Part shown: one piece after another, positions 1-64,000 of the stretch | Position numbering within the stretch: position 1 is the stretch's first letter | How the letters are laid out: every line of letters starts with the position of its first letter | Assembly (NCBI GenBank): GCA_900554365.1 | Contig: USGY01000002.1 | Location: 54,136 to 118,135 of the forward strand | DNA length: 64,000 nt | Direction: 5' to 3' | Origin: an uncultured Clostridium sp. | GTDB lineage: Bacteria; Bacillota; Clostridia; TANB77; CAG-508 | The notes under the pieces: model-generated | Databases searched by the model: none | Told to the model about the DNA's origin: nothing | The model's input: the letters and a program-made list of their open reading frames with translations, nothing else | Made by a program: the position numbers and the translations under genes

Positions 1-104
1 CAATAGATTTTATTATTTGCTTTTTTCAATTCGTCTTTAGCACCATCAACAGCACGTCTAACTCCATAACAAAATCCTGCATTTTTTCCTAATACTACTT
101 CCAT
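1..104 (-). CDS. ispH: 4-hydroxy-3-methylbut-2-enyl diphosphate reductase IspH, N-terminal fragment (gene runs off the left edge)
   Basis: Minus-strand translation from the ATG at complement 104 gives MEVVLGKNAGFCYGVRRAVDGAKDELKK, the typical IspH/LytB N-terminus (AGFCxGVxRA). An RBS-like AAGGAG lies upstream. The gene sits just downstream of ispG on the same strand. Confidence 0.6.
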   Translation of the reverse strand, partial: MEVVLGKNAGFCYGVRRAVDGAKDELKKANNKIY

Positions 105-131
105 TTTATTCTCCTTAATTTCGAGATATTT

Positions 132-1193
132 TTATTTGTTATTTACCATTTCTAAAATTTCTTTTTTTAATTCTTCTACAATATGTTCTTGAGGAATTTT
201 TCTTACAACTTCTCCCTTTTTAAATAAAAGTCCTTCTTTTATTCCCCCTGCAATTCCAATATCTGCTCCTCTAGCTTCTCCAGGTCCATTTACAGCACAA
301 CCCATAACAGCAACTGTAATATCAGATTCTATAGTTTGTAAAAATTCTTCTACTTTTTTTGCCATTGGAATTAAATCTATTTGAGTTCTTCCACAAGTTG
401 GGCAAGCAACTAATGTTGGAGATTTATGAAATAATTTACAATCTTTTAAAATTTCTTTTGCAACTTTTATCTCTTTTACAGGATCATCTGATAATGATAC
501 TCTTATTGTATCGCCTATTCCTTGTCTTAACATGTATCCTAATCCAATACTAGACTTAATTGTTCCACTAAACTCTGTTCCACTTTCTGTTATTCCTAAA
601 TGCAATGGACAATCAAAAGTTTTAGCTGCTTCTTCATATGCTTCTATACATAAATCCAAATCACTTGCTTTTAAAGATAGTAAATAATCATGAAAATCTA
701 ATTCTTCTAGTATATCTATATGTTTTTTTGCGCTTTCTACCATTGCTTTTGCAGTTGGCTTACCATATTTAACAAATAAATCTCTTTCTAATGAACCTGC
801 ATTTACTCCTATTCTAATTGGAATATGCTTTTCTTTACACTTATCTACTACAGCTTTTACTCTATCTTTACTACCTATATTTCCTGGATTTATGCGCACT
901 TTATCAACGCCAGATTTTATTGCCTCTAACGCAATTCTGTAATCAAAATGTATATCAGCAACAATTGGAATATGTATTTTTTCTTTTATTTCCTTTATTG
1001 CTCTTGCATCTTCCATATCTAAACATGCAACTCTTATTATTTCACAACCAGCTTTTTCTAAATCTAATATTTGATTTACTGTTGCTTGTATATCCTTAGT
1101 TTTTGTATTACACATTGATTGTATTACTACTTTATTTTGTCCCCCTATCTGTACATTTCCAACCATAACTTTTCTTGTTTTTGTTCGCTCCAT
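132..1193 (-). CDS. ispG: 4-hydroxy-3-methylbut-2-en-1-yl diphosphate synthase (flavodoxin), IspG/GcpE
   Basis: The 353-aa ORF carries the conserved GcpE block (VACPTCGRT ... [10 protein letters not shown]) and a TIM-barrel N-terminal region (RINPGNIG). Confidence 0.9.
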
Positions 1194-1257
1194 TTTTTAT
1201 TTCCTTTCTTATACAACAAAATGTCGCAAAAAGAACCCTTCCCTTTGCGACATTTTC

Positions 1258-1998
1258 CTATTTAGAAGCAATATAATAACCTACTCCTCTTTTGGTTATT
1301 AATATTTTAGGTACTGATGTATCTTTTTCTATTTTTTCTCTTATTCTTCTTACTGTTACATCTACAGTTCTTATGTCACCATAATACTCATATCCCCAAA
1401 CTTTTTCTAACAAAGTTTCCCTTGTTACTACTTGTTCAGGTTGAGATGCTAAGAATTTTAATACTTCAAATTCTCTTAAAGTTAAATCTATAATTTCTCC
1501 TCTAACTTTTACTTCGAATTTATCTAAATCTAACTCAAGTTCTCCCACTTCTATTTTATTATCTTTTTTCTTATCTTCTTTTTGCATATTTAGGTTGTTA
1601 TTATTTGAAACAACTTCAACCTTTCTTAAATTTGCTTTTACTCTTGCAATTAATTCTCTTACACTAAAAGGTTTTGTAATATAATCATCTGCTCCTAATT
1701 CAAGTCCTAATATTTTATCAATTTCACCATCTTTAGCTGTCAACATAATAATAGGTACATTAAATGAATTTTTTATTCTCTTGCAAACAGAAAGTCCATC
1801 TAATTTTGGAAGCATAATATCTAACAATATTAAATCTGGTCTTTTTTCTGTAGCTAATTCAACTGCTGTAAGCCCATCACCAGCTTCTATTGTTTTATAC
1901 CCTTCTTTTTGTAAATTATATACCAATATATCTACAATTGGTTGTTCGTCATCAACTATTAAGATAGTTTTTGCATCATTTTCCAATTCTTCTTCCAC
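1258..1998 (-). CDS. OmpR/PhoB-family two-component response regulator (WalR/YycF-like); no adjacent histidine kinase
   Basis: The receiver domain has the DDE...D...K pattern (ILIVDDE, LLDIMLP, TAK). The C-terminal winged helix has the RTVDVTVRRIREKIE motif. Confidence 0.85.
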   Translation of the reverse strand: MEEELENDAKTILIVDDEQPIVDILVYNLQKEGYKTIEAGDGLTAVELATEKRPDLILLDIMLPKLDGLSVCKRIKNSFNVPIIMLTAKDGEIDKILGLELGADDYITKPFSVRELIARVKANLRKVEVVSNNNNLNMQKEDKKKDNKIEVGELELDLDKFEVKVRGEIIDLTLREFEVLKFLASQPEQVVTRETLLEKVWGYEYYGDIRTVDVTVRRIREKIEKDTSVPKILITKRGVGYYIASK

Positions 1999-2095
1999 AA
2001 AAATTCCGCCTTTCTAATAGCATTATTATATCCTTATTTATATCATAAGTAGCTAAAATATACAAGTTTTTTTGTTAAAATAATTAATTGCATTA

Positions 2096-3835
2096 CTATA
2101 AGTCTACTTTAATATTTACATCTTTTAATTGTTGTTCTGAAACTTTTGAAGGTGCTCTCATTAATAAATCTCTTGCTCTTTTATTTTTAGGGAATGCAAT
2201 TATTTCTCTTATGTTTTGAGAATCAGCTATAAGCATAACCATTCTATCAACTCCAGGCGCAGCTCCAGCATGTGGTGGAGCTCCATATTGGAATGCATTA
2301 TATAATGCTCCAAATCTTTTCTTTACTTCTTCTTCCTCATATCCTGCTATTTCAAATGCTTTTACCATAACTTCTGGATTGTGATTTCTAACAGCTCCAG
2401 ATGCCATTTCATATCCGTTACATACTAAGTCAAATTGATATGCCAATATATCTAATGGATCTTGAGTTTCTAAAGCTTCTAATCCACCTTGTGGCATTGA
2501 AAATGGATTATGATTAAAATCTATTTTTCCTTCATCTGATAATTCATACATTGGGAAATCAACAATAAAGCAAAATCTGTATGTATCTTTTTGTAATAAA
2601 TCTAATCTCTTACCTAATTCGATTCTAACTAATCCTGCTATTTTTTGTGCATTTTTAAATTCGTCAGCTACAAAGAATATTGCACTTTTATCTTTAACAC
2701 CAAAATCATTTTCTAATTTTGCAATCATTTCTGGAGTAATAAATTTAGCAATTCCACCTTGTGCCTCGTTATTTTCTATTTTGGTCCAAGCTAATCCTTT
2801 TGCCCCAACTTCAGGACTTGTTGCAAATTCATTCATTTTATCAAAGAATTTTCTTCCTTGTTCTGCACCATTTGGAACAACTATTATTTTTACAGTTTTT
2901 CCAGCAAATGCTTTAAAATCAGAATCTTTAAAAATTTCTGTTGCATCTTGAATTATTAAAGGATTTCTTAAATCTGGTTTGTCAATTCCGTATTTTTCCA
3001 TAGCTTCTTTATATGGAATTCTTATAAATGGTCCTTCATCAACTTTCCAGTTTGTAAATTTCTTAAAAGTATATGGCACAACTTCTTCCATTACAGCTAA
3101 AACGTCATCTTGCTCTGCAAAACTCATTTCAAAATCTAATTGATAAAATTCTCCAGGTGCTCTATCAGCTCTTGGATCTTCATCTCTAAAGCATGGAGCT
3201 ATTTGAAAATATTTATTAAATCCTGCAAGCATAAGCAATTGTTTAAATTGTTGTGGTGCTTGTGGCAAAGCATAAAATTCTCCTGGATTTAACCTACTTG
3301 GAACTAAATAATCTCTTGCTCCTTCTGGTGATGAATTAGCAAGAATTGGTGTTTGAATTTCTGTAAATCCTAATTCATCCATCTTATCTCTTAATGTTTT
3401 TAAGATTTTAGAACGTAACAAAATATTATTATGTAATTTTTCATTTCTTAAATCTAAAAATCTATATTCTAATCTTAAATCTTCTCTTACTTCTTGTTCA
3501 GTATTAATTTCAAAAGGAAGTACATTTTTACATTTTCCAAGTACTTCAACTTTGCTTGCTAATACTTCAATTTCTCCTGTTTTTATTTTATTGTTTTTAC
3601 TACTTCTTTCTACAACTTTTCCTGTTACCATTATGCAACTTTCTGTAGTATAAGTTTTAACTTCATTTTCTAATTTTTCATCATTTATTACTATTTGAGT
3701 GATTCCAAATTCATCACGTAAGTCAATGAAAATCATTCCACCTAAGTTTCTTATTTTTTGTATCCATCCACTTAGTGTTACTTCTTCATTAACATTTGAA
3801 ATATTTAGTTCACCACAAGTTTTTGTTCTATACAT
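2096..3835 (-). CDS. aspS: aspartate--tRNA ligase
   Basis: The 579-aa ORF has an N-terminal OB anticodon-binding region and class II aaRS motifs (FRDED...R, GGAPPHAGAAPGVDRMVML). Confidence 0.95.
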   Translation of the reverse strand: MYRTKTCGELNISNVNEEVTLSGWIQKIRNLGGMIFIDLRDEFGITQIVINDEKLENEVKTYTTESCIMVTGKVVERSSKNNKIKTGEIEVLASKVEVLGKCKNVLPFEINTEQEVREDLRLEYRFLDLRNEKLHNNILLRSKILKTLRDKMDELGFTEIQTPILANSSPEGARDYLVPSRLNPGEFYALPQAPQQFKQLLMLAGFNKYFQIAPCFRDEDPRADRAPGEFYQLDFEMSFAEQDDVLAVMEEVVPYTFKKFTNWKVDEGPFIRIPYKEAMEKYGIDKPDLRNPLIIQDATEIFKDSDFKAFAGKTVKIIVVPNGAEQGRKFFDKMNEFATSPEVGAKGLAWTKIENNEAQGGIAKFITPEMIAKLENDFGVKDKSAIFFVADEFKNAQKIAGLVRIELGKRLDLLQKDTYRFCFIVDFPMYELSDEGKIDFNHNPFSMPQGGLEALETQDPLDILAYQFDLVCNGYEMASGAVRNHNPEVMVKAFEIAGYEEEEVKKRFGALYNAFQYGAPPHAGAAPGVDRMVMLIADSQNIREIIAFPKNKRARDLLMRAPSKVSEQQLKDVNIKVDL

Positions 3836-3997
3836 TTCTATCTCCTCTTTTTCATTAATTATGCTTTAATATAATATCACAATCTTTGCGAAATATCAAT
3901 GTTTCATCCATTTTTTGTGTTTTCATTTTATAAGACTTGAATTTTTATTATTTTAATGCTATTATTGTTCTATATTCCAAAGAGGAGAAAAAGAAAA

Positions 3998-4917
3998 TGA
4001 ATGGAGAAACCTTTGATTTCTATGATAGAACAAGTCTAAAATCATATAATTTAGATCAAAGCATGAGATATCAATTAAACATGTTAGATAGATTGGATGT
4101 TTTTACAAGAAAACATTCAGAAAATGTAGGAGATTTAACTAGTAGATTGTGCAAAAAATTACATTGTACATCTGGTTTTACTGAATATTGTACTATTTGT
4201 GGTTATTTACATGATATTGGAAAACAATTCATTCCACCAGAAATTTTACAAAAACCTGGGAAATTAACAGATGAAGAATTTGAAGTCATGAAAACACATA
4301 CAACTATTGGTTATAAAATGTGTATGGATGATCCAAAACTAAGACCATATGCAGCAGGTCCTTATTATCATCATGAAGCACTAGATGGTAGTGGTTATCC
4401 TCAAGGCTTAACTAAAAAAGATATACCATATGAAGCACAAATAATCAGAGTTGCTGATGAATATGATGCAATTGTTAGTAAAAGGCAATACAAATCTCAT
4501 ATTGGTATTTCTGATACATTAAAAATATTAATCGAAAATACAAAACCATCACAAAATTCTTCTAGCAAATTAAAAGTTGGTAAAAACAATCCTTTTATAG
4601 TTCGTCAACTATTAAAAGTTGTTATTGAAGATATTGAATACGAAATCTTTCTTACTCAAAGTTATACTAAAAATTTAGAAGAAGAATTAAAAAGACTTAG
4701 CCAAGTGAAAAAATATGAAGATGCTATGAATAAAGCACATACAGAAAAAAAGAAAAATTATTATCTTGAAGGAATGAAAGTATTATTAGTAAACAATGAA
4801 ACAGTAGAGAATTATCATTCTAGATATGATGAATATAAAAAAGCTTATGATACTAGAAAAGCAATTATTGAAAATTTATTTAAAGAAATTAAAATAATAA
4901 AAAAATTAAAAGTTTAA
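3998..4917 (+). CDS. HD-GYP domain protein (putative c-di-GMP phosphodiesterase)
   Basis: It contains the HDIGK and HHEALDGSGYP motifs. The start is trimmed to the ATG that follows the AGAGGAG RBS; the longer track ORF begins in the RBS region. Confidence 0.75.
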
Positions 4918-4918
4918 A

Positions 4919-4952
4919 ACAGAAGGGATTAAAAATCCTCTTCTGTTTTTTA
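4919..4952. terminator. bidirectional rho-independent terminator between the convergent HD-GYP and mazF genes
   Basis: Stem-loop CAGAAGGGATT-AAAA-ATCC(T)CTTCTG followed by a T6 run on the plus strand, with an A-run on the other side. Confidence 0.7.
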
Positions 4953-4960
4953 TTTTCAGA

Positions 4961-5314
4961 TTATAGTCCAAAACTTACTCCTAGCGCATTGTTGACCTTA
5001 TCTATTATATTTTCATCATCAATATGACCTATTCTTTCTTTTAATCTACTTTTATCTATAGTTCTAATTTGTTCTGCCAAAACAACTGAATTACTTTTTA
5101 AACCACATGAAGAAGAATTTATTTCTATGTGTGTAGGCAATTTTGTTTTTCCAGTTTGAGAAGTTATTGCAGCTGCTATGACTGTCGGACTATACTTATT
5201 TCCTAAATCATTTTGTATAATTAAAACCGGTCTTATCCCACCTTGTTCTGAACCAACAACTGGACTTAAATCCGCATAAAACATATCGCCTCTTTTTACT
5301 TGCATATCCTTCAC
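4961..5314 (-). CDS. ndoA: MazF/PemK-family endoribonuclease toxin (EndoA/NdoA-like)
   Basis: The 117-aa ORF is close to B. subtilis EndoA (VKRGD.FYADLSPVVGSEQGGIRPVLIIQND, QIRTIDKSRL). Confidence 0.85.
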   Translation of the reverse strand: MKDMQVKRGDMFYADLSPVVGSEQGGIRPVLIIQNDLGNKYSPTVIAAAITSQTGKTKLPTHIEINSSSCGLKSNSVVLAEQIRTIDKSRLKERIGHIDDENIIDKVNNALGVSFGL

Positions 5315-5372
5315 TCCTAATATTACTATATTGTCAAGTTCGGTTTTTTACTGGTTTGAAGTAAAGAAATAT

Positions 5373-5954
5373 TTATCTATTTACATCTACTTCCCTATAT
5401 AATATGTAAATAGAAACTTTTTTGTTAGTATCTCTAACTTCCATTTTTTCTGGTTTTCCGCTTTTTTTATTTATGTAAAGAGTTGAATTTTTAGTCTCTA
5501 ATATTATTGATTCCTTGTTATTTTTCATAGTTGATTTTTCGTTATTTTTATAATTATTAATAAATGTAATTAAATCAAGTTCATTTTCTGTTATTTCCTT
5601 ATAACCTTCAAAAATTGATTTTAAATTTAATTTTGTATTTTCTATTTTTAAATTTGTTCCTTGTTTTATCATTTTTACACCTGCTATATTACTTGGCTCA
5701 ATAACTTCTTGCTCTAAGTATTGATTTTTTTTGTATTTTTGCTTTATTATATACCTATTTTCATTTTTGTTACTTTTTATATTTACTTCTATTGTTGCTT
5801 TATATGAATTAAGATTTAAAATATTATTAACCTTTTCTTGACTAGTAATATTATTTCCAATTTTAATTTTTTTATTAACTAATACAAAAATAATTATTAA
5901 TATAATTACTACAATCGAAAAAATTATAAAAATTTTTTTATTCAAAAATTTCAC
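5373..5954 (-). CDS. N-terminally membrane-anchored hypothetical protein (N/K-rich ectodomain)
   Basis: The 193-aa ORF has a single N-terminal transmembrane helix and sits in the position where the mazF antitoxin would be expected. Confidence 0.4.
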   Translation of the reverse strand: MKFLNKKIFIIFSIVVIILIIIFVLVNKKIKIGNNITSQEKVNNILNLNSYKATIEVNIKSNKNENRYIIKQKYKKNQYLEQEVIEPSNIAGVKMIKQGTNLKIENTKLNLKSIFEGYKEITENELDLITFINNYKNNEKSTMKNNKESIILETKNSTLYINKKSGKPEKMEVRDTNKKVSIYILYREVDVNR

Positions 5955-6027
5955 CTTCTAAAATAAATGTTTATTAAACTTTATTCTAAAAAGTGAATTT
6001 TATTCATCATTATCTTATTCTAAAATA

Positions 6028-7047
6028 TTACTCATGTAAAGAATCAAAATACTCGTCTATTACTAATTTTAATTCTTTTTCATTTTCTATTTTATTTATT
6101 TTATCACGAAATGCACTGGAATTTTTTAAATTTTTAGTATACCATGAAATATGTTTTCTTAACTCTTTTATTGCAACATTTTCTCCCTTTTCCTCAATTG
6201 CCAAATTTATTTGCTTTTTCATTACATTTAATCTTTCTTCTATTGTTGGAGGATCTAGTTTTTTTCCAGTTTTTAAATAATATTCAATATTTCTAAAAAT
6301 CCACGGATTTCCTAAACTTCCTCTTCCTATCATTATTCCATCAACACCAGTTTGCTCAAACATATGAAGAGCTGACTCTTCATCAACTATATCTCCATTA
6401 CCTATAACAGGAATTTTTACACTTTCTTTTACTTTTTTTATAATATTCCAATCAGCTTTACCTGTATAAAATTCACTACGAGTTCTACCATGTATAGTAA
6501 CTGCAGAAGCTCCTGCTTCTTCAGCAATTTGTGCTATATCTGTTGCAACTATATTTTCCTTATCCCATCCTTTTCTAAACTTTACAGTAACAGGAACAGT
6601 AGCATTTTTTACAACAGTTTCAATAATGTTTTTAGCTTTAGGTAAATCTAATAATAATTTGCTTCCATCTCCATTTTTTACAACTTTAGGAGCTGGACAC
6701 CCCATATTTATATCAATAATATCTGCAAAATTACTCATATATTTAGCAGCATATGCAAGAGTTTCTTCATCACTGCCAAAAACTTGAAAACTTATTGGTC
6801 TTTTTTCTCCTTGAGTATTAAACAATCTTTTTGTTTTCTGATCATTGTGAAACATAGCTCTAGAGCTTGCCATTTCTGTACAAACCATGCCTGCTCCACA
6901 ATCTTTACATACTACTCTAAAAGGCAGGTTTGTAACACCTGCCATAGGAGCTAATATTAAATTATTTTTTAATTTTACATTTCCAATTTTTAATTCGTGT
7001 AAAAACATATCTTCTCCTTTATAATCAAAAACGGTACTTTTTATCAA
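6028..7047 (-). CDS. dusB: tRNA-dihydrouridine synthase (DusB family)
   Basis: The 339-aa ORF carries the Dus signature (LAPMAGVTN, CPAPKV, FMN-binding TIM barrel). Confidence 0.9.
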   Translation of the reverse strand: MIKSTVFDYKGEDMFLHELKIGNVKLKNNLILAPMAGVTNLPFRVVCKDCGAGMVCTEMASSRAMFHNDQKTKRLFNTQGEKRPISFQVFGSDEETLAYAAKYMSNFADIIDINMGCPAPKVVKNGDGSKLLLDLPKAKNIIETVVKNATVPVTVKFRKGWDKENIVATDIAQIAEEAGASAVTIHGRTRSEFYTGKADWNIIKKVKESVKIPVIGNGDIVDEESALHMFEQTGVDGIMIGRGSLGNPWIFRNIEYYLKTGKKLDPPTIEERLNVMKKQINLAIEEKGENVAIKELRKHISWYTKNLKNSSAFRDKINKIENEKELKLVIDEYFDSLHE

Positions 7048-7064
7048 AATACCGTTTGAAAATT

Positions 7065-8171
7065 TTATTTTACAAATATAGTTTTTTGTCTTTTACTACT
7101 TATACTTAACATTAAGCCTACACAAATAAAGTTTGTAATTAATGAACTTCCACCATAACTAATAAAAGGAAGAGGTACACCTGTTATTGGTAATAATCCC
7201 ATTACCATACCAATATTTTCTACCATATGGAATAAAAATATTCCAGTTATTCCTGTTGCAATTAATGATCCTGCTTCATCTTTGGCAGTCTTAGCAACAT
7301 ACATACATTTTGTAATAAGAAATATATATAAAATTATAACTGCACCTGCAACTATAAATCCCATTTCCTCACCAATTACTGCATATATAAAGTCAGTTGT
7401 TTTTGGATATAAAAATCCTAACTGTGTTTGATTTCCTTTTAATAATCCCATTCCAGTCAATCCACCAGCACCAATTGCTAATTTAGACTGAATGATATTA
7501 TATCCTGCACCTCTTGGATCAGATTCTGGATTTAAGAATATATCAATTCTTTTTTTTGCATGTTCTGGTAAAACAAATTGATATAACAATGGTGCTGCTA
7601 TACACATTAATAAAATTGTTACTATAATATATTTTTTATCTATACCTGCAGTTATTAACATTAATGCAGCTGCAACAATAAATGCCATAGCTGTTCCATA
7701 ATCTGGTTGTTTTATTATTAATAATATTGGAACACCTAATATTGCTAGTAATATTAATAATTTAGTTGGTCTATTTATTTCATATTTTCCTTTTGATTGT
7801 ATTCTTGTTATCGCTAATGCAAAAAACAAAATAACAAACACTTTAGCAAACTCTCCTGGTTGGAAAGAGAAAAATCCTATATCAAACCAGCTTGTTGCTC
7901 CATTTACTTCTGGTGTAAATAATACACCAATTAATAACAAAATAAACAGTCCATATAATATAGGCGATAATTTAACCAATACTTCATAATCGATTAACAT
8001 TATGCCTATCATTATTACTATACTTACAGCTAACCATATAGCTTGTTTATTAAATTCATCATGATCTGTACTTTGTGTTGCGGAAAATAGTGCAACCATT
8101 CCTATTATGCTTAAAATAATTGCAACTATTAATATACTCCATTCTACATTTTTTAATTCTCTTCTTCTCAT
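7065..8171 (-). CDS. rodA: SEDS-family peptidoglycan glycosyltransferase (RodA/FtsW/SpoVE family), probably RodA
   Basis: The 368-aa polytopic membrane protein has SEDS motifs (PEFAK, GSSL.T) and lies immediately downstream of minDE. Confidence 0.85.
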   Translation of the reverse strand: MRRRELKNVEWSILIVAIILSIIGMVALFSATQSTDHDEFNKQAIWLAVSIVIMIGIMLIDYEVLVKLSPILYGLFILLLIGVLFTPEVNGATSWFDIGFFSFQPGEFAKVFVILFFALAITRIQSKGKYEINRPTKLLILLAILGVPILLIIKQPDYGTAMAFIVAAALMLITAGIDKKYIIVTILLMCIAAPLLYQFVLPEHAKKRIDIFLNPESDPRGAGYNIIQSKLAIGAGGLTGMGLLKGNQTQLGFLYPKTTDFIYAVIGEEMGFIVAGAVIILYIFLITKCMYVAKTAKDEAGSLIATGITGIFLFHMVENIGMVMGLLPITGVPLPFISYGGSSLITNFICVGLMLSISSKRQKTIFVK

Positions 8172-8187
8172 TAAACCACTCTTTTTC

Positions 8188-8748
8188 CTATTTATTTTCT
8201 GATTTAACTTCCTTTTTTACTTCTGTTTTTTCATCTTGCTTAGTTACTTCTTTATCATCTTCAATTTTGGTAGTTTTTTCACTATTTGTTGTCTTTTTTT
8301 CTTTTTTAGCTTTTTTCTCTTTTGCTTGTCCTTCACTACTACTAGATTGAACTTCTTCTATTATGCCTTCTGCCTCTTCTACAGCTTCTTTTACTTCGCT
8401 ATTTTCGGCTCTTTTTGTTTCTTCTTTTTTTACATCAACTTTTCTTGCTTCATTTTTGATATTTAAAATTGGTATATTAGCATACAAAGCTGGTGCGCCA
8501 TTTGTACCATCGCTATTTTCTTTATTTGTTAATCTAACATCTATTGCACTTTCGTCAACATCAATATATTTTTTTATTACTTCTATTATTTCTTGCTTCA
8601 TTAACTCTAAGAAATCAGCTGATACATTTGCTCTATCTTGCATTAATACTAAATGTAATCTTTCTTTTGCGGCATCTTTTGAATTTGATAAAGCTTTATT
8701 TTCTTTTTTATTCCAGTTCTTAAAAAAATTCATTATGTTATCAAACAT
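8188..8748 (-). CDS. minE: cell-division topological specificity factor MinE with a long K/E-rich C-terminal extension
   Basis: The N-terminal ~90 aa match MinE (NFFKNWNKK...KERLHLVLMQDR). The remaining ~95 aa form a low-complexity K/E/T tail. It lies directly downstream of minD. Confidence 0.8.
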   Translation of the reverse strand: MFDNIMNFFKNWNKKENKALSNSKDAAKERLHLVLMQDRANVSADFLELMKQEIIEVIKKYIDVDESAIDVRLTNKENSDGTNGAPALYANIPILNIKNEARKVDVKKEETKRAENSEVKEAVEEAEGIIEEVQSSSSEGQAKEKKAKKEKKTTNSEKTTKIEDDKEVTKQDEKTEVKKEVKSENK

Positions 8749-8769
8749 TATTATTCCTACTCCTTTAAT

Positions 8770-9564
8770 TTATTGTTTTTTGAATAGTCTTTTTAACTTC
8801 GCAAAAAATCCTTTTTCTCTTCCTGGAATAGTTACTTCTATTTTTTCTCCTAATATTCTTTTGGCAATTTCTATATATGCTTTTCCTGAAGGAGCTTTTT
8901 TATTTTGAATAACTGGTTCTCCTTTATTTGTTTGTGTAATTATATATTCATCATCTGGCACAACACCAATTAAATCTATTGATAAAAGATCGACGATATC
9001 ATCAACGTCCATCATTTCACCTTTTCTTACCATATTAGGTCTAATTCTATTTATAACTAATTCTGGATTTTTAATCTCTGAAGATTCTAAAAGTCCTATA
9101 ATTCTATCTGCATCTCTTATTGCTGATATTTCTGCTGTTGTTACTACGATTGCACGATCAGCTCCTGCAATAGCATTTTTAAATCCTTGTTCTATTCCTG
9201 CTGGACAATCAATTAATATGTAGTCAAATTCTTCTTTTAGCTTTCCTACTAGTTCTCTCATTTGTTCTTCATTTACTGCGCTTTTATCTCTTGTTTGTGC
9301 GGCTGGTAGTAGATATAATTCTTTAAATCTTTTATCTTTTATTAAAGCTTGTCTTAATTTACATTTTCCTTCTACAACATCTACAATGTCATAAACTATT
9401 CTGTTTTCAAGTCCCATTACAACGTCTAAGTTACGCAAACCAATATCAGTATCAATTAATGCAACCTTTTTTCCTTCAACTGCTAAGCTTGATCCTAAAT
9501 TTGCTGTTGTTGTTGTTTTTCCTACTCCACCTTTGCCTGATGTGATAACTATTACTTCTCCCAT
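8770..9564 (-). CDS. minD: septum site-determining ATPase MinD
   Basis: The 264-aa ORF has the deviant Walker A motif GKGGVGKTT and the MinD C-terminal amphipathic helix. Confidence 0.95.
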   Translation of the reverse strand: MGEVIVITSGKGGVGKTTTTANLGSSLAVEGKKVALIDTDIGLRNLDVVMGLENRIVYDIVDVVEGKCKLRQALIKDKRFKELYLLPAAQTRDKSAVNEEQMRELVGKLKEEFDYILIDCPAGIEQGFKNAIAGADRAIVVTTAEISAIRDADRIIGLLESSEIKNPELVINRIRPNMVRKGEMMDVDDIVDLLSIDLIGVVPDDEYIITQTNKGEPVIQNKKAPSGKAYIEIAKRILGEKIEVTIPGREKGFFAKLKRLFKKQ

Positions 9565-9743
9565 AATTTTCCTCCTTAGGATTTTAAAAACACATTTTTA
9601 ATAGCTATATGATATAACGAAAACGCTAAAAAGTCAATTGATTTTGAACTAAAATAACAAAAATGTTTCTAAAATATTACAAAATGTTTACAAAGCGTAA
9701 TATAAGCAAAAAAATATAGGGAAATTCATATTTCCCCATATTT

Positions 9744-11816
9744 TTAATTATTAATATATAAAGCTAATCTAGTTCCAACATCAGCTGATGTTGTATTTGG
9801 ATCTACTAAATTTCTAGCAGATGGACCATTATCACTCTTCCATCCTCCACCTCTTTCAACACGATTTTTTACATCATTTGCTTCTAATGTTGCTTCATAC
9901 ATACTTCCATATAAATCATATATATTATTAATAACATCTATTTTTGAACTTCCTGTATTTTTATCACTATTTCTTTTAATCAAATTTTGTGAAGAAACAT
10001 CTTTTCCTTGTTTAGCAATCCAATTCATCATTGCATCATATTGACTGCCCCATATCATTGAACTTGTTGTCTTTTCAGCTGTATATTTTTTGCTCATATT
10101 ATATAATCCATACCAATTTTTACAATTTGAATTATTAGTTGAAGCCATAACTAAACCTGTATTTTCTTTAACATTTTTAGTTACTGGATTAGTTCCATCT
10201 AAGCCTAGTTCATATCTTCCAACATAAAATCCTTTATATTTTTCAACACTTGTAACCATTAAATCATATTGCTTTTGCAAATCGTCGCCAAAGCTTTTGG
10301 CACTGCTATAACTAAGTAGCCCATAATTTGAACTTACCGAATCATACATATTACCAGAAATATTATTTAAAACTGCTTTTAAATCATTAGCACTTCCAGT
10401 AATTAAACTTGGTTCCCTATATGATGTAGTACCTATTTTATAATCACTTTTATATATATTTTTAGTACCACTAAAATCATATAGAATTCCTTGATAATTA
10501 CTTTTTGAATCACTTTGAACTTCAGCCATTGGAGTGTAATTTGCTTTTATTGTATTTATATTGTTATAAATTACATCTGATACAGGTATCCACACAAATT
10601 CACTTCCATCTTTACCTTGAATAACCAAACCATTAGTAATTGTTCTCTCACTTACTTTTCTGCTTACTTTGTAACCTTGTGGAATAACTGCTGTATCTTT
10701 ATTAACATCAGTATATGTGGTAGTTTTATCATATTCTGCTGACCAATTATCTCTTGGAATTACATATAAAACAAAACGATATGAATTTCCGGTTGAATTT
10801 ATATCAATCATATTAGCACTTAAATCCCATTGAATACTTGAGGCTAAAGCACTTTTTACAGAATTATCATTTTTAAAAGATTTTGCTAAATTTTCTACAT
10901 TAGCCAAAGTCTCAGTACTTCCAATTGCTGTTCCACTTTTTTTACTTACAATTTTACCAGATATTTCGCTTGCTTCATATCTTGAAATAAAAAATCCTCC
11001 TGCACGCATTACTGCATTTTTTTCCGCTTCTGCATTATGTTCAGAATCATCTACTCCTTCAACTAAATCATTTGGTAAATATCCTTTTTCAGATGTTATT
11101 CCATCAGTAGTAACTTTATTATTTCTTACATAATTCCACTCTTTTTTAACAGGAATCCACACAAATTGATTTCCAAATTTAGAATTTAACAAATCGTCTC
11201 CTTGAACATCTGAAATAACAAGTCCTGTCTGTTTATTTCCCCCAACGTAATAAAATCCATCTGGAATTTCTACATCGTCATAATATCTTAAATTAACAGC
11301 AACTTTATCAACTTCATCTGGAGAATAATTTGTATAATATTGTTCATTATCTAATTTTATTCCTTCTACATAAAAAATATTATGGCTTGTTTCATTTATA
11401 ATATATATATCTTTTAAATTATTTATCTGTTCAGATGTTTGCGCTTCTCCAGTTCTTACTTTTTCATAATCTTTTCCATAATTTAAAGTAATATTTTCCA
11501 TAGCAGATAAATCTATAACATAAAATTTTCCTGTATCAACACTTGAGCTAATAACCCCAGCATTTTTAATATCATCTATATTTGTATATTCATTTGATGT
11601 AATAGCAGGAATTTTTCCATATTGAGCATAATAGCTAGCTACTTTATCTTGCAAGTTTACAATATCAGATTGTAAAGCACTAAGATTGCTAATTTTAACA
11701 TCATTAGAAGCATTATACAAAATAATACTTGTTAAAATTAAAATAACAACTACTGTAATAGTTAATGAAATTAAAGTTATACCCTTATTATTGAGGATTT
11801 TTTTCATCTTTTGCAT
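9744..11816 (-). CDS. exported or membrane-anchored protein with two FGE/SUMF1-like (formylglycine-generating-enzyme fold) repeats and a pilin-like N-terminal hydrophobic segment
   Basis: The 690-aa ORF begins KGITLISLTITVVVILIL (prepilin-like but lacking the conserved Glu). FVWIPV blocks appear twice, and the C-terminus has RGGGW...R, resembling the FGE-sulfatase domain. Confidence 0.4.
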   Translation of the reverse strand: MQKMKKILNNKGITLISLTITVVVILILTSIILYNASNDVKISNLSALQSDIVNLQDKVASYYAQYGKIPAITSNEYTNIDDIKNAGVISSSVDTGKFYVIDLSAMENITLNYGKDYEKVRTGEAQTSEQINNLKDIYIINETSHNIFYVEGIKLDNEQYYTNYSPDEVDKVAVNLRYYDDVEIPDGFYYVGGNKQTGLVISDVQGDDLLNSKFGNQFVWIPVKKEWNYVRNNKVTTDGITSEKGYLPNDLVEGVDDSEHNAEAEKNAVMRAGGFFISRYEASEISGKIVSKKSGTAIGSTETLANVENLAKSFKNDNSVKSALASSIQWDLSANMIDINSTGNSYRFVLYVIPRDNWSAEYDKTTTYTDVNKDTAVIPQGYKVSRKVSERTITNGLVIQGKDGSEFVWIPVSDVIYNNINTIKANYTPMAEVQSDSKSNYQGILYDFSGTKNIYKSDYKIGTTSYREPSLITGSANDLKAVLNNISGNMYDSVSSNYGLLSYSSAKSFGDDLQKQYDLMVTSVEKYKGFYVGRYELGLDGTNPVTKNVKENTGLVMASTNNSNCKNWYGLYNMSKKYTAEKTTSSMIWGSQYDAMMNWIAKQGKDVSSQNLIKRNSDKNTGSSKIDVINNIYDLYGSMYEATLEANDVKNRVERGGGWKSDNGPSARNLVDPNTTSADVGTRLALYINN

Positions 11817-11852
11817 TCTCCTTACTGTTTTATTATTAGTATTAGTTTACTA

Positions 11853-12524
11853 TTAATCACCACTATTTTCAAGAGTTTTTTCCACTAATTTATAAATTCT
11901 TGTTTTTCTTTTATATCTTTGTTCTTCTTTAATATAAATCACCCAAAGAAAAATTATTATAATAAATATCGCAATATTTTTTAAAGATATAATACTAATA
12001 CTTCCGACAAAAGTAAAAAAAATTAAAAATATAAATGATATGTAATTTGTATATTTTTCTGCTTTCTTTTTTCCAAATATAATATATAAAATTCCCTTTA
12101 AAATTCTGCCACCATCTAGCGGATATATAGGCATTAAATTAAAAATTATAAGCAAAATATTTGCATATACAATCATTAATCCCCAAAACAAATTCAAATT
12201 TAAGTTTAAATTCATTAAAACAATAATAATAACCAAATTGGTAAGAGGTCCTGCCAAAGCAACTATTATTTTCTTTAATTCAAGAACATTACCCTTTCCA
12301 ATTTTTTTATTATAATCATTCGGCAATAATTTAAATATAATGCTTACACCATATGGTTTTAATTGCATTTTACTTGGTTTCATCCCCAAAAGCAAACCAG
12401 ATACTAAATGTCCAAACTCATGGATTATTGCAAAACCTAATATCAATGCATAAATACCTATTTGTTTAGTAACATAAAATAAAACTATCAATATAAAAAT
12501 TTTCAAATCAATCTTAAATTGCAT
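11853..12524 (-). CDS. site-2 protease family (peptidase M50) membrane metalloprotease, SpoIVFB-like
   Basis: It has the HEFGH HExxH motif within a transmembrane helix, is polytopic, and is paired with an upstream M23 protein as in the spoIVFA-spoIVFB arrangement. Confidence 0.7.
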   Translation of the reverse strand: MQFKIDLKIFILIVLFYVTKQIGIYALILGFAIIHEFGHLVSGLLLGMKPSKMQLKPYGVSIIFKLLPNDYNKKIGKGNVLELKKIIVALAGPLTNLVIIIVLMNLNLNLNLFWGLMIVYANILLIIFNLMPIYPLDGGRILKGILYIIFGKKKAEKYTNYISFIFLIFFTFVGSISIISLKNIAIFIIIIFLWVIYIKEEQRYKRKTRIYKLVEKTLENSGD

Positions 12525-12540
12525 ATTAACTCCCTTGTCT

Positions 12541-13428
12541 CTATAATTCTAAAATACTTTGTGGATTCACAATTCTTTCTGAATACCTAATTTCAAAATG
12601 TAAATGAGGTCCCGTTGAATTTCCTGTTGATCCAACTTCTGCAATTTCTTGACCTTGCTTTACCTGATCACCCTGTTTTACATATAAACTATTACAATGA
12701 GCATAAATAATACTAACCTCACCAATTTGAACTTTAAGATGTTTTCCATAATCACCTTCTTCAGAAGCCAAAACTACCTCACCATCTGTAGCTGATTTTA
12801 TTTTAGTTCCTACATTAGCTGCAATATCAGTTCCAGTATGATTCTTAGGCACCCTTCCTGTCGCTGTATCTCTTTGTCCAAACTTTGAAGTTATCGTCCC
12901 TTCTATAGGTTTTACAAAACTAGTAGTATTTTTAGTATTTATAATATCTTGTTCTCCTTGAGAAAGTTGTTGTTCCTCGCCTTTATCCCCCTCGTTTGCA
13001 CCACCAATACCATTTGAATTATCTTCATTTGGAGTTTGATTTTCTTGATTACCTTGATTTTGAGTATCAGCATTATTTTTGTTATCTTCATTTGAATTTA
13101 TTAAAGCAATATTATTAAAGAAACTTTTAATGCCATCTTTTCCTTTATGATAGATATCAGCAAAATTGGTATCATATGATAAAACCTGATTTAACTTTTG
13201 AGTAAAATCTTTAGAAAAAATATATCCATTACTTTGAATTACATATACAACTATATATATTGATGCACATATTATAATTTGAATAATCATCTTTTTTAAA
13301 AGCTTTATATCTTTTTTATTTTTGTTCACGCTAACAGTAGCAATAGGCTTACTGCTTGACTGTCTGCGTCTTTCATATATTTCTTCAGCTCGTCTTATTT
13401 TTTCTTCTACTGACATCACTCTATCCAT
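12541..13428 (-). CDS. M23 (LytM) family peptidoglycan metalloendopeptidase, membrane-anchored (SpoIVFA-position)
   Basis: It has HTGTD and HLHFE active-site motifs, an N-terminal transmembrane segment and a low-complexity linker. Confidence 0.8.
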   Translation of the reverse strand: MDRVMSVEEKIRRAEEIYERRRQSSSKPIATVSVNKNKKDIKLLKKMIIQIIICASIYIVVYVIQSNGYIFSKDFTQKLNQVLSYDTNFADIYHKGKDGIKSFFNNIALINSNEDNKNNADTQNQGNQENQTPNEDNSNGIGGANEGDKGEEQQLSQGEQDIINTKNTTSFVKPIEGTITSKFGQRDTATGRVPKNHTGTDIAANVGTKIKSATDGEVVLASEEGDYGKHLKVQIGEVSIIYAHCNSLYVKQGDQVKQGQEIAEVGSTGNSTGPHLHFEIRYSERIVNPQSILEL

Positions 13429-13491
13429 AAAAAAAGCACCTCTTCCTTAGTTATCTTTTTAAACTATATGTTAGGATTCGGTGTTTTATTC

Positions 13492-13869
13492 TTATTTAAT
13501 TACTAAGAAAAAAATAGTTTCCACTATTAAAGCACATGTTGTGCAAATTGAATATAATTTTAACTTTTTATTATTCATATCAGCCTTTTTATTATACTTT
13601 AGCTTCTTTCTATTTTCTAAAGCTAAAATATAATTTTTAACCAACATTTCCGCCTCTTTTATTGCGTAATCTCTTTCAAATTTATTATGTCTTTTAGAAT
13701 TAGCTTTAGACATTTCAGCAATATTTCCACTTTCTTTTTCTATCTTTTCAATATCTTTTACAGTTTTCTTATTTTTAAATACCACAATTGCCTCTTCCAC
13801 CAAATTTGATGGCAAATTTTTTAAAACAACTGTATTCTTTGGATTAGCATGATCTTTATATTTTTCCAT
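13492..13869 (-). CDS. hypothetical protein with a C-terminal transmembrane helix
   Basis: A 125-aa ORF with no recognisable domain. Confidence 0.35.
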   Translation of the reverse strand: MEKYKDHANPKNTVVLKNLPSNLVEEAIVVFKNKKTVKDIEKIEKESGNIAEMSKANSKRHNKFERDYAIKEAEMLVKNYILALENRKKLKYNKKADMNNKKLKLYSICTTCALIVETIFFLVIK

Positions 13870-13955
13870 ATTATAAATACCTCCCTAATTTATAATTAGT
13901 AAATTATTCATTACTAATTATTTCCATAAATTAAAGAGGTTATACACAATATTAT

Positions 13956-14930
13956 TTAATTTTGATTTCTTATCTCACCATTTTCAATTAATTTATATCT
14001 AATAAGAGCTTTACCATCCAAATCTTCTTTATGCATATCAACAGCAGTAATTTGGTGGTTATTATATGCTGTATAATAATAAATTCCTTTACTAGCATTA
14101 CAGCAAGAAGTATAAATAGTAATTTCATACTTTCCATCACCTAAATCACAACAACCACGCTGTTGATCAACAGAATTAAGAATATGGAAAAATTGACTAA
14201 CACTCTCATTCTCGCTATTTTCAGAAACAGAATTCATCTTTACAAAACTAGCCCTTATAAACCTAGATTGAGATGACAAATCTCCTGGCAATCCAATTGC
14301 TCCCATACCTCTGCTATAATATTCCAAATTCAAATTTTTAGAAAAATTATTTTCTGGTGCTTTAGGTGACAAATGCATATATTTATTTAATTCAAATAAT
14401 TGCTTATCAAAAGGAGGATTATTAGTCAACACTCCAACAGGATTATCATATACTTTTAATCCATCTTTTACCGTTTCAACAGTTATTGCCTCATCCTTAT
14501 CTGCAACAATCCAATGTAGTTGTGCCAATGGTAATTGTGGATTAAAAGAAATATTTGTTAAATTCATCCTTGCTAGTAATTCTTTTGCTTCCTTTACCGT
14601 TGAACATTTGCTTAATATCCATGGAATAAATTCAAATTGAGCAATATTATCTTTGCGCTCTTGACTAGGATTATAGCATGCATTTCCAACAAAGTTTAAA
14701 CCTGCAATTCCAAGCCCTTTTTCATTTATAGCATCATAATATAATGGATAATCTTCTGCAACATATGCCATTCCTATTATTGCATAATGGCTTTTTATTT
14801 CTTCCTTTTCTCTAAATTTAAAAACATAATTTCTTGGTGTTATTGTTATTTCATCTCCATATGAAAATTCATAATCTAATGTTCTTCCAAAATAGAAGTC
14901 TTGTGTTTTATATGTTAATGCTGTACACAT
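13956..14930 (-). CDS. choloylglycine hydrolase / penicillin V acylase family (Ntn-hydrolase, linear amide C-N hydrolase)
   Basis: The 324-aa ORF begins MCTALTY, giving the catalytic N-terminal Cys2 typical of BSH/PVA enzymes. Confidence 0.8.
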   Translation of the reverse strand: MCTALTYKTQDFYFGRTLDYEFSYGDEITITPRNYVFKFREKEEIKSHYAIIGMAYVAEDYPLYYDAINEKGLGIAGLNFVGNACYNPSQERKDNIAQFEFIPWILSKCSTVKEAKELLARMNLTNISFNPQLPLAQLHWIVADKDEAITVETVKDGLKVYDNPVGVLTNNPPFDKQLFELNKYMHLSPKAPENNFSKNLNLEYYSRGMGAIGLPGDLSSQSRFIRASFVKMNSVSENSENESVSQFFHILNSVDQQRGCCDLGDGKYEITIYTSCCNASKGIYYYTAYNNHQITAVDMHKEDLDGKALIRYKLIENGEIRNQN

Positions 14931-14978
14931 AAAAATTCCTCCTTTTTATTGTAAATTTTTTGTTTAATTCATTATAAA

Positions 14979-15377
14979 TTATTTTTTAATTGCATCAATA
15001 TCATAATCCCATAAGCTTAATTTTCCTTTGGCTTCAATTGGTTCGTCAAATACTTCTACATTTTCTAGCTGCCACCCATAATTTTCTTTAAAAGTACTAT
15101 CTGTATATATATCTTTATTTTCTTTTAATAACATTTGCTTAAATTCTGGTGACATTTTTACGCAATCTACTATTGTTACTTTTCCTAATATTTTTCCTCT
15201 AGGCATGTTTTGTGGAATGTATCTTGCCAGCCTTTTCATTGCCTCTTTGTCTATTCCTTTTCCTGCGTGTATTAATAGCTCCCCTCTGTATTTGGTTTGC
15301 CAACTTCTGAATTCGAATCTTTTGTCTCCTTGCATTATCAGTGTTGCCCATGGTTGTTTTATTGTTAATACTTTCAT
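14979..15377 (-). CDS. ASCH domain protein
   Basis: The 132-aa ORF (MKVLTIKQPWATLIMQGDKRFEFR) matches the ASCH/PUA-like fold signature. Confidence 0.7.
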   Translation of the reverse strand: MKVLTIKQPWATLIMQGDKRFEFRSWQTKYRGELLIHAGKGIDKEAMKRLARYIPQNMPRGKILGKVTIVDCVKMSPEFKQMLLKENKDIYTDSTFKENYGWQLENVEVFDEPIEAKGKLSLWDYDIDAIKK

Positions 15378-15904
15378 GTTATTCCTTTCTTGGTTTGTGT
15401 GTTTTTTTAATGGTTTGGTGTGTTATGTGATTTTTTTGTTTTTTAATGTGATGTTTTACTATGTTATGCAATTTTTTTGTTTTTGCGTTTAAACGTTTTA
15501 TTGCATTATGCAAATTTTTATTGGTTTTGCTTTGAAATGTTTTTTTCGCACTCTTTTATTTTTGACTTTTTAATGTTCTATTATGTGATTTTTTATTTTT
15601 GGGTTTTTAAATATTTTTTACGCACCTTTTTATTTTTTCTGTAATGCTTTTTTATTATATCACTCACTTTGTATATTTCCAATATGTTATTTGTTAAAAT
15701 TTGTGGTGTTTTGTTTTTGTGAGATTTTAGTATAGAGGTGGGAGTTTATGTACTTGGCTTTGGTTAAGATGTTTTATAATTAGGATTATGTTTGGTCGTA
15801 CGGGGACTTTTTTACTTTGTGTTGTGTGTAATTGTTGTTGGTTTTTGCGTTGAGATTAAAATTGGCGTTGAAAATTTTTATGGTGTCTTTTAAATATGGC
15901 ATAG

Positions 15905-15936
15905 GTGAAACCTTCGGGTTATGAGCGAGGTTTGAC
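15905..15936 (-). repeat. degenerate att-core copy (decayed tRNA-fMet anticodon-loop fragment)
   Basis: The sequence GAAACCTTCGGGTTATGAGCGAGG matches the CCTTCGGGTTATGAG portion of the att cores at 34621 and 48898. The acceptor/T-arm part is not preserved. Confidence 0.4.
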
Positions 15937-16045
15937 CAGTTTTTGTAGTTTTGTGAAAATTAGAGTTTTTGTTGGTATTTCAGTATTTACAAGAGTTTCG
16001 GTTTATAGAACATTTGTGTCTTTTTATGACATTTTTTGAAGTTAT

Positions 16046-16068
16046 TTTACCCAATTTTTACCCAATTG
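16046..16068. repeat. tandem arm-type repeat TTTTACCCAATTTTTACCCAATT (left arm of element A)
   Basis: A direct tandem 10-mer. An identical copy lies at 34500-34522 near the right att of the same element. Confidence 0.6.
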
Positions 16069-16070
16069 CT

Positions 16071-16107
16071 TAGGCTGTAACAAACAAGTTTTAACAGCCT
16101 AAGTATG
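16071..16107. promoter_or_regulatory. perfect 11-bp-stem inverted repeat (CTTAGGCTGTT ... AACAGCCTAAG), a possible recombination-directionality or regulatory site
   Basis: Seen directly in the sequence, immediately after the arm repeats and upstream of the att-proximal small gene. Confidence 0.4.
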
Positions 16108-16223
16108 CAAAATTTTTACAAAAATTTTGTATTCCTTAGTTGGTACGTTTGTTCTTGGATTTTTGGCTCTTGTAAGAGATATTTTTATTGAGAAAAATTT
16201 TAATTTTTAGGAGGATTTAGATT

Positions 16224-16514
16224 ATGAATAATTTAAGAGAAGTTAATGATGATATTTTGAAGGATTGGTTAGAATTTAGAGAGGATGCTATTGCTTCGTT
16301 AGGTTGTGCAGAGGATAAAAAGCATTGGATTTATTTTGATGAGATTTCTGAGAGGATTTTGAAGAATGTTCCTGATCAGAATAGAAAGTATGTTGAGAAA
16401 CAACTAAAACAGCTTGATGATAATTTCTTTGATTATATTTGCTATTGGAATGAGAAGTATTATAGGAATGGATTTTGTGATGGGTTGCAACTGATTATGG
16501 GATGTTTTGAGTAA
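16224..16514 (+). CDS. conserved att-proximal hypothetical protein (paralog of 34828-35121)
   Basis: The 96-aa ORF follows a strong RBS (AGGAGG). It is about 60% identical to the first gene of element B (shared blocks NDDILK.WL.FRED, YFDEIS..IL.NVP, YWNEKYYRNGF.DG.QLI.GCF). Confidence 0.6.
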   Translation: MNNLREVNDDILKDWLEFREDAIASLGCAEDKKHWIYFDEISERILKNVPDQNRKYVEKQLKQLDDNFFDYICYWNEKYYRNGFCDGLQLIMGCFE

Positions 16515-16523
16515 ATTATAAAT

Positions 16524-16566
16524 AAAAGAATGTGAAGAATTATATTTATGGCTTTCACATTCTTTT
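16524..16566. terminator. bidirectional terminator hairpin between the small gene and the end of gajB
   Basis: AAAAGAATGTGAAG ... CTTTCACATTCTTTT stem-loop with flanking A and T runs. Confidence 0.6.
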
Positions 16567-16574
16567 ATTTAATA

Positions 16575-18365
16575 TTAACATCTTATCAAATTCTCTCTAC
16601 CTATTCCATTTAATTTTAAAAAACAACTTCCAATTTTAGTTGTTTCTCCCCATTTAGCAAGTCCCTTCTTGCTCATAGTAAAGTATACTTTCTCTTTTGC
16701 TCTTGTAAAACCTACATAAAAAACACTTAATTCCTCTAGGAACTGTTTTTCATTTTTGCTATTAAATGTATTTACACAATAATTATTTTTATTCTCTTGA
16801 TAACACTCTCTACATATATAATATGTCGGAAAAGTTTCTTTTTCATTATCTGTGAGAATTACATTATCATATTCCAGGCCTTTACTAGCATGTATTGTTG
16901 ATAAAATTATCTTTTCATCAACTTTATCCATATTTTGTCTTAAAGCAAAATTTTCAAAACTTTCTCTTATTAGTCTAATTTTTTCTTCTATACTAAATTG
17001 AGCATAATCGTCAAATATTCTATCACAAAAAATACTAAGAAGTTTAGTTAATGATCTAATTAAATTATCAGTCTCTTTGTAATAATTTTCTATAGCATTT
17101 ACTAATTGTTTTAATATTTTAGGAGTTACTACTTGTTTTTCTTTAATTAAAATATTAAATTTATTTAAGCATACTTCATGAAATTTTATATATTCTGGAT
17201 CTTCGTCTGTAAACAAAGCAAAAAAATACTGAATATTATTTTCATCTAATTTTTCTTTTATTTTTTGAACATTATAATCCTTTATGCCATTTCTTGACAA
17301 AATTGCTACTTTTCCCTCTTTGCTAATATCCAAAACTTTTGTACATATCCATTCGGCTTCTTTTTCTTGATTATCTGTAATAACTATATTAGGATTAGAT
17401 ATTTCTTCTATGGATGGATTATTTTTTTGTAATGCGTTTAATCTAATATTCTTATCTAATAGTAACATATCTTTATTTTCCTTAAATCTATAATTTGTTG
17501 ATAACTTAAATTTTCTCATATTAAATTCATTTTCAGCAATCTCCATTAAATTTGGAACTGCCCCAATAAATCCGTATATTCTTTGTAACGAATCACACAT
17601 TAATATTGCTTTTGTATTTTTTCCTATTATTTCTTTGATAAGCATCCATGCTATGCAATTGGTATCTTGAAATTCATCTATAAATACTATCGGGAAAAAT
17701 TTTTGATAAAAATTCTTTATTATTTTATTCTTTATTAATAATTCATATGTTAATAAAATAATAGCATTATATGTTATTTTTTGATTTACTAATAAATATT
17801 TTTTTACATATTCATTATATTTTAAATAATTATTTTGGATATATTCTTGGTCATTAATCTTTATTCTATCTTCAAAATCTTTAAAAAATTCTAGTTTTTC
17901 CCCGTCTATCCCATATTCTTTTAAGTTTTTGTCAGTTTCTTGAATAGCAGTAATAGTATTAAAATTTACATTCCCCTCTACAATAAAGAAACCATATTTT
18001 GCCAATATTTTTCTGCAAAATCCATGATAATTAGATACTACTATCTTATCAGTTTGTCTATAAGCTTCATTATGATCACATTTTATAATATTAGGCAATT
18101 GTTCCGATACATCTTTTTTTATTTTATATGATGCATTAACACTAAATGTTAATGCTAAAATTTTCTTTGTACTTTCTATATAGTTTGTGATAAGCATATA
18201 AGCTATTTTACTTATCATTGTTTTAGTTTTTCCACATCCTGCTGGAGCTTCGACAATTACTTTATCAGCTGTATCAAAAACAATTTCAATTTGATTCTGA
18301 TCCCCATTATGTATTTCAACTATTCTTTCCTTTATTTTTTCTAAATTATACATTTTTATTTGCAA
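16575..18365 (-). CDS. gajB: Gabija GajB, UvrD-like SF1 helicase
   Basis: The 596-aa ORF has Walker A APAGCGKT, the FIDEFQD block and helicase motif VI STIHASKGLEYDNVIL, matching B. cereus GajB. It overlaps the gajA stop by 20 nt. Confidence 0.85.
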   Translation of the reverse strand: MQIKMYNLEKIKERIVEIHNGDQNQIEIVFDTADKVIVEAPAGCGKTKTMISKIAYMLITNYIESTKKILALTFSVNASYKIKKDVSEQLPNIIKCDHNEAYRQTDKIVVSNYHGFCRKILAKYGFFIVEGNVNFNTITAIQETDKNLKEYGIDGEKLEFFKDFEDRIKINDQEYIQNNYLKYNEYVKKYLLVNQKITYNAIILLTYELLIKNKIIKNFYQKFFPIVFIDEFQDTNCIAWMLIKEIIGKNTKAILMCDSLQRIYGFIGAVPNLMEIAENEFNMRKFKLSTNYRFKENKDMLLLDKNIRLNALQKNNPSIEEISNPNIVITDNQEKEAEWICTKVLDISKEGKVAILSRNGIKDYNVQKIKEKLDENNIQYFFALFTDEDPEYIKFHEVCLNKFNILIKEKQVVTPKILKQLVNAIENYYKETDNLIRSLTKLLSIFCDRIFDDYAQFSIEEKIRLIRESFENFALRQNMDKVDEKIILSTIHASKGLEYDNVILTDNEKETFPTYYICRECYQENKNNYCVNTFNSKNEKQFLEELSVFYVGFTRAKEKVYFTMSKKGLAKWGETTKIGSCFLKLNGIGRENLIRC

Positions 18366-20076
18366 TCTCCTTTGCCTTATTCAAGGATTCTATATACACT
18401 TCTGGTATATTATTTTTACTTATTTGTTTTCCTAATAATCTCCCTCTAACCATGTCTTTTGTTTTCCATAGCCATGAAATTAGTATTAATTTAATCAATT
18501 CCGTATTACCTGTTGCTATAGCTTGGTTAATTGTATAATCTTTGCTAATAGTCACCTGTAGCCCTAATTTTTCATTATTTTTTTCCAGTTTTTTCTTTTG
18601 AAAATTTTTGTTTTTTCCATCTTTTTGATACAATTCAATTATTTCAACTACTTCATCTATAGCATCATTTAAAAATAATTTGTTAACAATATCACATTCA
18701 AAGTCTCTATCATTAGTATATATATATTCTTGCTTTATATCATCTCCATCATCTTTATCTAGTACACAAATAACATCTATTCCAAAATTTTTTATAACTC
18801 TCTCTATCAATGGAATAGAAGTCTTCCCTCCTGCCCCAATAATTGCTATTTTTAAATAATCTAAATCCATATTTAATTTTTGTGCAAAATATGGTATTGA
18901 GCCTATTTCTGATATTCCTTCATATATTAGCACTACACTTGAAAAGAAACTTTCCTTTATATCTTGCATATGTGCTAATAAATGTTTTTCCTCATCTATT
19001 TCGAAAGTAATATCCATTCCAGACTTTGCCAAAATCTGATTTTTTACTTTAAATAATCTAATATATTCCTTATAATTATCAGATAATATATTTGGGGAAT
19101 GTGTGCATACTATCATCTGCCCTATTAATCCGTCTAAGTTAAAACACGTTTTTAATAATTCTATGAATCCTTTATCTTCATTATTTATTATCTTTTTTAA
19201 ATTATTCATTAAATTTCTCTGCATATATGGGTGTAAATGTATTTCTGGTTCATCTAGAGCAATTATAAGTGGTAAAAACTTTTTACCTTCTTTATCTATA
19301 AATGCAATTTCTTTATCACTATCTATTTTTTTCATTATTGTATTTAATATTTCAAAAAATACATATGACATATATCTTATACCACTTCCCATATTATTGA
19401 TAGATATATTATCTTTATCACTTAGCCCAATTAATTGAGGTATAAGTTTAGTAGCATCATTTTCCAATTTAGCAGCAATGTCAAAGTTTTGTATCAAATT
19501 AATCTTATATAATAATTCATTTATACTATTTGCTACATCATTAATTTTACTTTCATCTACAACATCTTGAGATGCTATTTTATTTTCTTTTATATATTTT
19601 TCGATTATATTATTTAAAAATTTTCCAGCAGTTTTACTCTTACTAAAATTCAATTCCTCTGGTGCTTTAACTGAATTATAATACACAAAAGGTAAATTTC
19701 TAATTTTTGTATATGGTATAACTAAGTCTGTTTCTTTATGGAAAAATTCTACTCTCCCATTATTATTTTCTTGTAAAGCTACAATAGTTATTTCATTTTC
19801 TCGATTTGTATCAAATAGGTCATCAAAATACCCTATTTCCAAATCTGATAGTTCTAATTTCATATTAACTTCAATTTTCTCATTTAAGTTACAAAAGTCA
19901 TTTTCATTAAATGCTCCTCTATTAAAAATAGTATTTAATAAATCTAATATACTACTTTTCCCTATACCATTATCTCCTAATATATATGATTTTTTTGCAT
20001 TAAAATTTATATTTACATTATTTAATCCCCTATAATTTTTTATTTCTATATTTTTAATTATCATATTATTTCTCAC
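18346..20076 (-). CDS. gajA: Gabija GajA, OLD-family ABC ATPase plus Toprim nuclease
   Basis: The 576-aa ORF has an N-terminus matching GajA (IKNIEIKNYRGLNNVNINF...GDNGIGKSS), Walker B/H-loop LDEPEIHLHP, and Toprim residues (YEGISE, VLDKDDGDD). Confidence 0.9.
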   Translation of the reverse strand: MRNNMIIKNIEIKNYRGLNNVNINFNAKKSYILGDNGIGKSSILDLLNTIFNRGAFNENDFCNLNEKIEVNMKLELSDLEIGYFDDLFDTNRENEITIVALQENNNGRVEFFHKETDLVIPYTKIRNLPFVYYNSVKAPEELNFSKSKTAGKFLNNIIEKYIKENKIASQDVVDESKINDVANSINELLYKINLIQNFDIAAKLENDATKLIPQLIGLSDKDNISINNMGSGIRYMSYVFFEILNTIMKKIDSDKEIAFIDKEGKKFLPLIIALDEPEIHLHPYMQRNLMNNLKKIINNEDKGFIELLKTCFNLDGLIGQMIVCTHSPNILSDNYKEYIRLFKVKNQILAKSGMDITFEIDEEKHLLAHMQDIKESFFSSVVLIYEGISEIGSIPYFAQKLNMDLDYLKIAIIGAGGKTSIPLIERVIKNFGIDVICVLDKDDGDDIKQEYIYTNDRDFECDIVNKLFLNDAIDEVVEIIELYQKDGKNKNFQKKKLEKNNEKLGLQVTISKDYTINQAIATGNTELIKLILISWLWKTKDMVRGRLLGKQISKNNIPEVYIESLNKAKEIANKNV

Positions 20077-20084
20077 CTTTTAAT

Positions 20085-21413
20085 TTAATATTTTAAATTA
20101 TCTTCTTCTATTATTCTTATATCTGCACCTTTTTCATTTAACTCTTGAGCTTTTGCTTGTTTGCCACCTATCTTTCCAAATTTCCATGCATCGCTGCCAA
20201 CACCTCCAACTATTAAATAATCTAATTTTGATGATACTCCTGCCTTCTCTATTGCACCTAGTTCTTGTAATCTCTTAGATACTTCTTGCTTAGTAGCAGT
20301 CTTAAATTCACCTGTTAGACAAAATGTCTTCCCTTTAAAATCTATATTTTCATCATTATTAAAATCTGGATGTACTATTTCATTAAATATACTAAGAATA
20401 TAATTACTTTCTTCTTCAGTTAAAAATCCATCCTCTAGTACTTTACTTACTTCTAGAAGAACTTTGTCATAAGGATATACATCTTTTAAATAATCATTTT
20501 GCTTTAACCATATATTCAAATTATCTAACTCTTTTTGATTTACTTTTTGATTGCATACAATTCCATCTAATATTCCATTTAATATTTGTAAAGACAACGT
20601 TGATTCACTATACATTTTAGAATTATTTATACTTGTTACTAATTTTTCTAGTTCAATTCTTTCATATTCTGTAATTATATTATCCTCTAAAATTTCTTCT
20701 AATTTATTAATTATTCTATTAAATAATAAATATTGTTTATATAGTCTATTATCTTCCACCCAAGATTTAAGTTTCCCAATTTCTTTATCATCTATTATTC
20801 CATCATAATTAATTCCTTTAATTATTCCATATAATGTATTTATATTTGTTTCTAATTTTGAATCTAAGCTATCCAATACTTTACTTTCAAATTCAAATTT
20901 TTCACAACTTCCAATATCATTATTACAATTTAAATATTCAAATATTTTCTGACTTGCTTTAGCATCTTCTAATGCATTGTGATGATTTTCTAGATTAATA
21001 TTCAACAAATTACATAAATTATTTAAACTATAACTGTTAGTATTAATACAGTTTCTCGATAATTTAAGAGTACAATAATAATTAAATATAGGTACTTTTA
21101 TTTCGTAGCGTTCTAGTGCTTTTGCAATTACTGTTAAATCATAAATAACATTATGACCTATAATAATGTTATCTGATAATAAATCTTTTATATTCTCCCA
21201 ATATTCTTTAAAAGTTGGTGCATCTTTAACATCAGAATAATTTAAACCTGTTATATTACTATTATTTGTATCAAATCTATCCTCTGGATTTATTAATGAA
21301 TACTTTTCATCTACAATCTTATTATCTTTAACAATAATAATTCCTATTGAACATATTGAATTACCTCTTGCATTTGGGTTTTCTATATCAATGCTTATAT
21401 AATCTTTTATCAT
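20085..21413 (-). CDS. DEDDh (DnaQ-like) 3'-5' exonuclease fused to a C-terminal BRCT domain
   Basis: It has Exo I-III motifs (SIDIENPN, HNVIYDL, H..LEDA) and a BRCT fold signature at the C-terminus (FKGKTFCLTGEF...LDYLIVGG). Only 8 nt separate it from gajA. Confidence 0.7.
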   Translation of the reverse strand: MIKDYISIDIENPNARGNSICSIGIIIVKDNKIVDEKYSLINPEDRFDTNNSNITGLNYSDVKDAPTFKEYWENIKDLLSDNIIIGHNVIYDLTVIAKALERYEIKVPIFNYYCTLKLSRNCINTNSYSLNNLCNLLNINLENHHNALEDAKASQKIFEYLNCNNDIGSCEKFEFESKVLDSLDSKLETNINTLYGIIKGINYDGIIDDKEIGKLKSWVEDNRLYKQYLLFNRIINKLEEILEDNIITEYERIELEKLVTSINNSKMYSESTLSLQILNGILDGIVCNQKVNQKELDNLNIWLKQNDYLKDVYPYDKVLLEVSKVLEDGFLTEEESNYILSIFNEIVHPDFNNDENIDFKGKTFCLTGEFKTATKQEVSKRLQELGAIEKAGVSSKLDYLIVGGVGSDAWKFGKIGGKQAKAQELNEKGADIRIIEEDNLKY

Positions 21414-21435
21414 ATTTCATTTCTCCATTCTTTAA

Positions 21436-22254
21436 CTATAATACTTTATTTTCTATATCTTTTTCTTTTATAATCTCCTCTTTATTAACTTCATATCTCA
21501 CTATCCCAATATATTCTCCTTTTAATATGTTAGTAGCAGTATAGTGAACATTTAATATTTGCCTATACCAATTTGATAGTACATCTTCATAATATACAAT
21601 AATATCCATATCATATGGTTCTTTTGAACTTTTTAAAGAGAAGAATTTATTTATTGTTCTCTCTTCTCCTTTTTCAAAAACTTCTAAGGAATAATTTCCT
21701 AATATTCTATATGTTGAATTGTTTATCAGAGGAGATTTAAAATCTACTTTAATATTTTTAATATTATTAAGTCCTATATTTTTTATTGATATATTCAAAC
21801 TATATGCATGTCCATTATCGACATTTGTAATTATTAGTTCTTCAAGTTCGCCTTTTCCCTTATTTTCTGTATCTATAGAGTACTTTAATATTGGCATATT
21901 TTGAACTCGTAAATTTTCTTTATCTCTTTCAATATTGTCCTCATTATTCTTTTTTATCTGTAATATTGTTACAATTACAAGTACTACTGCACTTATTACT
22001 GCAGAAATAATTCCTGCCGAATAATTAGCTAAAAATCCTAACCAGTTTTGAGAATTAACATTAACACTCCAACCTAAGTATGTTGGTATATTATATCTAT
22101 CTAAATAATAAATTACAATTGGTACCATCGACACAAAAAATAACAATATGTATAAACTTTTTTCCAAATCATCTTTGCACTTTTTATAGTTAATATAACA
22201 AAAATTTGCTATAATCCCTAATATTATAATTGTTGTTAATATATTAATTACCAT
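21436..22254 (-). CDS. membrane protein (3 N-terminal transmembrane helices plus a ~170-aa soluble domain), first gene of the Gabija-containing operon
   Basis: A 272-aa ORF, 22 nt upstream of the exonuclease gene on the same strand, with no recognised domain. Confidence 0.4.
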   Translation of the reverse strand: MVINILTTIIILGIIANFCYINYKKCKDDLEKSLYILLFFVSMVPIVIYYLDRYNIPTYLGWSVNVNSQNWLGFLANYSAGIISAVISAVVLVIVTILQIKKNNEDNIERDKENLRVQNMPILKYSIDTENKGKGELEELIITNVDNGHAYSLNISIKNIGLNNIKNIKVDFKSPLINNSTYRILGNYSLEVFEKGEERTINKFFSLKSSKEPYDMDIIVYYEDVLSNWYRQILNVHYTATNILKGEYIGIVRYEVNKEEIIKEKDIENKVL

Positions 22255-22321
22255 ATTTTATACCCCTTATATATATATCTTATTTGTTATAAAAAATTTG
22301 TCGAAACTTGTCTCTTATTAT

Positions 22322-22372
22322 CAAAAAACAAAATAATTCTGTAATATATATTACTATTATTTGGCTTTTCTT
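22322..22372. repeat. AT-rich long-stem hairpin repeat (family member 1 of 3)
   Basis: AAAACAAAATAAT-[loop TCTGTAATATATATTACT]-ATTATTTGGCTTTT. Homologous copies lie at 24311-24364 and 37924-37972. Confidence 0.55.
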
Positions 22373-22443
22373 TTGTTATTTAATTAGTCATTATATTTAA
22401 CTTCTGTTCCATCATCTAAAGTCTTAACTATTTTACTAAAATC

Positions 22444-22569
22444 TTATGCACCTATATGTGCATAATAACTCCCACCATCAATATAACACGATTCACATTT
22501 ACAAGATACTAAATCATGTACACTTTTAGATTCTATTATATCTCCACAAATTAAGCATTTTATTTTCAT
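22444..22569 (-). CDS. small zinc-ribbon protein (41 aa), absent from the 60-aa ORF track
   Basis: The ORF encodes MKIKCLICGDIIESKSVHDLVSCKCESCYIDGGSYYAHIGA. It is preceded by a strong RBS (GAGGAGG, 7-nt spacing) and has a CxxC...CxC..C pattern. Confidence 0.4.
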   Translation of the reverse strand: MKIKCLICGDIIESKSVHDLVSCKCESCYIDGGSYYAHIGA

Positions 22570-22613
22570 AATTATCCTCCTCTCAATTTTTATATCATAA
22601 ATTTAAATTTTTA

Positions 22614-22859
22614 TTACCAGCCATAATATGATCCATATCTATCTAACTTATTATTTTTGTTTTCTAATGATTCTTGATGTTCTCTTTTTCCAAGTATTTC
22701 ATCTTCTTTATCTATTATTGGATCAAACCAATCTGCTTTTTTATTAGCCCATTTAATCCAATCTTTCATTTCGTTCGATAAATTATCTTGACTTGATATA
22801 GCATTAATGTAATTTCTAATTTCACATGCTATTCTATAATCTTCTGCTAAATTTAACAA
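22614..22859 (-). CDS. hypothetical protein
   Basis: An 81-aa ORF of unknown function. Confidence 0.3.
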   Translation of the reverse strand: MLNLAEDYRIACEIRNYINAISSQDNLSNEMKDWIKWANKKADWFDPIIDKEDEILGKREHQESLENKNNKLDRYGSYYGW

Positions 22860-22904
22860 TTTTTTAACTTTCTGTGCCTCATTTTTTTTTGCATTTCTTA
22901 TTTT

Positions 22905-23912
22905 TTATTTTTTTTCTTCTTCCTCTTGATACTTTCTTTCTCTTTCTTCTCTTGCTAACCTTTCAATTTTAACTTCTTCGGATTGTTCATATAGTTTTAT
23001 AATTATATCTCCTAATTTATCTTCTAACTTTACTTTATCTGTTTCTCTTATATATTTTCTATTTCCACAAGTTATTTTCAATTTACCATTATGAACATAA
23101 TCATATTTTCTTATATTAGGTTTAGATGCATATGTAAATACTTTTTTCCTATCTTCGTATTCTAATAGCTGCTTTGCTTCTTCCTTTGTCAATTCATGCT
23201 TAACTTGATCTTTTAATTCTTCTATTTCAAGTTCAACATGCTCATCTCTAATCGTTAATGAAAACTCTTTATTTACTTCTCCACCTAATTCTTCTATAGT
23301 ATAATAAATAGCGCTTAATATTTTCATACATCTATCCTTTTCAAATTTAGATATATTTTCAAAGTATCCTTTTTCTACATAATTATGAATATTATAATAT
23401 GGATTAAGATAGTTTGCTTTTCTTTCTTCTCGTCGTTCTTCTCTTTTCTTGTTTTTATATTCAGTAATTATTTTATGATTTTTCTTATAATTATCTATAT
23501 TTAAATCATAAATAACTTCGGCTACTTTTCTTTTTTCTTCATCTGATAAAAAACTTAAAAGATTAAATTCTGTAACAAATTTATCCTTGTCACTAACTTT
23601 GCTATCAATTAATACTCCACTTACTTTTAATGGTATCTCTACTTCTTTTACTTCAGACTTTGGTAATTCAATAATATCATTTGAAAAATCTAGTCCCATA
23701 TTCTTTTTTGTCCAATATGATGATGATGGATATGGAATGTCATTTTCTTTACATACTTGTACTAATTTTGTATAATTCAAGCCATACTTTTTAGCTACAC
23801 CTGTCAATGAAATTTTCCATATCTCATCATAAAGTCTATTTCTTTCAAATTTCATAGATAAACTATCCATAAAAATCTTCCTTTCCTTCATATTTCTTTT
23901 CTTTATCTTCAT
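22905..23912 (-). CDS. hypothetical protein with a highly charged C-terminal (E/K/R) coiled-coil-like region
   Basis: A 335-aa ORF with no recognisable catalytic motif. Confidence 0.35.
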   Translation of the reverse strand: MKIKKRNMKERKIFMDSLSMKFERNRLYDEIWKISLTGVAKKYGLNYTKLVQVCKENDIPYPSSSYWTKKNMGLDFSNDIIELPKSEVKEVEIPLKVSGVLIDSKVSDKDKFVTEFNLLSFLSDEEKRKVAEVIYDLNIDNYKKNHKIITEYKNKKREERREERKANYLNPYYNIHNYVEKGYFENISKFEKDRCMKILSAIYYTIEELGGEVNKEFSLTIRDEHVELEIEELKDQVKHELTKEEAKQLLEYEDRKKVFTYASKPNIRKYDYVHNGKLKITCGNRKYIRETDKVKLEDKLGDIIIKLYEQSEEVKIERLAREERERKYQEEEEKK

Positions 23913-23945
23913 ATTTTCCTAGCGAAAATGCGAACTCATATAATT

Positions 23946-24320
23946 CTAATTCTCTTGTTCTGCATTTTCGCTTAATATAAAAAGTAAGTCGTCTTTCATT
24001 GATTCAAATTCTTTTATAATAGTTTCTAGATTACTTTCAATATTTTGCACTCTGATTTCAGATATTTTTCCATATTTATAAGCAATTAATCTTTCAGCAA
24101 TTATATGATATGACCAACTTTCTGAAAATCCCCTATCATTTTCCTCATTATGTACTGCAAATCCTATAGGTAATAAATTATTTCTCATTCCTAAGGAAAC
24201 TGCATTAGAAGAAATTCCTAAATAATCTCCTGCAATCTGACATGTTATTTTTGACTTATTCCTTATATCGTCATCTGTATATTTGCTCATAAAAAATCCT
24301 CCTTTAATATAAAAAAGCAA
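23946..24320 (-). CDS. small hypothetical protein, possibly an HTH
   Basis: A 124-aa ORF whose likely true start is the internal MSKYTDDD. It has an HTH-like segment (ITCQIAGDYLGISSNAVSLGMRNN). Confidence 0.3.
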   Translation of the reverse strand: MLFYIKGGFFMSKYTDDDIRNKSKITCQIAGDYLGISSNAVSLGMRNNLLPIGFAVHNEENDRGFSESWSYHIIAERLIAYKYGKISEIRVQNIESNLETIIKEFESMKDDLLFILSENAEQEN

Positions 24321-24364
24321 AATAATATTGTAATATACTTAATTACTCTTTTATTTTGCTTTTC
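24311..24364. repeat. AT-rich long-stem hairpin repeat (family member 2 of 3)
   Basis: AAAAGCAAAATAAT-loop-TTATTTTGCTTTT, located between the R gene end and the upstream small gene. Confidence 0.55.
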
Positions 24365-24390
24365 TTATGTTTAATTCAATATATCTATTA

Positions 24391-26166
24391 TTAAGAAACT
24401 TCTTTTTCCTTCCATTCTTCTATGTATTTTTCTATATTTTTATCCCAAATTTCATAATTTTTACAATTTATTGCTCCTTTGTGAATATATTGTAATAAAT
24501 TATTAAATTGATCTATTTCTAAATTGTTTTGATATGTGTATTCTAATATCTTCATATATTGCCCTATAGTTAAAGGAATAACTGGTACAGGATTTCCCAT
24601 CCAACTTTCTTTATTTAAGATAAAAAATTGCCACATTGTCCTAACATTTATTCTACTTGATATAAACAATCCTGTTACCTTTGTAGTTTTATGTTTTTTT
24701 ATTATATTTAATACGTGATCTATTACTGATGATGCCTCATGTTCCCATTGTAAAACTCCAGTCATTAATGATACTTCTGGTACAATAATATATTTATCAT
24801 TATATAATTCCATATCTGGCGTGTTCCCTGTTCCAGGGGCAAAATTTCTAGGTGATAAATCTTCTTCAATAGTAAAGTTTCTTTTTACATCTTTTTCTCC
24901 ATCAATTGCGACTAGTGATTTCCATGTGTTGCACTCTAGCCATAAAGCAGCCATATCTTCATCACCACTAACAATATCTTCAAACTTCTCAATGATCTCA
25001 TTTCTAATGCTTTCAGTTTTTGAAGTATATTGAATAAATATTTTTTCATTTAAACTTGTAATTTGATCTACTAATTCATTTTCTATAACTTTAAGTTTAG
25101 TATCCTTATTTCTCTTATCAAGTTCTTTATAATATAAATTACTATCATACTTTAAATCAAGTCCATATTTGCTATTATATTCGTCAATTTTTTCTTCTAA
25201 TAATATTATTTTATCAACAATTAAATCTTTACGATTCTTTTCGTTTTCCCATGGAAGTTGAATATTATCATAATCACCAAACCAGTCCATATATTCATCA
25301 AGATTCTCGGTTTTTATATAATCGTAATTATAGAAATTTTTTAACATTTCTATTTTTTTCCTTGCGTATTCTGCTATTCTAACCTTGGTATAATTTCCTC
25401 TTCCTGATATATTAAATAAACCTGTAAATCTTAGCGCTCTATTAATTGCATCGCACATTGTAAAATAAGTTCCTTCTGATTTTCCCTCTAAAGAAAAATA
25501 TTTTTCTGCAATTTTTCTATATAATGCATTACATTTATTACCATCTCTCTTATTTTCAAGAGACAAGTATTCTTTTCTAAACTCTTTTACTGCCTTTAAT
25601 AATTTATCGTATTCTTTCATATCATTACATAGTAATGCAAGACTCATTTCGAAACGATTTATATACTCTAAATCATATACTAAATTTATTATCATCTTTA
25701 ATGGAAATACTGGATTTTCATTTGAACAATTTTTTCCATACCCAGTATTTATAGAAGGAAAATGCATATTTAATAATAATTTCAGAAATATCTCGCTATC
25801 GAAATTACCTTTCGCAATCATTTTCCCGGATTTAGTAACTCTAACTTTTCCATCAGCATCAATAAATCCTAAACCCAAAAATTTATATGTTGCTAAATCA
25901 TTTCTTGCATTACTTTCGCTATCAGCTTCCCCATCAAAATTCCCACTCAAATATTCGTCATATGATAAATTTTTTATGGGAGACTCTTCTATATCTATTT
26001 GCGTATTAAAATAATACTGCCTTCTAATTGGGTGAATAGGCTTCATATTTTTACTTAATTTTTTAAAAGAATAATCCCAATCTTCTCCCTCTAGTTTTTC
26101 AAATGATTTAAACCACTGTATAGTTTTTATAACACTTCTTGGCTTTGTCCTCCAACCCCATGCCAT
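24391..26166 (-). CDS. AlwI-family (N.BstNBI/PleI/MlyI-like) type IIS restriction endonuclease
   Basis: The 591-aa ORF shares blocks that I recall from N.BstNBI: the N-terminal TKSGKMIA block matches TEAGKMLA, and the C-terminal NFTIEEDL...APGTGNTPDMELYNDKYIIVPEV block matches NFVIDEEL...AAGNQPDMEIIYEDFIVLGEV. It sits next to a Dam/DpnM-like methyltransferase. The identification rests on remembered sequence and was not searched. Confidence 0.55.
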   Translation of the reverse strand: MAWGWRTKPRSVIKTIQWFKSFEKLEGEDWDYSFKKLSKNMKPIHPIRRQYYFNTQIDIEESPIKNLSYDEYLSGNFDGEADSESNARNDLATYKFLGLGFIDADGKVRVTKSGKMIAKGNFDSEIFLKLLLNMHFPSINTGYGKNCSNENPVFPLKMIINLVYDLEYINRFEMSLALLCNDMKEYDKLLKAVKEFRKEYLSLENKRDGNKCNALYRKIAEKYFSLEGKSEGTYFTMCDAINRALRFTGLFNISGRGNYTKVRIAEYARKKIEMLKNFYNYDYIKTENLDEYMDWFGDYDNIQLPWENEKNRKDLIVDKIILLEEKIDEYNSKYGLDLKYDSNLYYKELDKRNKDTKLKVIENELVDQITSLNEKIFIQYTSKTESIRNEIIEKFEDIVSGDEDMAALWLECNTWKSLVAIDGEKDVKRNFTIEEDLSPRNFAPGTGNTPDMELYNDKYIIVPEVSLMTGVLQWEHEASSVIDHVLNIIKKHKTTKVTGLFISSRINVRTMWQFFILNKESWMGNPVPVIPLTIGQYMKILEYTYQNNLEIDQFNNLLQYIHKGAINCKNYEIWDKNIEKYIEEWKEKEVS

Positions 26167-26178
26167 GGTTTTTCCTCC

Positions 26179-27310
26179 TTAATAATTTGTTATTAACAAA
26201 TGTTCAACATCTTTATCATTTCTATTTTGAAAACTTACAAGATATTTTTTATCAAATGTTTTTATCCTAAATTCTTTTGTATTATATAAATTATAAATAA
26301 AGTCAGTATTCTTTATAATCAACATTATATTTGCTTTTGTATTTTTTAAATATTCACATAATCTCACTTGATCATTCTTGGCAAACTCATTTTTTGCATA
26401 TGTCGAAAATTCAGTATCATATGGGGGATCTAGAAAAATAAAATCTCCTTTTTTAGGTTTTACCTCTTTAAGAAAGTTTTCAAAATCATCACAATATATT
26501 TTTGTATTTGTCATATATTCTTTTATTTTCTTTGAACTTATATAGTTAATCTTTTTTATAAATTCTTTTCTATTATAGCTTATCCCTCCATAAGGTACAT
26601 TAAACTTTCCACTTTTATTATATCTAAACATAGACGCATAGCAAAATTCTCTTATAAAATAAAATATTGCTGTATAAAATGGTATACTTATATTTAAATT
26701 TTCAGCTTCGTTATACAAATGTCTAAAATGCATATAAAATGCACTTTTAAATGCACATTCAATATTATCAAGAGTATCTTTTTCACTCATCTTTTTTCTT
26801 TGAATTTCTATTTTATACATTCTATTCATTTTAGAAATTAGGTTTTTTACAATTTCATTTATAAAATTATCTATTTCAATATTAAATTCTGCAGATAATA
26901 TTCCATTAAATTCTTTAGCATGTCTTATTACAAATGCATATATTCTATCATTAAATTGTTGCTTAATCTCTTTTGTATTTTTATTATCAAGCTGTTTACA
27001 ATACTCTCTATACATTTTTAATAGCTCATCTGCATTATTTTCAACAACGCCTTCTAATAATACCCAGTTTTTATAAATAGCTTTTAATTTAGTAAAAAAT
27101 TCTTTATCTTGATTTTTGATACATTTATATAAATTTATTAATTCTTCAGATTTGTCATTTATAACTGAATTTTCAATATTTATGTCAAAATAAACTGCTC
27201 CGACCTCCTACAAAAGGCTCTATATATCTATCTATTCTACGTGGCAAATTTCTTTTTATATATGGCAATTCCTTTTCTTTTCCACCAGCCCATTTTATTA
27301 TTGGATTCAT
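26179..27310 (-). pseudogene. DpnM/Dam-like N6-adenine DNA methyltransferase (GATC class, D12 family) disrupted by a +1 frameshift near 27200-27205
   Basis: The N-terminal 42 codons (MNPIIKWAGGKEKELPYIKRNLPRRIDRYIEPFVGGRSSLF*) match the DpnM/Dam motif I (KWAGGK...EPFVGGG) and then hit TGA. The next frame continues AVYFDINIENSV...NSVINDKSEELINLYKCIK... into the annotated 278-aa ORF, which has FNVPYG and FLDPPY (motif IV) and ends ITNY as DpnM does. Removing one C from GGTCGGAGC restores FVGGGAVYFD. Confidence 0.75.
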
Positions 27311-27457
27311 AAAATTACTCTCCTTTGTTCCAATTATTTATTTTATATCACAAAATACATTTTTTAACAACAAATTATCAATTATTTCGTAATTAATTTT
27401 TATTTATCATATATTATCAAACATTTGTTTTTATTGCAATAGTTTTTATGAGATTTT

Positions 27458-28081
27458 TTAATTTTTATGAAAAAAATTATCATAAGGATAACCAGATTCA
27501 ATATACAACTCTGTTAACTCCATCTTATATTTTTCTAATAATTCTAAATATTTTTGTTTAAATACATTTTTACATAGCCACTCTACACCTTCTTTAGAAA
27601 TCACAACTTTATTATTAACTAAAAGTTTACATTCACTAAATCCACTATCACACATTTTCTTAATTGCTTTTCTAACTGTAATGTCTTTTCTATTGAAATA
27701 CTCACATAGTTGTTTTATATCCATATCTTCATTCCACCATTTTCTATCTGGTTCTATTTTTAGTAATTCTTCATATTGTCTAACTCTGTCCTCAAAAAAA
27801 TCTACATCAGCATCTATTAAAGATTTTTCTTTTTGAAAATAAACTTGATTTAGCCATGCGTATCCTTCAATTAAAACAAAATATTTTCTACTTCTTACTT
27901 TTTCACTTCTCCATCTGCAAGTTGAATGTTTTTTTAGCATAACATCTATAGCTTTTCTTAAATCTACATGTGTTATTTCTTTACCATTTTTAGTAGTAAC
28001 CCCTATCAATTTAAAAGTCTTTAAGATTTTATTATATGATAAAAAAATACTATCTAAAGCTTGTTCTGAGCTTCTCCACAT
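27458..28081 (-). CDS. conserved phage/satellite-associated protein (paralog of 43797-44420), function unknown
   Basis: About 75% aa identity to the element-B paralog. The true start is probably MWRSSEQ (aligning with MRRDSEQ in B); the 17 codons upstream in the track ORF read through the conserved noncoding leader. Confidence 0.55.
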   Translation of the reverse strand: MWRSSEQALDSIFLSYNKILKTFKLIGVTTKNGKEITHVDLRKAIDVMLKKHSTCRWRSEKVRSRKYFVLIEGYAWLNQVYFQKEKSLIDADVDFFEDRVRQYEELLKIEPDRKWWNEDMDIKQLCEYFNRKDITVRKAIKKMCDSGFSECKLLVNNKVVISKEGVEWLCKNVFKQKYLELLEKYKMELTELYIESGYPYDNFFHKN

Positions 28082-28099
28082 TTTCGTCACTTCCTTGTT

Positions 28100-28275
28100 A
28101 TAAAAATTTATTAATGCTAGTCTACGAAGCATTAATAATTAGCAAAATTTATTTTGATCGAATTTAGGTAGTATTTTTTAGTACCTAATATTCGCCAGCC
28201 TGGTGTCTTGACACCTTTTTCGCTGTTTAGGGCAAAATGCCCTAATACCTTTTTTGCTCTCCGAGGGACTTTTTT
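28100..28275 (-). promoter_or_regulatory. conserved structured noncoding leader, copy 1 (possible ncRNA or cis-regulatory RNA)
   Basis: About 95% nt identity to 44441-44612, whereas the flanking genes are only ~75% identical. It contains perfect hairpins TTAGGGCAAAATGCCCTAA and GGTGTCTTGACACC and an AATGCT...AGCATT inverted repeat. Confidence 0.5.
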
Positions 28276-28415
28276 GATAAAAAACTTATTAATTTTTATC
28301 AAAATATTTTGAAAAAAGTTCAAATTTTGAGTTTAGAAATTTGAACTTTTTTCTTTACTTTTGTCTTTAAATATACTATAATAAATTTAGTTTTTGAATT
28401 AAGTTAGCATTTAGT

Positions 28416-29252
28416 TTAGTCGCTTATGCTAGCTTTTTCTTTTTGATTTTTATCATTTCCTTTTAGTTCAATTCCATAACACATTCTATACAACTTTTGA
28501 ATAATAGCATTGGATAATTCTTTATCATTACTTTGATAAAATCTATGTAATAAACTTTCCTTATTAAATCTAGTTGTTATTATAATTGGTAGTTTATTTT
28601 CATTTCTATTTTCTATAATTGTATATAATTTATCTAGAGCCCACTGGCTTATTTTTTCTGTTCCTAAATCATCTATTACAACCATATCTGTATTTGAAAA
28701 TAATTCTATTAATTCATTTTCTGACTTTGAATTATCTTTAAAAGTTTCTTTGATCATATCTAACAATGATGATAACCTCCCCATCAACACTAGTTTATCT
28801 TCTTTAATTAATTCATTTGAAATTGATGCTGCTAAATGTGTTTTTCCTACGCCTGTATTTCCAGTAATAATAAGTCCATTTTCTTGTTTGTTTTCGGTAC
28901 ATTTTTTAGTGTAATCTTTTGCTATTTCAACTTCATTTTTATTAGAATCTGTTACTTTAAAATTGTTAAAATTATAATCCTTTAGTCTTTTACTAATGTA
29001 ATTTTGCGAATAAAACTGATTGATAATTTCCCTATAATGTTCATTCTTTTTCTGCTCTTGAACTTCTAAATCAATTCCTTTCCAAAATTCAATAGATTCC
29101 TTACAAGTACATCTTTCATATTCAATGGAATCTGGAGATATATTAGTATATAAATAATCTAAGCCTATTGGTTTTAATTCTTTTCCACAAAATTTGCATT
29201 TATTGTGAAAATTCTTTTGATAATTATTACATTTTGTATTCTCTAAATCCAT
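28416..29252 (-). CDS. DnaC/IstB-like AAA+ helicase-loader ATPase (phage replication)
   Basis: It has Walker A GNTGVGKTHLA and Walker B VVIDDLG, plus an N-terminal Cys-rich zinc-binding region. It is a paralog of 44752-45621. Confidence 0.8.
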   Translation of the reverse strand: MDLENTKCNNYQKNFHNKCKFCGKELKPIGLDYLYTNISPDSIEYERCTCKESIEFWKGIDLEVQEQKKNEHYREIINQFYSQNYISKRLKDYNFNNFKVTDSNKNEVEIAKDYTKKCTENKQENGLIITGNTGVGKTHLAASISNELIKEDKLVLMGRLSSLLDMIKETFKDNSKSENELIELFSNTDMVVIDDLGTEKISQWALDKLYTIIENRNENKLPIIITTRFNKESLLHRFYQSNDKELSNAIIQKLYRMCYGIELKGNDKNQKEKASISD

Positions 29253-29742
29253 TTATATTCTCATTCTCCTTTCTGTTATTTTCCATAATTTCTTCTAATG
29301 TATTATCTTCTTGTGCGTTATTTTCCGTTATTGTAACGTTACTTTTTTCTTTTTCACTTTTCAATCTTTCACGATATTTTTGTTGTCTTATTCTATTTTG
29401 TTCTTTATATTTTTCGGATGATTCAATACTTTGGTATTCATCCCAATTCTTGATTTTGTATGCTCCTTCTTCTACAATTATCATATTTAATTCTTGAAAT
29501 TTTTTAATAATTTTCTCAATCTTTTTCTTAGACTTTCCCATAATCTTAAAAAAATCTTCTATTGTCATTGGTTTATTATCTCCTATTACTAATTTACCAT
29601 CGCAATTACATTCTATAGCAATAGTCAATAATTGAATCCATACTCTAAAATATGTATCTCCATCTTGTTCTTTTAGTAATATTTGAATTTTTCTGTTTGA
29701 AAATATTTTAATTTCAATTTTTAACCATTGTAAATTATACAT
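29227..29742 (-). CDS. phage replisome organizer N-terminal domain protein (replication initiator)
   Basis: The 171-aa ORF shares IFSNRKI.ILLKE..GDTYFR.WIQ.LTIA.ECN.DG with the paralog at 45593-46063, consistent with the Phage_rep_org_N family. Confidence 0.65.
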   Translation of the reverse strand: MYNLQWLKIEIKIFSNRKIQILLKEQDGDTYFRVWIQLLTIAIECNCDGKLVIGDNKPMTIEDFFKIMGKSKKKIEKIIKKFQELNMIIVEEGAYKIKNWDEYQSIESSEKYKEQNRIRQQKYRERLKSEKEKSNVTITENNAQEDNTLEEIMENNRKENENINGFREYKM

Positions 29743-29770
29743 ATCCTCCTTTCCTCACTTTCCTTACAAT

Positions 29771-29968
29771 CTAGCTAATAGATTGTTGTTCCATTTTTTC
29801 TAAATATTCATCTAGTGCTTGTACTCTAAATAAATATTTTCCACCAACTTTTGAGCATGGTATTTGCTTTCTTCTTACTAATTGATTAACTAACCAATAA
29901 GATATTCCTAAATACTCTGCTGCTTCTTTCATTGTTAGTGTAGTTCTTTGAACTTTTTGTAATTCCAT
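29771..29968 (-). CDS. xis: excisionase-family helix-turn-helix DNA-binding protein (Xis-like)
   Basis: The 65-aa ORF has the excisionase-type MerR-like HTH LTMKEAAEYLGISYWLVNQLVRRKQIPCSKVGGKYLF. Its paralog is at 46078-46293. Confidence 0.7.
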   Translation of the reverse strand: MELQKVQRTTLTMKEAAEYLGISYWLVNQLVRRKQIPCSKVGGKYLFRVQALDEYLEKMEQQSIS

Positions 29969-30117
29969 AGTATCACCTCCAATTTCTTTGTTATTATGTA
30001 TTGACTTTTGTTAGCAAATGTATTATATTGTGTGTAGTTAACTTTGTAAATACTTTATGGGTTATTTTGATAGCAAGTTAGCTTTATACATTTTTATTAA
30101 CTGTTAACGGAGGAATT

Positions 30118-31155
30118 ATGAATAAAATTAATAATGAAATACACATTTCTATTAATACTAGAGAAAATCTTAATCACATAACTTTATTATATGGAGATTT
30201 AAAGAAATTACATTACTATACTTTAGGTGAACTTTCTAATTATCATTTCTTTATTAAAGATCACTTATCATTTTATCGTACTGGAACAAATTTAATTGAC
30301 TTTTTAAATACAGATTTTTCTAATTTTGATGAGTATTTCGTTTGGTTTACTAAGTTTTTTACATCTTATGTTAAATACTTTGAAGAAGCTGATATTAAAA
30401 AATTAATAATTGACAAGTCCTATAGTTACAATGATATAGAAACACTGGCAAGAAAATATTTTGAAATAATAAAAAAAGATGCTGAAAAAGTTCAAGCAAT
30501 CTATTCTGAATTTGTTGACTATATTTTTAACAAGCATAGCATGGAAAATTCAAGAAAAATGACTAACCAGATGAGATTTTATATTTATTACACATCACAT
30601 TTTAAAACATTAAAACCATATGTTACTGATTTTCAAATAGATAATGCTTTCAATTATAAAATCTTTCCCGAATATCTAGAAAAGGGTGAAGATAAATTAT
30701 TAGAGTTTTTTACAACTGGACAACATTTTGCTGATGTATATTCTGATATTGGCGCAACTAGTTCTAATATTTATACCATATTATATATTACACTATTTCA
30801 ATTCGTGGAAGAAAACAATTTTATAATAAAAAAATGTAAGAATTGTGATAAATATTTTATAACAGATAATCTTAGAGTTAATTATTGTAATAATTTATTT
30901 AAAGGAACTCAAACTTGCAAAGATATTGGTAATCAAATCGCTCAAAGGATTAAGCAAGAAAATGATAAAGTTTATGGCAAATATCGTAAAATATATTCTA
31001 AAAAGGCTATGTTAGTTAAACGTAATCCTGATATAGAAGTTTATAAAAAGAATTACGAAAATTGGAAAAAAGAAGCTAAAAAATTTATGGATAATATAAG
31101 AAATGAAAAGAAAACTTATGAAGAATTTAATAAGTGGTTAGATAAAAATAAATAA
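30118..31155 (+). CDS. conserved hypothetical protein with a C-terminal Cys4 zinc-ribbon (paralog of 46475-47470)
   Basis: A 345-aa ORF with the KKCKNCDKYFI...YCNN...CKDIG pattern. It lies upstream of int on the same strand in both elements. Confidence 0.45.
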   Translation: MNKINNEIHISINTRENLNHITLLYGDLKKLHYYTLGELSNYHFFIKDHLSFYRTGTNLIDFLNTDFSNFDEYFVWFTKFFTSYVKYFEEADIKKLIIDKSYSYNDIETLARKYFEIIKKDAEKVQAIYSEFVDYIFNKHSMENSRKMTNQMRFYIYYTSHFKTLKPYVTDFQIDNAFNYKIFPEYLEKGEDKLLEFFTTGQHFADVYSDIGATSSNIYTILYITLFQFVEENNFIIKKCKNCDKYFITDNLRVNYCNNLFKGTQTCKDIGNQIAQRIKQENDKVYGKYRKIYSKKAMLVKRNPDIEVYKKNYENWKKEAKKFMDNIRNEKKTYEEFNKWLDKNK

Positions 31156-31241
31156 AGGAAAAGTTCAATTACTTTTCCTCTCTTTATATATAATTAATTT
31201 ATGACCATTTTCAACTTATTTATATTTCATATCTATGTCTA

Positions 31242-31928
31242 TTATATTTCTTTGCAAATATTATACTCATCAATATTGTCTAGTCTTTCATAAGATTCAT
31301 CTATATATTTGTCTATATTATTAATAAAATCTTTCCACTTAACGGCTTTTATATAGCTGCATTCTCCAGAATATATTTTTTTACTTGAATCATTTTGGCA
31401 TTCCGTTTGTAATTTATCCTTTTTATTAAATTTGTTTTCTCTTAAAATTTTAAATAATTTATTCGTATAATGAGTTCTACAAAAAGAAAAGCAACATGTA
31501 TGATCTTCCAAATAATAACTATATGAATCATTACTATCTGGTAATACAACAGCTAGCATTGCATTAGTTTTACTTGTTACATCTTGTCCAGATTCGTTTT
31601 TTCTTTTAGTTTCTTTAAGTGAATATGATATTTCCCATGGTATCCATTGATTCCTATCACTTTTTCCTTCTTCTTTCATTTTGGGAGAAATAAAAACTAT
31701 AGTTAGTGTACTATCATAAATCCTATCTTTTAATTTTTCCCATATGGTATCTTCGCTTAAATTAGATAAATCTTCTCCTTCACTTTCTCCTTTAAAAATA
31801 TGATTTGAACTATCTATTCTGTTTTCTAATTCGGTAACATAGTCTCTTACAGTAGAATTTTCCCAATAATTTAAATTTTTAACATCGTCATCTGCATATT
31901 TATATGATACAAATATTTTGTGTCCCAT
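31242..31928 (-). CDS. TIR-like domain protein (DUF1863/ThsB-like, second TIR of the operon) with a Cys-rich C-terminal extension
   Basis: It has KIFVSYKYADDD at the N-terminus and the TLTIVFISPKM...WIPWEISYSL pattern typical of bacterial TIR-like domains. A 13-nt gap separates it from the ThsB gene. Confidence 0.6.
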   Translation of the reverse strand: MGHKIFVSYKYADDDVKNLNYWENSTVRDYVTELENRIDSSNHIFKGESEGEDLSNLSEDTIWEKLKDRIYDSTLTIVFISPKMKEEGKSDRNQWIPWEISYSLKETKRKNESGQDVTSKTNAMLAVVLPDSNDSYSYYLEDHTCCFSFCRTHYTNKLFKILRENKFNKKDKLQTECQNDSSKKIYSGECSYIKAVKWKDFINNIDKYIDESYERLDNIDEYNICKEI

Positions 31929-31941
31929 TTTTTTCCCTTCC

Positions 31942-32409
31942 TTATTCTTCTATCCATTTTCCAAAGTTTTCATATCCATTGTCATTTATCCAATCATATG
32001 TCTTTGCTATCTGAAAGAAATATACATCTTCTCCATTTGAATTTTTTCCTAAACTTCCAAAAGTTGTATCACCTTTAGAAGATGTTAAACCAGTTCTCAT
32101 ATCTTTTATATTGTGTATATAAATTCCTATTATTTTATTTCCTCTTTTATAACTTTGTTGAAGTTCATATCTAACGAATTTTCTATTACTAGTTTCTGCA
32201 CCTATTAACACAGCTGTAACGCTTGTTCCAATTAATTGTTCATCTATCCAATCATATACTGCCTTATCTCCTTTTGCTTTTATTTTCTCAAATTCTGCTT
32301 TATCTATAAATCCAGCATCCTTATTACCTCTTATAACCCAACTATTTCTAACAACATTTGCTCTATTTACATCATTATCATAATGAAAACTAAAAAATAC
32401 ATTTTTCAT
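31942..32409 (-). CDS. thsB: Thoeris ThsB (TIR-domain signalling protein)
   Basis: The 155-aa ORF closely parallels B. cereus ThsB: VFFSFHYDNDVNRANVVRNSWV aligns with VFFSFHYQDVIDFRVNVVRNHWV, SVTAVLIGAETSNRKFVRYEL...GNKIIGIYIHN aligns with SVTCVLIGSQTFNRRWVRYEI...GNKIIGIHIN, and the C-terminal YDWINDNGYENFGKWI aligns with YDWVADDGYNKFSSWV. Confidence 0.85.
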   Translation of the reverse strand: MKNVFFSFHYDNDVNRANVVRNSWVIRGNKDAGFIDKAEFEKIKAKGDKAVYDWIDEQLIGTSVTAVLIGAETSNRKFVRYELQQSYKRGNKIIGIYIHNIKDMRTGLTSSKGDTTFGSLGKNSNGEDVYFFQIAKTYDWINDNGYENFGKWIEE

Positions 32410-32423
32410 TTAACTTCACCTCT

Positions 32424-32900
32424 CTAAATAAATTTTAGTAAAATTGTAATACAAATAAATAATATATAAAATCCTATTACAGAAAAAGACCTTACAGCCT
32501 CTAGCATAACAGCAAAAACTTCATATTTTAAATCTGTATTTTTAGGATTCATATTATATATTTCTTTCTCATCTATTTGATTTTCATTTAATTTTTTTAC
32601 AAAATTATTATATCTTTTTCTATACATTCTTTCAAAAGCCAAATAGTAAGTATCCATAATCATTCCTACCAAAGCTATAATTAGTCCTACCCACCAATAT
32701 CCTTTTAATTCTTTAACAGCTATTAGAATAGTAATGAATATTGTATATACCACTGCTATTAACGCTTTAATATTAGCACTATTTCCACCCATTCTGCTTA
32801 TAACATTTTGTAAAAATTCTAAATAAGCAACTACTGATGAACGATCTTTTAAATCAATTATTTTCTCTTTTGCATTTATCTTTGTATTATCTTTTTCCAT
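32424..32900 (-). CDS. small 3-TM membrane protein, first gene of the TIR operon (candidate non-canonical Thoeris effector)
   Basis: The 158-aa ORF has a ~45-aa soluble N-terminus followed by three predicted transmembrane helices. A 14-nt gap separates it from thsB. It is too short to hold SIR2/SLOG or Macro domains. Confidence 0.45.
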   Translation of the reverse strand: MEKDNTKINAKEKIIDLKDRSSVVAYLEFLQNVISRMGGNSANIKALIAVVYTIFITILIAVKELKGYWWVGLIIALVGMIMDTYYLAFERMYRKRYNNFVKKLNENQIDEKEIYNMNPKNTDLKYEVFAVMLEAVRSFSVIGFYILFICITILLKFI

Positions 32901-33143
32901 TTTTCTTCTCCTATTCTTTCGACAGATTATATCATATTTTCTGTAAATAATCCAGTATTTTCAAATAATTTTAGTCTTCAAATTTTCGACATTTTTTTAC
33001 ATTTTATTACATTTATAAATTTTTTAAGTTTCTTTTTGAAAACTATTGCATTTTGTTAACTATTATTATATAATACTTTTGTTAACGATTATATGAATAC
33101 TCCTCCCACCCATAGTTATACTTGAAAGGAGGTGAAATAAGTA

Positions 33144-34337
33144 ATGGCTGGGAGTATAGAAAAAAGAGGAAAAAATAGTTACAGGCTAACGGTATCTGAA
33201 GGATTTGACTTAAATGGAAATCCAATGATACACAGAAAGACAGTACATGGAACTAAAAAAGATGCAGAAGTTGAACTAGCAAAGTTTGTTACTGAAGTGC
33301 AAAATGGTTTAGTTGTTGATGGTAAATCTCTTAAATTTTCTGAATTTACTGAGATATGGAAACGAGATTATGGTTCAAAAGAACTTGCTCCTTCTACATA
33401 TAAACGTTATTGCAGAATGTTAGAAACAAGACTTTTACCATATTTCGGACATTTTTACATTAATAAAATTAGACCAACTGACATTATGAAGTTTTATGAT
33501 TTACTTGAAAAAGATACTCAGCTAACTAGAAAAAAAGGCAACAATGGAGAAAAAACTAAAAAGCCTTTGTCTGGTAAAACAATTTTAGAACATCATAGGT
33601 TACTTCGTGCAATGCTACACAGAGCAGTTTATTGGCAACTTATTGTTAGTAATCCTGCTGAACGTGTTCAAGCACCTAAGGCAAAAAAGCCTAAAAGAAA
33701 ATCTTATGATGATGAACAAACTAAAATATTACTAGAGAATTTAGAACAACTTTCTATAGAAGATACTAAGTACAAAGTTGCTATCATTCTTACTGTTTTT
33801 ACTGGTGTTCGTTTAGGTGAATTAATGGGATTGGAATGGCAAGACGTTGATTTCAAAAATGGAATAATCAGTATTAATCGTTCTAGTCAGTATCTATCAG
33901 ATATGGGAGTCTTTACAAAAGTTCCAAAAACAGAAAGTTCCATTAGAGAAATCGCAATACCCGAATTTATCATTTCTTTGCTTGAGGAATATAAGTTATG
34001 GTATGAAGAGCAAAAATTGATTTATAGCGAATTGTGGAACGATTCTAATAGGTTATTTGTACAAGCAGATGGCAAGCCAATGCATCCTTCTACAATCAGC
34101 AAATGGTTTGTTAGATATGTTGGACAAATTGGATTACCTGTAATTAATTTTCACGGATTAAGACATACAAATGCAAGTTTATTAGTTGCACAAAATGTTG
34201 ATATTGCAGTAATTTCTGCGAGATTAGGTCATGCACAAATAAGTACTACACTTGATTTTTATGTGCATCCACTACTTTCTCATAATAGAAAAGCTGGCTA
34301 TGCACTAGAAAACTTGTTATTACCAACAAGGTCTTAA
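33144..34337 (+). CDS. int: tyrosine-type site-specific integrase (phage integrase family), element A
   Basis: The 397-aa ORF has the catalytic motifs R...HGLRHT...LGHAQISTTLDFYVH, an N-terminal SAM-like domain, and an RBS GAAAGGAGGTG identical to that of the element-B integrase. Confidence 0.9.
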   Translation: MAGSIEKRGKNSYRLTVSEGFDLNGNPMIHRKTVHGTKKDAEVELAKFVTEVQNGLVVDGKSLKFSEFTEIWKRDYGSKELAPSTYKRYCRMLETRLLPYFGHFYINKIRPTDIMKFYDLLEKDTQLTRKKGNNGEKTKKPLSGKTILEHHRLLRAMLHRAVYWQLIVSNPAERVQAPKAKKPKRKSYDDEQTKILLENLEQLSIEDTKYKVAIILTVFTGVRLGELMGLEWQDVDFKNGIISINRSSQYLSDMGVFTKVPKTESSIREIAIPEFIISLLEEYKLWYEEQKLIYSELWNDSNRLFVQADGKPMHPSTISKWFVRYVGQIGLPVINFHGLRHTNASLLVAQNVDIAVISARLGHAQISTTLDFYVHPLLSHNRKAGYALENLLLPTRS

Positions 34338-34499
34338 TTTGAACTTTTTTCTGATTTTCACAAATTACAAATTTTCACGATAAAAAATAAAAGGCAACTA
34401 AATATATTTTTTTAGATTTCCCATTGCCTTTTGTAATGTATAAAAAGTATAAAATGATAATGAATTTTTATTGATATTTAAGGCGTTTGAGGTATTTAT

Positions 34500-34522
34500 T
34501 TTACCCAATTTTTACCCAATTC
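34500..34522. repeat. tandem arm-type repeat TTTTACCCAATTTTTACCCAATT (right arm of element A)
   Basis: Identical to the repeat at 16046-16068. Confidence 0.6.
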
Positions 34523-34620
34523 AACATAACATTGTCACTTTCAAACATTATTGCAACCAATTTAAAGGCATAAAAAAATACCCACAGTCATTGAAACTGT
34601 AAGTATTTATCCAATGGTTG

Positions 34621-34665
34621 CGGGAGTAAGACTCGAACTTACGACCTTCGGGTTATGAGAATTTG
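34621..34665 (-). repeat. att core: 3' half of the initiator tRNA-Met (anticodon loop to CCA) without the 5' half
   Basis: The reverse complement, CTCATAA-CCCGA-AGGTC-GTAAG-TTCGAGT-CTTAC-TCCCGCA-A-CCA, folds as anticodon loop (CAU) + 3' anticodon stem + variable loop + a perfect T-arm (TTCGAGT loop) + acceptor 3' strand ending CCCGCAACCA, as in tRNA-fMet. The upstream sequence does not supply the pairing 5' half. Confidence 0.7.
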
Positions 34666-34776
34666 ATTGTGATTTTTGAGGAATTTTGTTAACTTGAGTT
34701 TTTATTAGTTTAAATAGGGTTAGAGCAAATTGGTGAGATTATGAAATAGGTTAAAATTGGTTGTTTTTTGCAACGA

Positions 34777-34797
34777 TTGTCACCAATTTGTCACCAA
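34777..34797. repeat. tandem arm-type repeat TGTCACCAATTTGTCACCAAT (left arm of element B)
   Basis: A direct tandem repeat. The related variant GTCCCCAATTTGTCCCCAC lies at the right end, 48805-48823. Confidence 0.55.
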
Positions 34798-34827
34798 TAA
34801 TTTTTAATAAAAATGGAGGTTTTAACA

Positions 34828-35121
34828 ATGAATAATTTTAGAGAAGTTAATAATGATATTTTAAAAGAATGGTTAATTTTTAGAGAGGATGACTTAGCAT
34901 CACTAAAGTGTGATGAAGATAGAAAACATTTTGTTTATTTTGATGAGATTAGTGCAAACATTTTAAGAAATGTTCCTAAGGAGAATAAAAAATATGTACA
35001 GAAACAATTAAGTAAATTGGATGAGAATTTTATGGATTATATTTTTTATTGGAATGAGAAGTATTATAGAAATGGTTTTGTCGATGGTGTGCAGTTAATT
35101 GGTGGATGCTTCAGTGAATAA
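34828..35121 (+). CDS. conserved att-proximal hypothetical protein (paralog of 16224-16514)
   Basis: The start is set at the ATG that follows the GGAGG RBS; the track ORF starts 15 nt earlier inside the RBS. Confidence 0.6.
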   Translation: MNNFREVNNDILKEWLIFREDDLASLKCDEDRKHFVYFDEISANILRNVPKENKKYVQKQLSKLDENFMDYIFYWNEKYYRNGFVDGVQLIGGCFSE

Positions 35122-35127
35122 TATTAT

Positions 35128-35154
35128 AAAAGGCGAGAAAGTTCTCGCCTTTTA
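35128..35154. terminator. bidirectional rho-independent terminator
   Basis: AAAGGCGAGAA-AGTT-CTCGCCTTTT perfect hairpin with a T-run, between convergent genes. Confidence 0.7.
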
Positions 35155-37896
35155 TATTGAATTTATTTTATTTTTAATAAGATTAACATCTTTATTATCT
35201 TCAATATGTTTTATAGTAGATATGATTTTATTTTGGCATTCTGGAGACCAATAAATTTTTAATTTTTCTTTTGCTCTAGTTATTGAAGTATAAAAAATAC
35301 TATGCGTAATTAATTCATCAATTTCATTTGTTATTATAATTTTTACAGAATTATACTCTAAGCCTTGTGATTTATGAATAGAAACTGCATATGCAACTGA
35401 GAAAGGTACAATTGTTGCTAGATCAGAATCATTATCCTCATCAGCATTTCTATACTTATTGACATAGAATTTTACAATTGATTTATTATTTTCAGATTCT
35501 CCTACCAATTCTAAATCTAAAAATTGTATTTCTAATTCATTAATTACTTTATCTATTTCTACTGAAAACCAAAATCTAAACTCATCTTCTTCTATATCTA
35601 CAATTTTGCCTTTTAAGTTATTATATATTACTGGTGAAAATCTATTAGTATCTCCAAATATAATTGGGTCTCCCACTTTATAAGTACCTAAATCTAAAAC
35701 TATTGACTTGTTTTTATTCTCATTTTGCAAATAGTAATTTATGCTATTTATTCCATATAATCCATCATAATTTAGACAAAGTATAATTTCATCTTCATCC
35801 TGCTTTTTAAATATTTCTTCACTAATTTCTTCTGAAAATTCTTTCTTTACTAACATTTCATCCACTCTATCATCGCCATTTCTAACCAATTCCCATAAAT
35901 CTAGCAATTCTTGTTTTGTACTTCTCCATGTAAAGTTTAATTCAAATACCGATGTTGGATTTACTAATTTTTTTGATAATGTAAACCAGTTTCCAAATGT
36001 AATAGATTCAATCTGGTAAATATCTCCAGCAAGCAATATAGCACTAAAATTTGCCTTTTCTAAAATTTGTCTCATATCCAAATTACTAATTGTACTACAT
36101 TCATCAATAATTAAAATGTCACATTCAGTATTATTGTTGGATTCACTAATAAATTTATGTACTGTCATAAAATCAGAATTTTGATTATTTACATTACTTT
36201 TTAGGTTTTCAACAGCAGAATTTGTATTAGCTAAGCATATTTTTCTTTCATTACTATAAAAGTATGTCAAATGTTTAATTAGAGTAGTTTTTCCTGTTCC
36301 AGCAGCCCCATATATTAGAGCAACTGTACTATTTTCATACATATTTAATAATATATTTTCTTTTTCTGGGCAATTAATTAAGTAATTTCCTTGATTTATA
36401 AAACTTTGAAATGATGCTTTATAGCCTCTTATTCCATGATTTGTCAAGGAGTTCAACTTATTAATTATATTAATAGTGTCATCTTCATATCCATGAATAT
36501 ATAAATTATTATTTTCTATTACCAAACACCTATTAGGTTTATGTTTATAATAAATTTTATTATTATAAGAATTGACCAATGTAGGAATATCTCCAAATTT
36601 TCTAACCTCATCTATACTAGTATATAATTTATTATTTTGCTCTGTATTCTTTTTTATATAACCTGCTAATAATTCATCATTTCTACCTTCTATAGGGACT
36701 ATATCTATCAAATCATATATTGTTGGATTATGATTTATTAATGATGATGCATATGGCATTTCCTCAAATGGAATGCACCCAAATTGCAAGTATAAATTCG
36801 ATAGAATAGAACAACTATCTAATGCAAGTTGATCCTTTATAATCCTATTATTGCAATTATATAATAAATATCTTAGTACAACATGTCCTTTACTATTATT
36901 TTTTATATAATATCTACAGTTATCAATTAAATCCAATATTCCAGTTGTTGTTGAATTACTTTTTATTTTTTCTTTTATTTTATCATAATATATATCATTT
37001 ATTGTTGCTAAATCTAATAAACTATATTGTGCTTTTGTTAGTAAGCTCATAACTTCTGTATATTCTTTGTTGTTAGCTTTATATTTTTTATTAATTCCAA
37101 AAACCTTATAAAAATTATTTATTTCACATTCTCTTATAGCAACAGACCAGTTGTTTATTATATTTATTGCCATGTCTCTTCCAAGAATATTTACTTTTGC
37201 TTTAACAATAGACAACTTTATTGAATAATTTGGCATAATATGCATTCTAGTAAATGCTATAATTTTATCATACTTATTAACCTTATCTTTAGCTGGTGAC
37301 AAAGTAACTTCATAATATATTTTTCCATTAACAAAAAAAGTTTTTAATTTTTGTACATAATATTTATCTCCACTGAATTGATCAGATGTATTAGTTGGAA
37401 CCTTTTTTATTACATCAGCAACCTTTTTATAATAATCACTAAAAGTACTATCTAAATCAAGTGGAAAATCAGTTATATTATTTAGAATATCTATGTTATA
37501 CAATATCTTCATATAATCCTTCAATAATATTAGATATTTATAGTATTTAAGCATAAGTCTTTCTGCAGAATCATCGTTTTCTATATAGTGTGATCTTGAT
37601 ATCTGCAGATAATAATGGAATCTTTCAATAAATTTTATTTTTCCCCTACTTTTTATATAATCTAATGCAATTCTAACAGTTCCATTGTCGTAATTAATTG
37701 TTTCTGTCTTTCCAGTTAAATATATCTTAACAGCAATATATTCTACAAAAGTTCTTAATGCATTTAATAAGTTTTGAGATAAAAATCCGCGGTCATCATC
37801 AGAAAATTTTTTTATATTTCGTTCAATATTAGAATTAGCTTCCATTATTTTTTTATCTATACTATTAAAATCATATTTTTCTTCAATTTTTATCAT
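35152..37896 (-). CDS. large protein with a C-terminal SF1 (RecD/Dda/UvrD_C_2-like) helicase domain and a ~500-aa N-terminal region of unknown function
   Basis: It has Walker A GAAGTGKTT, Walker B ILIIDE, and the SF1 C-terminal motif SIHKSQGLEYNSVKII...FYTSITRAKEKL. The start is trimmed to MIKIEEKY, which has an RBS. Confidence 0.55.
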   Translation of the reverse strand: MIKIEEKYDFNSIDKKIMEANSNIERNIKKFSDDDRGFLSQNLLNALRTFVEYIAVKIYLTGKTETINYDNGTVRIALDYIKSRGKIKFIERFHYYLQISRSHYIENDDSAERLMLKYYKYLILLKDYMKILYNIDILNNITDFPLDLDSTFSDYYKKVADVIKKVPTNTSDQFSGDKYYVQKLKTFFVNGKIYYEVTLSPAKDKVNKYDKIIAFTRMHIMPNYSIKLSIVKAKVNILGRDMAINIINNWSVAIRECEINNFYKVFGINKKYKANNKEYTEVMSLLTKAQYSLLDLATINDIYYDKIKEKIKSNSTTTGILDLIDNCRYYIKNNSKGHVVLRYLLYNCNNRIIKDQLALDSCSILSNLYLQFGCIPFEEMPYASSLINHNPTIYDLIDIVPIEGRNDELLAGYIKKNTEQNNKLYTSIDEVRKFGDIPTLVNSYNNKIYYKHKPNRCLVIENNNLYIHGYEDDTINIINKLNSLTNHGIRGYKASFQSFINQGNYLINCPEKENILLNMYENSTVALIYGAAGTGKTTLIKHLTYFYSNERKICLANTNSAVENLKSNVNNQNSDFMTVHKFISESNNNTECDILIIDECSTISNLDMRQILEKANFSAILLAGDIYQIESITFGNWFTLSKKLVNPTSVFELNFTWRSTKQELLDLWELVRNGDDRVDEMLVKKEFSEEISEEIFKKQDEDEIILCLNYDGLYGINSINYYLQNENKNKSIVLDLGTYKVGDPIIFGDTNRFSPVIYNNLKGKIVDIEEDEFRFWFSVEIDKVINELEIQFLDLELVGESENNKSIVKFYVNKYRNADEDNDSDLATIVPFSVAYAVSIHKSQGLEYNSVKIIITNEIDELITHSIFYTSITRAKEKLKIYWSPECQNKIISTIKHIEDNKDVNLIKNKINSI

Positions 37897-37923
37897 ATTA
37901 ATTAGTCCCTTCTCATATAATGT

Positions 37924-37972
37924 AAAAAGCAAAATAATTCTGTAATATATAATTACTATTATTTTGCTTTTC
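37924..37972. repeat. AT-rich long-stem hairpin repeat (family member 3 of 3)
   Basis: AAAAAGCAAAATAAT-loop-ATTATTTTGCTTTTC, between the Fic and helicase genes. Confidence 0.55.
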
Positions 37973-37978
37973 TTTAGT

Positions 37979-38914
37979 TTATTTATTTCCAATATAATAT
38001 TTTATCATTTCTGTGTATTGATCTTGTGCATTTAAACAAGTATCTATTAAATAACCTTTTTCTTTATTAGTTTGATATTGATTTAATCCCCTATAGTAGA
38101 ATAATTTATCTTTATCTAAAATAATAAATGGTACAATATTATTTTTTAAACATTCTTTAAATGCGATTATTCTACCAACTCTTCCGTTGCCATCTTGAAA
38201 TGGATGTATCTTTTCAAATTTAGCATGAAATTCTATTATTTCATTTATTGTTTTTTGTTTTAAAGATTCATACCATTCTAATAATTTTTTCATATCTCTT
38301 TCAACATTTTTAGGCTCTGTAGTTTTTAGCCCTCCAACCTCATTCGGTAATTTTTTATAATCTCCAACTATAAACCAATCTTTCCTGCTATCTGACGTTC
38401 CCTCTTTTAATATTTTGTGAAATTCTTTTATCATTTTTTCTGTTAGTTTTTTATCTGCTATTTCTAACATATAATCAACTAATTTAAAATGATTAGCAGT
38501 TTCTAACACATCATCTAAATCTGTTACTGAGTCTTTTTCTGCTAATAATGTGTTAGTTTCATAAATATATCTAGTCTGATCTTCTGTAAGTTTACTTCCC
38601 TCAATATGATTAGTATTATATGCAAAAGTTATTTGAGTATTATGATATAAATTACCTTTTAGTTTCATTTTTTTTTGTTCTCTTAATACTTCTAAAATAT
38701 TTATTCTTGATATATCAAAAGTATCTTCTTTTATCAATTCATCTACTGATACTTCAAACAAGTCAGCTAATTTCTTTAATGATTCTATATTAGGTTCTAA
38801 AGTTCCAGCTTCATATTTGGAAATAGTTGCTGCTTTTACTCCTAATGTTTCTGCAACTTCATTTTGAGTCATTTTTTTATTTTCTCTATATAATTTTATC
38901 TTTTCTCCTAACAT
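37979..38914 (-). CDS. HTH (XRE-family) plus Fic/Doc-family protein (putative AMPylase or toxin-like)
   Basis: It has an N-terminal Cro/C1-type HTH (KMTQNEVAETLGVKAATISKYE) and the Fic motif HPFQDGNGRVGR. Confidence 0.8.
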   Translation of the reverse strand: MLGEKIKLYRENKKMTQNEVAETLGVKAATISKYEAGTLEPNIESLKKLADLFEVSVDELIKEDTFDISRINILEVLREQKKMKLKGNLYHNTQITFAYNTNHIEGSKLTEDQTRYIYETNTLLAEKDSVTDLDDVLETANHFKLVDYMLEIADKKLTEKMIKEFHKILKEGTSDSRKDWFIVGDYKKLPNEVGGLKTTEPKNVERDMKKLLEWYESLKQKTINEIIEFHAKFEKIHPFQDGNGRVGRIIAFKECLKNNIVPFIILDKDKLFYYRGLNQYQTNKEKGYLIDTCLNAQDQYTEMIKYYIGNK

Positions 38915-39023
38915 AATAAAAACTCTCCTTTTTGATTATAATAATATTATATCATATTATTTCCGAAAAAGAAAGTTTTTATTTATGTTTTGTGTAATTA
39001 TTTCCAAAAAGGAATTTGTTTTA

Positions 39024-39857
39024 TTATTCTTTATTCATATTTTCTTTTAAAGTTTTTCCATCTCTATTTTTCCATTGTGTTAATCCATTTGAATTTCTGC
39101 CTAATACCATAGCTGCTGCAGTAGATGGTGAAGAAAATATTATATCTTTTAGAAATACCCCTTGGTCTACTATTTTTTGATTTCTTAATTCATTCCATTT
39201 ATTTCTTAAAGACTGACTACTAGCTTTTTTAAACTCTTCACTACTTTGTGAACCTTTAAAAACTATAAATCCCTCTTCTGATTGAGCACCAGACGCTTTT
39301 AATCCAATAGAATTAATATAATAAATTTCTTCTTCTTTAACTTCTTGTTGCGTTAGAATCTTATCAAAAATACGATATCCATATACTGAAGTTAACAATA
39401 CTATTTTTTCATAAAATTTCACTGCTCTTATTTCATCTGCACCATCTAAAGAAGATTTTGTTGGTTCTGTATCATTATCAATAATAAATCTTTCAACTTC
39501 TTTTGCTTTTGTATATAGCATATTTTCAATAAATTTTATATGTGCTTTATTTAAAGAATTATTTTGACTAACAAATACTAAACAATCATTCCAAAAATCT
39601 TTTGTTTTATTATGTTGTAATAGTCTTTTATATATGTTTTCTGCCTCACCTATATATGCTCTATTTTCTCCTGTTTCTTCATCAACACCAAATAAAATAT
39701 ATACCCCTGTGTTTTCTATATTTTTAAGCTCTTTTGATTCGTTTAACCTATTTCTAGGAATCTTATAACTTACTCCTATCCATTCATCTAAATTGCACTG
39801 TACTATTCCAGTTGGCATTCCATTTCTTAATATCATTGTAATTACACTTGTTTCCAT
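39024..39857 (-). CDS. GIY-YIG nuclease family protein with a DUF4357-like C-terminal domain
   Basis: The GIY-YIG core is GVYILFG...RAYIGEAENIYKRL. It lies immediately downstream of the R-M-S gene. Confidence 0.6.
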   Translation of the reverse strand: METSVITMILRNGMPTGIVQCNLDEWIGVSYKIPRNRLNESKELKNIENTGVYILFGVDEETGENRAYIGEAENIYKRLLQHNKTKDFWNDCLVFVSQNNSLNKAHIKFIENMLYTKAKEVERFIIDNDTEPTKSSLDGADEIRAVKFYEKIVLLTSVYGYRIFDKILTQQEVKEEEIYYINSIGLKASGAQSEEGFIVFKGSQSSEEFKKASSQSLRNKWNELRNQKIVDQGVFLKDIIFSSPSTAAAMVLGRNSNGLTQWKNRDGKTLKENMNKE

Positions 39858-39872
39858 ATATTTTCCTCGCTT

Positions 39873-42800
39873 TTAATTGCATATTGTTTTTATATTTTCT
39901 TCCATATCTTCATCAAGTTTCAAGATTTCTTTTTCGCATCTTGATATTTTATCATTTATTATCGAAATATCTTTTACAAATTTTTCTTGTTCATCATAAT
40001 TAACAACAGGGATCTTAACTTCCTTAATTTTATTTAGATGAAGATTAGGAACACCCATACCAATAACTTTATTTAAAAATTCATTTCTAATCGTTTCTGA
40101 ATTTATCACTTCTAAAACATATTCTGGCAAAATATTATTTTTAGTTCTTAATACTGCTAAACTAACGTAAACATCAAATGGAATATCTCTATCAACTATT
40201 GCTGCATATCCTATTGTACCATTTTTAGCTATTAGAATATCATTTAATTTAGGCGAAATTCTTTTAGAAAGCTTCTCATGTAACTGATTTGATACATATT
40301 TTATATTATCCCAATCTATTTTTTTATTTATTACATTTGTCGCTGATAAAAAAGGAATTCCATTTTTAGTATATTCAGGAGTATTATGTGTTCCGTCAGT
40401 AATTAATTCGCATATTTCATCTAATGTATTATATGTCTTTGTATTAAATGTTGAATTTATCAATTTATTCTTTTCATTAAAATAATCTTTTATTTTTTCT
40501 TCTATATTTTTCTTTTGCTCTTGGATTTCATTAGCTCTTTTAGTAAATTTATCTTGTATGTTGGTAGGAGGTACAGGAATTAATATATTCTTTAAGTTTT
40601 CTTGATTTATCCCTCCTATTCCAGCACCATTTACGTTTGCTTTTAATATTTCTTGTCCTTTCTTTGATCCAAGTATATAAAATAAATAGTCCTGAGAAAC
40701 ATTTTGATTAGTTCTTATAATATAAACATGTTCATTTGCTAACATTTCCTCATTAATTTTATTTGGTATTTTACAAATCTTCCCTGACAAAGCACCATCC
40801 TTACATATTAGTATATCTCCACCATTAATTTTACCTGTATTTGCTTTGTCATAAAAATCCTTTGGTACATATTTTTTATTTTTTAAATCAAGTTTTTGAT
40901 TTAATCCAATATGTTCCCCACCAATAGATATAATCCCTGTTTTATATTTTGACACTCCGCCTCTTGGTCTATCTCCAACTTCTATTGTATCTAATAAATT
41001 TCCTAGTTTCATATTTGAATAGTTACTGTTAAATTTTATTTTTTTTTTGTTTATTAAAGAAATGCTTTTATCAAAAATAACTTTTGTAAAATCCAATAAA
41101 TCAGTGGTTTTTACTATTTTTATATTTTTACTAATTTCTTCTTTAATATCAATTTGCTTATTTAATAATGCATTTTTTACATAATAATTTGCTTTTAAAC
41201 TATTATCATCACAATTATCATCGTATAAACTTGTTACATGATTACCTTTTTCGTCTCTATATATCTTTATTCCTTCTGATCCTCTTCTATTGCTAAACTC
41301 ATATCCTAGAAAATCTTTCTCATCTTGTTTTTGTTTAGATTTTACTTTTATGATAGTAGTCATATCGTTGCACATCAAAATGTAATTAAATAATTTTTCT
41401 CTCTCAGTAGATATAATTGTATTTACAATAAGTTCATCAATATCAATTCTATCTAGACTTTTCTTTGATTTTAGTATAGTATTTATTACATGATTTTTAT
41501 ATTCTTTATAAAAATTATGTTTTAAAATATTTTTATTTGGAATTTTTCTGAATATTGATAAATAATCTGTAATATCAATATTTTCATAAACATCCTCTAA
41601 ATACTTGCTAACAATACTTGTTATTCCGTTAATAGTAAAATCTTGTGGATTATCAATAAAATTATTTAATGCATATTCTATATTTTTGTGAAAAATATCT
41701 TCCCTTCGTTCTAAAAATAAAGTCACTGTATTAGTTCCTGTAGCCATAAATGTATTTGAACCAAATTCAGTAATAGCTGCTACTCTAAAATACTTAAATA
41801 GTAATTCTCTAGTTGGAATATATATTCCAGAATTTGTCAGAATTGAAATAGGCAATATAATTCCAGCAATTCCCCCTGGTTTTAATAATTGTTTTGTTCT
41901 TTCTATAAATAAACATTCTATTTCAGAACTATCATCTGTTAAATATTTATATAGTTCAAAACTATCTTTTCCATTCTCTAGAGTATTTTTGAATGAAGAT
42001 ACCGAATAAGGTGGATTAGCTATTACAATATCAAATTGTTTATTATCTTGGTGGTTTTCTTTACTATATTCTTTAAGTATTCCCTTATAATCTTTTGATT
42101 TTTCAAAATTATCTAATCCATTTGCCCTTATAATATTAGCATCACCATCTCCATTTAAAAATGAACTTACTTTTGTTGTTTTTACTAATCTATAATCTGC
42201 TTCTATTCCATATACACAATCATTAGCCCACTTAAACTCTCCTTGTTTCCATAGGTTAATATTATCTTTTGCTTCTCTTCTAATGTTAGTTGAATCATAC
42301 TTTGAAATAACTTTTTGTAACTCGTCCATATATTCTGTTAGGAAATGTCCACTGCCAGAAGCATAATCAATAGCAATCGGTAAAATATTATTTTCATCAT
42401 TATTAATTTTTTTGTCTATTATTTCTTTTATAGGAATTGATGAAATAATAAATTTTGCAATGGGTACAGGTGTAAAAAACTGACCAGCTTCCTGTTTTAT
42501 ACTTGTATTCAATAATAGTTCAAAAAAATCTCCAAGAAATTGTTGTTTATGTGAATATCTAAATTGATATGGTTGCAATAATTCTACAATTTCTTTAACT
42601 ACAATTCCATTCATTTTAAAAGACTGTTCATTATATACTTCTTTAAATGCAAATTCTGGATTTTTTTGTAGTCTCAATTTTTGAAACATCTCTTCAATTT
42701 GATTTTTAGTGTTTTCCTCATGAATATTTGCTAATTTATTTTTTAAATCCTCTTCTGAATAATCTGTAACTTCTATTTCAAGAAATTTTTTCATTCCTCG

Positions 42801-43682
42801 TTTATATAAATTATTAAGCCTTCCTTGTAATTTTTCATCTGTATCATCTTCACGCCATTGAAAATCAACTTCTTCTTCATCTCTTTTATCTTCATCTATT
42901 ATTTTGCATATAAATAAATTTAATATCTTATTAAATGCATTTGGCTTGTCTGAAACCGCATTATGCCTTAAAATTTCTGCAAATTGGTTAAAAATTCTTC
43001 CACTATCATCTTGACTTAGTTCTTTTAGCTGTCCTCTTCTTAAGGATTTATTCTCAAAATCATAACAATTTACCCATTCCTCAAAAATACCATTATCGTA
43101 AAAATTTTTATTCCAATAATCATAAATTTCTTTTTGATTATTAAGTTCATTCCATATCTTATCTACTTTAACAATTGCATTTTTGTATTCTATTTTCTCA
43201 TTTATTAATTTAGAAGTATATAGGCATAAATATTCAGCTGATTTATCTTGAATATAATAAGAAAAAAGTTGTCCCCCGTAATTTAACATTCTTTTCTGTT
43301 CTTTTTTATATTCTTCGCCCCATGTTTTACATTCAATCATTATATATGCTTTATTATCTTTAAAAATTAGAATATCTAATTTTCCTTTTTCTTTTCTTCC
43401 AAGTGGAAATTTGTGTTCTAAAGATAAATCTTCAGGATTATATCCCTTTTCCAATATTCTATCTATACACTCTAAAACAACAAAATTTTCTGAATTTTCA
43501 AAATTACTAGTAGTTAGATCTCCTATTTTGATCAAATTTCCATAATTTATTTTTTGTTCTTCGAAATTAATATTTATAATATATCCATTATAGTTTTTTT
43601 CAAAAATGTCTTTAACCCCATCTTTAGGATAATAATTTAATTTTAATAACAATTTTTTTATTTGTTCATTAGATATCTTCAT
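39873..43682 (-). CDS. Type IIB-like single-chain restriction-modification-specificity enzyme (PD-(D/E)xK nuclease + gamma-class N6-adenine MTase + two TRDs)
   Basis: The 1269-aa ORF has an N-terminal PD...D/ExK pattern (GKLDILIFKD...IMIECK), MTase motifs FFTPVPIAKFI (X/I region) and VIANPPYS (IV), and a C-terminal HsdS-like duplicated TRD (GDILICKDGALSGKI; ILIAKNGTIGYAAIV). The size and architecture resemble AloI/PpiI/CjeI. Confidence 0.8.
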   Translation of the reverse strand: MKISNEQIKKLLLKLNYYPKDGVKDIFEKNYNGYIININFEEQKINYGNLIKIGDLTTSNFENSENFVVLECIDRILEKGYNPEDLSLEHKFPLGRKEKGKLDILIFKDNKAYIMIECKTWGEEYKKEQKRMLNYGGQLFSYYIQDKSAEYLCLYTSKLINEKIEYKNAIVKVDKIWNELNNQKEIYDYWNKNFYDNGIFEEWVNCYDFENKSLRRGQLKELSQDDSGRIFNQFAEILRHNAVSDKPNAFNKILNLFICKIIDEDKRDEEEVDFQWREDDTDEKLQGRLNNLYKRGMKKFLEIEVTDYSEEDLKNKLANIHEENTKNQIEEMFQKLRLQKNPEFAFKEVYNEQSFKMNGIVVKEIVELLQPYQFRYSHKQQFLGDFFELLLNTSIKQEAGQFFTPVPIAKFIISSIPIKEIIDKKINNDENNILPIAIDYASGSGHFLTEYMDELQKVISKYDSTNIRREAKDNINLWKQGEFKWANDCVYGIEADYRLVKTTKVSSFLNGDGDANIIRANGLDNFEKSKDYKGILKEYSKENHQDNKQFDIVIANPPYSVSSFKNTLENGKDSFELYKYLTDDSSEIECLFIERTKQLLKPGGIAGIILPISILTNSGIYIPTRELLFKYFRVAAITEFGSNTFMATGTNTVTLFLERREDIFHKNIEYALNNFIDNPQDFTINGITSIVSKYLEDVYENIDITDYLSIFRKIPNKNILKHNFYKEYKNHVINTILKSKKSLDRIDIDELIVNTIISTEREKLFNYILMCNDMTTIIKVKSKQKQDEKDFLGYEFSNRRGSEGIKIYRDEKGNHVTSLYDDNCDDNSLKANYYVKNALLNKQIDIKEEISKNIKIVKTTDLLDFTKVIFDKSISLINKKKIKFNSNYSNMKLGNLLDTIEVGDRPRGGVSKYKTGIISIGGEHIGLNQKLDLKNKKYVPKDFYDKANTGKINGGDILICKDGALSGKICKIPNKINEEMLANEHVYIIRTNQNVSQDYLFYILGSKKGQEILKANVNGAGIGGINQENLKNILIPVPPTNIQDKFTKRANEIQEQKKNIEEKIKDYFNEKNKLINSTFNTKTYNTLDEICELITDGTHNTPEYTKNGIPFLSATNVINKKIDWDNIKYVSNQLHEKLSKRISPKLNDILIAKNGTIGYAAIVDRDIPFDVYVSLAVLRTKNNILPEYVLEVINSETIRNEFLNKVIGMGVPNLHLNKIKEVKIPVVNYDEQEKFVKDISIINDKISRCEKEILKLDEDMEENIKTICN

Positions 43683-43796
43683 TTTATTTCCCCCATGGCA
43701 TTATATCATAAAAATTTTTTTTTGCATAGCCCTTTTCGACATTTTTTTCAATCCTATAAATTACTTATCTCAAGCATATTTTCGCCATTTTAGTGC

Positions 43797-44420
43797 TTAA
43801 TTTCTTCCAAAAAATTCATCATATATGTAACCGTCTTTTATATACTTCTCTGTCAATTCCATTTTGTATTTTACTAATAGTTCTAAATACTTTTGTTTAA
43901 ATACATTTTTACAAAGCCATTCCACTCCTCCTTTTGAAATTATCACTTTATTATTTATTAAAAATTTATATTCACTCAATCCACAGTCACACAGTTTCTT
44001 AATTGCTTTTCTAACAGTAATATCTTTTCTATTAAAATACTTACATAATTGTTTTATATTCATATCTTCATTCCACCAATTTTCATCGTGATCCACCTTC
44101 AGAAATTCTTCATATAATTTAATTCTTGTTTCAAAAAAATCTACATCAGCATCAATTAATGATTTTTCTTTTTGAAAATATACTCGCTTTAACCATTCAT
44201 ATCCCTCTATTAAAATAAAATATTTTCTACTTCTAATTTTCTCACTTCTCCATCTACATGTTGGATGTTTTTTTACCATAACATCTACAGCTTTTCTTAA
44301 ATCCATATGAGTTATTTCTTTTCCATGTTTAGTTGTTATTCCTAATGAATGTAGTCTCTTTAAAATTTTGTTATAAGATAAGAAAATACTATCTAAAACT
44401 TGCTCTGAATCTCTTCTCAT
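43797..44420 (-). CDS. conserved phage/satellite-associated protein (paralog of 27458-28081)
   Basis: A 207-aa ORF about 75% identical to the element-A copy. Confidence 0.55.
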   Translation of the reverse strand: MRRDSEQVLDSIFLSYNKILKRLHSLGITTKHGKEITHMDLRKAVDVMVKKHPTCRWRSEKIRSRKYFILIEGYEWLKRVYFQKEKSLIDADVDFFETRIKLYEEFLKVDHDENWWNEDMNIKQLCKYFNRKDITVRKAIKKLCDCGLSEYKFLINNKVIISKGGVEWLCKNVFKQKYLELLVKYKMELTEKYIKDGYIYDEFFGRN

Positions 44421-44440
44421 TTTTTCATCACTTCCTTAAT

Positions 44441-44612
44441 ATAAAATTTATTAATGCTAGTTTACAAAGCATTAATAATTAGCAAAATTTATTTTGCTCG
44501 AATTTTAGGTAGTATTTTTTAGTACCTAATATTCGCCAGCCTGGTGTCTTGACACCTTTTTTGCTGTTTAGGGCAAAATGCCCTAAAACCTTTTTAGCTC
44601 TCCGAGGGATAT
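44441..44612 (-). promoter_or_regulatory. conserved structured noncoding leader, copy 2
   Basis: See copy 1. The same hairpins are preserved (TTAGGGCAAAATGCCCTAA, GGTGTCTTGACACC, AATGCT...AGCATT). Confidence 0.5.
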
Positions 44613-44751
44613 TTTTATTATAAAAATTAGGACAAATATGTACAAAAATTTATACTTTCTTGTCCTAATTTTTTCATTCATTTCTATTTACTTTTTTGAA
44701 AAAATCAATTATAATTTTTATATAAAATATTTAAAAAAGTTATCTTTTTAG

Positions 44752-45621
44752 TTAGTTATTGTTACCGCAATTACTAACTTTTTTCTTTTGAATTCTATGA
44801 TCTATATCATCAATCTTTACTAAATAGCACATCTCATATAGTCGAGAAATGATTGACTTTGCTGTTTCAATTTCTTCATTAATACTTAACCTTTTTACTA
44901 GAGAATTTTGATTATAATTTGTTGTTATAATTACTGGTAAATTATTTTCATATCTACTATTTATGATAGTAAATAATTTTTCTAATCCCCATTCACTTGG
45001 CTTTTCTTTCCCTAAATCATCTATAATTAATAGATCAACATTTTCATATAGTTTGATGATTTCCATCTCAGAAATACTATTATCTATTTCATATGAATTT
45101 CGTAATTCTGCTAATAAATTAATTAATGTTCCGTATATTACTGGTATTCCGTTTTCTATAAATTTATTTGCAATACTACATGCTAAATGTGTTTTACCCA
45201 CTCCATTATTTCCAACTAAAATGAGTCCTTTTTTCTCTATGTTATTTACTAATTTTTCACTATAATTTTTTAAATTATTAAATGCTTTCTTATTGCTATT
45301 ATTAATTTCAAAATTGTCAAATTTATAGATCAAGTTTCTTTTACTCATCTTACTGTTTTTTATAATTTTTTCAACTTTTCTCGAAAACTCTTGCATTAAT
45401 TCTAGCTTTTTTTCTTCTTCAATTATCCTTAACTTTTTCAGATCATATTCATTCCAATATTTCTGTGCATCCTTACATTTGCATCTTTCATAATCCAAAG
45501 TTATTACTCTCTTAGTACCATATAGTTCCCATTCTATTATTTTTCTGTGTAATTTATTTTTGCAATATTCACATTCAATGTAATCCCTTTTGTTAATCGA
45601 GGGTTTCAAAATTTGATTCAT
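44752..45621 (-). CDS. DnaC/IstB-like AAA+ helicase-loader ATPase (element B)
   Basis: Walker A GNNGVGKTHLA, Walker B LLIIDDLG, and an N-terminal CxxC. Confidence 0.8.
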   Translation of the reverse strand: MNQILKPSINKRDYIECEYCKNKLHRKIIEWELYGTKRVITLDYERCKCKDAQKYWNEYDLKKLRIIEEEKKLELMQEFSRKVEKIIKNSKMSKRNLIYKFDNFEINNSNKKAFNNLKNYSEKLVNNIEKKGLILVGNNGVGKTHLACSIANKFIENGIPVIYGTLINLLAELRNSYEIDNSISEMEIIKLYENVDLLIIDDLGKEKPSEWGLEKLFTIINSRYENNLPVIITTNYNQNSLVKRLSINEEIETAKSIISRLYEMCYLVKIDDIDHRIQKKKVSNCGNNN

Positions 45622-46063
45622 CTATTCTGCTCTCCTTTCTATTTTCTTCTTTTCTTGTCTTTTCTTCTGTAACTTTATTCAAACTTTTTTCAATTAAATT
45701 TTCTTCAACTACTTTATTTGATTTTCCAATTTTCTTTAGCTTTTCAGCACTTTGATACTTGCTCCAATTCTTTACGAAGTATGTATCATTTTTATAAATT
45801 AGCATTCCTAAATCGATAAATTTTTGTAAAATTTTCGTAAATGTTTTCGAAGATTTTCCAATAATATTTGTAAAATCTTTGATTTTAAATGGTGTATTAT
45901 CGCTAATATATAGTCCACCATCTCTGTTACATTCTCCAGCAATAGTTAAAATCTGAATCCATATTCTAAAATAGGTGTCCCCTTCCCTTTCTTTTAGTAG
46001 GATTTTAATTTTTCTATTTGAAAATATACTTGTATTTACTTTTATCCATCCAACTTGTCCCAT
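45593..46063 (-). CDS. phage replisome organizer N-terminal domain protein (element B)
   Basis: Paralog of 29227-29742. The start is trimmed to MGQVGWIKV to avoid overlapping xis. Confidence 0.6.
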   Translation of the reverse strand: MGQVGWIKVNTSIFSNRKIKILLKEREGDTYFRIWIQILTIAGECNRDGGLYISDNTPFKIKDFTNIIGKSSKTFTKILQKFIDLGMLIYKNDTYFVKNWSKYQSAEKLKKIGKSNKVVEENLIEKSLNKVTEEKTRKEENRKESRIDESNFETLD

Positions 46064-46077
46064 ATCCTCCCTTCTTT

Positions 46078-46293
46078 CTAGCAAGATTCTTCAATAGAAT
46101 CATTTTCTTTTTTGCTTAGATAAATATCTAAGGCTTCTTTTCTGAATAAAATTCTTTTCCCAACTCTAGAGCAAGGAATTTGTTTTCTTTTAACTAATTG
46201 CGTAATTAACCAATATGAAATTCCTAAATATTCTGCTGCTTCTTTTGCAGTTAGAGTTGTTCTTTTAATGTTATCTAGTGCCATTTCTTTCAC
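46078..46293 (-). CDS. xis: excisionase-family HTH DNA-binding protein (Xis-like, element B)
   Basis: The 71-aa ORF has LTAKEAAEYLGISYWLITQLVKRKQIPCSRVGKRILF. Confidence 0.7.
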   Translation of the reverse strand: MKEMALDNIKRTTLTAKEAAEYLGISYWLITQLVKRKQIPCSRVGKRILFRKEALDIYLSKKENDSIEESC

Positions 46294-46474
46294 CTCCTAA
46301 TATTTTTATAATTGTAGTTGACATATATAAATTATTATGGTATTATTTTGTCATACAATTATTATTTTTGTTTTTGATTGTATGGCTCTTTTATATAATA
46401 TTTTTCTGATATATGTAACCTTACAATTGAAAAAAGTTCAAAAATTTTTAATTTGTAGATATTAGGAGGTAAAG

Positions 46475-47470
46475 ATGTCACTATATAATATTGCTTTCGA
46501 TACTAATAATAAAACAGAATGTTTAAATCACTTTTCTATTAAGAAAAAGAAAGGATTTATATTCAAATCTGTAAATCGTTGTGAAATAAGACCTCTTGGT
46601 AGCATTCTTTTAGATTTTCTCAATATAGATATTGAAAACGGTGAAGATATGGTTAACTTTATAGCTAATTACTGTTTAGAGGATTTATTATTCAAATTGG
46701 CTAAAAAATCCAAATTAAATATATCTAAATATTATAAAAATGATAACTTTTACATAACAGAACAGGCATTATCAGACTTATTCTTTACCTTACAATCTGA
46801 ATATGAAGATGACTTTGAATTTTATCAAGATATATTTATTAATCTTATAACAAGTGAAAAAGAAAATATAAGCCCTAAAGAATTCGATAAAATCGAGGCT
46901 GATTTTAGAGCAGAATTTCCTGATTTATTTGAAGATGAATCTGCTAATTTTGATTTAATAAACTTAAGTTATAGGATAAATGATTTAACATTAGATTTTA
47001 CTATGGATGACTTTTACTATTTTCATAAAGAACTTAATCTGCCTAAAAGTATTCCATATTCTTTTAGAACTGATGATTATCTTAATGTGTTATTTATCTC
47101 ATATAAACAGTTATTGTCTTTAGATAGTAATATTAAGATAAAAAAATGTGCTAATTGTGGTAAATACTTTATTCCAAAAACTATGCATGATACTAAATAT
47201 TGCGATGAAATATTTAAAGATAATAAAACATGTAAAGAATTTGGTAGAGAACTAGCCTATAAAGAAAGTTTAGCGCAGAAGCCTATTCTTAAAGCTTATA
47301 GAAGTAGATATCAAACTCTTTCAAAGCAAGCATCTGAAAGAGAAAAACATGAAATGTATGAATATTTCAAAAAAGAAGGTCCTACAATTAGGAAAAAATT
47401 TATTGATGGAGAAATTACAGCAAAAGAATTTCAAGACTGGATTAATAGTACTAAAGTTAGGAAAAAATAA
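46475..47470 (+). CDS. conserved hypothetical protein with a C-terminal Cys4 zinc-ribbon (element B paralog)
   Basis: KKCANCGKYFI...YCDE...CKEFG. It lies immediately upstream of int. Confidence 0.45.
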   Translation: MSLYNIAFDTNNKTECLNHFSIKKKKGFIFKSVNRCEIRPLGSILLDFLNIDIENGEDMVNFIANYCLEDLLFKLAKKSKLNISKYYKNDNFYITEQALSDLFFTLQSEYEDDFEFYQDIFINLITSEKENISPKEFDKIEADFRAEFPDLFEDESANFDLINLSYRINDLTLDFTMDDFYYFHKELNLPKSIPYSFRTDDYLNVLFISYKQLLSLDSNIKIKKCANCGKYFIPKTMHDTKYCDEIFKDNKTCKEFGRELAYKESLAQKPILKAYRSRYQTLSKQASEREKHEMYEYFKKEGPTIRKKFIDGEITAKEFQDWINSTKVRKK

Positions 47471-47522
47471 TTTAATATATAAAATCCTTGCCATAGGTAT
47501 GCTGAAAGGAGGTGAAAAAGTA

Positions 47523-48698
47523 ATGGCAGGGTATCTTGAAAAGAGAGGCAAACGCTCTTGGAGATTAATTGTATCACATGGTTATGACAGCTATGGTAAC
47601 AGAATTAGATATACCAAAAGTATTAAAGCAAATAGTAGACGTGAGGCAGACAAAGAACTTGTAAACTTTGTTTACGAGATAGAAAATGGTATTGTTTTGC
47701 AAAACTCTTCAATGACATTTAAGGAATTTACAGATTTATGGGCTAAAAATTATGGTGAAAAAGAATTAGCACCTAAAACTTATGAAAGATATAAAGGAAT
47801 GCTAAAATCACGAATTATCCCCTACTTCGGTCATTATAAGTTATGCAATATAAAACCAACTCACATTATGAGTTTTTACGATTATCTTTCAAAAGATCAT
47901 CAACTTAAAAGATGTAAAAATCATAATGGAAAAACTGTAATGAAGGGCTTATCCTCTAAAACAATACTAGAACACCATCGTTTACTACATGCTATGTTAC
48001 AAAATGCTGTATATTGGCAAATACTACCTTATAATCCAGCAGACAGAGTAAAACCACCTAAGCATGAAAGACCTCAAATTAAATACTATGATGATGTTCA
48101 ATGTAAACAACTACTAGAGGCATTAGAAAATGAAGAAATTAAATTTCAAACTATTGTTATATTAACATTGTTTACTGGTATGCGTAGAGGCGAAGTATTG
48201 GGCTTAGAATGGTCAGATATCGATTTTAAAGAAGGTTTTGTTAATATTACTAAGTCAAGTCAATATATTGCAGATAAAGGCATTTTCGTAAAAGACCCAA
48301 AGACTCGTAGTTCAATTAGGAAAGTCGGAATACCTGATATTGTAATAAATATGCTAAATAAGTATAAAACTTGGTATGAACAAGAAAAAGAAAATTGTGG
48401 CAACTTATGGGTTAACTCAAATAGACTATTCGTTACTTGGAATGGTAAGCCAATGCATCCTGATACTGTTACAGATTGGTTTCGTTCTTTTATTGAAAAG
48501 AACAATTTACCGAAAATTACTTTCCATGGTTTGCGACACACAAATGCTACTTTGCTTATATCTAAAAATGTAGATGTAGCTGTTGTAGCGTCAAGATTAG
48601 GGCATGCTCAAATAACTACTACCTTAAACTTTTATGTGCATCCAGTAGAAGCTCATAATAAAGAGGCTGGTAATGTTTTAGAGAAAATGCTCGTATAA
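47523..48698 (+). CDS. int: tyrosine-type site-specific integrase, element B
   Basis: The start is trimmed to MAGYLEKRGK, which aligns with the element-A integrase MAGSIEKRGK and has the same GAAAGGAGGTG RBS. Catalytic motifs: HGLRHT...LGHAQITTTLNFYVH. Confidence 0.9.
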   Translation: MAGYLEKRGKRSWRLIVSHGYDSYGNRIRYTKSIKANSRREADKELVNFVYEIENGIVLQNSSMTFKEFTDLWAKNYGEKELAPKTYERYKGMLKSRIIPYFGHYKLCNIKPTHIMSFYDYLSKDHQLKRCKNHNGKTVMKGLSSKTILEHHRLLHAMLQNAVYWQILPYNPADRVKPPKHERPQIKYYDDVQCKQLLEALENEEIKFQTIVILTLFTGMRRGEVLGLEWSDIDFKEGFVNITKSSQYIADKGIFVKDPKTRSSIRKVGIPDIVINMLNKYKTWYEQEKENCGNLWVNSNRLFVTWNGKPMHPDTVTDWFRSFIEKNNLPKITFHGLRHTNATLLISKNVDVAVVASRLGHAQITTTLNFYVHPVEAHNKEAGNVLEKMLV

Positions 48699-48804
48699 AA
48701 ACTCTTTTCAAAATTTCTCGAAAATTACTTTTTTTGATTTTCAAAGTTTAATATAAATTAGCAAGGCTAAAGTATGCTATTTAATACATAAAAATGTAGG
48801 GACT

Positions 48805-48823
48805 GTCCCCAATTTGTCCCCAC
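48805..48823. repeat. arm-type repeat GTCCCCAATTTGTCCCCAC (right arm of element B)
   Basis: A direct tandem repeat of the xCCCCAxT type. It mirrors the left-arm GTCACCAATTTGTCACCAAT. Confidence 0.5.
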
Positions 48824-48897
48824 TTCTGTGAAAATAGATTTTTAGTCAAAAAAATAAGAGTCCACAATCTCTTGCGACTCTAATAAAATTTTTGGTT

Positions 48898-48942
48898 GCG
48901 GAGGTAAGACTCGAACTTACAACCTTCGGGTTATGAGAAATG
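48898..48942 (-). repeat. att core: tRNA-fMet 3' half, copy 3
   Basis: TGGTTGCGGAGGTAAGACTCGAACTTACAACCTTCGGGTTATGAG differs from the 34621 copy at two or three positions. Again no pairing 5' half follows. Confidence 0.7.
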
Positions 48943-49076
48943 GAATGTATTTTTCGTTTTTTCTATTATGTTTTAAAGAGTGCTATTCTGTACAGTTACA
49001 GCATAACACTCTTTTTATTATTTACTAATAATTCTATTATTTTTTAGGTCGGTAGGGGTATTTTTAGGGGTAAAAT

Positions 49077-49709
49077 CTATTTTTTCAAATAATTCTTTGA
49101 ATCATATCCATTACAGATAATATCAGACACATAATCCATTGTTTTTATAATAGTATCAATAAATTCCATCAAAAGATTTTCATCTACTCTATAACTATTT
49201 TCTCCATGTGCAATACCATTTCGGTATTGCAATAATTTATTTAATCCATCTTTAATTTTTCTATCTTCTATTTCTTTAAAATTAAGTTCTCTTAATAATT
49301 TATTTAGTCTATCGCTATTTATATTTTGGATTGCTTTGTCATTAAAATTAATCGTTTTATCATTATTATTAATATCTTGCAATAATTGTTCAACCAATTT
49401 TTCTTTATTTTGTATTGATTTTATATTTTCTTTAAAGCAATTATATTTTTTTTCAATTTTATGAACCAATAATCTAATTGATATATCATTAAAAGTTAAA
49501 TCTAATTGATTTACAAATTTCATATATATCCTTATAGCATTTTTTACAAATCCCTCTAAGTAAGCATAAATCATTGGCACCATGCTCTTGTAATATATGT
49601 CTTTTTCCTCTTCTATAAATTCATATCTATGTGGCAGTAATTTTATTCTTGTTGTTTCCCTTATAACCCAATCTATTTCTAAATCAATTTCATCTTTTAT
49701 TGTTATCAT
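49077..49709 (-). CDS. HEPN-domain protein (Abi-like / MAE_28990-type, Rx4H motif)
   Basis: The 210-aa ORF has the C-terminal LLQYRNGIAHGE R-x4-H HEPN signature. A 2-nt gap separates it from the upstream DUF262 gene. Confidence 0.6.
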   Translation of the reverse strand: MITIKDEIDLEIDWVIRETTRIKLLPHRYEFIEEEKDIYYKSMVPMIYAYLEGFVKNAIRIYMKFVNQLDLTFNDISIRLLVHKIEKKYNCFKENIKSIQNKEKLVEQLLQDINNNDKTINFNDKAIQNINSDRLNKLLRELNFKEIEDRKIKDGLNKLLQYRNGIAHGENSYRVDENLLMEFIDTIIKTMDYVSDIICNGYDSKNYLKK

Positions 49710-49711
49710 TA

Positions 49712-50776
49712 TTATTCTTCCTTTGGCTCAAATACTTTTAAAGCAATATTTACCTTTTTCTGTAATCTACTCTTACTTCCTGAATTACTTCCCATATTAT
49801 ATGAAAAATCTTTATTCGACTTTAATTCTTCTATCTTTTGCTTCATTATTTCGATATTTTCTTCATAATATTCTATATTTCTCGAAACTCCTATCATAAC
49901 ACCATCAAAATAACTACTTGAAAACTGTTGGTTAGAAGATAAGAAAACTTTATCCCCAACATTATTGTATAATAATGTTATAACTCTTATAAATATTTGT
50001 TTCATAAATTCAAAGTCTAGCACTTTTTCTCCACTTGTAACTTCCTTCATATATTTCGTTAAGAATTGTGACACATTTCCATCTATATTTTCATATGAAT
50101 TATATAATGCTGTAAATCTCAATACTAATTCTTGCAAATATAATTCATCTTTCTTATTTTTGCTTAAATTAGTTATTGTTTCAAATTCACTATTATTAGA
50201 AAGTTCACTTAAATAATCATTAAAATCACTACTATTCCCTCTAAATATACAATTTCTAATTTCTTGTTCTGTTAGTGCAGAACCACCAGTATTAAGTCTA
50301 TTGAATAATTCATATCTCATATCAAGTTTACTATCCCACTTTATGATTTCGACTCTGCAATATGCTCTTTTTATATTTCTTTGAAATATTTGTGGAAGTT
50401 TATCTTTGTTGTACCCATCTAACTCTGGTACTAAATCTCCAGCATCCATTATCCAATTATTTTTATCACCGTCTTTAAGTAATCCAAAAAATGATAATAC
50501 AGTTGATAATCTTTGCAATCCATCTACTAATTCCCATTTACCTTCTTTGTCTTCTGCAACAAATATTGGTGGGATTGGTATCCCTAATAAAATTGATTCA
50601 ATAAATCTGGTTTTTTGAAAATTTTTCCATCTAAATAATCTTTGAAACTCTGGAGATATTATTAAATCGCCACTTTGATACATATTTATAATTTCTCCAT
50701 AAGACATATCTAGCCTATCCGTTGTTAAATTATTTCTTAAATCTTTTATTCTTTGTTCTAATTTTTCATCATCCAT
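49712..50776 (-). CDS. DUF262 (ParB/Srx-fold, GmrS-like N-terminal domain) protein
   Basis: SPEFQR.FRW and VDGLQRL (DGQQR-type) motifs. A 354-aa ORF. Confidence 0.7.
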   Translation of the reverse strand: MDDEKLEQRIKDLRNNLTTDRLDMSYGEIINMYQSGDLIISPEFQRLFRWKNFQKTRFIESILLGIPIPPIFVAEDKEGKWELVDGLQRLSTVLSFFGLLKDGDKNNWIMDAGDLVPELDGYNKDKLPQIFQRNIKRAYCRVEIIKWDSKLDMRYELFNRLNTGGSALTEQEIRNCIFRGNSSDFNDYLSELSNNSEFETITNLSKNKKDELYLQELVLRFTALYNSYENIDGNVSQFLTKYMKEVTSGEKVLDFEFMKQIFIRVITLLYNNVGDKVFLSSNQQFSSSYFDGVMIGVSRNIEYYEENIEIMKQKIEELKSNKDFSYNMGSNSGSKSRLQKKVNIALKVFEPKEE

Positions 50777-50797
50777 TATAACAATTCCTCCTATATT

Positions 50798-51814
50798 TTA
50801 TTCTTCATTTTCTCTTAAAACTTTTTCAACTTCTTTTATTAATTGTTCTTTATCAGGAATGCAATATGTATATTCTGAAGCAAATATATTGTTATTTAAA
50901 CCTTCTAATGAGTACTCTGCAACAATCTCGTCTTTTTCTGCACATAATACAATTCCAATTGGCTTATTATCTTCTTCTGTATTTACCTCCTTTTCGTAAT
51001 AATTCAAGTACATATTCATTTGTCCCATGTTTTCTGGTTTTAGATGTCCTATCTTCAAATCAATTAAAACATAACATTTTAATATTTTATTATAAAATAC
51101 CATATCTACATAGTAATGTGTATTGCCTAATGTTACTCTTTGTTGTGAACCAACAAACATAAACCCTTTTCCCAATTCAAGTAAAAAATCTTCAATATGT
51201 TTAATCAATTTATACTCTAAATCTTTTTCTAATATAGGTTTATTTTCTGGTATTCCTAAAAATTCAAACACATATGGATCTTTTAATATATCCTCAGGCT
51301 TTTCTATTACTTGTCCTTCCTTAGCCAATTTTAAAACTTTTTCTTTATTTGCTTTTCCATCAGATAATAATAATCTTTCATAAAGTGATGATTCTACTTG
51401 TCTTTTTAATTCTCTAACTGCCCATTTAGAATTTATACATTCTTTTTCATAAAAGTCTCTTTTTTCTTTATCTTTAATAATTACCAATTCACAATAATGT
51501 GACCATGATAATTTGCCAGATGTCTGGCATTTTGGATAATATTGATAAAATAGTCTCATATTTTGTAAATTCGTTCGAGAAAAGCCTTTTCCTAATTCAT
51601 TTTTTAATTTTTTAGATAGATTTATCAATAATCCTTTTCCATATTCTGCTTTGCTTTTCCCTTTTTGTTCTTCCTCTATAATTTTTCTTCCTATATCCCA
51701 ATAGCACTTTATTTGTTCATTATTCATTTCATCTTTTAATTTTTCTCTAGACTTTATCACTAATTCTGTAATCTCTTTTGATAAATTATCTACAATTAAT
51801 TCATTATTATCCAT
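50798..51814 (-). CDS. YhcG-like PD-(D/E)xK nuclease (DUF1016 family)
   Basis: The C-terminal PDDEXK core is YYVDMVFYN...YVLIDLK. The start is trimmed to MDNNELIVDNL, typical of the YhcG N-terminal helix. It overlaps the stop of the upstream exonuclease gene by 8 nt. Confidence 0.65.
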   Translation of the reverse strand: MDNNELIVDNLSKEITELVIKSREKLKDEMNNEQIKCYWDIGRKIIEEEQKGKSKAEYGKGLLINLSKKLKNELGKGFSRTNLQNMRLFYQYYPKCQTSGKLSWSHYCELVIIKDKEKRDFYEKECINSKWAVRELKRQVESSLYERLLLSDGKANKEKVLKLAKEGQVIEKPEDILKDPYVFEFLGIPENKPILEKDLEYKLIKHIEDFLLELGKGFMFVGSQQRVTLGNTHYYVDMVFYNKILKCYVLIDLKIGHLKPENMGQMNMYLNYYEKEVNTEEDNKPIGIVLCAEKDEIVAEYSLEGLNNNIFASEYTYCIPDKEQLIKEVEKVLRENEE

Positions 51815-52781
51815 CAGATTTCCTCCATTTCGTAAATATTTTATCATGTTTTTCCAATTTTGTATATATTTTCCACAAATTTGCCAGACGTCTGTCAAAT
51901 TCAATTTTCATTTTTAAATTTTCTGCTTTTAATAATTTTGAACTTTTCTTTCCTCTCAAAATAGGATTATAATCATTATTTCCTAATATTAAATAATTCG
52001 TTTCTTTATTTACGCCATCTTGACAATGTCCACCCAAATCAGTAATAAGCTGCATTGCTTCCTTTCTCAACATTTTTTCTAATGTTCCAGTAATAGCAAC
52101 ATACTTATCATAAAATAAATTTTCTTTGTCAAATTCTGTATTATTAGCAGTAACATCACTTGCTTTAAATCCAGAATGATTTTGGGTTTTACATGCATTT
52201 TTAAAATTATCTATGTTATGATATTTTTCTGTGGCAAGTTTCTCTAAATTATTATACACTTCAATTGTCATTCTAACATCTTTCAAAGATCTATGACTTC
52301 CTACTGCATTAATATTATAATAATCTGCTAAATCGCTTAATCTGTGATGCTTAAGTTCGGGCAAAAGCCTTCTGCTTAATCTTAATGTATCAATAAAATC
52401 ATTAGTAATAGGCTTCATGTTAAATTTCACCAAATTATCATATATAAAATTGATATCAAAATTCACATTGTGTCCCAGAATAATTGAATCACCTATAAAT
52501 TCTATAAATTTAGATAATACTTCATCTATGGATGGTGATTTTTTTACCACTTCATTAGTAATACCTGTTAATTTAGAAATAAACTCATTTATTTCATACT
52601 CTGGTTTTACCAAAGTGTTAAATACTTGAACTTCTCTTCCATTTTCAATTTTTATGGCTCCTATTTCTATTATTTCATCATACATAGGGTCTAAGCCTGT
52701 TGTTTCAATATCAAAGGCAATATATTTATTAGGAAATTCTATTAAACTTTTTCCTTTTTTTTTCCTTAAAGACATCAACAT
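51807..52781 (-). CDS. DEDDh (DnaQ-like) 3'-5' exonuclease fused to a C-terminal BRCT domain (second copy of this architecture)
   Basis: FDIETTGLD (Exo I), HNVNFD (Exo II), H..LKD (Exo III), and a C-terminal BRCT (VAITGTLEKMLRKEAMQLITDLGG...NYLILG). Confidence 0.7.
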   Translation of the reverse strand: MLMSLRKKKGKSLIEFPNKYIAFDIETTGLDPMYDEIIEIGAIKIENGREVQVFNTLVKPEYEINEFISKLTGITNEVVKKSPSIDEVLSKFIEFIGDSIILGHNVNFDINFIYDNLVKFNMKPITNDFIDTLRLSRRLLPELKHHRLSDLADYYNINAVGSHRSLKDVRMTIEVYNNLEKLATEKYHNIDNFKNACKTQNHSGFKASDVTANNTEFDKENLFYDKYVAITGTLEKMLRKEAMQLITDLGGHCQDGVNKETNYLILGNNDYNPILRGKKSSKLLKAENLKMKIEFDRRLANLWKIYTKLEKHDKIFTKWRKSDG

Positions 52782-53104
52782 TTACCTCTTTTCCAATTTC
52801 TAAAATAGATTATACCATAAAATTAACATTTTGTAACACTCCTTAATTTTTTGTACTTTTCTTATTTTAGTTATTACCATTTTTTTTTCTTACCACCTTA
52901 AAATAGATTTATAAGTCTTTTATGCTTCAAATTTCAAGCCGATAAGATTCATTATTAGTTAGAACAATAATGCTCTCTTTTTTATATCAAATATACTCAA
53001 TATTTTAAAAAACGTAGACTTTTGTTTTACAATCTAAGCACTTTTTCGTTCTTTAAATTTTACTATAGAAAATCAATACTGAAAAAAAGATTATAAAAGA
53101 TTAA

Positions 53105-53131
53105 AAGAACCTGAACTGTTTTCAGGTTCTT
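53105..53131. terminator. rho-independent terminator (perfect 11-bp palindromic hairpin)
   Basis: AAGAACCTGAA-CTGTT-TTCAGGTTCTT with a T-rich tract on the minus strand after the 53140-53826 gene. Confidence 0.6.
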
Positions 53132-53139
53132 AATATATT

Positions 53140-53826
53140 TTACTTCCCAATTGGCAATAATGTTGACAATCTGTCATAAGCATTTAATCCATTTTGGATT
53201 TTTTCATTTTTATTTTTAGTATATTCATTATAACTTCCTGTAGGATTTGTTGCAATCTTAACTAATTCTTGATAATTATTATAAAAATCAAGTAATGCAT
53301 TATATAAATCTTTTTCTCCCAAAGGCATATTTTTCAATTCTTTTACTTGTCTTTTTATATCTTCTGACTCTTTATTTATATCATCTATTTCTTTTCTTTT
53401 ATCTGTAAATAAATTATTTAAAGATATATTAAAATCAGAATTAAATTCATATTTTTTATAAATTGTTTTATATTCATTATAGAAGTCTTGCCTAATTGTA
53501 TACTTATTTGTCTCTTTATCACTTTTTTCATATATGGTATTATACCAAACATTAGCCGTTAAATTTGCCAAAGATTCACAATCTGCACTTGATCCCAGCA
53601 TTTGAATTGATAACAAATTAATTTTATTGCTATACTTATTTTCACTGTAAATATAGAAACTAATTAAACCAATTATAATAATTATAAGAACCAAAATTGC
53701 TACAATTATAACTTTTTTATGTTTTTTAAAATTTAATCCATATCTTTTTAGTGAATATGCACAATTAGGACATTTTTTTGCTTTATCTGATACTTCTTTT
53801 CCACATTCTGGACATTTTACTAGCAT
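53140..53826 (-). CDS. zinc-ribbon membrane protein
   Basis: An N-terminal CPECG...CPNC zinc ribbon, one transmembrane helix and an extracellular domain. Confidence 0.4.
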   Translation of the reverse strand: MLVKCPECGKEVSDKAKKCPNCAYSLKRYGLNFKKHKKVIIVAILVLIIIIIGLISFYIYSENKYSNKINLLSIQMLGSSADCESLANLTANVWYNTIYEKSDKETNKYTIRQDFYNEYKTIYKKYEFNSDFNISLNNLFTDKRKEIDDINKESEDIKRQVKELKNMPLGEKDLYNALLDFYNNYQELVKIATNPTGSYNEYTKNKNEKIQNGLNAYDRLSTLLPIGK

Positions 53827-53845
53827 GTTATTCTCCTTATTTTAA

Positions 53846-54451
53846 TTATTTTTCAAATTTTAGATTTGTTATTTTTATTTCATTTCTAGTAGGATCTATA
53901 TTATCAGATAAATTTTTTAATTCATAATAATGATCTTTTTCACTTGACCATTCATAATTTGGCTTTAATGCTGATACAGTATTATATATATCAGAAATTC
54001 CTATATTTATATTGTTTTCTCCAATTGTGTTTCCACTTTCATCTTTAAAATAAACTGTAATTGTCAATTGACTAATAGATTTATCTCCATTATTCTTTAC
54101 TTTTATTTCAGATAATCCCCAAACTTTATCATTATAATATGTATCAAATTCATCAACAACTGCACTTTCTAATACCAAATTATCATTAATATAATTTACT
54201 GTTTCTTGTGTGGTTGAATTATTTCCATTATTACTTATGCCTCCATTCAAAGTATTTTGTAAATTTGCTACTGTTTCATTTACATTCTTTTTAGCTTGCG
54301 TAATTCTTATTTGCCTTACAATGAAATATCCAGCAACTATTATAATAATAGCTAATATCACTCCTATAATAATAAATTTTTGTTTTGAATTGTTACTTTG
54401 TCTTTTTCCCATAACACTACCCCCCTCTTTTATTTTTTTATAGTATAACAT
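53846..54451 (-). CDS. membrane-anchored hypothetical protein
   Basis: A 201-aa ORF with a single transmembrane helix and N/T-rich linkers. Confidence 0.35.
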   Translation of the reverse strand: MLYYKKIKEGGSVMGKRQSNNSKQKFIIIGVILAIIIIVAGYFIVRQIRITQAKKNVNETVANLQNTLNGGISNNGNNSTTQETVNYINDNLVLESAVVDEFDTYYNDKVWGLSEIKVKNNGDKSISQLTITVYFKDESGNTIGENNINIGISDIYNTVSALKPNYEWSSEKDHYYELKNLSDNIDPTRNEIKITNLKFEK

Positions 54452-54528
54452 AACTTTTTATTTTTGTACACGTTTTTGTACACTTATTTAAAATTATTTT
54501 TTGTACATAATAATAATAGGTGATAAAA

Positions 54529-54708
54529 ATGAAAAAATTAAGAATTGAAAAAGCTAAAAAAAGTAATGATACTATTACAAGAACAATAAGAATAAGTGGA
54601 AAAACATTCGATAAAATTAATGAATTAGCAGAAAAAAATGAATTAAGTTTTAATAGCGTTATAAACCAAATTATTGAATATGGTTTAGGCAATTTAGAAG
54701 AAAATTAA
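54529..54708 (+). CDS. small ribbon-helix-helix-like protein (putative)
   Basis: MKKLRIEKAK...TIRISGKTFDKINELAEKNELSFNSVINQIIEYGL has a beta-strand followed by two helices, as in CopG/Arc RHH proteins. A GGTG RBS lies upstream. Confidence 0.3.
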   Translation: MKKLRIEKAKKSNDTITRTIRISGKTFDKINELAEKNELSFNSVINQIIEYGLGNLEEN

Positions 54709-54927
54709 TTATTTTTATTGACATTGTGTATACATTTATGATCAAATATAATATCTTTAGAGCTAACAAAATTAAAAACGATTATAAAAAAATGCAAAAA
54801 AAGAAACAACTTTTATGAATTTTTCATAAAAGTTGTTTCTTTACTTGCAAATAGGAAAAAATTATTCGAAAAATATTGTAATCACATATTAGAAATTATT
54901 TTAAAATTATTTTTAATGTTTTAATCC

Positions 54928-55746
54928 CTACGCACTCTTTAATTCCAATCTCAATTTATCAGCAATCATTGCAATAAATTCTGAATTTGTTGGCTTTCCT
55001 TTTGCAGCTGAAATTGTATAGCCAAAGATTTTTTCAACCATTTGTTGGTCTCCACGTCCCCAGGCAACTTCTATTGCATGACGAATTGCACGTTCTACTC
55101 GGCTTGGAGTCGTATTATATTTATATGCTATTTGTGGATATAGACTTTTGGTTATTTGATTTATTACTTCAATATCATTTACTACCATTATTATTGCTTC
55201 TCTTAAATATTGATATCCTTTTATGTGAGCTGGAACTCCTACTTCGTGTATTAAATTAGTTACTAATGCTTCTAAACCATCTTTTTTATTTACTTGATTT
55301 TGGTCAATATCAATATATGATTTACTGCTTTCTTTGGATATGAATGTGTTGTTTTTTGGTGATGGTTTGAAAAATTCTATTTCTTTTATTCTTTTCATTA
55401 ATAATTCTATATCGAATGGCTTTACTACGTAATATTCTGCTCCTAATGTTATTGCTCTTTGAGTTATTTTGTCTTGCCCAACTGCTGATAACATTATAAA
55501 TGTGGGCTTGTTTACATTTGGCATACTTGCCATTTTTTCTAATACTCCTAACCCATCAAGATGTGGCATTATTACATCTAATAATACTAAATCTGGCTTT
55601 ACTGTTGATATTAATTCTAATGCCTCATTTCCATCTCTAGCTATTCCAACAACGTCCATGTCCTCTTGTGAATTTATGTATGTTGATAATGTGTGTGTAA
55701 AGTCTTGATTATCATCAGCAATTAATATAGAAATCTTTTCTTTCAT
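54928..55746 (-). CDS. spo0A: stage 0 sporulation protein A (master sporulation response regulator)
   Basis: The receiver domain plus the Spo0A-specific C-terminal DNA-binding domain ([16 protein letters not shown] ... [15 protein letters not shown]). Confidence 0.9.
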
Positions 55747-55857
55747 TTCTGCCTCCTAAAAAATATAATTTGCTGTAAATATTTTACATTTAAGATTATA
55801 TTACTTTAGTCAGACTTTTTCAATTGTTTTTGCATTTTGTTTATGAAACCGCCATTT

Positions 55858-56505
55858 TCATTTACATTTCGTTATATATTTTTTATTTAGTTCTTTTATT
55901 TTTGATATTTTTATCTTTTTTGTGTTATAATCTTCCATTAATTTTTCTTTTTGAGCTTGTTCCGTTTCTATTTTACATGTAATATTTTCTTGATATTCTA
56001 GGTTTGTTATGTTTATTTGATTTTTTTTACAATAATATTTAAAACTTTCCAATTCGTTATATTCTAATGTCGCTTCTAGTTCTTCTCCTATACATTTTTG
56101 TACTTTTTTGCTTTTTTCTATTGCTAACATTAAACTTGTTGTATAAGCTCTTACTAATCCACCTGTTCCTAATAATATTCCTCCAAAATATCTTGTTACC
56201 ATTATTAATACATTTAAGAAATTATTTTTTTGCAATACATTTAACATTGGACTTCCTGCAGTTCCTGATGGCTCCCCATCATCACTAAATCTTTCTACTA
56301 TTTGCCCTTTTTCTATAACTCTATATGCTATACAATTATGTCTTGCATCAAAATATTTCTTTTTTGTTGCTTTTATTATTTTTTCCGCTTCTTCTACATT
56401 TTCTATATAAAAGAAATTCGCGATAAATTTTGACTTTTTTTCAATAAATTCTGCTTGTACATTTTCTTCTATTGTTGTAAATTCACAAATTTTATTTTGA
56501 ATCAT
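55858..56505 (-). CDS. YigZ/IMPACT-family (UPF0029) protein
   Basis: DDGEP.GTAG and GG..LG.GGLVRAY motifs. Confidence 0.75.
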   Translation of the reverse strand: MIQNKICEFTTIEENVQAEFIEKKSKFIANFFYIENVEEAEKIIKATKKKYFDARHNCIAYRVIEKGQIVERFSDDGEPSGTAGSPMLNVLQKNNFLNVLIMVTRYFGGILLGTGGLVRAYTTSLMLAIEKSKKVQKCIGEELEATLEYNELESFKYYCKKNQINITNLEYQENITCKIETEQAQKEKLMEDYNTKKIKISKIKELNKKYITKCK

Positions 56506-56617
56506 TTTATTTTTCCTTTTCTTTTATTTATAAAAAGGACTGATTTTTACATCAATCCCTTTTTATTCTGCTGAATTTTTTCCTGCTACATATCCTGTTG
56601 AATATGCTATTTGTAGG

Positions 56618-57829
56618 TTAAATCCGTCCAGTGTAACTATCTACATCAATTATTTCTCCTGCAAAGTATAAGTTTTTTATTATTTTGGATTCCATTGTTT
56701 TTGGATTAATTTCTCCTATTTTTATTCCACCACTTGTTATTATGGCTTCATCTATTGGTCTAAATCCTTTTATTTCTATTTCAAATTTTTTTAATATTTT
56801 TACTAAAGTTCTTCTTTCTTCTTTAGTTATTTCATTTACTTTTTTTGTTGGATTTATTTTACTTATTTCTATTACAACTGGAATTAATTTTTGTGGTAGT
56901 AATTTATCTAAACTATTTCTAAATTGTTTATTTTTTTCTGCTTCAAAATCTCTTAATATTCTCGCTTCCAATTTTTGCTCTGATAATGCTGGTTTGAAAT
57001 CTATATATAATTTGATTTTTTTGTTTTTATATTTTTCTTCTATATTTTTGTATCTAACTAAGTGTGCAGAGCTACTTAATATTGTTGGCCCTGATACTCC
57101 AAAATGTGTAAATAACATTTCACCAAAGTCCTCATATATTGTTTTGTTTTTCTCTTCATCTACTAATTTTATTGCAACATTTCTTAAGCTTAATCCTTGT
57201 AACTCTTTACACATTCTAGTTTGATATGTTTCTAATGGTACTAATGATGGCTTTATTGGTGTTATTTTGTGTCCTAATTCTTCTACTATTTTATAGCCAT
57301 CTCCTGTTGATCCTGTAAGAGGATAACTTTTTCCACCTGTTGCTAATATTATTTTATCTGCCAATATTTTTCCTTTGTGGGTTTGTACTCCAACTACACA
57401 TGGTTCATCATTTTTATTTTCTATTATTATAGATTCAAGCCTTGTTTCATATTTTACTTCTACTTGTTTTTGTTTTAGCTTTTTAGTAAAACATTTTAAT
57501 ACATCTTGAGAATGATCTGTTATTGGAAATATTCTATTTCCTCTTTCTTCTTTTACTTCAAGTCCTTCTTCTTTTAAAAATTTTATAATATCTTTATTTG
57601 TGTATTGCTGATAACAGCTATATAAGAATTTTCCATTACCTGGTGTGTTTTTTATAAAATCTTCTATAGGTAAAGAGGAGGTTATATTACACCTCCCTTT
57701 TCCTGTTATTAATAGTTTTCGACCTAATGATTTCATCTTTTCTATTAATATTACTTGATTATCTTTGGTTTTTGCTGCTATTGCAGCCATCATTCCTGCT
57801 GGTCCTCCACCAATTACTAATATTTTCAT
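56618..57829 (-). CDS. HI0933/BaiN-family NAD(P)/FAD-dependent flavoprotein
   Basis: The GGGPAG dinucleotide fold at the N-terminus, and 403 aa of family-typical length. Confidence 0.8.
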   Translation of the reverse strand: MKILVIGGGPAGMMAAIAAKTKDNQVILIEKMKSLGRKLLITGKGRCNITSSLPIEDFIKNTPGNGKFLYSCYQQYTNKDIIKFLKEEGLEVKEERGNRIFPITDHSQDVLKCFTKKLKQKQVEVKYETRLESIIIENKNDEPCVVGVQTHKGKILADKIILATGGKSYPLTGSTGDGYKIVEELGHKITPIKPSLVPLETYQTRMCKELQGLSLRNVAIKLVDEEKNKTIYEDFGEMLFTHFGVSGPTILSSSAHLVRYKNIEEKYKNKKIKLYIDFKPALSEQKLEARILRDFEAEKNKQFRNSLDKLLPQKLIPVVIEISKINPTKKVNEITKEERRTLVKILKKFEIEIKGFRPIDEAIITSGGIKIGEINPKTMESKIIKNLYFAGEIIDVDSYTGRI

Positions 57830-57832
57830 TTT

Positions 57833-58693
57833 TTAGTCCTTTTCTACTTTTTCTTCTTTTTTATTTGATGTTTTTGAGGCTGTCTTTTTTGTTGTTGATT
57901 TCTTTGCTGTTGTTTTAGTTGCCATAGTTTTTGTAGCTGTTTTGGTTGTTTTTGATTTTGTTGAAGCTTTTTTTGTTGTTCCTTTAACACTTGTTCCTGT
58001 TTTACTTGAAGCCTTTTTAGTTGTTGCTTTTTTAGTAGTTGATTTTTTTGCTGGCTTTTCTTCACTTTTTCTAGGTTCTTCAATGATAACTTCTTCTTTG
58101 TCGTCTTCTTCAGGTTCATCGTCATTTAAATAACCTCTTCTATTTGATTTTGCTTCTTCCATATATTTATTTAATTCATCATTGATATCTACTTCAGGTG
58201 CTTCAGGCATTAGCCATTCTATTCCACTATCTTCTTTTTCTTCTTTCTTTTTCTCAACTTTGTTTTCAACCTTTTCTTCTTTTGGACTTTCTTCTTGTTG
58301 AGGTTCTTCATCTGGTTCATCATCATCTGCATTTAAATCTATTAAATGTTTATGACTTTCTTCTTCATATAATGAAAGTTCATCTACTTTATCTGTTTTT
58401 TCTGATTCTTCTGGTGTTTCAGATATTTCAGGTGTTTCTATTTTATTTTCTTCTTGAACTTCATTTTTAACTGTTTCATTTTCATCATCTACCATTTTAA
58501 ATAAATCTACATATTCTGAATTTGATTTTTTTATTTCTTCATTTTTTTGTTTTATTTCTTTTTTTGCTTGCTTTTGTGCAAGTTTCTTTTCTTTTTCTTC
58601 CATTCTTGTTTCTTTTCTTTCGTTCATTCCTCCGAATATTAAGATTGCTGTTATTAAAATAATTAATATTAATAAAATAACTACTACGACCAT
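57833..58693 (-). CDS. membrane-anchored low-complexity K/E/T-rich protein
   Basis: An N-terminal transmembrane helix followed by E/K and (TKKA/STK)n repeats. The alternate-frame track ORF 57844-58125 is a repeat artefact. Confidence 0.4.
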   Translation of the reverse strand: MVVVVILLILIILITAILIFGGMNERKETRMEEKEKKLAQKQAKKEIKQKNEEIKKSNSEYVDLFKMVDDENETVKNEVQEENKIETPEISETPEESEKTDKVDELSLYEEESHKHLIDLNADDDEPDEEPQQEESPKEEKVENKVEKKKEEKEDSGIEWLMPEAPEVDINDELNKYMEEAKSNRRGYLNDDEPEEDDKEEVIIEEPRKSEEKPAKKSTTKKATTKKASSKTGTSVKGTTKKASTKSKTTKTATKTMATKTTAKKSTTKKTASKTSNKKEEKVEKD

Positions 58694-58710
58694 TTTATCC
58701 TCCTTAATTT

Positions 58711-59946
58711 TTACTTTTGCATAAATTCTATTGCCTTTAATATTCCCAATTTTCCATATTCATATGTAAGTCCTCCTTGCATATATGCTATATATGGTGG
58801 TCTTATTGGTCCATCACAACTTAATTCTATTGTTGAGCCTTGAGTAAATGTTCCTGCTGCCATTATTACTTTATCTTCATATCCACCCATGTCTCCTGGG
58901 TATGGCAATACGTCTGAATCTATTGGTGAACCTTTTTGAATACCCTGGCAAAATTTTACTAATTTTTCTTCTGTTCCTAATACTAATGTTTGAACTATAT
59001 CAGCTCTTTTTGTATTATATTTAGGTTCTACATCATATCCTAATTCTTCTAATATTTTACTAGCAAATATTGCGGTTTTTAAACTACTTTTTACTACTGA
59101 TGGTGCAAAAAATAATCCTTTTATTAATAATGGATTTTGATTTAATGATGGCCCTATTTCTTTTCCTATTCCTGGTGCTGTTAGCCTTTCTGCACATAAA
59201 TTTATTAGGTCTTTTCTTCCTACTATATATGCTCCTGATGTTGCTATACCAGCTCCTAAATTTTTCATTAAAGAACCTACTGCTATATCAGCTCCTACTT
59301 CTATTGGTTCTTTTTCTTCTACAAATTCTCCATAGCAATTGTCAACCATTATTATTACTTCATTATTTACTTCTCTTATTACTTTTATTACTTTTTCTAT
59401 TTTATCTATATTTATACTTTCTCTTGTTGAATATCCTCTTGATTTTTGAATTTCTACCACTTTTACATCTTTTTTTGCTAATCTTTTTTGAATTTCTGGA
59501 ATATTAAAATCATTGTTTACTAATTCTATTTGTTCATATTTTACATCATATGCTTTTAATGAACTTTGACTTTCTTCACCACTTATTCCTATTACTGTTT
59601 GTAAAGTGTCATATGGTGCACCTGAAATACTTATAAGTGTATCACCAGGTCTTAATAACCCAAATAATGTTACTGTTAATGCATGTGTACCTGATATTAA
59701 TTGTGTTCTTACTAATGCATCTTCTGCTTTAAATATTTTTGCATATATTTCTTCTATTTTATTTCTTCCTGGTTCATCTATTCCATATCCTGTTGATGAA
59801 TTTAAATGAGCTTCTTGCAAATTACATTCTTGAAATGCTTCTAATACTTTTTGACTGTTTTTTTCACATATTTTGTCTAATTCTTTAAATTGTGGTTCTA
59901 ATGATTTTTCTACTTCTTCTGCTAATTGTTTTAAATCTTGTTGCAT
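58711..59946 (-). CDS. PLP-dependent Cys/Met-metabolism family enzyme (YnbB / aluminium-resistance-like, methionine gamma-lyase fold)
   Basis: A 411-aa ORF with a family-typical N-terminus and SGTHALT motifs. Confidence 0.65.
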   Translation of the reverse strand: MQQDLKQLAEEVEKSLEPQFKELDKICEKNSQKVLEAFQECNLQEAHLNSSTGYGIDEPGRNKIEEIYAKIFKAEDALVRTQLISGTHALTVTLFGLLRPGDTLISISGAPYDTLQTVIGISGEESQSSLKAYDVKYEQIELVNNDFNIPEIQKRLAKKDVKVVEIQKSRGYSTRESINIDKIEKVIKVIREVNNEVIIMVDNCYGEFVEEKEPIEVGADIAVGSLMKNLGAGIATSGAYIVGRKDLINLCAERLTAPGIGKEIGPSLNQNPLLIKGLFFAPSVVKSSLKTAIFASKILEELGYDVEPKYNTKRADIVQTLVLGTEEKLVKFCQGIQKGSPIDSDVLPYPGDMGGYEDKVIMAAGTFTQGSTIELSCDGPIRPPYIAYMQGGLTYEYGKLGILKAIEFMQK

Positions 59947-60154
59947 TATTTTTCCCCCTCAAATTTATATTTAGCACCTATATTTTACTATAAAATAACT
60001 ATTTTATCAATGTTTATACTGTAAAAAATAAGGTGAACTTTTAATGGCTCACCTTATTTTCTCTTTATTATGTATTATAATACATATTTCTTAATTAGTA
60101 ATATTCCACCTGCAATTGTTATTAAAACTATACCCGTTAATGTGAAAATACATA

Positions 60155-63100
60155 CTATAAAATATATTTTTTAATTAACATTATTCCACCGGCAAATGTT
60201 ATTAATACTAATCCGCCTAATGCAAAATATGTTTTTACAGTACCTGTGCTTACTGATAACATAACTGGTGCATCATCTATATCGTCTTCTCCAGCTTTTT
60301 TGTTATCTGGTGTTGAGTCTTTATCTGGTATACCAAATTCATTGTAATCTTTTGATATTTCTGCTGTATTTACTTTTAATCCCATGTTGTCTGCATTATT
60401 TATCCATGTTAATACAACTTCTACATCTGCATATTCACCTGGTTGTAATAATTTATTTTCTAATGCTTTTGTTGTTATTATATTATCTCCTGCTTGTGTC
60501 CATTGTGGGTTATCTGCTGCTACAAATTTTAATCCTTCTGGTATATAATCTTTTACTTCTTTTGCATATCCTGCAATTTGACCTTCGTTTATTACACGAA
60601 TTGAATATCTAAATTTAACAGTTACATCATTAATATGTTTTCTGTTTAAATCAACTTTTACAATTGCTTCTGGATCATCATATGGTTGGTGACCTGTTTC
60701 TGTAACTTTAGTTCCACTTTTATCTGTTACTATTGCTTGAGTTACCCATTTTCTTAATGCTAAGTCAAAGTTTGATAATTTTACATATTCTCTATCTTGA
60801 TCATCTTCGCCTTCGTTCCATTTGTCTGGTATTGAATCTTTATCATCTACGGGTTTTCCATTTTCATCTGTATCATCAGAAATTTGTGCTGAGTTTACCA
60901 ATACTTTTGATGATCCATTTGGTTCAATTACTTTAAATGCAACTTGAACATCTTTGTGATCAGGGTTTGTATCACTTATTTCTTGATCAGGATTAAATGC
61001 TTTTAATAAGTTAGATCCTTCTGTCTTTTCTTGTGCTTTTGATAAGTAATCTGTTTGGATTTTTACTGCATTACTTGCATCTGTTGTTACTTTTCCATCT
61101 TTATCATACATTACCCATCTATATTCTTTATTTGTATCATTATCTGGTATGAATTGTAGTCCTTCTGGTATATCATCAGTTACTAATGATGCATATCCAT
61201 TTATATCTCCTTCGTTAAATACTCTTATTGTATATGTTACTACATTTCCATTTACAACTTGTACTGGATCTTTTTTATGATTATATGTTATTTGATTTTT
61301 GTCTTTATCATAACTTACTTGAGGTATTCTTGTTGTAACTTCTTTGTCATCTACTTTTGTTATGAATTTTCTTAAAGCTAAGTCGAATTCTTTTACAACT
61401 ACTTTTTCAAAATCATCATCATCTTGTTGTCCTGGAATGTAATCTTCTTTTTCATTGTCTTTATATCCAGGTAATTCTTCATCTTTTGGAAGTTGTACAT
61501 TATTTGCTTGTGAATCTCTATCTACAACATCCTTATTATCTTCGTCTTTATATTCTGTAATATCAGCAATATTAGTTATATTTTCTCCAGCTTTTGCATT
61601 ATCTGTTACTTTACACATGATTGGAACTTCAACATAAGATAATACGTACTTTCCTGAAGAATTTTTTTCAGCTTTTTTAACTAAATGATTTACTAAATAA
61701 TTAGTTGTTACTGTTCTTCCATCTTCTGAAACTGTCCATCCATATTTTTTATTGTAGTCATTATCAACGAATTGTAAGTTTGATGGTAAGTGATCTTTTA
61801 TTTCTGATGCATATCCATTTATTTCACCTTCGTTGTATACTCTTAACATGTAAACAACCATGTCATTTCTTTTAACTACTACTGGTGTTTTTGGATGTTT
61901 ATATATTGCTGTTGTATTTCTAATTAAACCTGTCGTAGCTCCACTTATATCCAATGCACTTTTGGCTGTATTTAAATAAGATGTATCAACTATTGGTGCT
62001 CTTTGATATGAACCATCTGCATTTTTTAGATAATCTGAATTATCTAATGTTTCATCATCACTAACAGCTATTATGAATTTTCTTAAAGCTAAGTCAAATT
62101 CTTGTAAAATAATATTATCATAATCTTCATCATCTTCGTATTTTACCCATTTGTCTGTACTAGAATCTCTATCATCTACTGAATTACCATTTTCATCAGA
62201 ATCATCTGTTATTGCAGCTTCATTTCTTATTGCTGTTCCAACACTATCAGAAGTTACTTTGAATTTTACAGATAATTCTTTGTAATGTATATCTTCTTCT
62301 GTTTTTGATCCATCATTACTTCCAAATGCTTTTATTAAGTTTTCACCTACTGTTGTTTCATTATCTTTTGATAGATAGTTTGATGAAATTTGTGTTATTT
62401 TATCTTTACTATCATTATATTTGAATTTACTCCATAAATATTTTTGGTTGAATGCGATTGCTTGTTTTTCACTGTCTGTTAATGATGTGTCACTATTTAA
62501 CTCATCGCCTTCTTTTTCTGACCATAAGAATTCTAGTCCATCTGGTACATCTTCTGTTATTTCTGAAGCATATCCATCAATTGTTCCTTCATTATAAATT
62601 CTAAATGTATATGTTACAATGTCACCTTTTTTAACTTGAACAGGATCTTTATTTAATTTATAATCACCTGTTGTTATTAATTTTCCATTTTCATCTAAAG
62701 TATTTAATTTGCTAACATCAACTTTTTGAATTCTTTCAGGTACTTGTTGGTCATTTACTGAAACAATTCTTTTTATTAATTTTAAGTCAAAAGATTCTGG
62801 CATTAAAACTAATTTTTCAAAGTCATCATCATCTTGTTGTCCTTTATAATAATAATTTTTATCTGTTAAATCCTCTTTATTATCATTTCCATTATAATTT
62901 TCCATGTTGTCTTTATTTACGTTTGGTGTTGTTGCTGGCTCTGAATCTCTATCAAGTCCATTTTGATTTGTTATTGTTACATTTGTTTCTGCATTAACTT
63001 CTTCTGCTATCCAAGCAACATTTGTTAATACTTTTTTATTTGAATTATCTGGTTTTGCTTCTACAATGCATTCAATTTCAATTGTCTCTGATTCTAAATT

Positions 63101-63970
63101 TCCTTGTGTATATGCATTTAAGTTATCATTATTTCCAGATTTTCTTTCTAAGTTTAATTTATTTGTTGATTCATCATATGAACTTTCTACAAAGTTTCCA
63201 CTAACTACTTTACTAAATTTAAGTCCTGTTGGTAATTGGTCTACAACTTTAGTTGCTCTACCACTTGCTTGACCTTCATTATATATTGTAATTTTATATG
63301 TAACAACATCACCTGTTTTTACCATTACTGGATCTTTTTTATGTTTATATGTTGCTGTTGTTCCACTTGCCAATGTAGATTCATCAACATTTGGAACTCT
63401 TGAATTATTTCCTGATAAAGCTGTTCCATTTACTTTAGTAATATATTTTCTTAATGCTAAGTCAAAAGGTTTTTCATTTGGCTTAACTGTTAAGTCTAAT
63501 GAAACAGACTTAGGTGTTTTTTCAGGTATCATAACTGGTTGTTCTTGGTTATTTGTTGTTGATGCCCATAAAGTAAGTTTTGTATCACTATAATTTATAT
63601 TAATTGAAACAGAAATTGTTGAAACATTTTCTTTAGGTAATGAAATATAAAAATCTTGTCCAACTAATTTTTCTACTGTTGTACCTTGTGCTACTTCTTG
63701 TTTATTACTATTTAATAATTTATAATTTGATATTGTATTTTGTCCATTTTTAACAACAAAATCAATTGTATATGGTAATGAACTTCCTGTTGATGTCATA
63801 TTGATTGGTCCTACAATATAGTTTGAACCATCTTCTTGATAATTTAATGTCTTAGTATTTATTTGAACCGGTGCTCCTGAAGTATTTGTAGAATTAGAAT
63901 ATTTATCAGCATTAGCTTTTGCAGTTTTTATTAAATAATTATATAAAATTTCAGCTTGCTCTTGTCTCAT
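60155..63970 (-). CDS. large cell-surface repeat protein (tandem ~200-aa isopeptide/DUF11-like domains) with a C-terminal hydrophobic anchor; N-terminus probably runs off the right edge
   Basis: At least 1271 aa. The repeated blocks are FDLALRK.ITKV and YKHKKDPV.VK.GDVVTY.I.IYNEG. It ends GGLVLITFAGGIMLIKKYIL without a canonical LPxTG. Confidence 0.7.
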   Translation of the reverse strand: MRQEQAEILYNYLIKTAKANADKYSNSTNTSGAPVQINTKTLNYQEDGSNYIVGPINMTSTGSSLPYTIDFVVKNGQNTISNYKLLNSNKQEVAQGTTVEKLVGQDFYISLPKENVSTISVSININYSDTKLTLWASTTNNQEQPVMIPEKTPKSVSLDLTVKPNEKPFDLALRKYITKVNGTALSGNNSRVPNVDESTLASGTTATYKHKKDPVMVKTGDVVTYKITIYNEGQASGRATKVVDQLPTGLKFSKVVSGNFVESSYDESTNKLNLERKSGNNDNLNAYTQGNLESETIEIECIVEAKPDNSNKKVLTNVAWIAEEVNAETNVTITNQNGLDRDSEPATTPNVNKDNMENYNGNDNKEDLTDKNYYYKGQQDDDDFEKLVLMPESFDLKLIKRIVSVNDQQVPERIQKVDVSKLNTLDENGKLITTGDYKLNKDPVQVKKGDIVTYTFRIYNEGTIDGYASEITEDVPDGLEFLWSEKEGDELNSDTSLTDSEKQAIAFNQKYLWSKFKYNDSKDKITQISSNYLSKDNETTVGENLIKAFGSNDGSKTEEDIHYKELSVKFKVTSDSVGTAIRNEAAITDDSDENGNSVDDRDSSTDKWVKYEDDEDYDNIILQEFDLALRKFIIAVSDDETLDNSDYLKNADGSYQRAPIVDTSYLNTAKSALDISGATTGLIRNTTAIYKHPKTPVVVKRNDMVVYMLRVYNEGEINGYASEIKDHLPSNLQFVDNDYNKKYGWTVSEDGRTVTTNYLVNHLVKKAEKNSSGKYVLSYVEVPIMCKVTDNAKAGENITNIADITEYKDEDNKDVVDRDSQANNVQLPKDEELPGYKDNEKEDYIPGQQDDDDFEKVVVKEFDLALRKFITKVDDKEVTTRIPQVSYDKDKNQITYNHKKDPVQVVNGNVVTYTIRVFNEGDINGYASLVTDDIPEGLQFIPDNDTNKEYRWVMYDKDGKVTTDASNAVKIQTDYLSKAQEKTEGSNLLKAFNPDQEISDTNPDHKDVQVAFKVIEPNGSSKVLVNSAQISDDTDENGKPVDDKDSIPDKWNEGEDDQDREYVKLSNFDLALRKWVTQAIVTDKSGTKVTETGHQPYDDPEAIVKVDLNRKHINDVTVKFRYSIRVINEGQIAGYAKEVKDYIPEGLKFVAADNPQWTQAGDNIITTKALENKLLQPGEYADVEVVLTWINNADNMGLKVNTAEISKDYNEFGIPDKDSTPDNKKAGEDDIDDAPVMLSVSTGTVKTYFALGGLVLITFAGGIMLIKKYIL

Positions 63971-64000
63971 TCTACCTTCATTTGTACTTAAGTTATAATC

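Follow-up and report, generated by a model that had tools for sequence, protein, structure and literature searches.

A conserved hairpin block in two relaxase-less integrative elements is a likely Tn1549/MOBP7-type origin of transfer

The window, a stretch of 64,000 nucleotides, carries two integrative elements, A and B, and in each a noncoding block lies between a replication module and a gene referred to here as X.

27458..28084, minus strand (copy B 43797-44420, 207 aa): gene X, 208 aa, predicted DNA-binding protein with two winged-helix domains
28108..28267, minus strand: copy A of the block, hairpins H0-H5, putative oriT of element A (pairwise alignment, covariance models)
44448..44608, minus strand: copy B of the block, hairpins H0-H5, putative oriT of element B (pairwise alignment, covariance models)
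28274..28302, minus strand: promoter-like TTGATA-17-TATCAA just upstream of H0, copy A (by eye)
44644-44617, minus strand: promoter-like TGTACA-16-TATAAT, copy B (promoter scan)
28311..28353, minus strand: hairpin with flanking A/T runs, end of the replication-gene operon upstream of the block (copy B: another hairpin in the equivalent position, ~44620-44660)
28416..29968, minus strand: upstream replication module of element A (element B equivalent 44752-46293)
28416-29252, minus strand: DnaC-like loader, element A
29227-29742, minus strand: replisome organiser, element A
29771-29968, minus strand: Xis-like HTH_17 protein, element A
33144-34337, plus strand: tyrosine integrase, element A (element B 47349-48698)
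34615-34676: tRNA-Met 3'-half att fragment, element A (element B 48893-48954; repeat family D6)

The promoter-like sites upstream of H0 are weak evidence in such AT-rich DNA. The true start of X is the ATG at 28084 and 44420, preceded by the ribosome-binding site AAGGAAGTGA, and the X proteins are therefore 208 and 207 aa long; of the paralogous 224- and 207-aa genes in the original prediction, the latter stands, while the start of the "224-aa" reading frame falls inside H5.

Pairwise alignment and a repeat finder (families D3 and D5) placed the block, of about 165-175 nt, at 28100-28275 and 44441-44612. Its two copies differ by six substitutions and one single-base indel (~96% identity), in agreement with the ~95% conservation and about six differences initially described for a noncoding leader. 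The downstream gene X is indeed less conserved, although at 82% nucleotide and 77% amino-acid identity rather than the ~75% given for the flanking genes, and the spacer between the block and the DnaC-like gene is unalignable between the elements. Across more than 60 genomes of gut Clostridia, every X homologue has the block 5' of it; over 60 genomes besides that of the window carry the block with 84-93% identity to the window copy, and their X proteins reach just 66-86%. These identities bear out the earlier view that the block is under stronger constraint than the adjacent gene. Local gene conversion, which had been named as the circumstance that would undo that view, is excluded as the cause of the block's identity, as the block is conserved across more than 60 genomes in which X has diverged.

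The block consists of six consecutive hairpins, which covary strongly.

28257..28265, minus strand (copy B 44598-44606): H0, mini-hairpin CTC-GGA-GAG (covariation)
28227..28245, minus strand (copy B 44568-44586): H1, TTAGGGCA-TTT-TGCCCTAA (covariation, wobbles)
28196..28225, minus strand (copy B 44537-44566): H2, outer stem CAGC/GCTG (covariation, Tn1549 comparison)
28202-28215, minus strand (copy B 44543-44556): H2, inner hairpin GGTGT-CAAG-ACACC
28159..28194, minus strand (copy B 44499-44535): H3, CGAAT-A-TTAGGTA...TACCTAA-ATTCG
28139..28158, minus strand (copy B ~44479-44498): H4, local hairpin AGCAAAA-TAAA-TTTTGCT (covariation)
28108..28138, minus strand (copy B 44448-44478): H5, TTATTAATGCT-N9-AGCATTAATAA (covariation)

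Its folding energy is far beyond chance both as RNA of the minus strand (z = -3.9) and as single-stranded DNA (z = -5.3). The copies score 224.9 (A) and 221.1 bits (B) with model R1. In the model-fitted alignment of related sequences, on which the covariation counts rest, 95.2% of cells are paired, against 32-52% in slid controls, and 29 of the 52 pairs have changes on both sides; none of 500 shuffles matched these paired-cell and double-change values. The claim that the block is structured is thus upheld by abundant compensatory changes among homologues. Wobbles in H0-H2 number 14 G-U vs 3 A-C, so the folding strand is the minus strand, which is also the gene-sense and nic-motif strand. This runs counter to the suggestion that plus-strand hairpins followed by T-runs act as terminators.

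The H0 stem covaries across families (CTC/GAG, GTC/GAC, GCC/GGC, CCC/GGG) around a GGA or AGC loop. H1 keeps its basal TTAGG/CCTAA unchanged throughout and covaries in its apical pairs, every wobble being G-U on the minus strand; it is probably the hairpin bound by an accessory protein. In L099, L100 and the L035/39/67/71 clade the sequence of H3 is quite different, yet the helix is retained. H4, which has one mismatch in copy A, shows double changes in 6 of 7 pairs, its counterparts being AGAACAAC-AAA-GTTGTTCT in L100 and GAGCAAT-TAA-ATTGCTC in L078, and H5 has compensatory changes in 10 of 11 pairs with neutral wobbles (12 G-U vs 12 A-C). A U-run follows H5 in the window and in L099/L100 and is lost in the L012 and L020 clades; since it is not conserved, H5 does not serve as a terminator in every lineage. 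Among the inverted repeats first reported as kept intact, TTAGGGCA/TGCCCTAA, GGTGT/ACACC and AATGCT/AGCATT are genuine, whereas the "CCAGCCTGG" palindrome is incidental, because its central two bases vary freely in homologues (AG, AT, AC, AA, TA). Hairpins H0, H3 and H4 had been missed.

Gene X has no match in Pfam or NCBIfam. Its AlphaFold2 model (pLDDT 85) contains winged-helix domains resembling Tn916 Xis (probability 0.94 over 61 columns), and pIP501 TraN is also among the structural matches; the structure search gave no significant global match (best E = 0.17). In conjugative elements that carry ssb, ardC, sortase and Rep3 genes, X homologues of 25-40% identity directly precede NikA-like genes and relaxase genes of family PF03432. 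The same H0-H1-H2 core is present upstream of all these relaxase-linked distant homologues, and its identity to the window drops just to 60-77% where that of X drops to 29-41%. The more distant relaxase-linked group keeps only H0-H2, without H3-H5. We propose that X is an oriT accessory (relaxosome) protein, a role suggested by its gene neighbourhood.

The oriT of the vanB conjugative transposon Tn1549 presumably lies upstream of mobC, a placement that follows a table quoting oriTDB and is reportedly that of Tsvetkova et al. 2010. Model R2, built only from the H0-H1-H2 cores of the relaxase-linked distant X homologues, matches Tn1549 upstream of mobC, on the strand opposite to mobC, with 27 bits (E = 8e-7 and 3.5e-7); in the window it scores 70.5 bits at 28189-28251 (copy A) and 73.2 bits at 44530-44592 (copy B). 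The Tn1549 match reads GGGT-TTGGGGATTTCCCCAA-CAAGC-...-GGGAGTGGCTACACTCCC-TAT-GCTTG|C and has the same hairpin as H1 ahead of CAAGC. The core is homologous to the mobC-upstream region of Tn1549, and H2 is the equivalent of the inverted repeat in the Tn1549 minimal oriT. The oriTDB entries quoted in PMC7755788 give nic RYGCTTG|C for the Tn1549 oriT [22239-22266] and TGCTTG|CCA for pRJ6. Alignment with these sites predicts the following features.

28187..28199, minus strand (copy B 44528-44540): predicted nic region GCTGG|CGAATATT (alignment with Tn1549 and pRJ6 nic)
28195/28194, minus strand (copy B 44536/44535): predicted nick, from the alignment
Minus strand, spanning the predicted nick: candidate relaxase cleavage sequence GGTGTCAAGACACCAGGCTGGCGAATATT

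On the 3' side of the predicted nick, H3 comes first. Exactly at the 3' arm of H2 lies the nic consensus published for MOBP7, RYGCTTG|C, for which relatives have ACGCTTG|C (L100), ATGCTTG|C (L091) and ATGCTTG|A (distant group). The window motif is AGGCTGG|C, in which the T-to-G substitution is compensated by A-to-C in the opposite arm.

Given the linkage of X to relaxase genes, the Tn1549 match and the nic consensus at H2, the block is regarded as a DNA site and not an mRNA leader, most likely a Tn1549/MOBP7-type oriT kept with its DNA-binding accessory gene. Each copy is thus quite likely the oriT of a relaxase-less integrative mobilizable element of ~14 kb with defence cargo. A protein-binding site such as an origin, as the original prediction also offered, comes close, the origin being one of transfer and not of replication. 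A search of the window, and of the sequence up to 6 kb from 80 related loci, turned up no relaxase. Three unrelated integrative backbones (the tyrosine-integrase/DnaC type of the window, a serine-recombinase type and a tyrosine-integrase/NikA/AAA_25 type) retain only X and the block, which matches the prediction for a mobilization cassette. Because they keep an oriT and have no relaxase, these two defence islands probably spread via another element's relaxase. Against an oriT, the nic core of the window is off-consensus (GCTGG for GCTTG, with AG at the RY positions in both copies) and the block far exceeds a minimal oriT in length.

After excision, the element's X would bind the hairpin and inverted-repeat region H0/H1, and a conjugative element in the same cell would provide, in trans, a MOBP7-type (PF03432) relaxase that recognises GGTGT-CAAG-ACACC and nicks the minus (gene-sense) strand at GCTGG|C, 7 nt downstream of this repeat (28195|28194 and 44536|44535). 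The nicked strand would be transferred 5' to 3', with H3-H5, gene X and the cargo entering the recipient first and H0-H2 last, whereupon the inverted repeat would serve termination and recircularisation. The exact nick position and the existence of a helper element are what we infer here.

A possible, though less probable, refinement is a composite block, in which H0-H2 form the oriT proper and H3-H5 an sso- or ssi-like signal that primes the complementary strand in the recipient. On the strand that would be transferred, H3-H5 follow directly on the 3' side of the predicted nick; they covary strongly almost without sequence conservation between families (H4 6/7, H5 10/11); they are missing from the distant relaxase-linked group, which keeps only H0-H2; and the block folds well as single-stranded DNA (z = -5.3). 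The wobbles of H5, however, show no strand bias. H3-H5 may be such a single-strand priming signal or may be part of the X 5'-UTR.

The block is probably also transcribed, because promoter-like sequence stands just upstream and its position before the X ribosome-binding site is fixed, and it may have an additional role at the RNA level. That it is purely a cis-regulatory 5'-UTR RNA of X (a responsive leader, attenuator or antitermination element) controlling X and the downstream cargo is nevertheless improbable. Such a leader would fit the promoter-like sequence ending 6-8 nt ahead of H0 in both copies, the strong covariation and folding of the gene-sense strand, and the U-run behind H5 in the window and L099/L100; leader-RNA plus protein antitermination modules are known from Gram-positive conjugative elements. 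However, in Tn1549 the homologous core runs antisense to mobC, its neighbour, which no mRNA leader could do. Moreover, the U-run is missing in the L012 and L020 clades, the Shine-Dalgarno sequence is never paired or sequestered, the long-range helix P1, which came from folding a single sequence, is not kept in L078 and L100, almost every loop and linker base is conserved, unlike in typical riboswitches, and the structure holds the relaxase nic consensus at a constant position. The block matches no Rfam family, and with no conserved expression platform either, the reading originally preferred, a cis-regulatory leader, sRNA or antitoxin RNA, is not sustained.

Very unlikely is a plus-strand antisense sRNA that ends at the H2'/H1' hairpins with their T-runs and regulates X: besides the T-runs, copy B has a weak plus-strand promoter-like TTTACA-16-CAAAAT, but the H0-H2 wobbles favour the minus strand (14 to 3), the T-runs are simply what A-rich linkers give on the other strand, linkers that the distant group does not keep, and such hexamers are weak and no commoner than in shuffled sequence. 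Less likely still, and already disfavoured, is that the block serves the neighbouring replisome-organiser and DnaC-like genes as a replication origin or is a pac/cos site hijacking a helper phage: it directly follows replication genes in the window, like origins in some satellites, yet in relatives it accompanies X and relaxase genes and not replication genes, it lacks iterons, and comparison with 2.9 million IMG/VR viral contigs and with GenBank phages gave no match.

Orphan oriTs served by a relaxase in trans are documented (PMC4993578; PMC12084326), among them the oriT mimics of pWBG749 and pSK41 on staphylococcal plasmids (PMC4993578) and Faecalibacterium relaxase-less mobile elements with only a putative MOBP7-like oriT (PMC12084326). 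As in these systems, a relaxase-less element carries an oriT-like sequence containing several inverted repeats; unlike the orphan-oriT plasmids, the carrier in the window is a tRNA-integrated, replication-competent defence island of uncultured gut Clostridia, and the accessory gene is always retained beside the block. X travelling with the block is analogous to SmpO of pWBG749, an oriT-specific DNA-binding accessory protein that sets specificity (PMC4993578). TraN of pIP501, which is among the structural matches of X, is a two-domain, oriT-proximal DNA-binding protein; X shares no sequence similarity with TraN or Tn916 Xis, and its function is suggested by context alone. In pC221/pRJ6 (mobCAB) the oriT likewise lies upstream of an accessory gene (PMC4993578); the relaxase superfamily is the same, the sequence comparison covered the nic motif (TGCTTG|CCA), and the relaxase is in cis there. 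Closest is the Tn1549 oriT, which has GGGT, hairpin TTRGGG.../...CCCYAA, CAAGC, an inner inverted repeat, 2-3 nt and GCTKG|C in the same order, all on one strand as in the window block, and both are intergenic, ahead of a relaxosome accessory gene. The window elements differ from Tn1549 in lacking a relaxase and T4SS, in the nic core GCTGG|C, in the additional hairpins H0 and H3-H5 of their subfamily, in the inverted orientation to the accessory and relaxase genes, and in the neighbouring protein, which is MobC in Tn1549 and the uncharacterised two-winged-helix X in the window.

The conserved noncoding block occurs once in each of the two integrative elements (copy A in element A, copy B in element B), upstream of a gene whose protein is here called X.

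28267 to 28108, minus strand: conserved block, copy A
44608 to 44448, minus strand: conserved block, copy B
27458-28084, minus strand: gene X, copy A
43797-44420, minus strand: gene X, copy B

Over the ~165-175 nt aligned, the two copies differ by six substitutions and one 1-nt indel (~96% identity). Gene X is 82% identical in nucleotides and 77% in amino acids between the copies, and the spacer that separates the block from the upstream DnaC-like gene cannot be aligned. In gut Clostridia MAGs (80 loci, among others from CAG-273, CAG-343, CAG-440 and CAG-575), the block lies upstream of X wherever the upstream sequence suffices. These relatives are 84-93% identical to the window copy in the block and 66-86% identical in X, thus across dozens of species the noncoding block is more constrained than the coding sequence, as the original prediction had proposed for the two copies. 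Conservation of this breadth is not what a gene conversion tract between the copies would leave.

Gene X starts at the ATG at 28084 (copy A) and 44420 (copy B), after the ribosome-binding site AAGGAAGTGA, and encodes 208 and 207 aa, respectively. A 224-aa gene had been proposed for copy A, but an alignment of 60 homologues sets the start at 28084, and the start of the longer ORF (27458-28132, minus strand) falls within a hairpin. Its N-terminal 16 codons, which lie in the hairpin array, are almost certainly noncoding, and so is a 63-aa ORF across the block (28132-28323, minus strand).

On the minus strand, which is gene-sense, the block consists of six consecutive hairpins separated by short linkers; H0-H1-H2 form the core.

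H0, minus strand: CTC-GGA-GAG
H1, minus strand: TTAGGGCA-TTT-TGCCCTAA
H2, minus strand: outer stem CAGC/GCTG around the inner repeat GGTGT-CAAG-ACACC
H3, minus strand: CGAAT-A-TTAGGTA...TACCTAA-ATTCG
H4, minus strand: AGCAAAA-TAAA-TTTTGCT
H5, minus strand: TTATTAATGCT-N9-AGCATTAATAA

Folding far exceeds that of shuffled sequence, both as RNA (z = -3.9 on the minus strand and -4.3 on the plus strand) and as DNA (z = -5.3), and the helices covary, which bears out the earlier suggestion of a structured region. In an alignment of 75 instances to a full-block covariance model with the six-hairpin structure (R1), standard pairs fill 95.2% of cells, compared with 32-52% after shifting partners by 1-3 columns; changes on both sides occur in 29 of the 52 pairs, and none of 500 shuffles reached the observed pairing values, these counts being biased toward the structure as they come from a model-fitted alignment of related sequences. 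Variants tabulated by hand agree with them: the H0 stem occurs as CTC/GAG, GTC/GAC, GCC/GGC and CCC/GGG, the H2 stem covaries across relatives, and H4 retains its pairing with unrelated sequences in the Rep3 conjugative plasmid L100 and in the related locus L078. Wobble cells in H0-H2 comprise 14 G-U versus 3 A-C, indicating that the minus strand is the folding strand, against the earlier proposal that the hairpins act as terminators for plus-strand transcription. A multibranch fold closed by GCAAAAA/UUUUUGC, obtained by single-sequence folding, was rejected because its 3' strand is part of a local hairpin, H4, with covariation of its own in L078, L079 and L100. Two related loci depart from the common architecture and are potential natural tests for dispensable parts: L070 (5743-6002) carries ~60-70 nt inserted between H4 and H5, with a match length of 260 nt, and L048 (1280-1377) has lost roughly H1-H4, with 98 nt left.

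A profile search recovered full-length relatives of X at 20-42% identity, which occupy two classes of genomic context. In conjugative elements (L081, L085, L087, L091, L095, L097 and L100-L102), X is directly followed by a NikA-like gene and then a PF03432 relaxase gene, with the leading-region-type genes ssb, ardC and DpnD-PcfM upstream and sortase or Rep3 genes near. In other integrative elements, X stands alone; these carry either a large serine recombinase (L089, L090, L093) or a tyrosine integrase with a NikA-like gene, an AAA_25 gene and SIR2 cargo (L099). The H0-H1-H2 core lies upstream of X in all distant relatives of both classes, and its identity to the window is 75-77% at an X identity of 40-41% and 60-66% at one of ~30%. 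L100 also has H3, H4 and H5, formed by other sequences with the same pairing. The relatives thus place the block beside relaxosome genes (X, NikA-like and PF03432), as an oriT would be; in the window it accompanies X alone.

The protein X itself has no match in Pfam or NCBIfam. Clustered at 90% identity, its family forms more than 2,200 clusters, every one of them from uncultured gut Firmicutes, and neither X nor one distant homologue matched PLSDB plasmids by tblastn. Its structure is confidently predicted (pLDDT 85, pTM 0.81) and has two winged-helix domains joined via a long helix. A Foldseek search with X gave no significant global match; the winged-helix domains are similar to Tn916 Xis, and the oriT-proximal TraN of pIP501 is present in the list. 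X is likely an oriT accessory protein of a new, uncharacterised family.

The relaxases of the X-linked elements are distant relatives, at 27-29% identity, of MOBP relaxases encoded after mobC on plasmids of enterococci. One such mobC-relaxase module is that of the vanB transposon Tn1549 on pMG2200 (locus L105), whose MobC and relaxase accessions are the same as those of the related locus L104 and which is flanked by vanRSYWHBX, xis, int, topoisomerase III and VirB4 genes. A 60-position model of the core (R2), built only from window-type and X-linked cores and containing no Tn1549 sequence, matches Tn1549 upstream of mobC with 27 bits (E = 8e-7 and 3.5e-7), on the strand antisense to that gene. 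Only this core model detects the region; the full-length model R1 gave no detection on Tn1549. Two weaker R2 matches in L105, at 21509-21611 (plus strand, 19.4 bits) and 12024-12127 (minus strand, 18.2 bits), with E of ~1e-4 to 4e-4, may be additional oriT-like copies or else false positives in GC-rich sequence.

On the strand opposite to mobC, Tn1549 reads AGGGGT-TTGGGGATTTCCCCAA-CAAGC-(extra hairpin)-GGGAGTGGCTACACTCCC-TAT-GCTTG-C. The X-linked elements share this layout, with GGGT-H1-CAAGC-(optional hairpin, as in L091)-inner repeat-AT-GCTTG. The optional hairpin of L091, CCTTTGC-GAAA-GCAAAGG (4850-4870), sits in the internal loop of H2 and includes GCGAAAGC, a DNA mini-hairpin of unusual stability; in Tn1549 the hairpin inserted at this position is a different one. 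According to oriTDB data quoted in a table, the oriT of Tn1549 is a 28-bp stretch with the nic site RYGCTTG^C (caret, nick), and the nic site of pRJ6 is TGCTTG^CCA (PMC7755788). By these data, the R2-matched stretch of Tn1549 is the mapped oriT, and the Tn1549 inner repeat plus TATGCTTGC makes 27 nt, which fits the 28-bp minimal oriT. The corresponding nick was predicted in both window copies.

28195^28194, minus strand: predicted nick, copy A, after GCTGG
44536^44535, minus strand: predicted nick, copy B, after GCTGG
Stretch spanning the predicted nick, minus strand, copy A: GGTGTCAAGACACCAGGCTGGCGAATATTAGG

The inner repeat GGTGT-CAAG-ACACC ends 7 nt before the predicted nick on the same strand, and the Tn1549 inner repeat GGGAGTG-GCTA-CACTCCC ends 8 nt before its nick. 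At the 3' arm of H2, L100 (ACGCTTG^C) and L091 (ATGCTTG^C) match the Tn1549 nic motif exactly, and the distant group has ATGCTTG^A. Other members of the close family (ATGCTGG^C or ACGCTGG^C) agree at seven of eight positions and the window copies (AGGCTGG^C) at six of eight, giving a window-family motif of (A/T)NGCTGG^C. The T-to-G change in the window is paired with an A-to-C change in the 5' arm of H2 (CAAGC/GCTTG vs ACAGC/GCTGG), and among relatives with a relaxase, the nearest one seen (the L100 plasmid) carries GCTTG, not GCTGG.

From sequence comparison, the block is most likely an oriT region of MOBP7 type (Tn1549/pC221): it is a structured noncoding block accompanying a relaxosome-linked DNA-binding gene, it is homologous to the mobC-upstream region of Tn1549, a nic-like motif, which in the window copies agrees with that of Tn1549 at six of eight positions, has a fixed place 7 nt after an inverted repeat, and the block would work whichever way the neighbouring gene points. 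The original prediction had preferred an RNA, either a leader, an sRNA or an antitoxin RNA. A promoter-like sequence just upstream of H0, found by a scan in copy B and by eye in copy A, suggests that the block is also transcribed, and it may have an additional RNA-level role beside that of oriT. A purely RNA explanation is probably wrong, however, as the Tn1549 homologue is antisense to mobC, so that there is no fixed sense orientation, and no expression platform is conserved: the SD is unpaired in all sequences compared, and relatives do not keep the alternative helix P1, the one long-range helix. H5 was rejected as an intrinsic terminator or attenuator, the U-run after it being absent in whole clades (L012 and L020). 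Nor is a described RNA family indicated, since Rfam 15 gave no match at gathering scores and nothing credible at E <= 10 in the window and eight related loci. H3-H5 could serve as a signal for single-strand priming or could belong to the 5'-UTR of X; strand-specific structure, one feature of single-strand origins (sso/ssi), is present in the block. An identical promoter-like TTTACT-17-TATAAT occurs in both elements on the plus strand (28354-28382 and 44687-44715), just past the upstream hairpin and aimed at the 3' end of the DnaC-like gene, where it would be antisense; such sites are not above shuffled expectation.

A phage packaging site is argued against by an exact-pattern scan of IMG/VR, which found no copy of the block, and a replication origin was rejected, as the block accompanies X and relaxase genes, not replication genes. 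By blastn, the block matched neither GenBank phages nor PLSDB plasmids, and blastn of the L100 region likewise gave no match. The core can be written as the pattern GGTGYNNNNRCACCNNGCTKG; a metagenome scan whose pattern had a wrong fixed spacing matched only L103, a GC-rich chance match. Literature queries with literal block sequences returned nothing relevant.

Each element has the order tyrosine integrase beside a tRNA-Met fragment, divergent DUF6076, Xis-like HTH_17, replisome organiser, DnaC-like loader, terminator-like hairpin, conserved block, X and variable defence cargo. Defence-type cargo is dense over 16575-27015, 31242-32900, 35152-43682 and 49712-51904; it is listed here together with the DUF6076 genes and the tRNA-Met fragments.

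16575-20076: OLD-family ATPase/TOPRIM and UvrD helicase, Gabija-like
20085-21413: RNase T-like exonuclease
24391-27015: AlwI-type endonuclease and D12 methyltransferase (R-M)
30118-31155 and 46475-47470, plus strand: DUF6076 protein, divergent from the Xis-like gene
31242-32409: two ThsB-like TIR proteins (Thoeris-like)
34615-34676 and 48893-48954, minus strand: tRNA-Met 3'-half fragments (CAT anticodon loop to CCA), 62-nt direct repeats
35152-37992: SF1 helicase
37979-38914: HTH-Fic protein
39024-39857: GIY-YIG/DUF4357 protein
39873-43682: 1269-aa fused methylase/specificity protein, type IIG-like R-M
49712-50776: GmrSD
50798-51904: YhcG/DUF1016

The two tRNA-Met fragments are 87% identical and each lies just after an integrase gene; no intact tRNA was found anywhere in the window, and the repeats look like att sites of tandemly integrated elements. 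In element B, the DUF6076 ORF runs ~120 nt into the integrase ORF (47349-48698), so that the start of one of these ORFs has probably been called wrongly. A tblastn search for PF03432-type relaxases found none in the window or within 6 kb of any related locus (80 loci, L001-L080), and Pfam scans of the tested ORFs in and around both elements found no relaxase domain.

Because no relaxase was found, the window elements are, judging from their gene content, best regarded as integrative mobilizable elements that carry an orphan oriT together with an accessory protein of their own. The relaxase would be supplied in trans, and with a nick on the minus strand, the first DNA to reach the recipient would be H3-H5, X and the cargo. 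If this is true, the two tandem islands are not dead cargo, and their R-M systems, Gabija-like and Thoeris-like genes, Fic and helicase genes would be conjugatively mobilisable without a relaxase or mating apparatus of their own. As the protein family is absent from PLSDB plasmids and Pfam, and no copy of the noncoding block was found in GenBank phages or IMG/VR, standard tools that seek relaxases would score such spread of gut defence genes as non-mobile. The covariance model and the predicted nick site are directly testable, and a likely function, that of oriT accessory protein, is given to an uncharacterised family. More tentatively, and in our estimate rather unlikely as a whole, X and the hairpin array could be a portable mobilisation cassette captured by at least three unrelated integrative backbones, which would make defence islands of uncultured gut Clostridia conjugatively mobilisable with an unusual polarity (X and defence cargo first), with H3-H5 as a new single-strand establishment signal (priming or early expression) and the GCTGG variant marking an undiscovered helper relaxase lineage.

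An oriT is an ordinary kind of element; the setting, abundant defence islands of uncultured gut bacteria, is less ordinary. The relaxase-in-trans logic proposed for the window elements is that of the staphylococcal oriT mimics, in which the accessory protein SmpO sets specificity (PMC4993578), and the same mobilisation logic has been proposed for relaxase-less elements of Faecalibacterium (PMC12084326).

Follow-up and report, generated by a model that had tools for sequence, protein, structure and literature searches.

Introduction

What kind of defence system is encoded by an operon in which two TIR proteins of the Thoeris type are accompanied by a membrane protein of just 158 residues? The question is raised by three genes within a 64,000-nucleotide stretch of DNA from an uncultured gut Clostridia bacterium (the whole of which we refer to as the window). 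A preliminary description had read the locus as a Thoeris variant in which a minimal membrane protein, possibly a signal-gated pore, acts as the effector, with a TIR module served by a trans-encoded effector as the alternative. Our analysis leads us to conclude that the operon very probably constitutes a type V Thoeris anti-phage system (thsF-thsB-thsB), borne as cargo on an integrative island and acting through a signal that addresses ThsF. Judged by homology to ThsF, the guess of a signal-gated membrane effector was essentially right, but it is not new. Indeed, the arrangement was a PADLOC candidate (PDC-M50) in 2023 and was experimentally verified as type V Thoeris in 2025, having been named, tested and partly explained (10.64898/2025.12.03.692087), so that the novelty implied by the preliminary description falls away.

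Organization of the operon

The operon comprises three open reading frames on the minus strand. The first, thsF (32424-32900), encodes the 158-aa protein that we assign as a three-transmembrane type V Thoeris effector of the PADLOC PDC-M50A family. It is followed after 14 nt by thsB-1 (31942-32409), encoding a 155-aa TIR protein resembling ThsB of Bacillus cereus MSX-D12, and this in turn after 13 nt by thsB-2 (31242-31928), encoding a 228-aa TIR protein of the ‘TIR1’ type. Two TIR genes, with Pfam and PADLOC ThsB matches, are thus placed downstream of thsF in one operon, in agreement with the composition of a type V system. The matches of the operon to Pfam, PADLOC and PDB entries are far beyond chance, and none of the three products is covered by an NCBIfam model.

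Divergent transcription of thsF and the integrase gene int leaves an intergenic region of 243 nt (32901-33143, read on the minus strand), which likely contains both the operon promoter and the ribosome-binding site of thsF. A Shine-Dalgarno-like sequence, AGGAGAAG, lies upstream of thsF and ends 5 nt before the ATG. On the minus strand, a promoter-like site runs from 32964 to 32936; it rests on agreement with the consensus alone, in a region where the number of such sites does not exceed the shuffled expectation. After the last operon gene, a terminator-like hairpin readable on both strands (31154-31181) is positioned between the convergent thsB-2 and DUF6076 genes, two terminator-like sites having been found against 0.4 expected in shuffles. 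With AGGAGAAG before the first ATG and the hairpin after thsB-2, the three genes therefore look like a single operon.

The TIR proteins

The product of thsB-1 matches Pfam ThsB_TIR (E 5.9e-23), a PADLOC ThsB model (1.3e-60) and the solved structure of B. cereus ThsB (PDB 6lhy/9b7d, 2.5e-29), its ‘fvryel’ being aligned to ‘wvryei’ of the latter. Additionally, it matches PDC-M50B (7.1e-52) while adjoining thsF. The catalytic glutamate is E82, set in the motif VRYEL and aligned with the glutamate of B. cereus WVRYEI that is mutated in E85Q. The product of thsB-2 matches the PADLOC ThsB model PDLC00428 (8.1e-80) and, more weakly, Pfam ThsB_TIR (1.4e-6), and aligns over its full length with PDB 9vyl, ‘Putative cyclic ADP-D-ribose synthase TIR1’ (1.1e-68). 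Its motif QWIPWEISYSL, in which the catalytic glutamate stands, is conserved, and WIPWEISY is identical in 9vyl. Both the ThsB homologue and the second TIR-like protein 13 nt downstream of it, as named in the preliminary description, are borne out by these matches.

On the evidence of these alignments, the catalytic glutamate is kept in both TIRs, and both are similar to ThsBs of type I systems whose product is 3'cADPR. This makes 3'cADPR the probable signal here, one that by analogy would gate an oligomeric ThsF channel. Support for a shared product comes from the preprint of Ofir et al., in which B. cereus ThsB and both TIRs of B. dafuensis make the same ThsA-activating cADPR isomer, and in which the two unrelated TIRs of B. 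dafuensis give additive phage ranges.

A search of the operon, the island carrying it and all ORFs of 110 aa or more from 13956 to 50776 revealed no SIR2, SLOG or Macro domain, which upholds the earlier claim that a ThsA of these kinds is lacking. A PADLOC scan of the other ORFs of the window did not place ThsA among the best 25 of 134 matched families; for the rest of the window, the absence of ThsA is suggestive only. Combined with the homology described below, these results give no support to the idea of a trans-encoded effector.

Homology of the small membrane protein to a verified effector

Type V Thoeris was defined in a survey of TIR operons (preprint of the Sorek laboratory, December 2025; Yirmiya et al.; 10.64898/2025.12.03.692087), which verified seven new Thoeris types. 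It consists of ThsB and ThsF, the latter a protein with three transmembrane segments labelled DUF2270 by the authors, and was verified in B. thuringiensis DAR 81934 and in Bacillus sp. 1NLA3E (10.64898/2025.12.03.692087). We took the sequence of the verified B. thuringiensis DAR 81934 ThsB from Table S1 of the survey, located an identical protein (P0391, 100%) and retrieved its contig, in which the gene directly downstream (L015:3773-4198) encodes the verified ThsF, a protein of 141 aa.

Several comparisons indicate that the window ThsF is homologous to this experimentally verified effector. The two proteins align by BLASTP with 31% identity over 93 residues (E 2e-10), and hhalign pairs the family profile of the window ThsF with the verified ThsF over 121 columns (probability 99.1%, E 4.2e-19). 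The verified ThsF matches the same four PDC-M50A models as the window ThsF, with a best E-value of 1.8e-48; the window ThsF scores more weakly (4.1e-20, that is, 4e-20 against 2e-48). Both proteins are small and share an identical layout of three hydrophobic segments. Furthermore, Table S1 contains peptide motifs of both TIRs from the window in entries labelled ‘DUF2270 - Type V’, in TIR clusters 2612507145 and 2742576382. By its 31% identity and its lower PDC-M50A score, the window ThsF appears as a divergent member of the family.

The survey also holds a separate, unverified ‘3TM’ effector class, which we considered for the window ThsF and set aside, type V being the better assignment given homology to the verified ThsF.

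Pfam is a poor guide to membership in this family. The window ThsF has no match to PF10028 (DUF2270) at E<=0.1, and the verified B. thuringiensis ThsF has no Pfam match at all at E<=0.01; the absent DUF2270 match of the window ThsF is therefore no argument against membership. PF10028 does not separate members of the ThsF family from non-members. The best Pfam match of the window ThsF is a sub-threshold one to 8xMP (E 0.004), and a Pfam scan revealed no Macro domain in it. Outside Pfam, it matches phrog_19896 (E 6.9e-17).

The family is large. An exhaustive search of 1.84 billion cluster representatives returned 991 relatives at E<=0.001, mostly of 140-160 aa, these being representatives at 50% identity. 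Among 103 sampled members, all matched the PDC-M50A models (102 of the 103 for one of the four models), while Pfam 8xMP was reached by only five and DUF2270 (PF10028) by only three, the best of the latter at E 1.1e-5. A profile search gave 890 matches at E<=0.001, the best 120 of which carry no precomputed Pfam domain and include, among others, Clostridia, Marinobacter and the archaeon Methanolobus. These diverse members were reached through the representative and profile searches; a first homologue search had listed only relatives at least 77% identical, and a contig scan with back-translated patterns, which were too specific, recovered only two near-identical loci in Clostridia MAGs.

With no usable Pfam model for the family, and even the verified ThsF unmatched, its effectors are left as ‘hypothetical’ by standard annotation, and readers working from sequence alone will repeatedly rediscover them as new. 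A curated family model would be useful for so large a family, which is frequent on conjugative plasmids of E. coli and Klebsiella and extends into archaea.

It is a separate observation that the ThsF family shows weak full-length similarity to the Pfam ‘octameric membrane protein’ family 8xMP and also to DUF2270, a hint that ligand-gated mini-channels may form a wider superfamily. A literature search on 8xMP, PDC-M50 and octameric membrane proteins found nothing relevant.

Predicted fold and conserved residues

Hydropathy places three hydrophobic segments in the 158 residues of ThsF, at approximately 44-64, 69-89 and 135-157, preceded by an N-terminal head of about 43 residues, much as the preliminary description had pictured the protein 14 nt upstream of thsB-1. 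Basic residues cluster in the head and in the 89-126 loop, a distribution which suggests that the N-terminus lies inside the cell. An AF2 monomer model, built from an alignment of 130 sequences, is all-helical with a mean pLDDT of 83.4. Neither a Foldseek comparison of this model with the PDB (at E<=0.001) nor a search of PDB sequences with the profile returned a match; no solved structure informs the fold. The structural check proposed in the preliminary description thus yielded a helical model and no structural relative in the PDB.

The most conserved residues of the family are Q31, R36, K45, D83, Y86, E90, R94, Y97, S138 and Y145, most of which the verified ThsF of B. thuringiensis also has. 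The model places Q31, R36 and K45 on a cytoplasmic extension of TM1, while D83 to Y97 occupy the cytoplasmic end of TM2 and its basic extension. This placement fits a candidate nucleotide-binding site near the membrane, on its cytoplasmic face.

Linkage of the ThsF family to TIR genes

A TIR gene lies close to the ThsF-family member in all eight diverse, independent contexts that we inspected, and directly adjoins it in seven. These contexts span archaea, proteobacteria, clostridia and plasmids. In Methanolobus sediminis, a pair of ThsB and membrane-protein genes is set between housekeeping genes, namely those of the shikimate pathway and TIM, and the vicinity offers no further candidate effector. 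In Marinobacter nauticus the membrane-protein gene comes after a pair of TIR genes, and on each of two metagenome contigs one or two TIR genes adjoin it. The family member and a TIR gene stand side by side on an IncFIA plasmid of E. coli, on plasmid p6CSt of C. botulinum and on a plasmid of Vibrio chagasii; on a Dietzia plasmid, a HIT-domain gene intervenes between the two.

The co-occurrence of ThsB-type TIRs with small membrane proteins, which the preliminary description had proposed to survey, is therefore seen throughout this sample, which rules out that the 158-aa protein is a housekeeping membrane protein placed beside the TIR genes by coincidence. Together with homology to the verified ThsF, this linkage supports the earlier suggestion that a minimal membrane protein serves as the effector.

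A mobile island with defence cargo

The operon is situated on an integrative island of approximately 18.7 kb, here termed E1 (15910-34659), which is bounded by copies of a 16-nt core, ACCTTCGGGTTATGAG. Three copies of this core are present in the window (at 15910, 34644 and 48922), and additional flank repeats were also found for E1. The second and third copies lie within fragments resembling the 3' end of a tRNA; an intact tRNA was not detected. The repeats delimit two tandem islands, E1 at 15.9-34.7 kb and E2 at 34.7-48.9 kb.

The backbone of E1 consists of int, xis, a replisome organizer, a DnaC-like loader and DUF6076, and its cargo includes a Gabija-like pair, an exonuclease-BRCT protein and an AlwI-type restriction-modification system in addition to the Thoeris operon. 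The tyrosine integrase gene int (33144-34337, plus strand) matches Pfam Phage_integrase (1.4e-25) and Phage_int_SAM_3 (1.6e-14), and its product is 54% identical to the integrase of E2. DUF6076, the replisome organizer and the DnaC-like loader are likewise shared by both islands. In E2, the DUF6076 gene directly adjoins int, while in E1 the Thoeris operon stands between these two genes and therefore looks like inserted cargo. The E1 element is also found in other gut metagenomes (for example L003), with different chromosomal genes at its flanks.

This refines the earlier placement of the operon between xis/rep and int: int does flank it on one side, but the other flank is the DUF6076 gene (30118-31155), convergent with thsB-2, with xis and the replication genes beyond. 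Similarly, the label of a ‘satellite-like’ element agrees with the presence of int, xis and a phage-type replication module but is unproven, packaging and virion genes not having been found on the island.

Proposed mechanism and its alternatives

We infer the following course of events. The two unrelated TIR proteins would act as infection sensors, each probably answering different phage cues, by analogy with other systems that possess two ThsBs. Once triggered, they would use NAD+ to make one of the cyclic isomers of ADP-ribose, with 3'cADPR as the most probable product. ThsF, with its N-terminus inside the cell and three transmembrane helices, is predicted to form a ring-shaped homo-oligomer in the membrane and may bind the signal on its cytoplasmic side, in a conserved site of positive charge for which Q31, R36, K45, D83, Y86, E90, R94 and Y97 are the candidates. 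Binding of the signal would then open or disrupt the membrane, so that the infected cell ceases to grow before it can release phage progeny.

The model draws support from the verified B. thuringiensis DAR 81934 system. There, infection leads ThsB to produce 3'cADPR, cells supplied with this compound suffer only if they bear the system, and defence is lost when the Tad1 sponge is present; for its ThsF, a heptamer with positively charged pockets between protomers is predicted by AF3 (10.64898/2025.12.03.692087).

The chief uncertainty of the model is the identity of the signal. It is conceivable, if clearly not what we expect, that the architecture is as proposed while the signal is not 3'cADPR, or while 3'cADPR is insufficient, in which case 2'cADPR, canonical cADPR, another molecule or a second infection cue might be involved. 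The type V variant of Bacillus sp. 1NLA3E makes 3'cADPR yet is not triggered or intoxicated by it when added (10.64898/2025.12.03.692087), and the signal may therefore vary between clades. The window ThsF is, moreover, just 31% identical to the verified, 3'cADPR-responsive ThsF, and TIR clusters are common to Thoeris types with different effectors. Against this, both ThsBs stand near type I TIRs that make the ThsA-activating isomer, and the verified ThsF retains most of the residues that its family conserves. We consider it rather improbable that the gut-Clostridia ThsF clade, with its two unrelated ThsBs of the type I kind, departs from the verified system in using a signal other than 3'cADPR, in needing both TIR inputs or in having a different stoichiometry.

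Returning to the TIR proteins themselves, many bacterial TIRs are NADase effectors, as in CBASS, Pycsar and SPARTA, and one could suppose that those of the window are toxic, NAD+-depleting enzymes to which the membrane protein is a sensor, anchor or regulator. The authors of the survey voice this very caveat for unverified TIR operons. Such a division of roles is nevertheless very improbable at this locus: in the verified system with a homologous ThsF, externally supplied signal is toxic and a signal sponge abolishes defence, and the window TIRs are short, ThsB-type proteins related to known producers of signal. Hardly any weight can be given to the idea that the membrane protein came along as an unrelated passenger while the ThsBs rely on a canonical ThsA elsewhere in a genome visible over 64 kb only, ThsBs of these families being paired with SIR2-SLOG ThsA in other genomes, since the TIR linkage is met with across bacteria and archaea, the two genes of the B. 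thuringiensis system suffice to defend B. subtilis, the ORFs searched (110 aa or longer, 13956-50776) contain no SIR2, SLOG or Macro domain, and the operon moves as a unit on a mobile island. We therefore retain the reading of the operon as a type V system in which ThsF is the effector and the TIRs supply its signal.

Comparison with known systems

A survey of TIR proteins in E. coli (PMC11350192) includes one two-gene system with a transmembrane protein. SLATT effectors, found in CBASS and, as ThsH, in type VII Thoeris, are also small, multi-transmembrane proteins thought to oligomerize on a nucleotide signal. However, the ThsF family shows no significant SLATT match (SLATT_6 in one of the 103 sampled members, E 0.0077), and type VII uses canonical cADPR.

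Type II Thoeris, with its TM-Macro effector and His-ADPR signal, shares with the window the logic of a TIR sensor coupled to an effector that spans the membrane and by which the cell is killed or arrested. It differs in its Macro domain, in an effector that is of another family and much larger, and in its TIR families, to which those of the window do not belong; a 158-aa protein is too short to accommodate a Macro domain together with three transmembrane helices.

The resemblance to type I Thoeris, as in B. cereus MSX-D12 and B. dafuensis FJAT-25496, lies on the sensor side. The ThsBs are homologous, as the 6lhy and 9vyl matches (2.5e-29 and 1.1e-68) attest, B. dafuensis likewise possesses two unrelated ThsBs, and the signal is probably the same, 3'cADPR. 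The effectors are different: a SIR2-SLOG ThsA was not found in the operon, the island or the ORFs of 110 aa or more from 13956 to 50776, and the predicted outcome is membrane disruption rather than depletion of NAD+.

The closest counterparts are PDC-M50 and type V itself. PDC-M50, composed of PDC-M50A and PDC-M50B and included in PADLOC-DB v2.0.0 (2023), is matched by the window pair of thsF and thsB-1 (4.1e-20 and 7.1e-52); it is a computational candidate without a mechanism, and the window has in addition a second TIR, recognized by the ThsB model PDLC00428. With type V Thoeris the window shares the effector family (by hhalign, PADLOC models, three transmembrane segments and a length of about 140-160 aa), the adjacency of ThsB-type TIRs, and TIR families represented in Table S1. 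The verified B. thuringiensis operon is ordered thsB then thsF and has a single TIR of another cluster, whereas in the window thsF leads and a pair of thsB genes comes after it. The N-terminal head of the window ThsF is longer than that of its verified counterpart, and the host is an uncultured gut Clostridia bacterium. The findings made at this locus leave the current understanding of Thoeris unchanged. Taken together, they add a further case of type V Thoeris from a Clostridia lineage of the human gut, on a mobile island where it travels beside Gabija and a restriction-modification system.

Tandem islands and their boundaries

Two related integrative islands, inserted in tandem, together span positions 15910-48937 of the window: E1, at about 15.9-34.7 kb, which carries the type V Thoeris operon (thsF-thsB-thsB), and E2, at about 34.7-48.9 kb. 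Their integrases are 54% identical, and three copies of ACCTTCGGGTTATGAG bound the two islands. Copies 2 and 3 are embedded in fragments similar to a tRNA 3' part (T-arm, acceptor stem and CCA end), whose anticodon loop was read by eye as CAT. No intact tRNA was detected in the window by ARAGORN or by Rfam. Immediately to the left of the first att core is a stretch of about 500 nt without ORFs (15380-15900), very high in T + G and containing loose repeats with units of 20-40 nt, for example TTTGTGTGTTTTTTTAATGG.

Cargo of the two islands

Besides Thoeris, E1 carries an AlwI-type endonuclease (24391-26166) adjoining a D12-class adenine methyltransferase that occupies two ORFs, one encoding a 41-aa N-terminal portion (27185-27310) and the other 278 aa long (26179-27015). 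The same split is found in four independent metagenome copies of E1; it is therefore conserved, rather than a sequencing error in the window.

The cargo of E2 (35152-43682) comprises other defence candidates. Two of them match PADLOC models: a 946-aa helicase (PDC-S53, E 0) and an HTH-Fic protein (PDC-S04, 1.1e-108). The other two are a GIY-YIG/DUF4357 protein, encoded at 39024-39857, and a protein of 1269 aa, encoded at 39873-43682, that has N6_Mtase, Eco57I and Methylase_S domains. The 1269-aa protein is probably the source of the type IIG restriction-methyltransferase match (E 4e-225) returned when the remaining ORFs of the window were scanned with PADLOC. Immediately past E2, at 49077-50776, one gene encodes a HEPN (RiboL-PSP) protein and another a protein with a GmrSD-N domain, so that the defence-gene cluster extends beyond the second island.

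Relatives and distribution of ThsF

The family of the small three-TM effector ThsF, represented in the window at 32424-32900 (-), is without a model in Pfam or NCBIfam. Its similarity to Pfam 8xMP ('octameric membrane protein'; E 0.004) is weak and spans almost the whole protein, and a few members show similarity of this kind to DUF2270 (best 1.1e-5). These sequence similarities suggest that small oligomeric membrane proteins form a broader superfamily that includes ThsF.

In the plasmid collection, 100 plasmids, mostly conjugative, carry ThsF-family genes; Klebsiella accounts for 42 of them and E. coli for 36. Since the family also matches phrog_19896, it circulates on both plasmids and phages. 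One of these genes lies on the C. botulinum plasmid p6CSt, together with phage terminase genes.

Comparison with known systems

E1 additionally encodes a Gabija-like pair, consisting of a GajB-like UvrD-type helicase (16575-18365) and a GajA-like AAA_15/OLD-TOPRIM ATPase (18346-20076). A UvrD and OLD-TOPRIM pair likewise directly adjoins the verified type V Thoeris of B. thuringiensis (4454-6759 of its locus, L015). On the Dietzia plasmid NZ_CP046569.1 (locus L013, 3004-4311), the neighbours of a ThsF-family gene are a HIT-domain gene, which it abuts, and a lone TIR gene. Here, one TIR sensor could serve two different effectors, the HIT domain being the effector class of type XI Thoeris.
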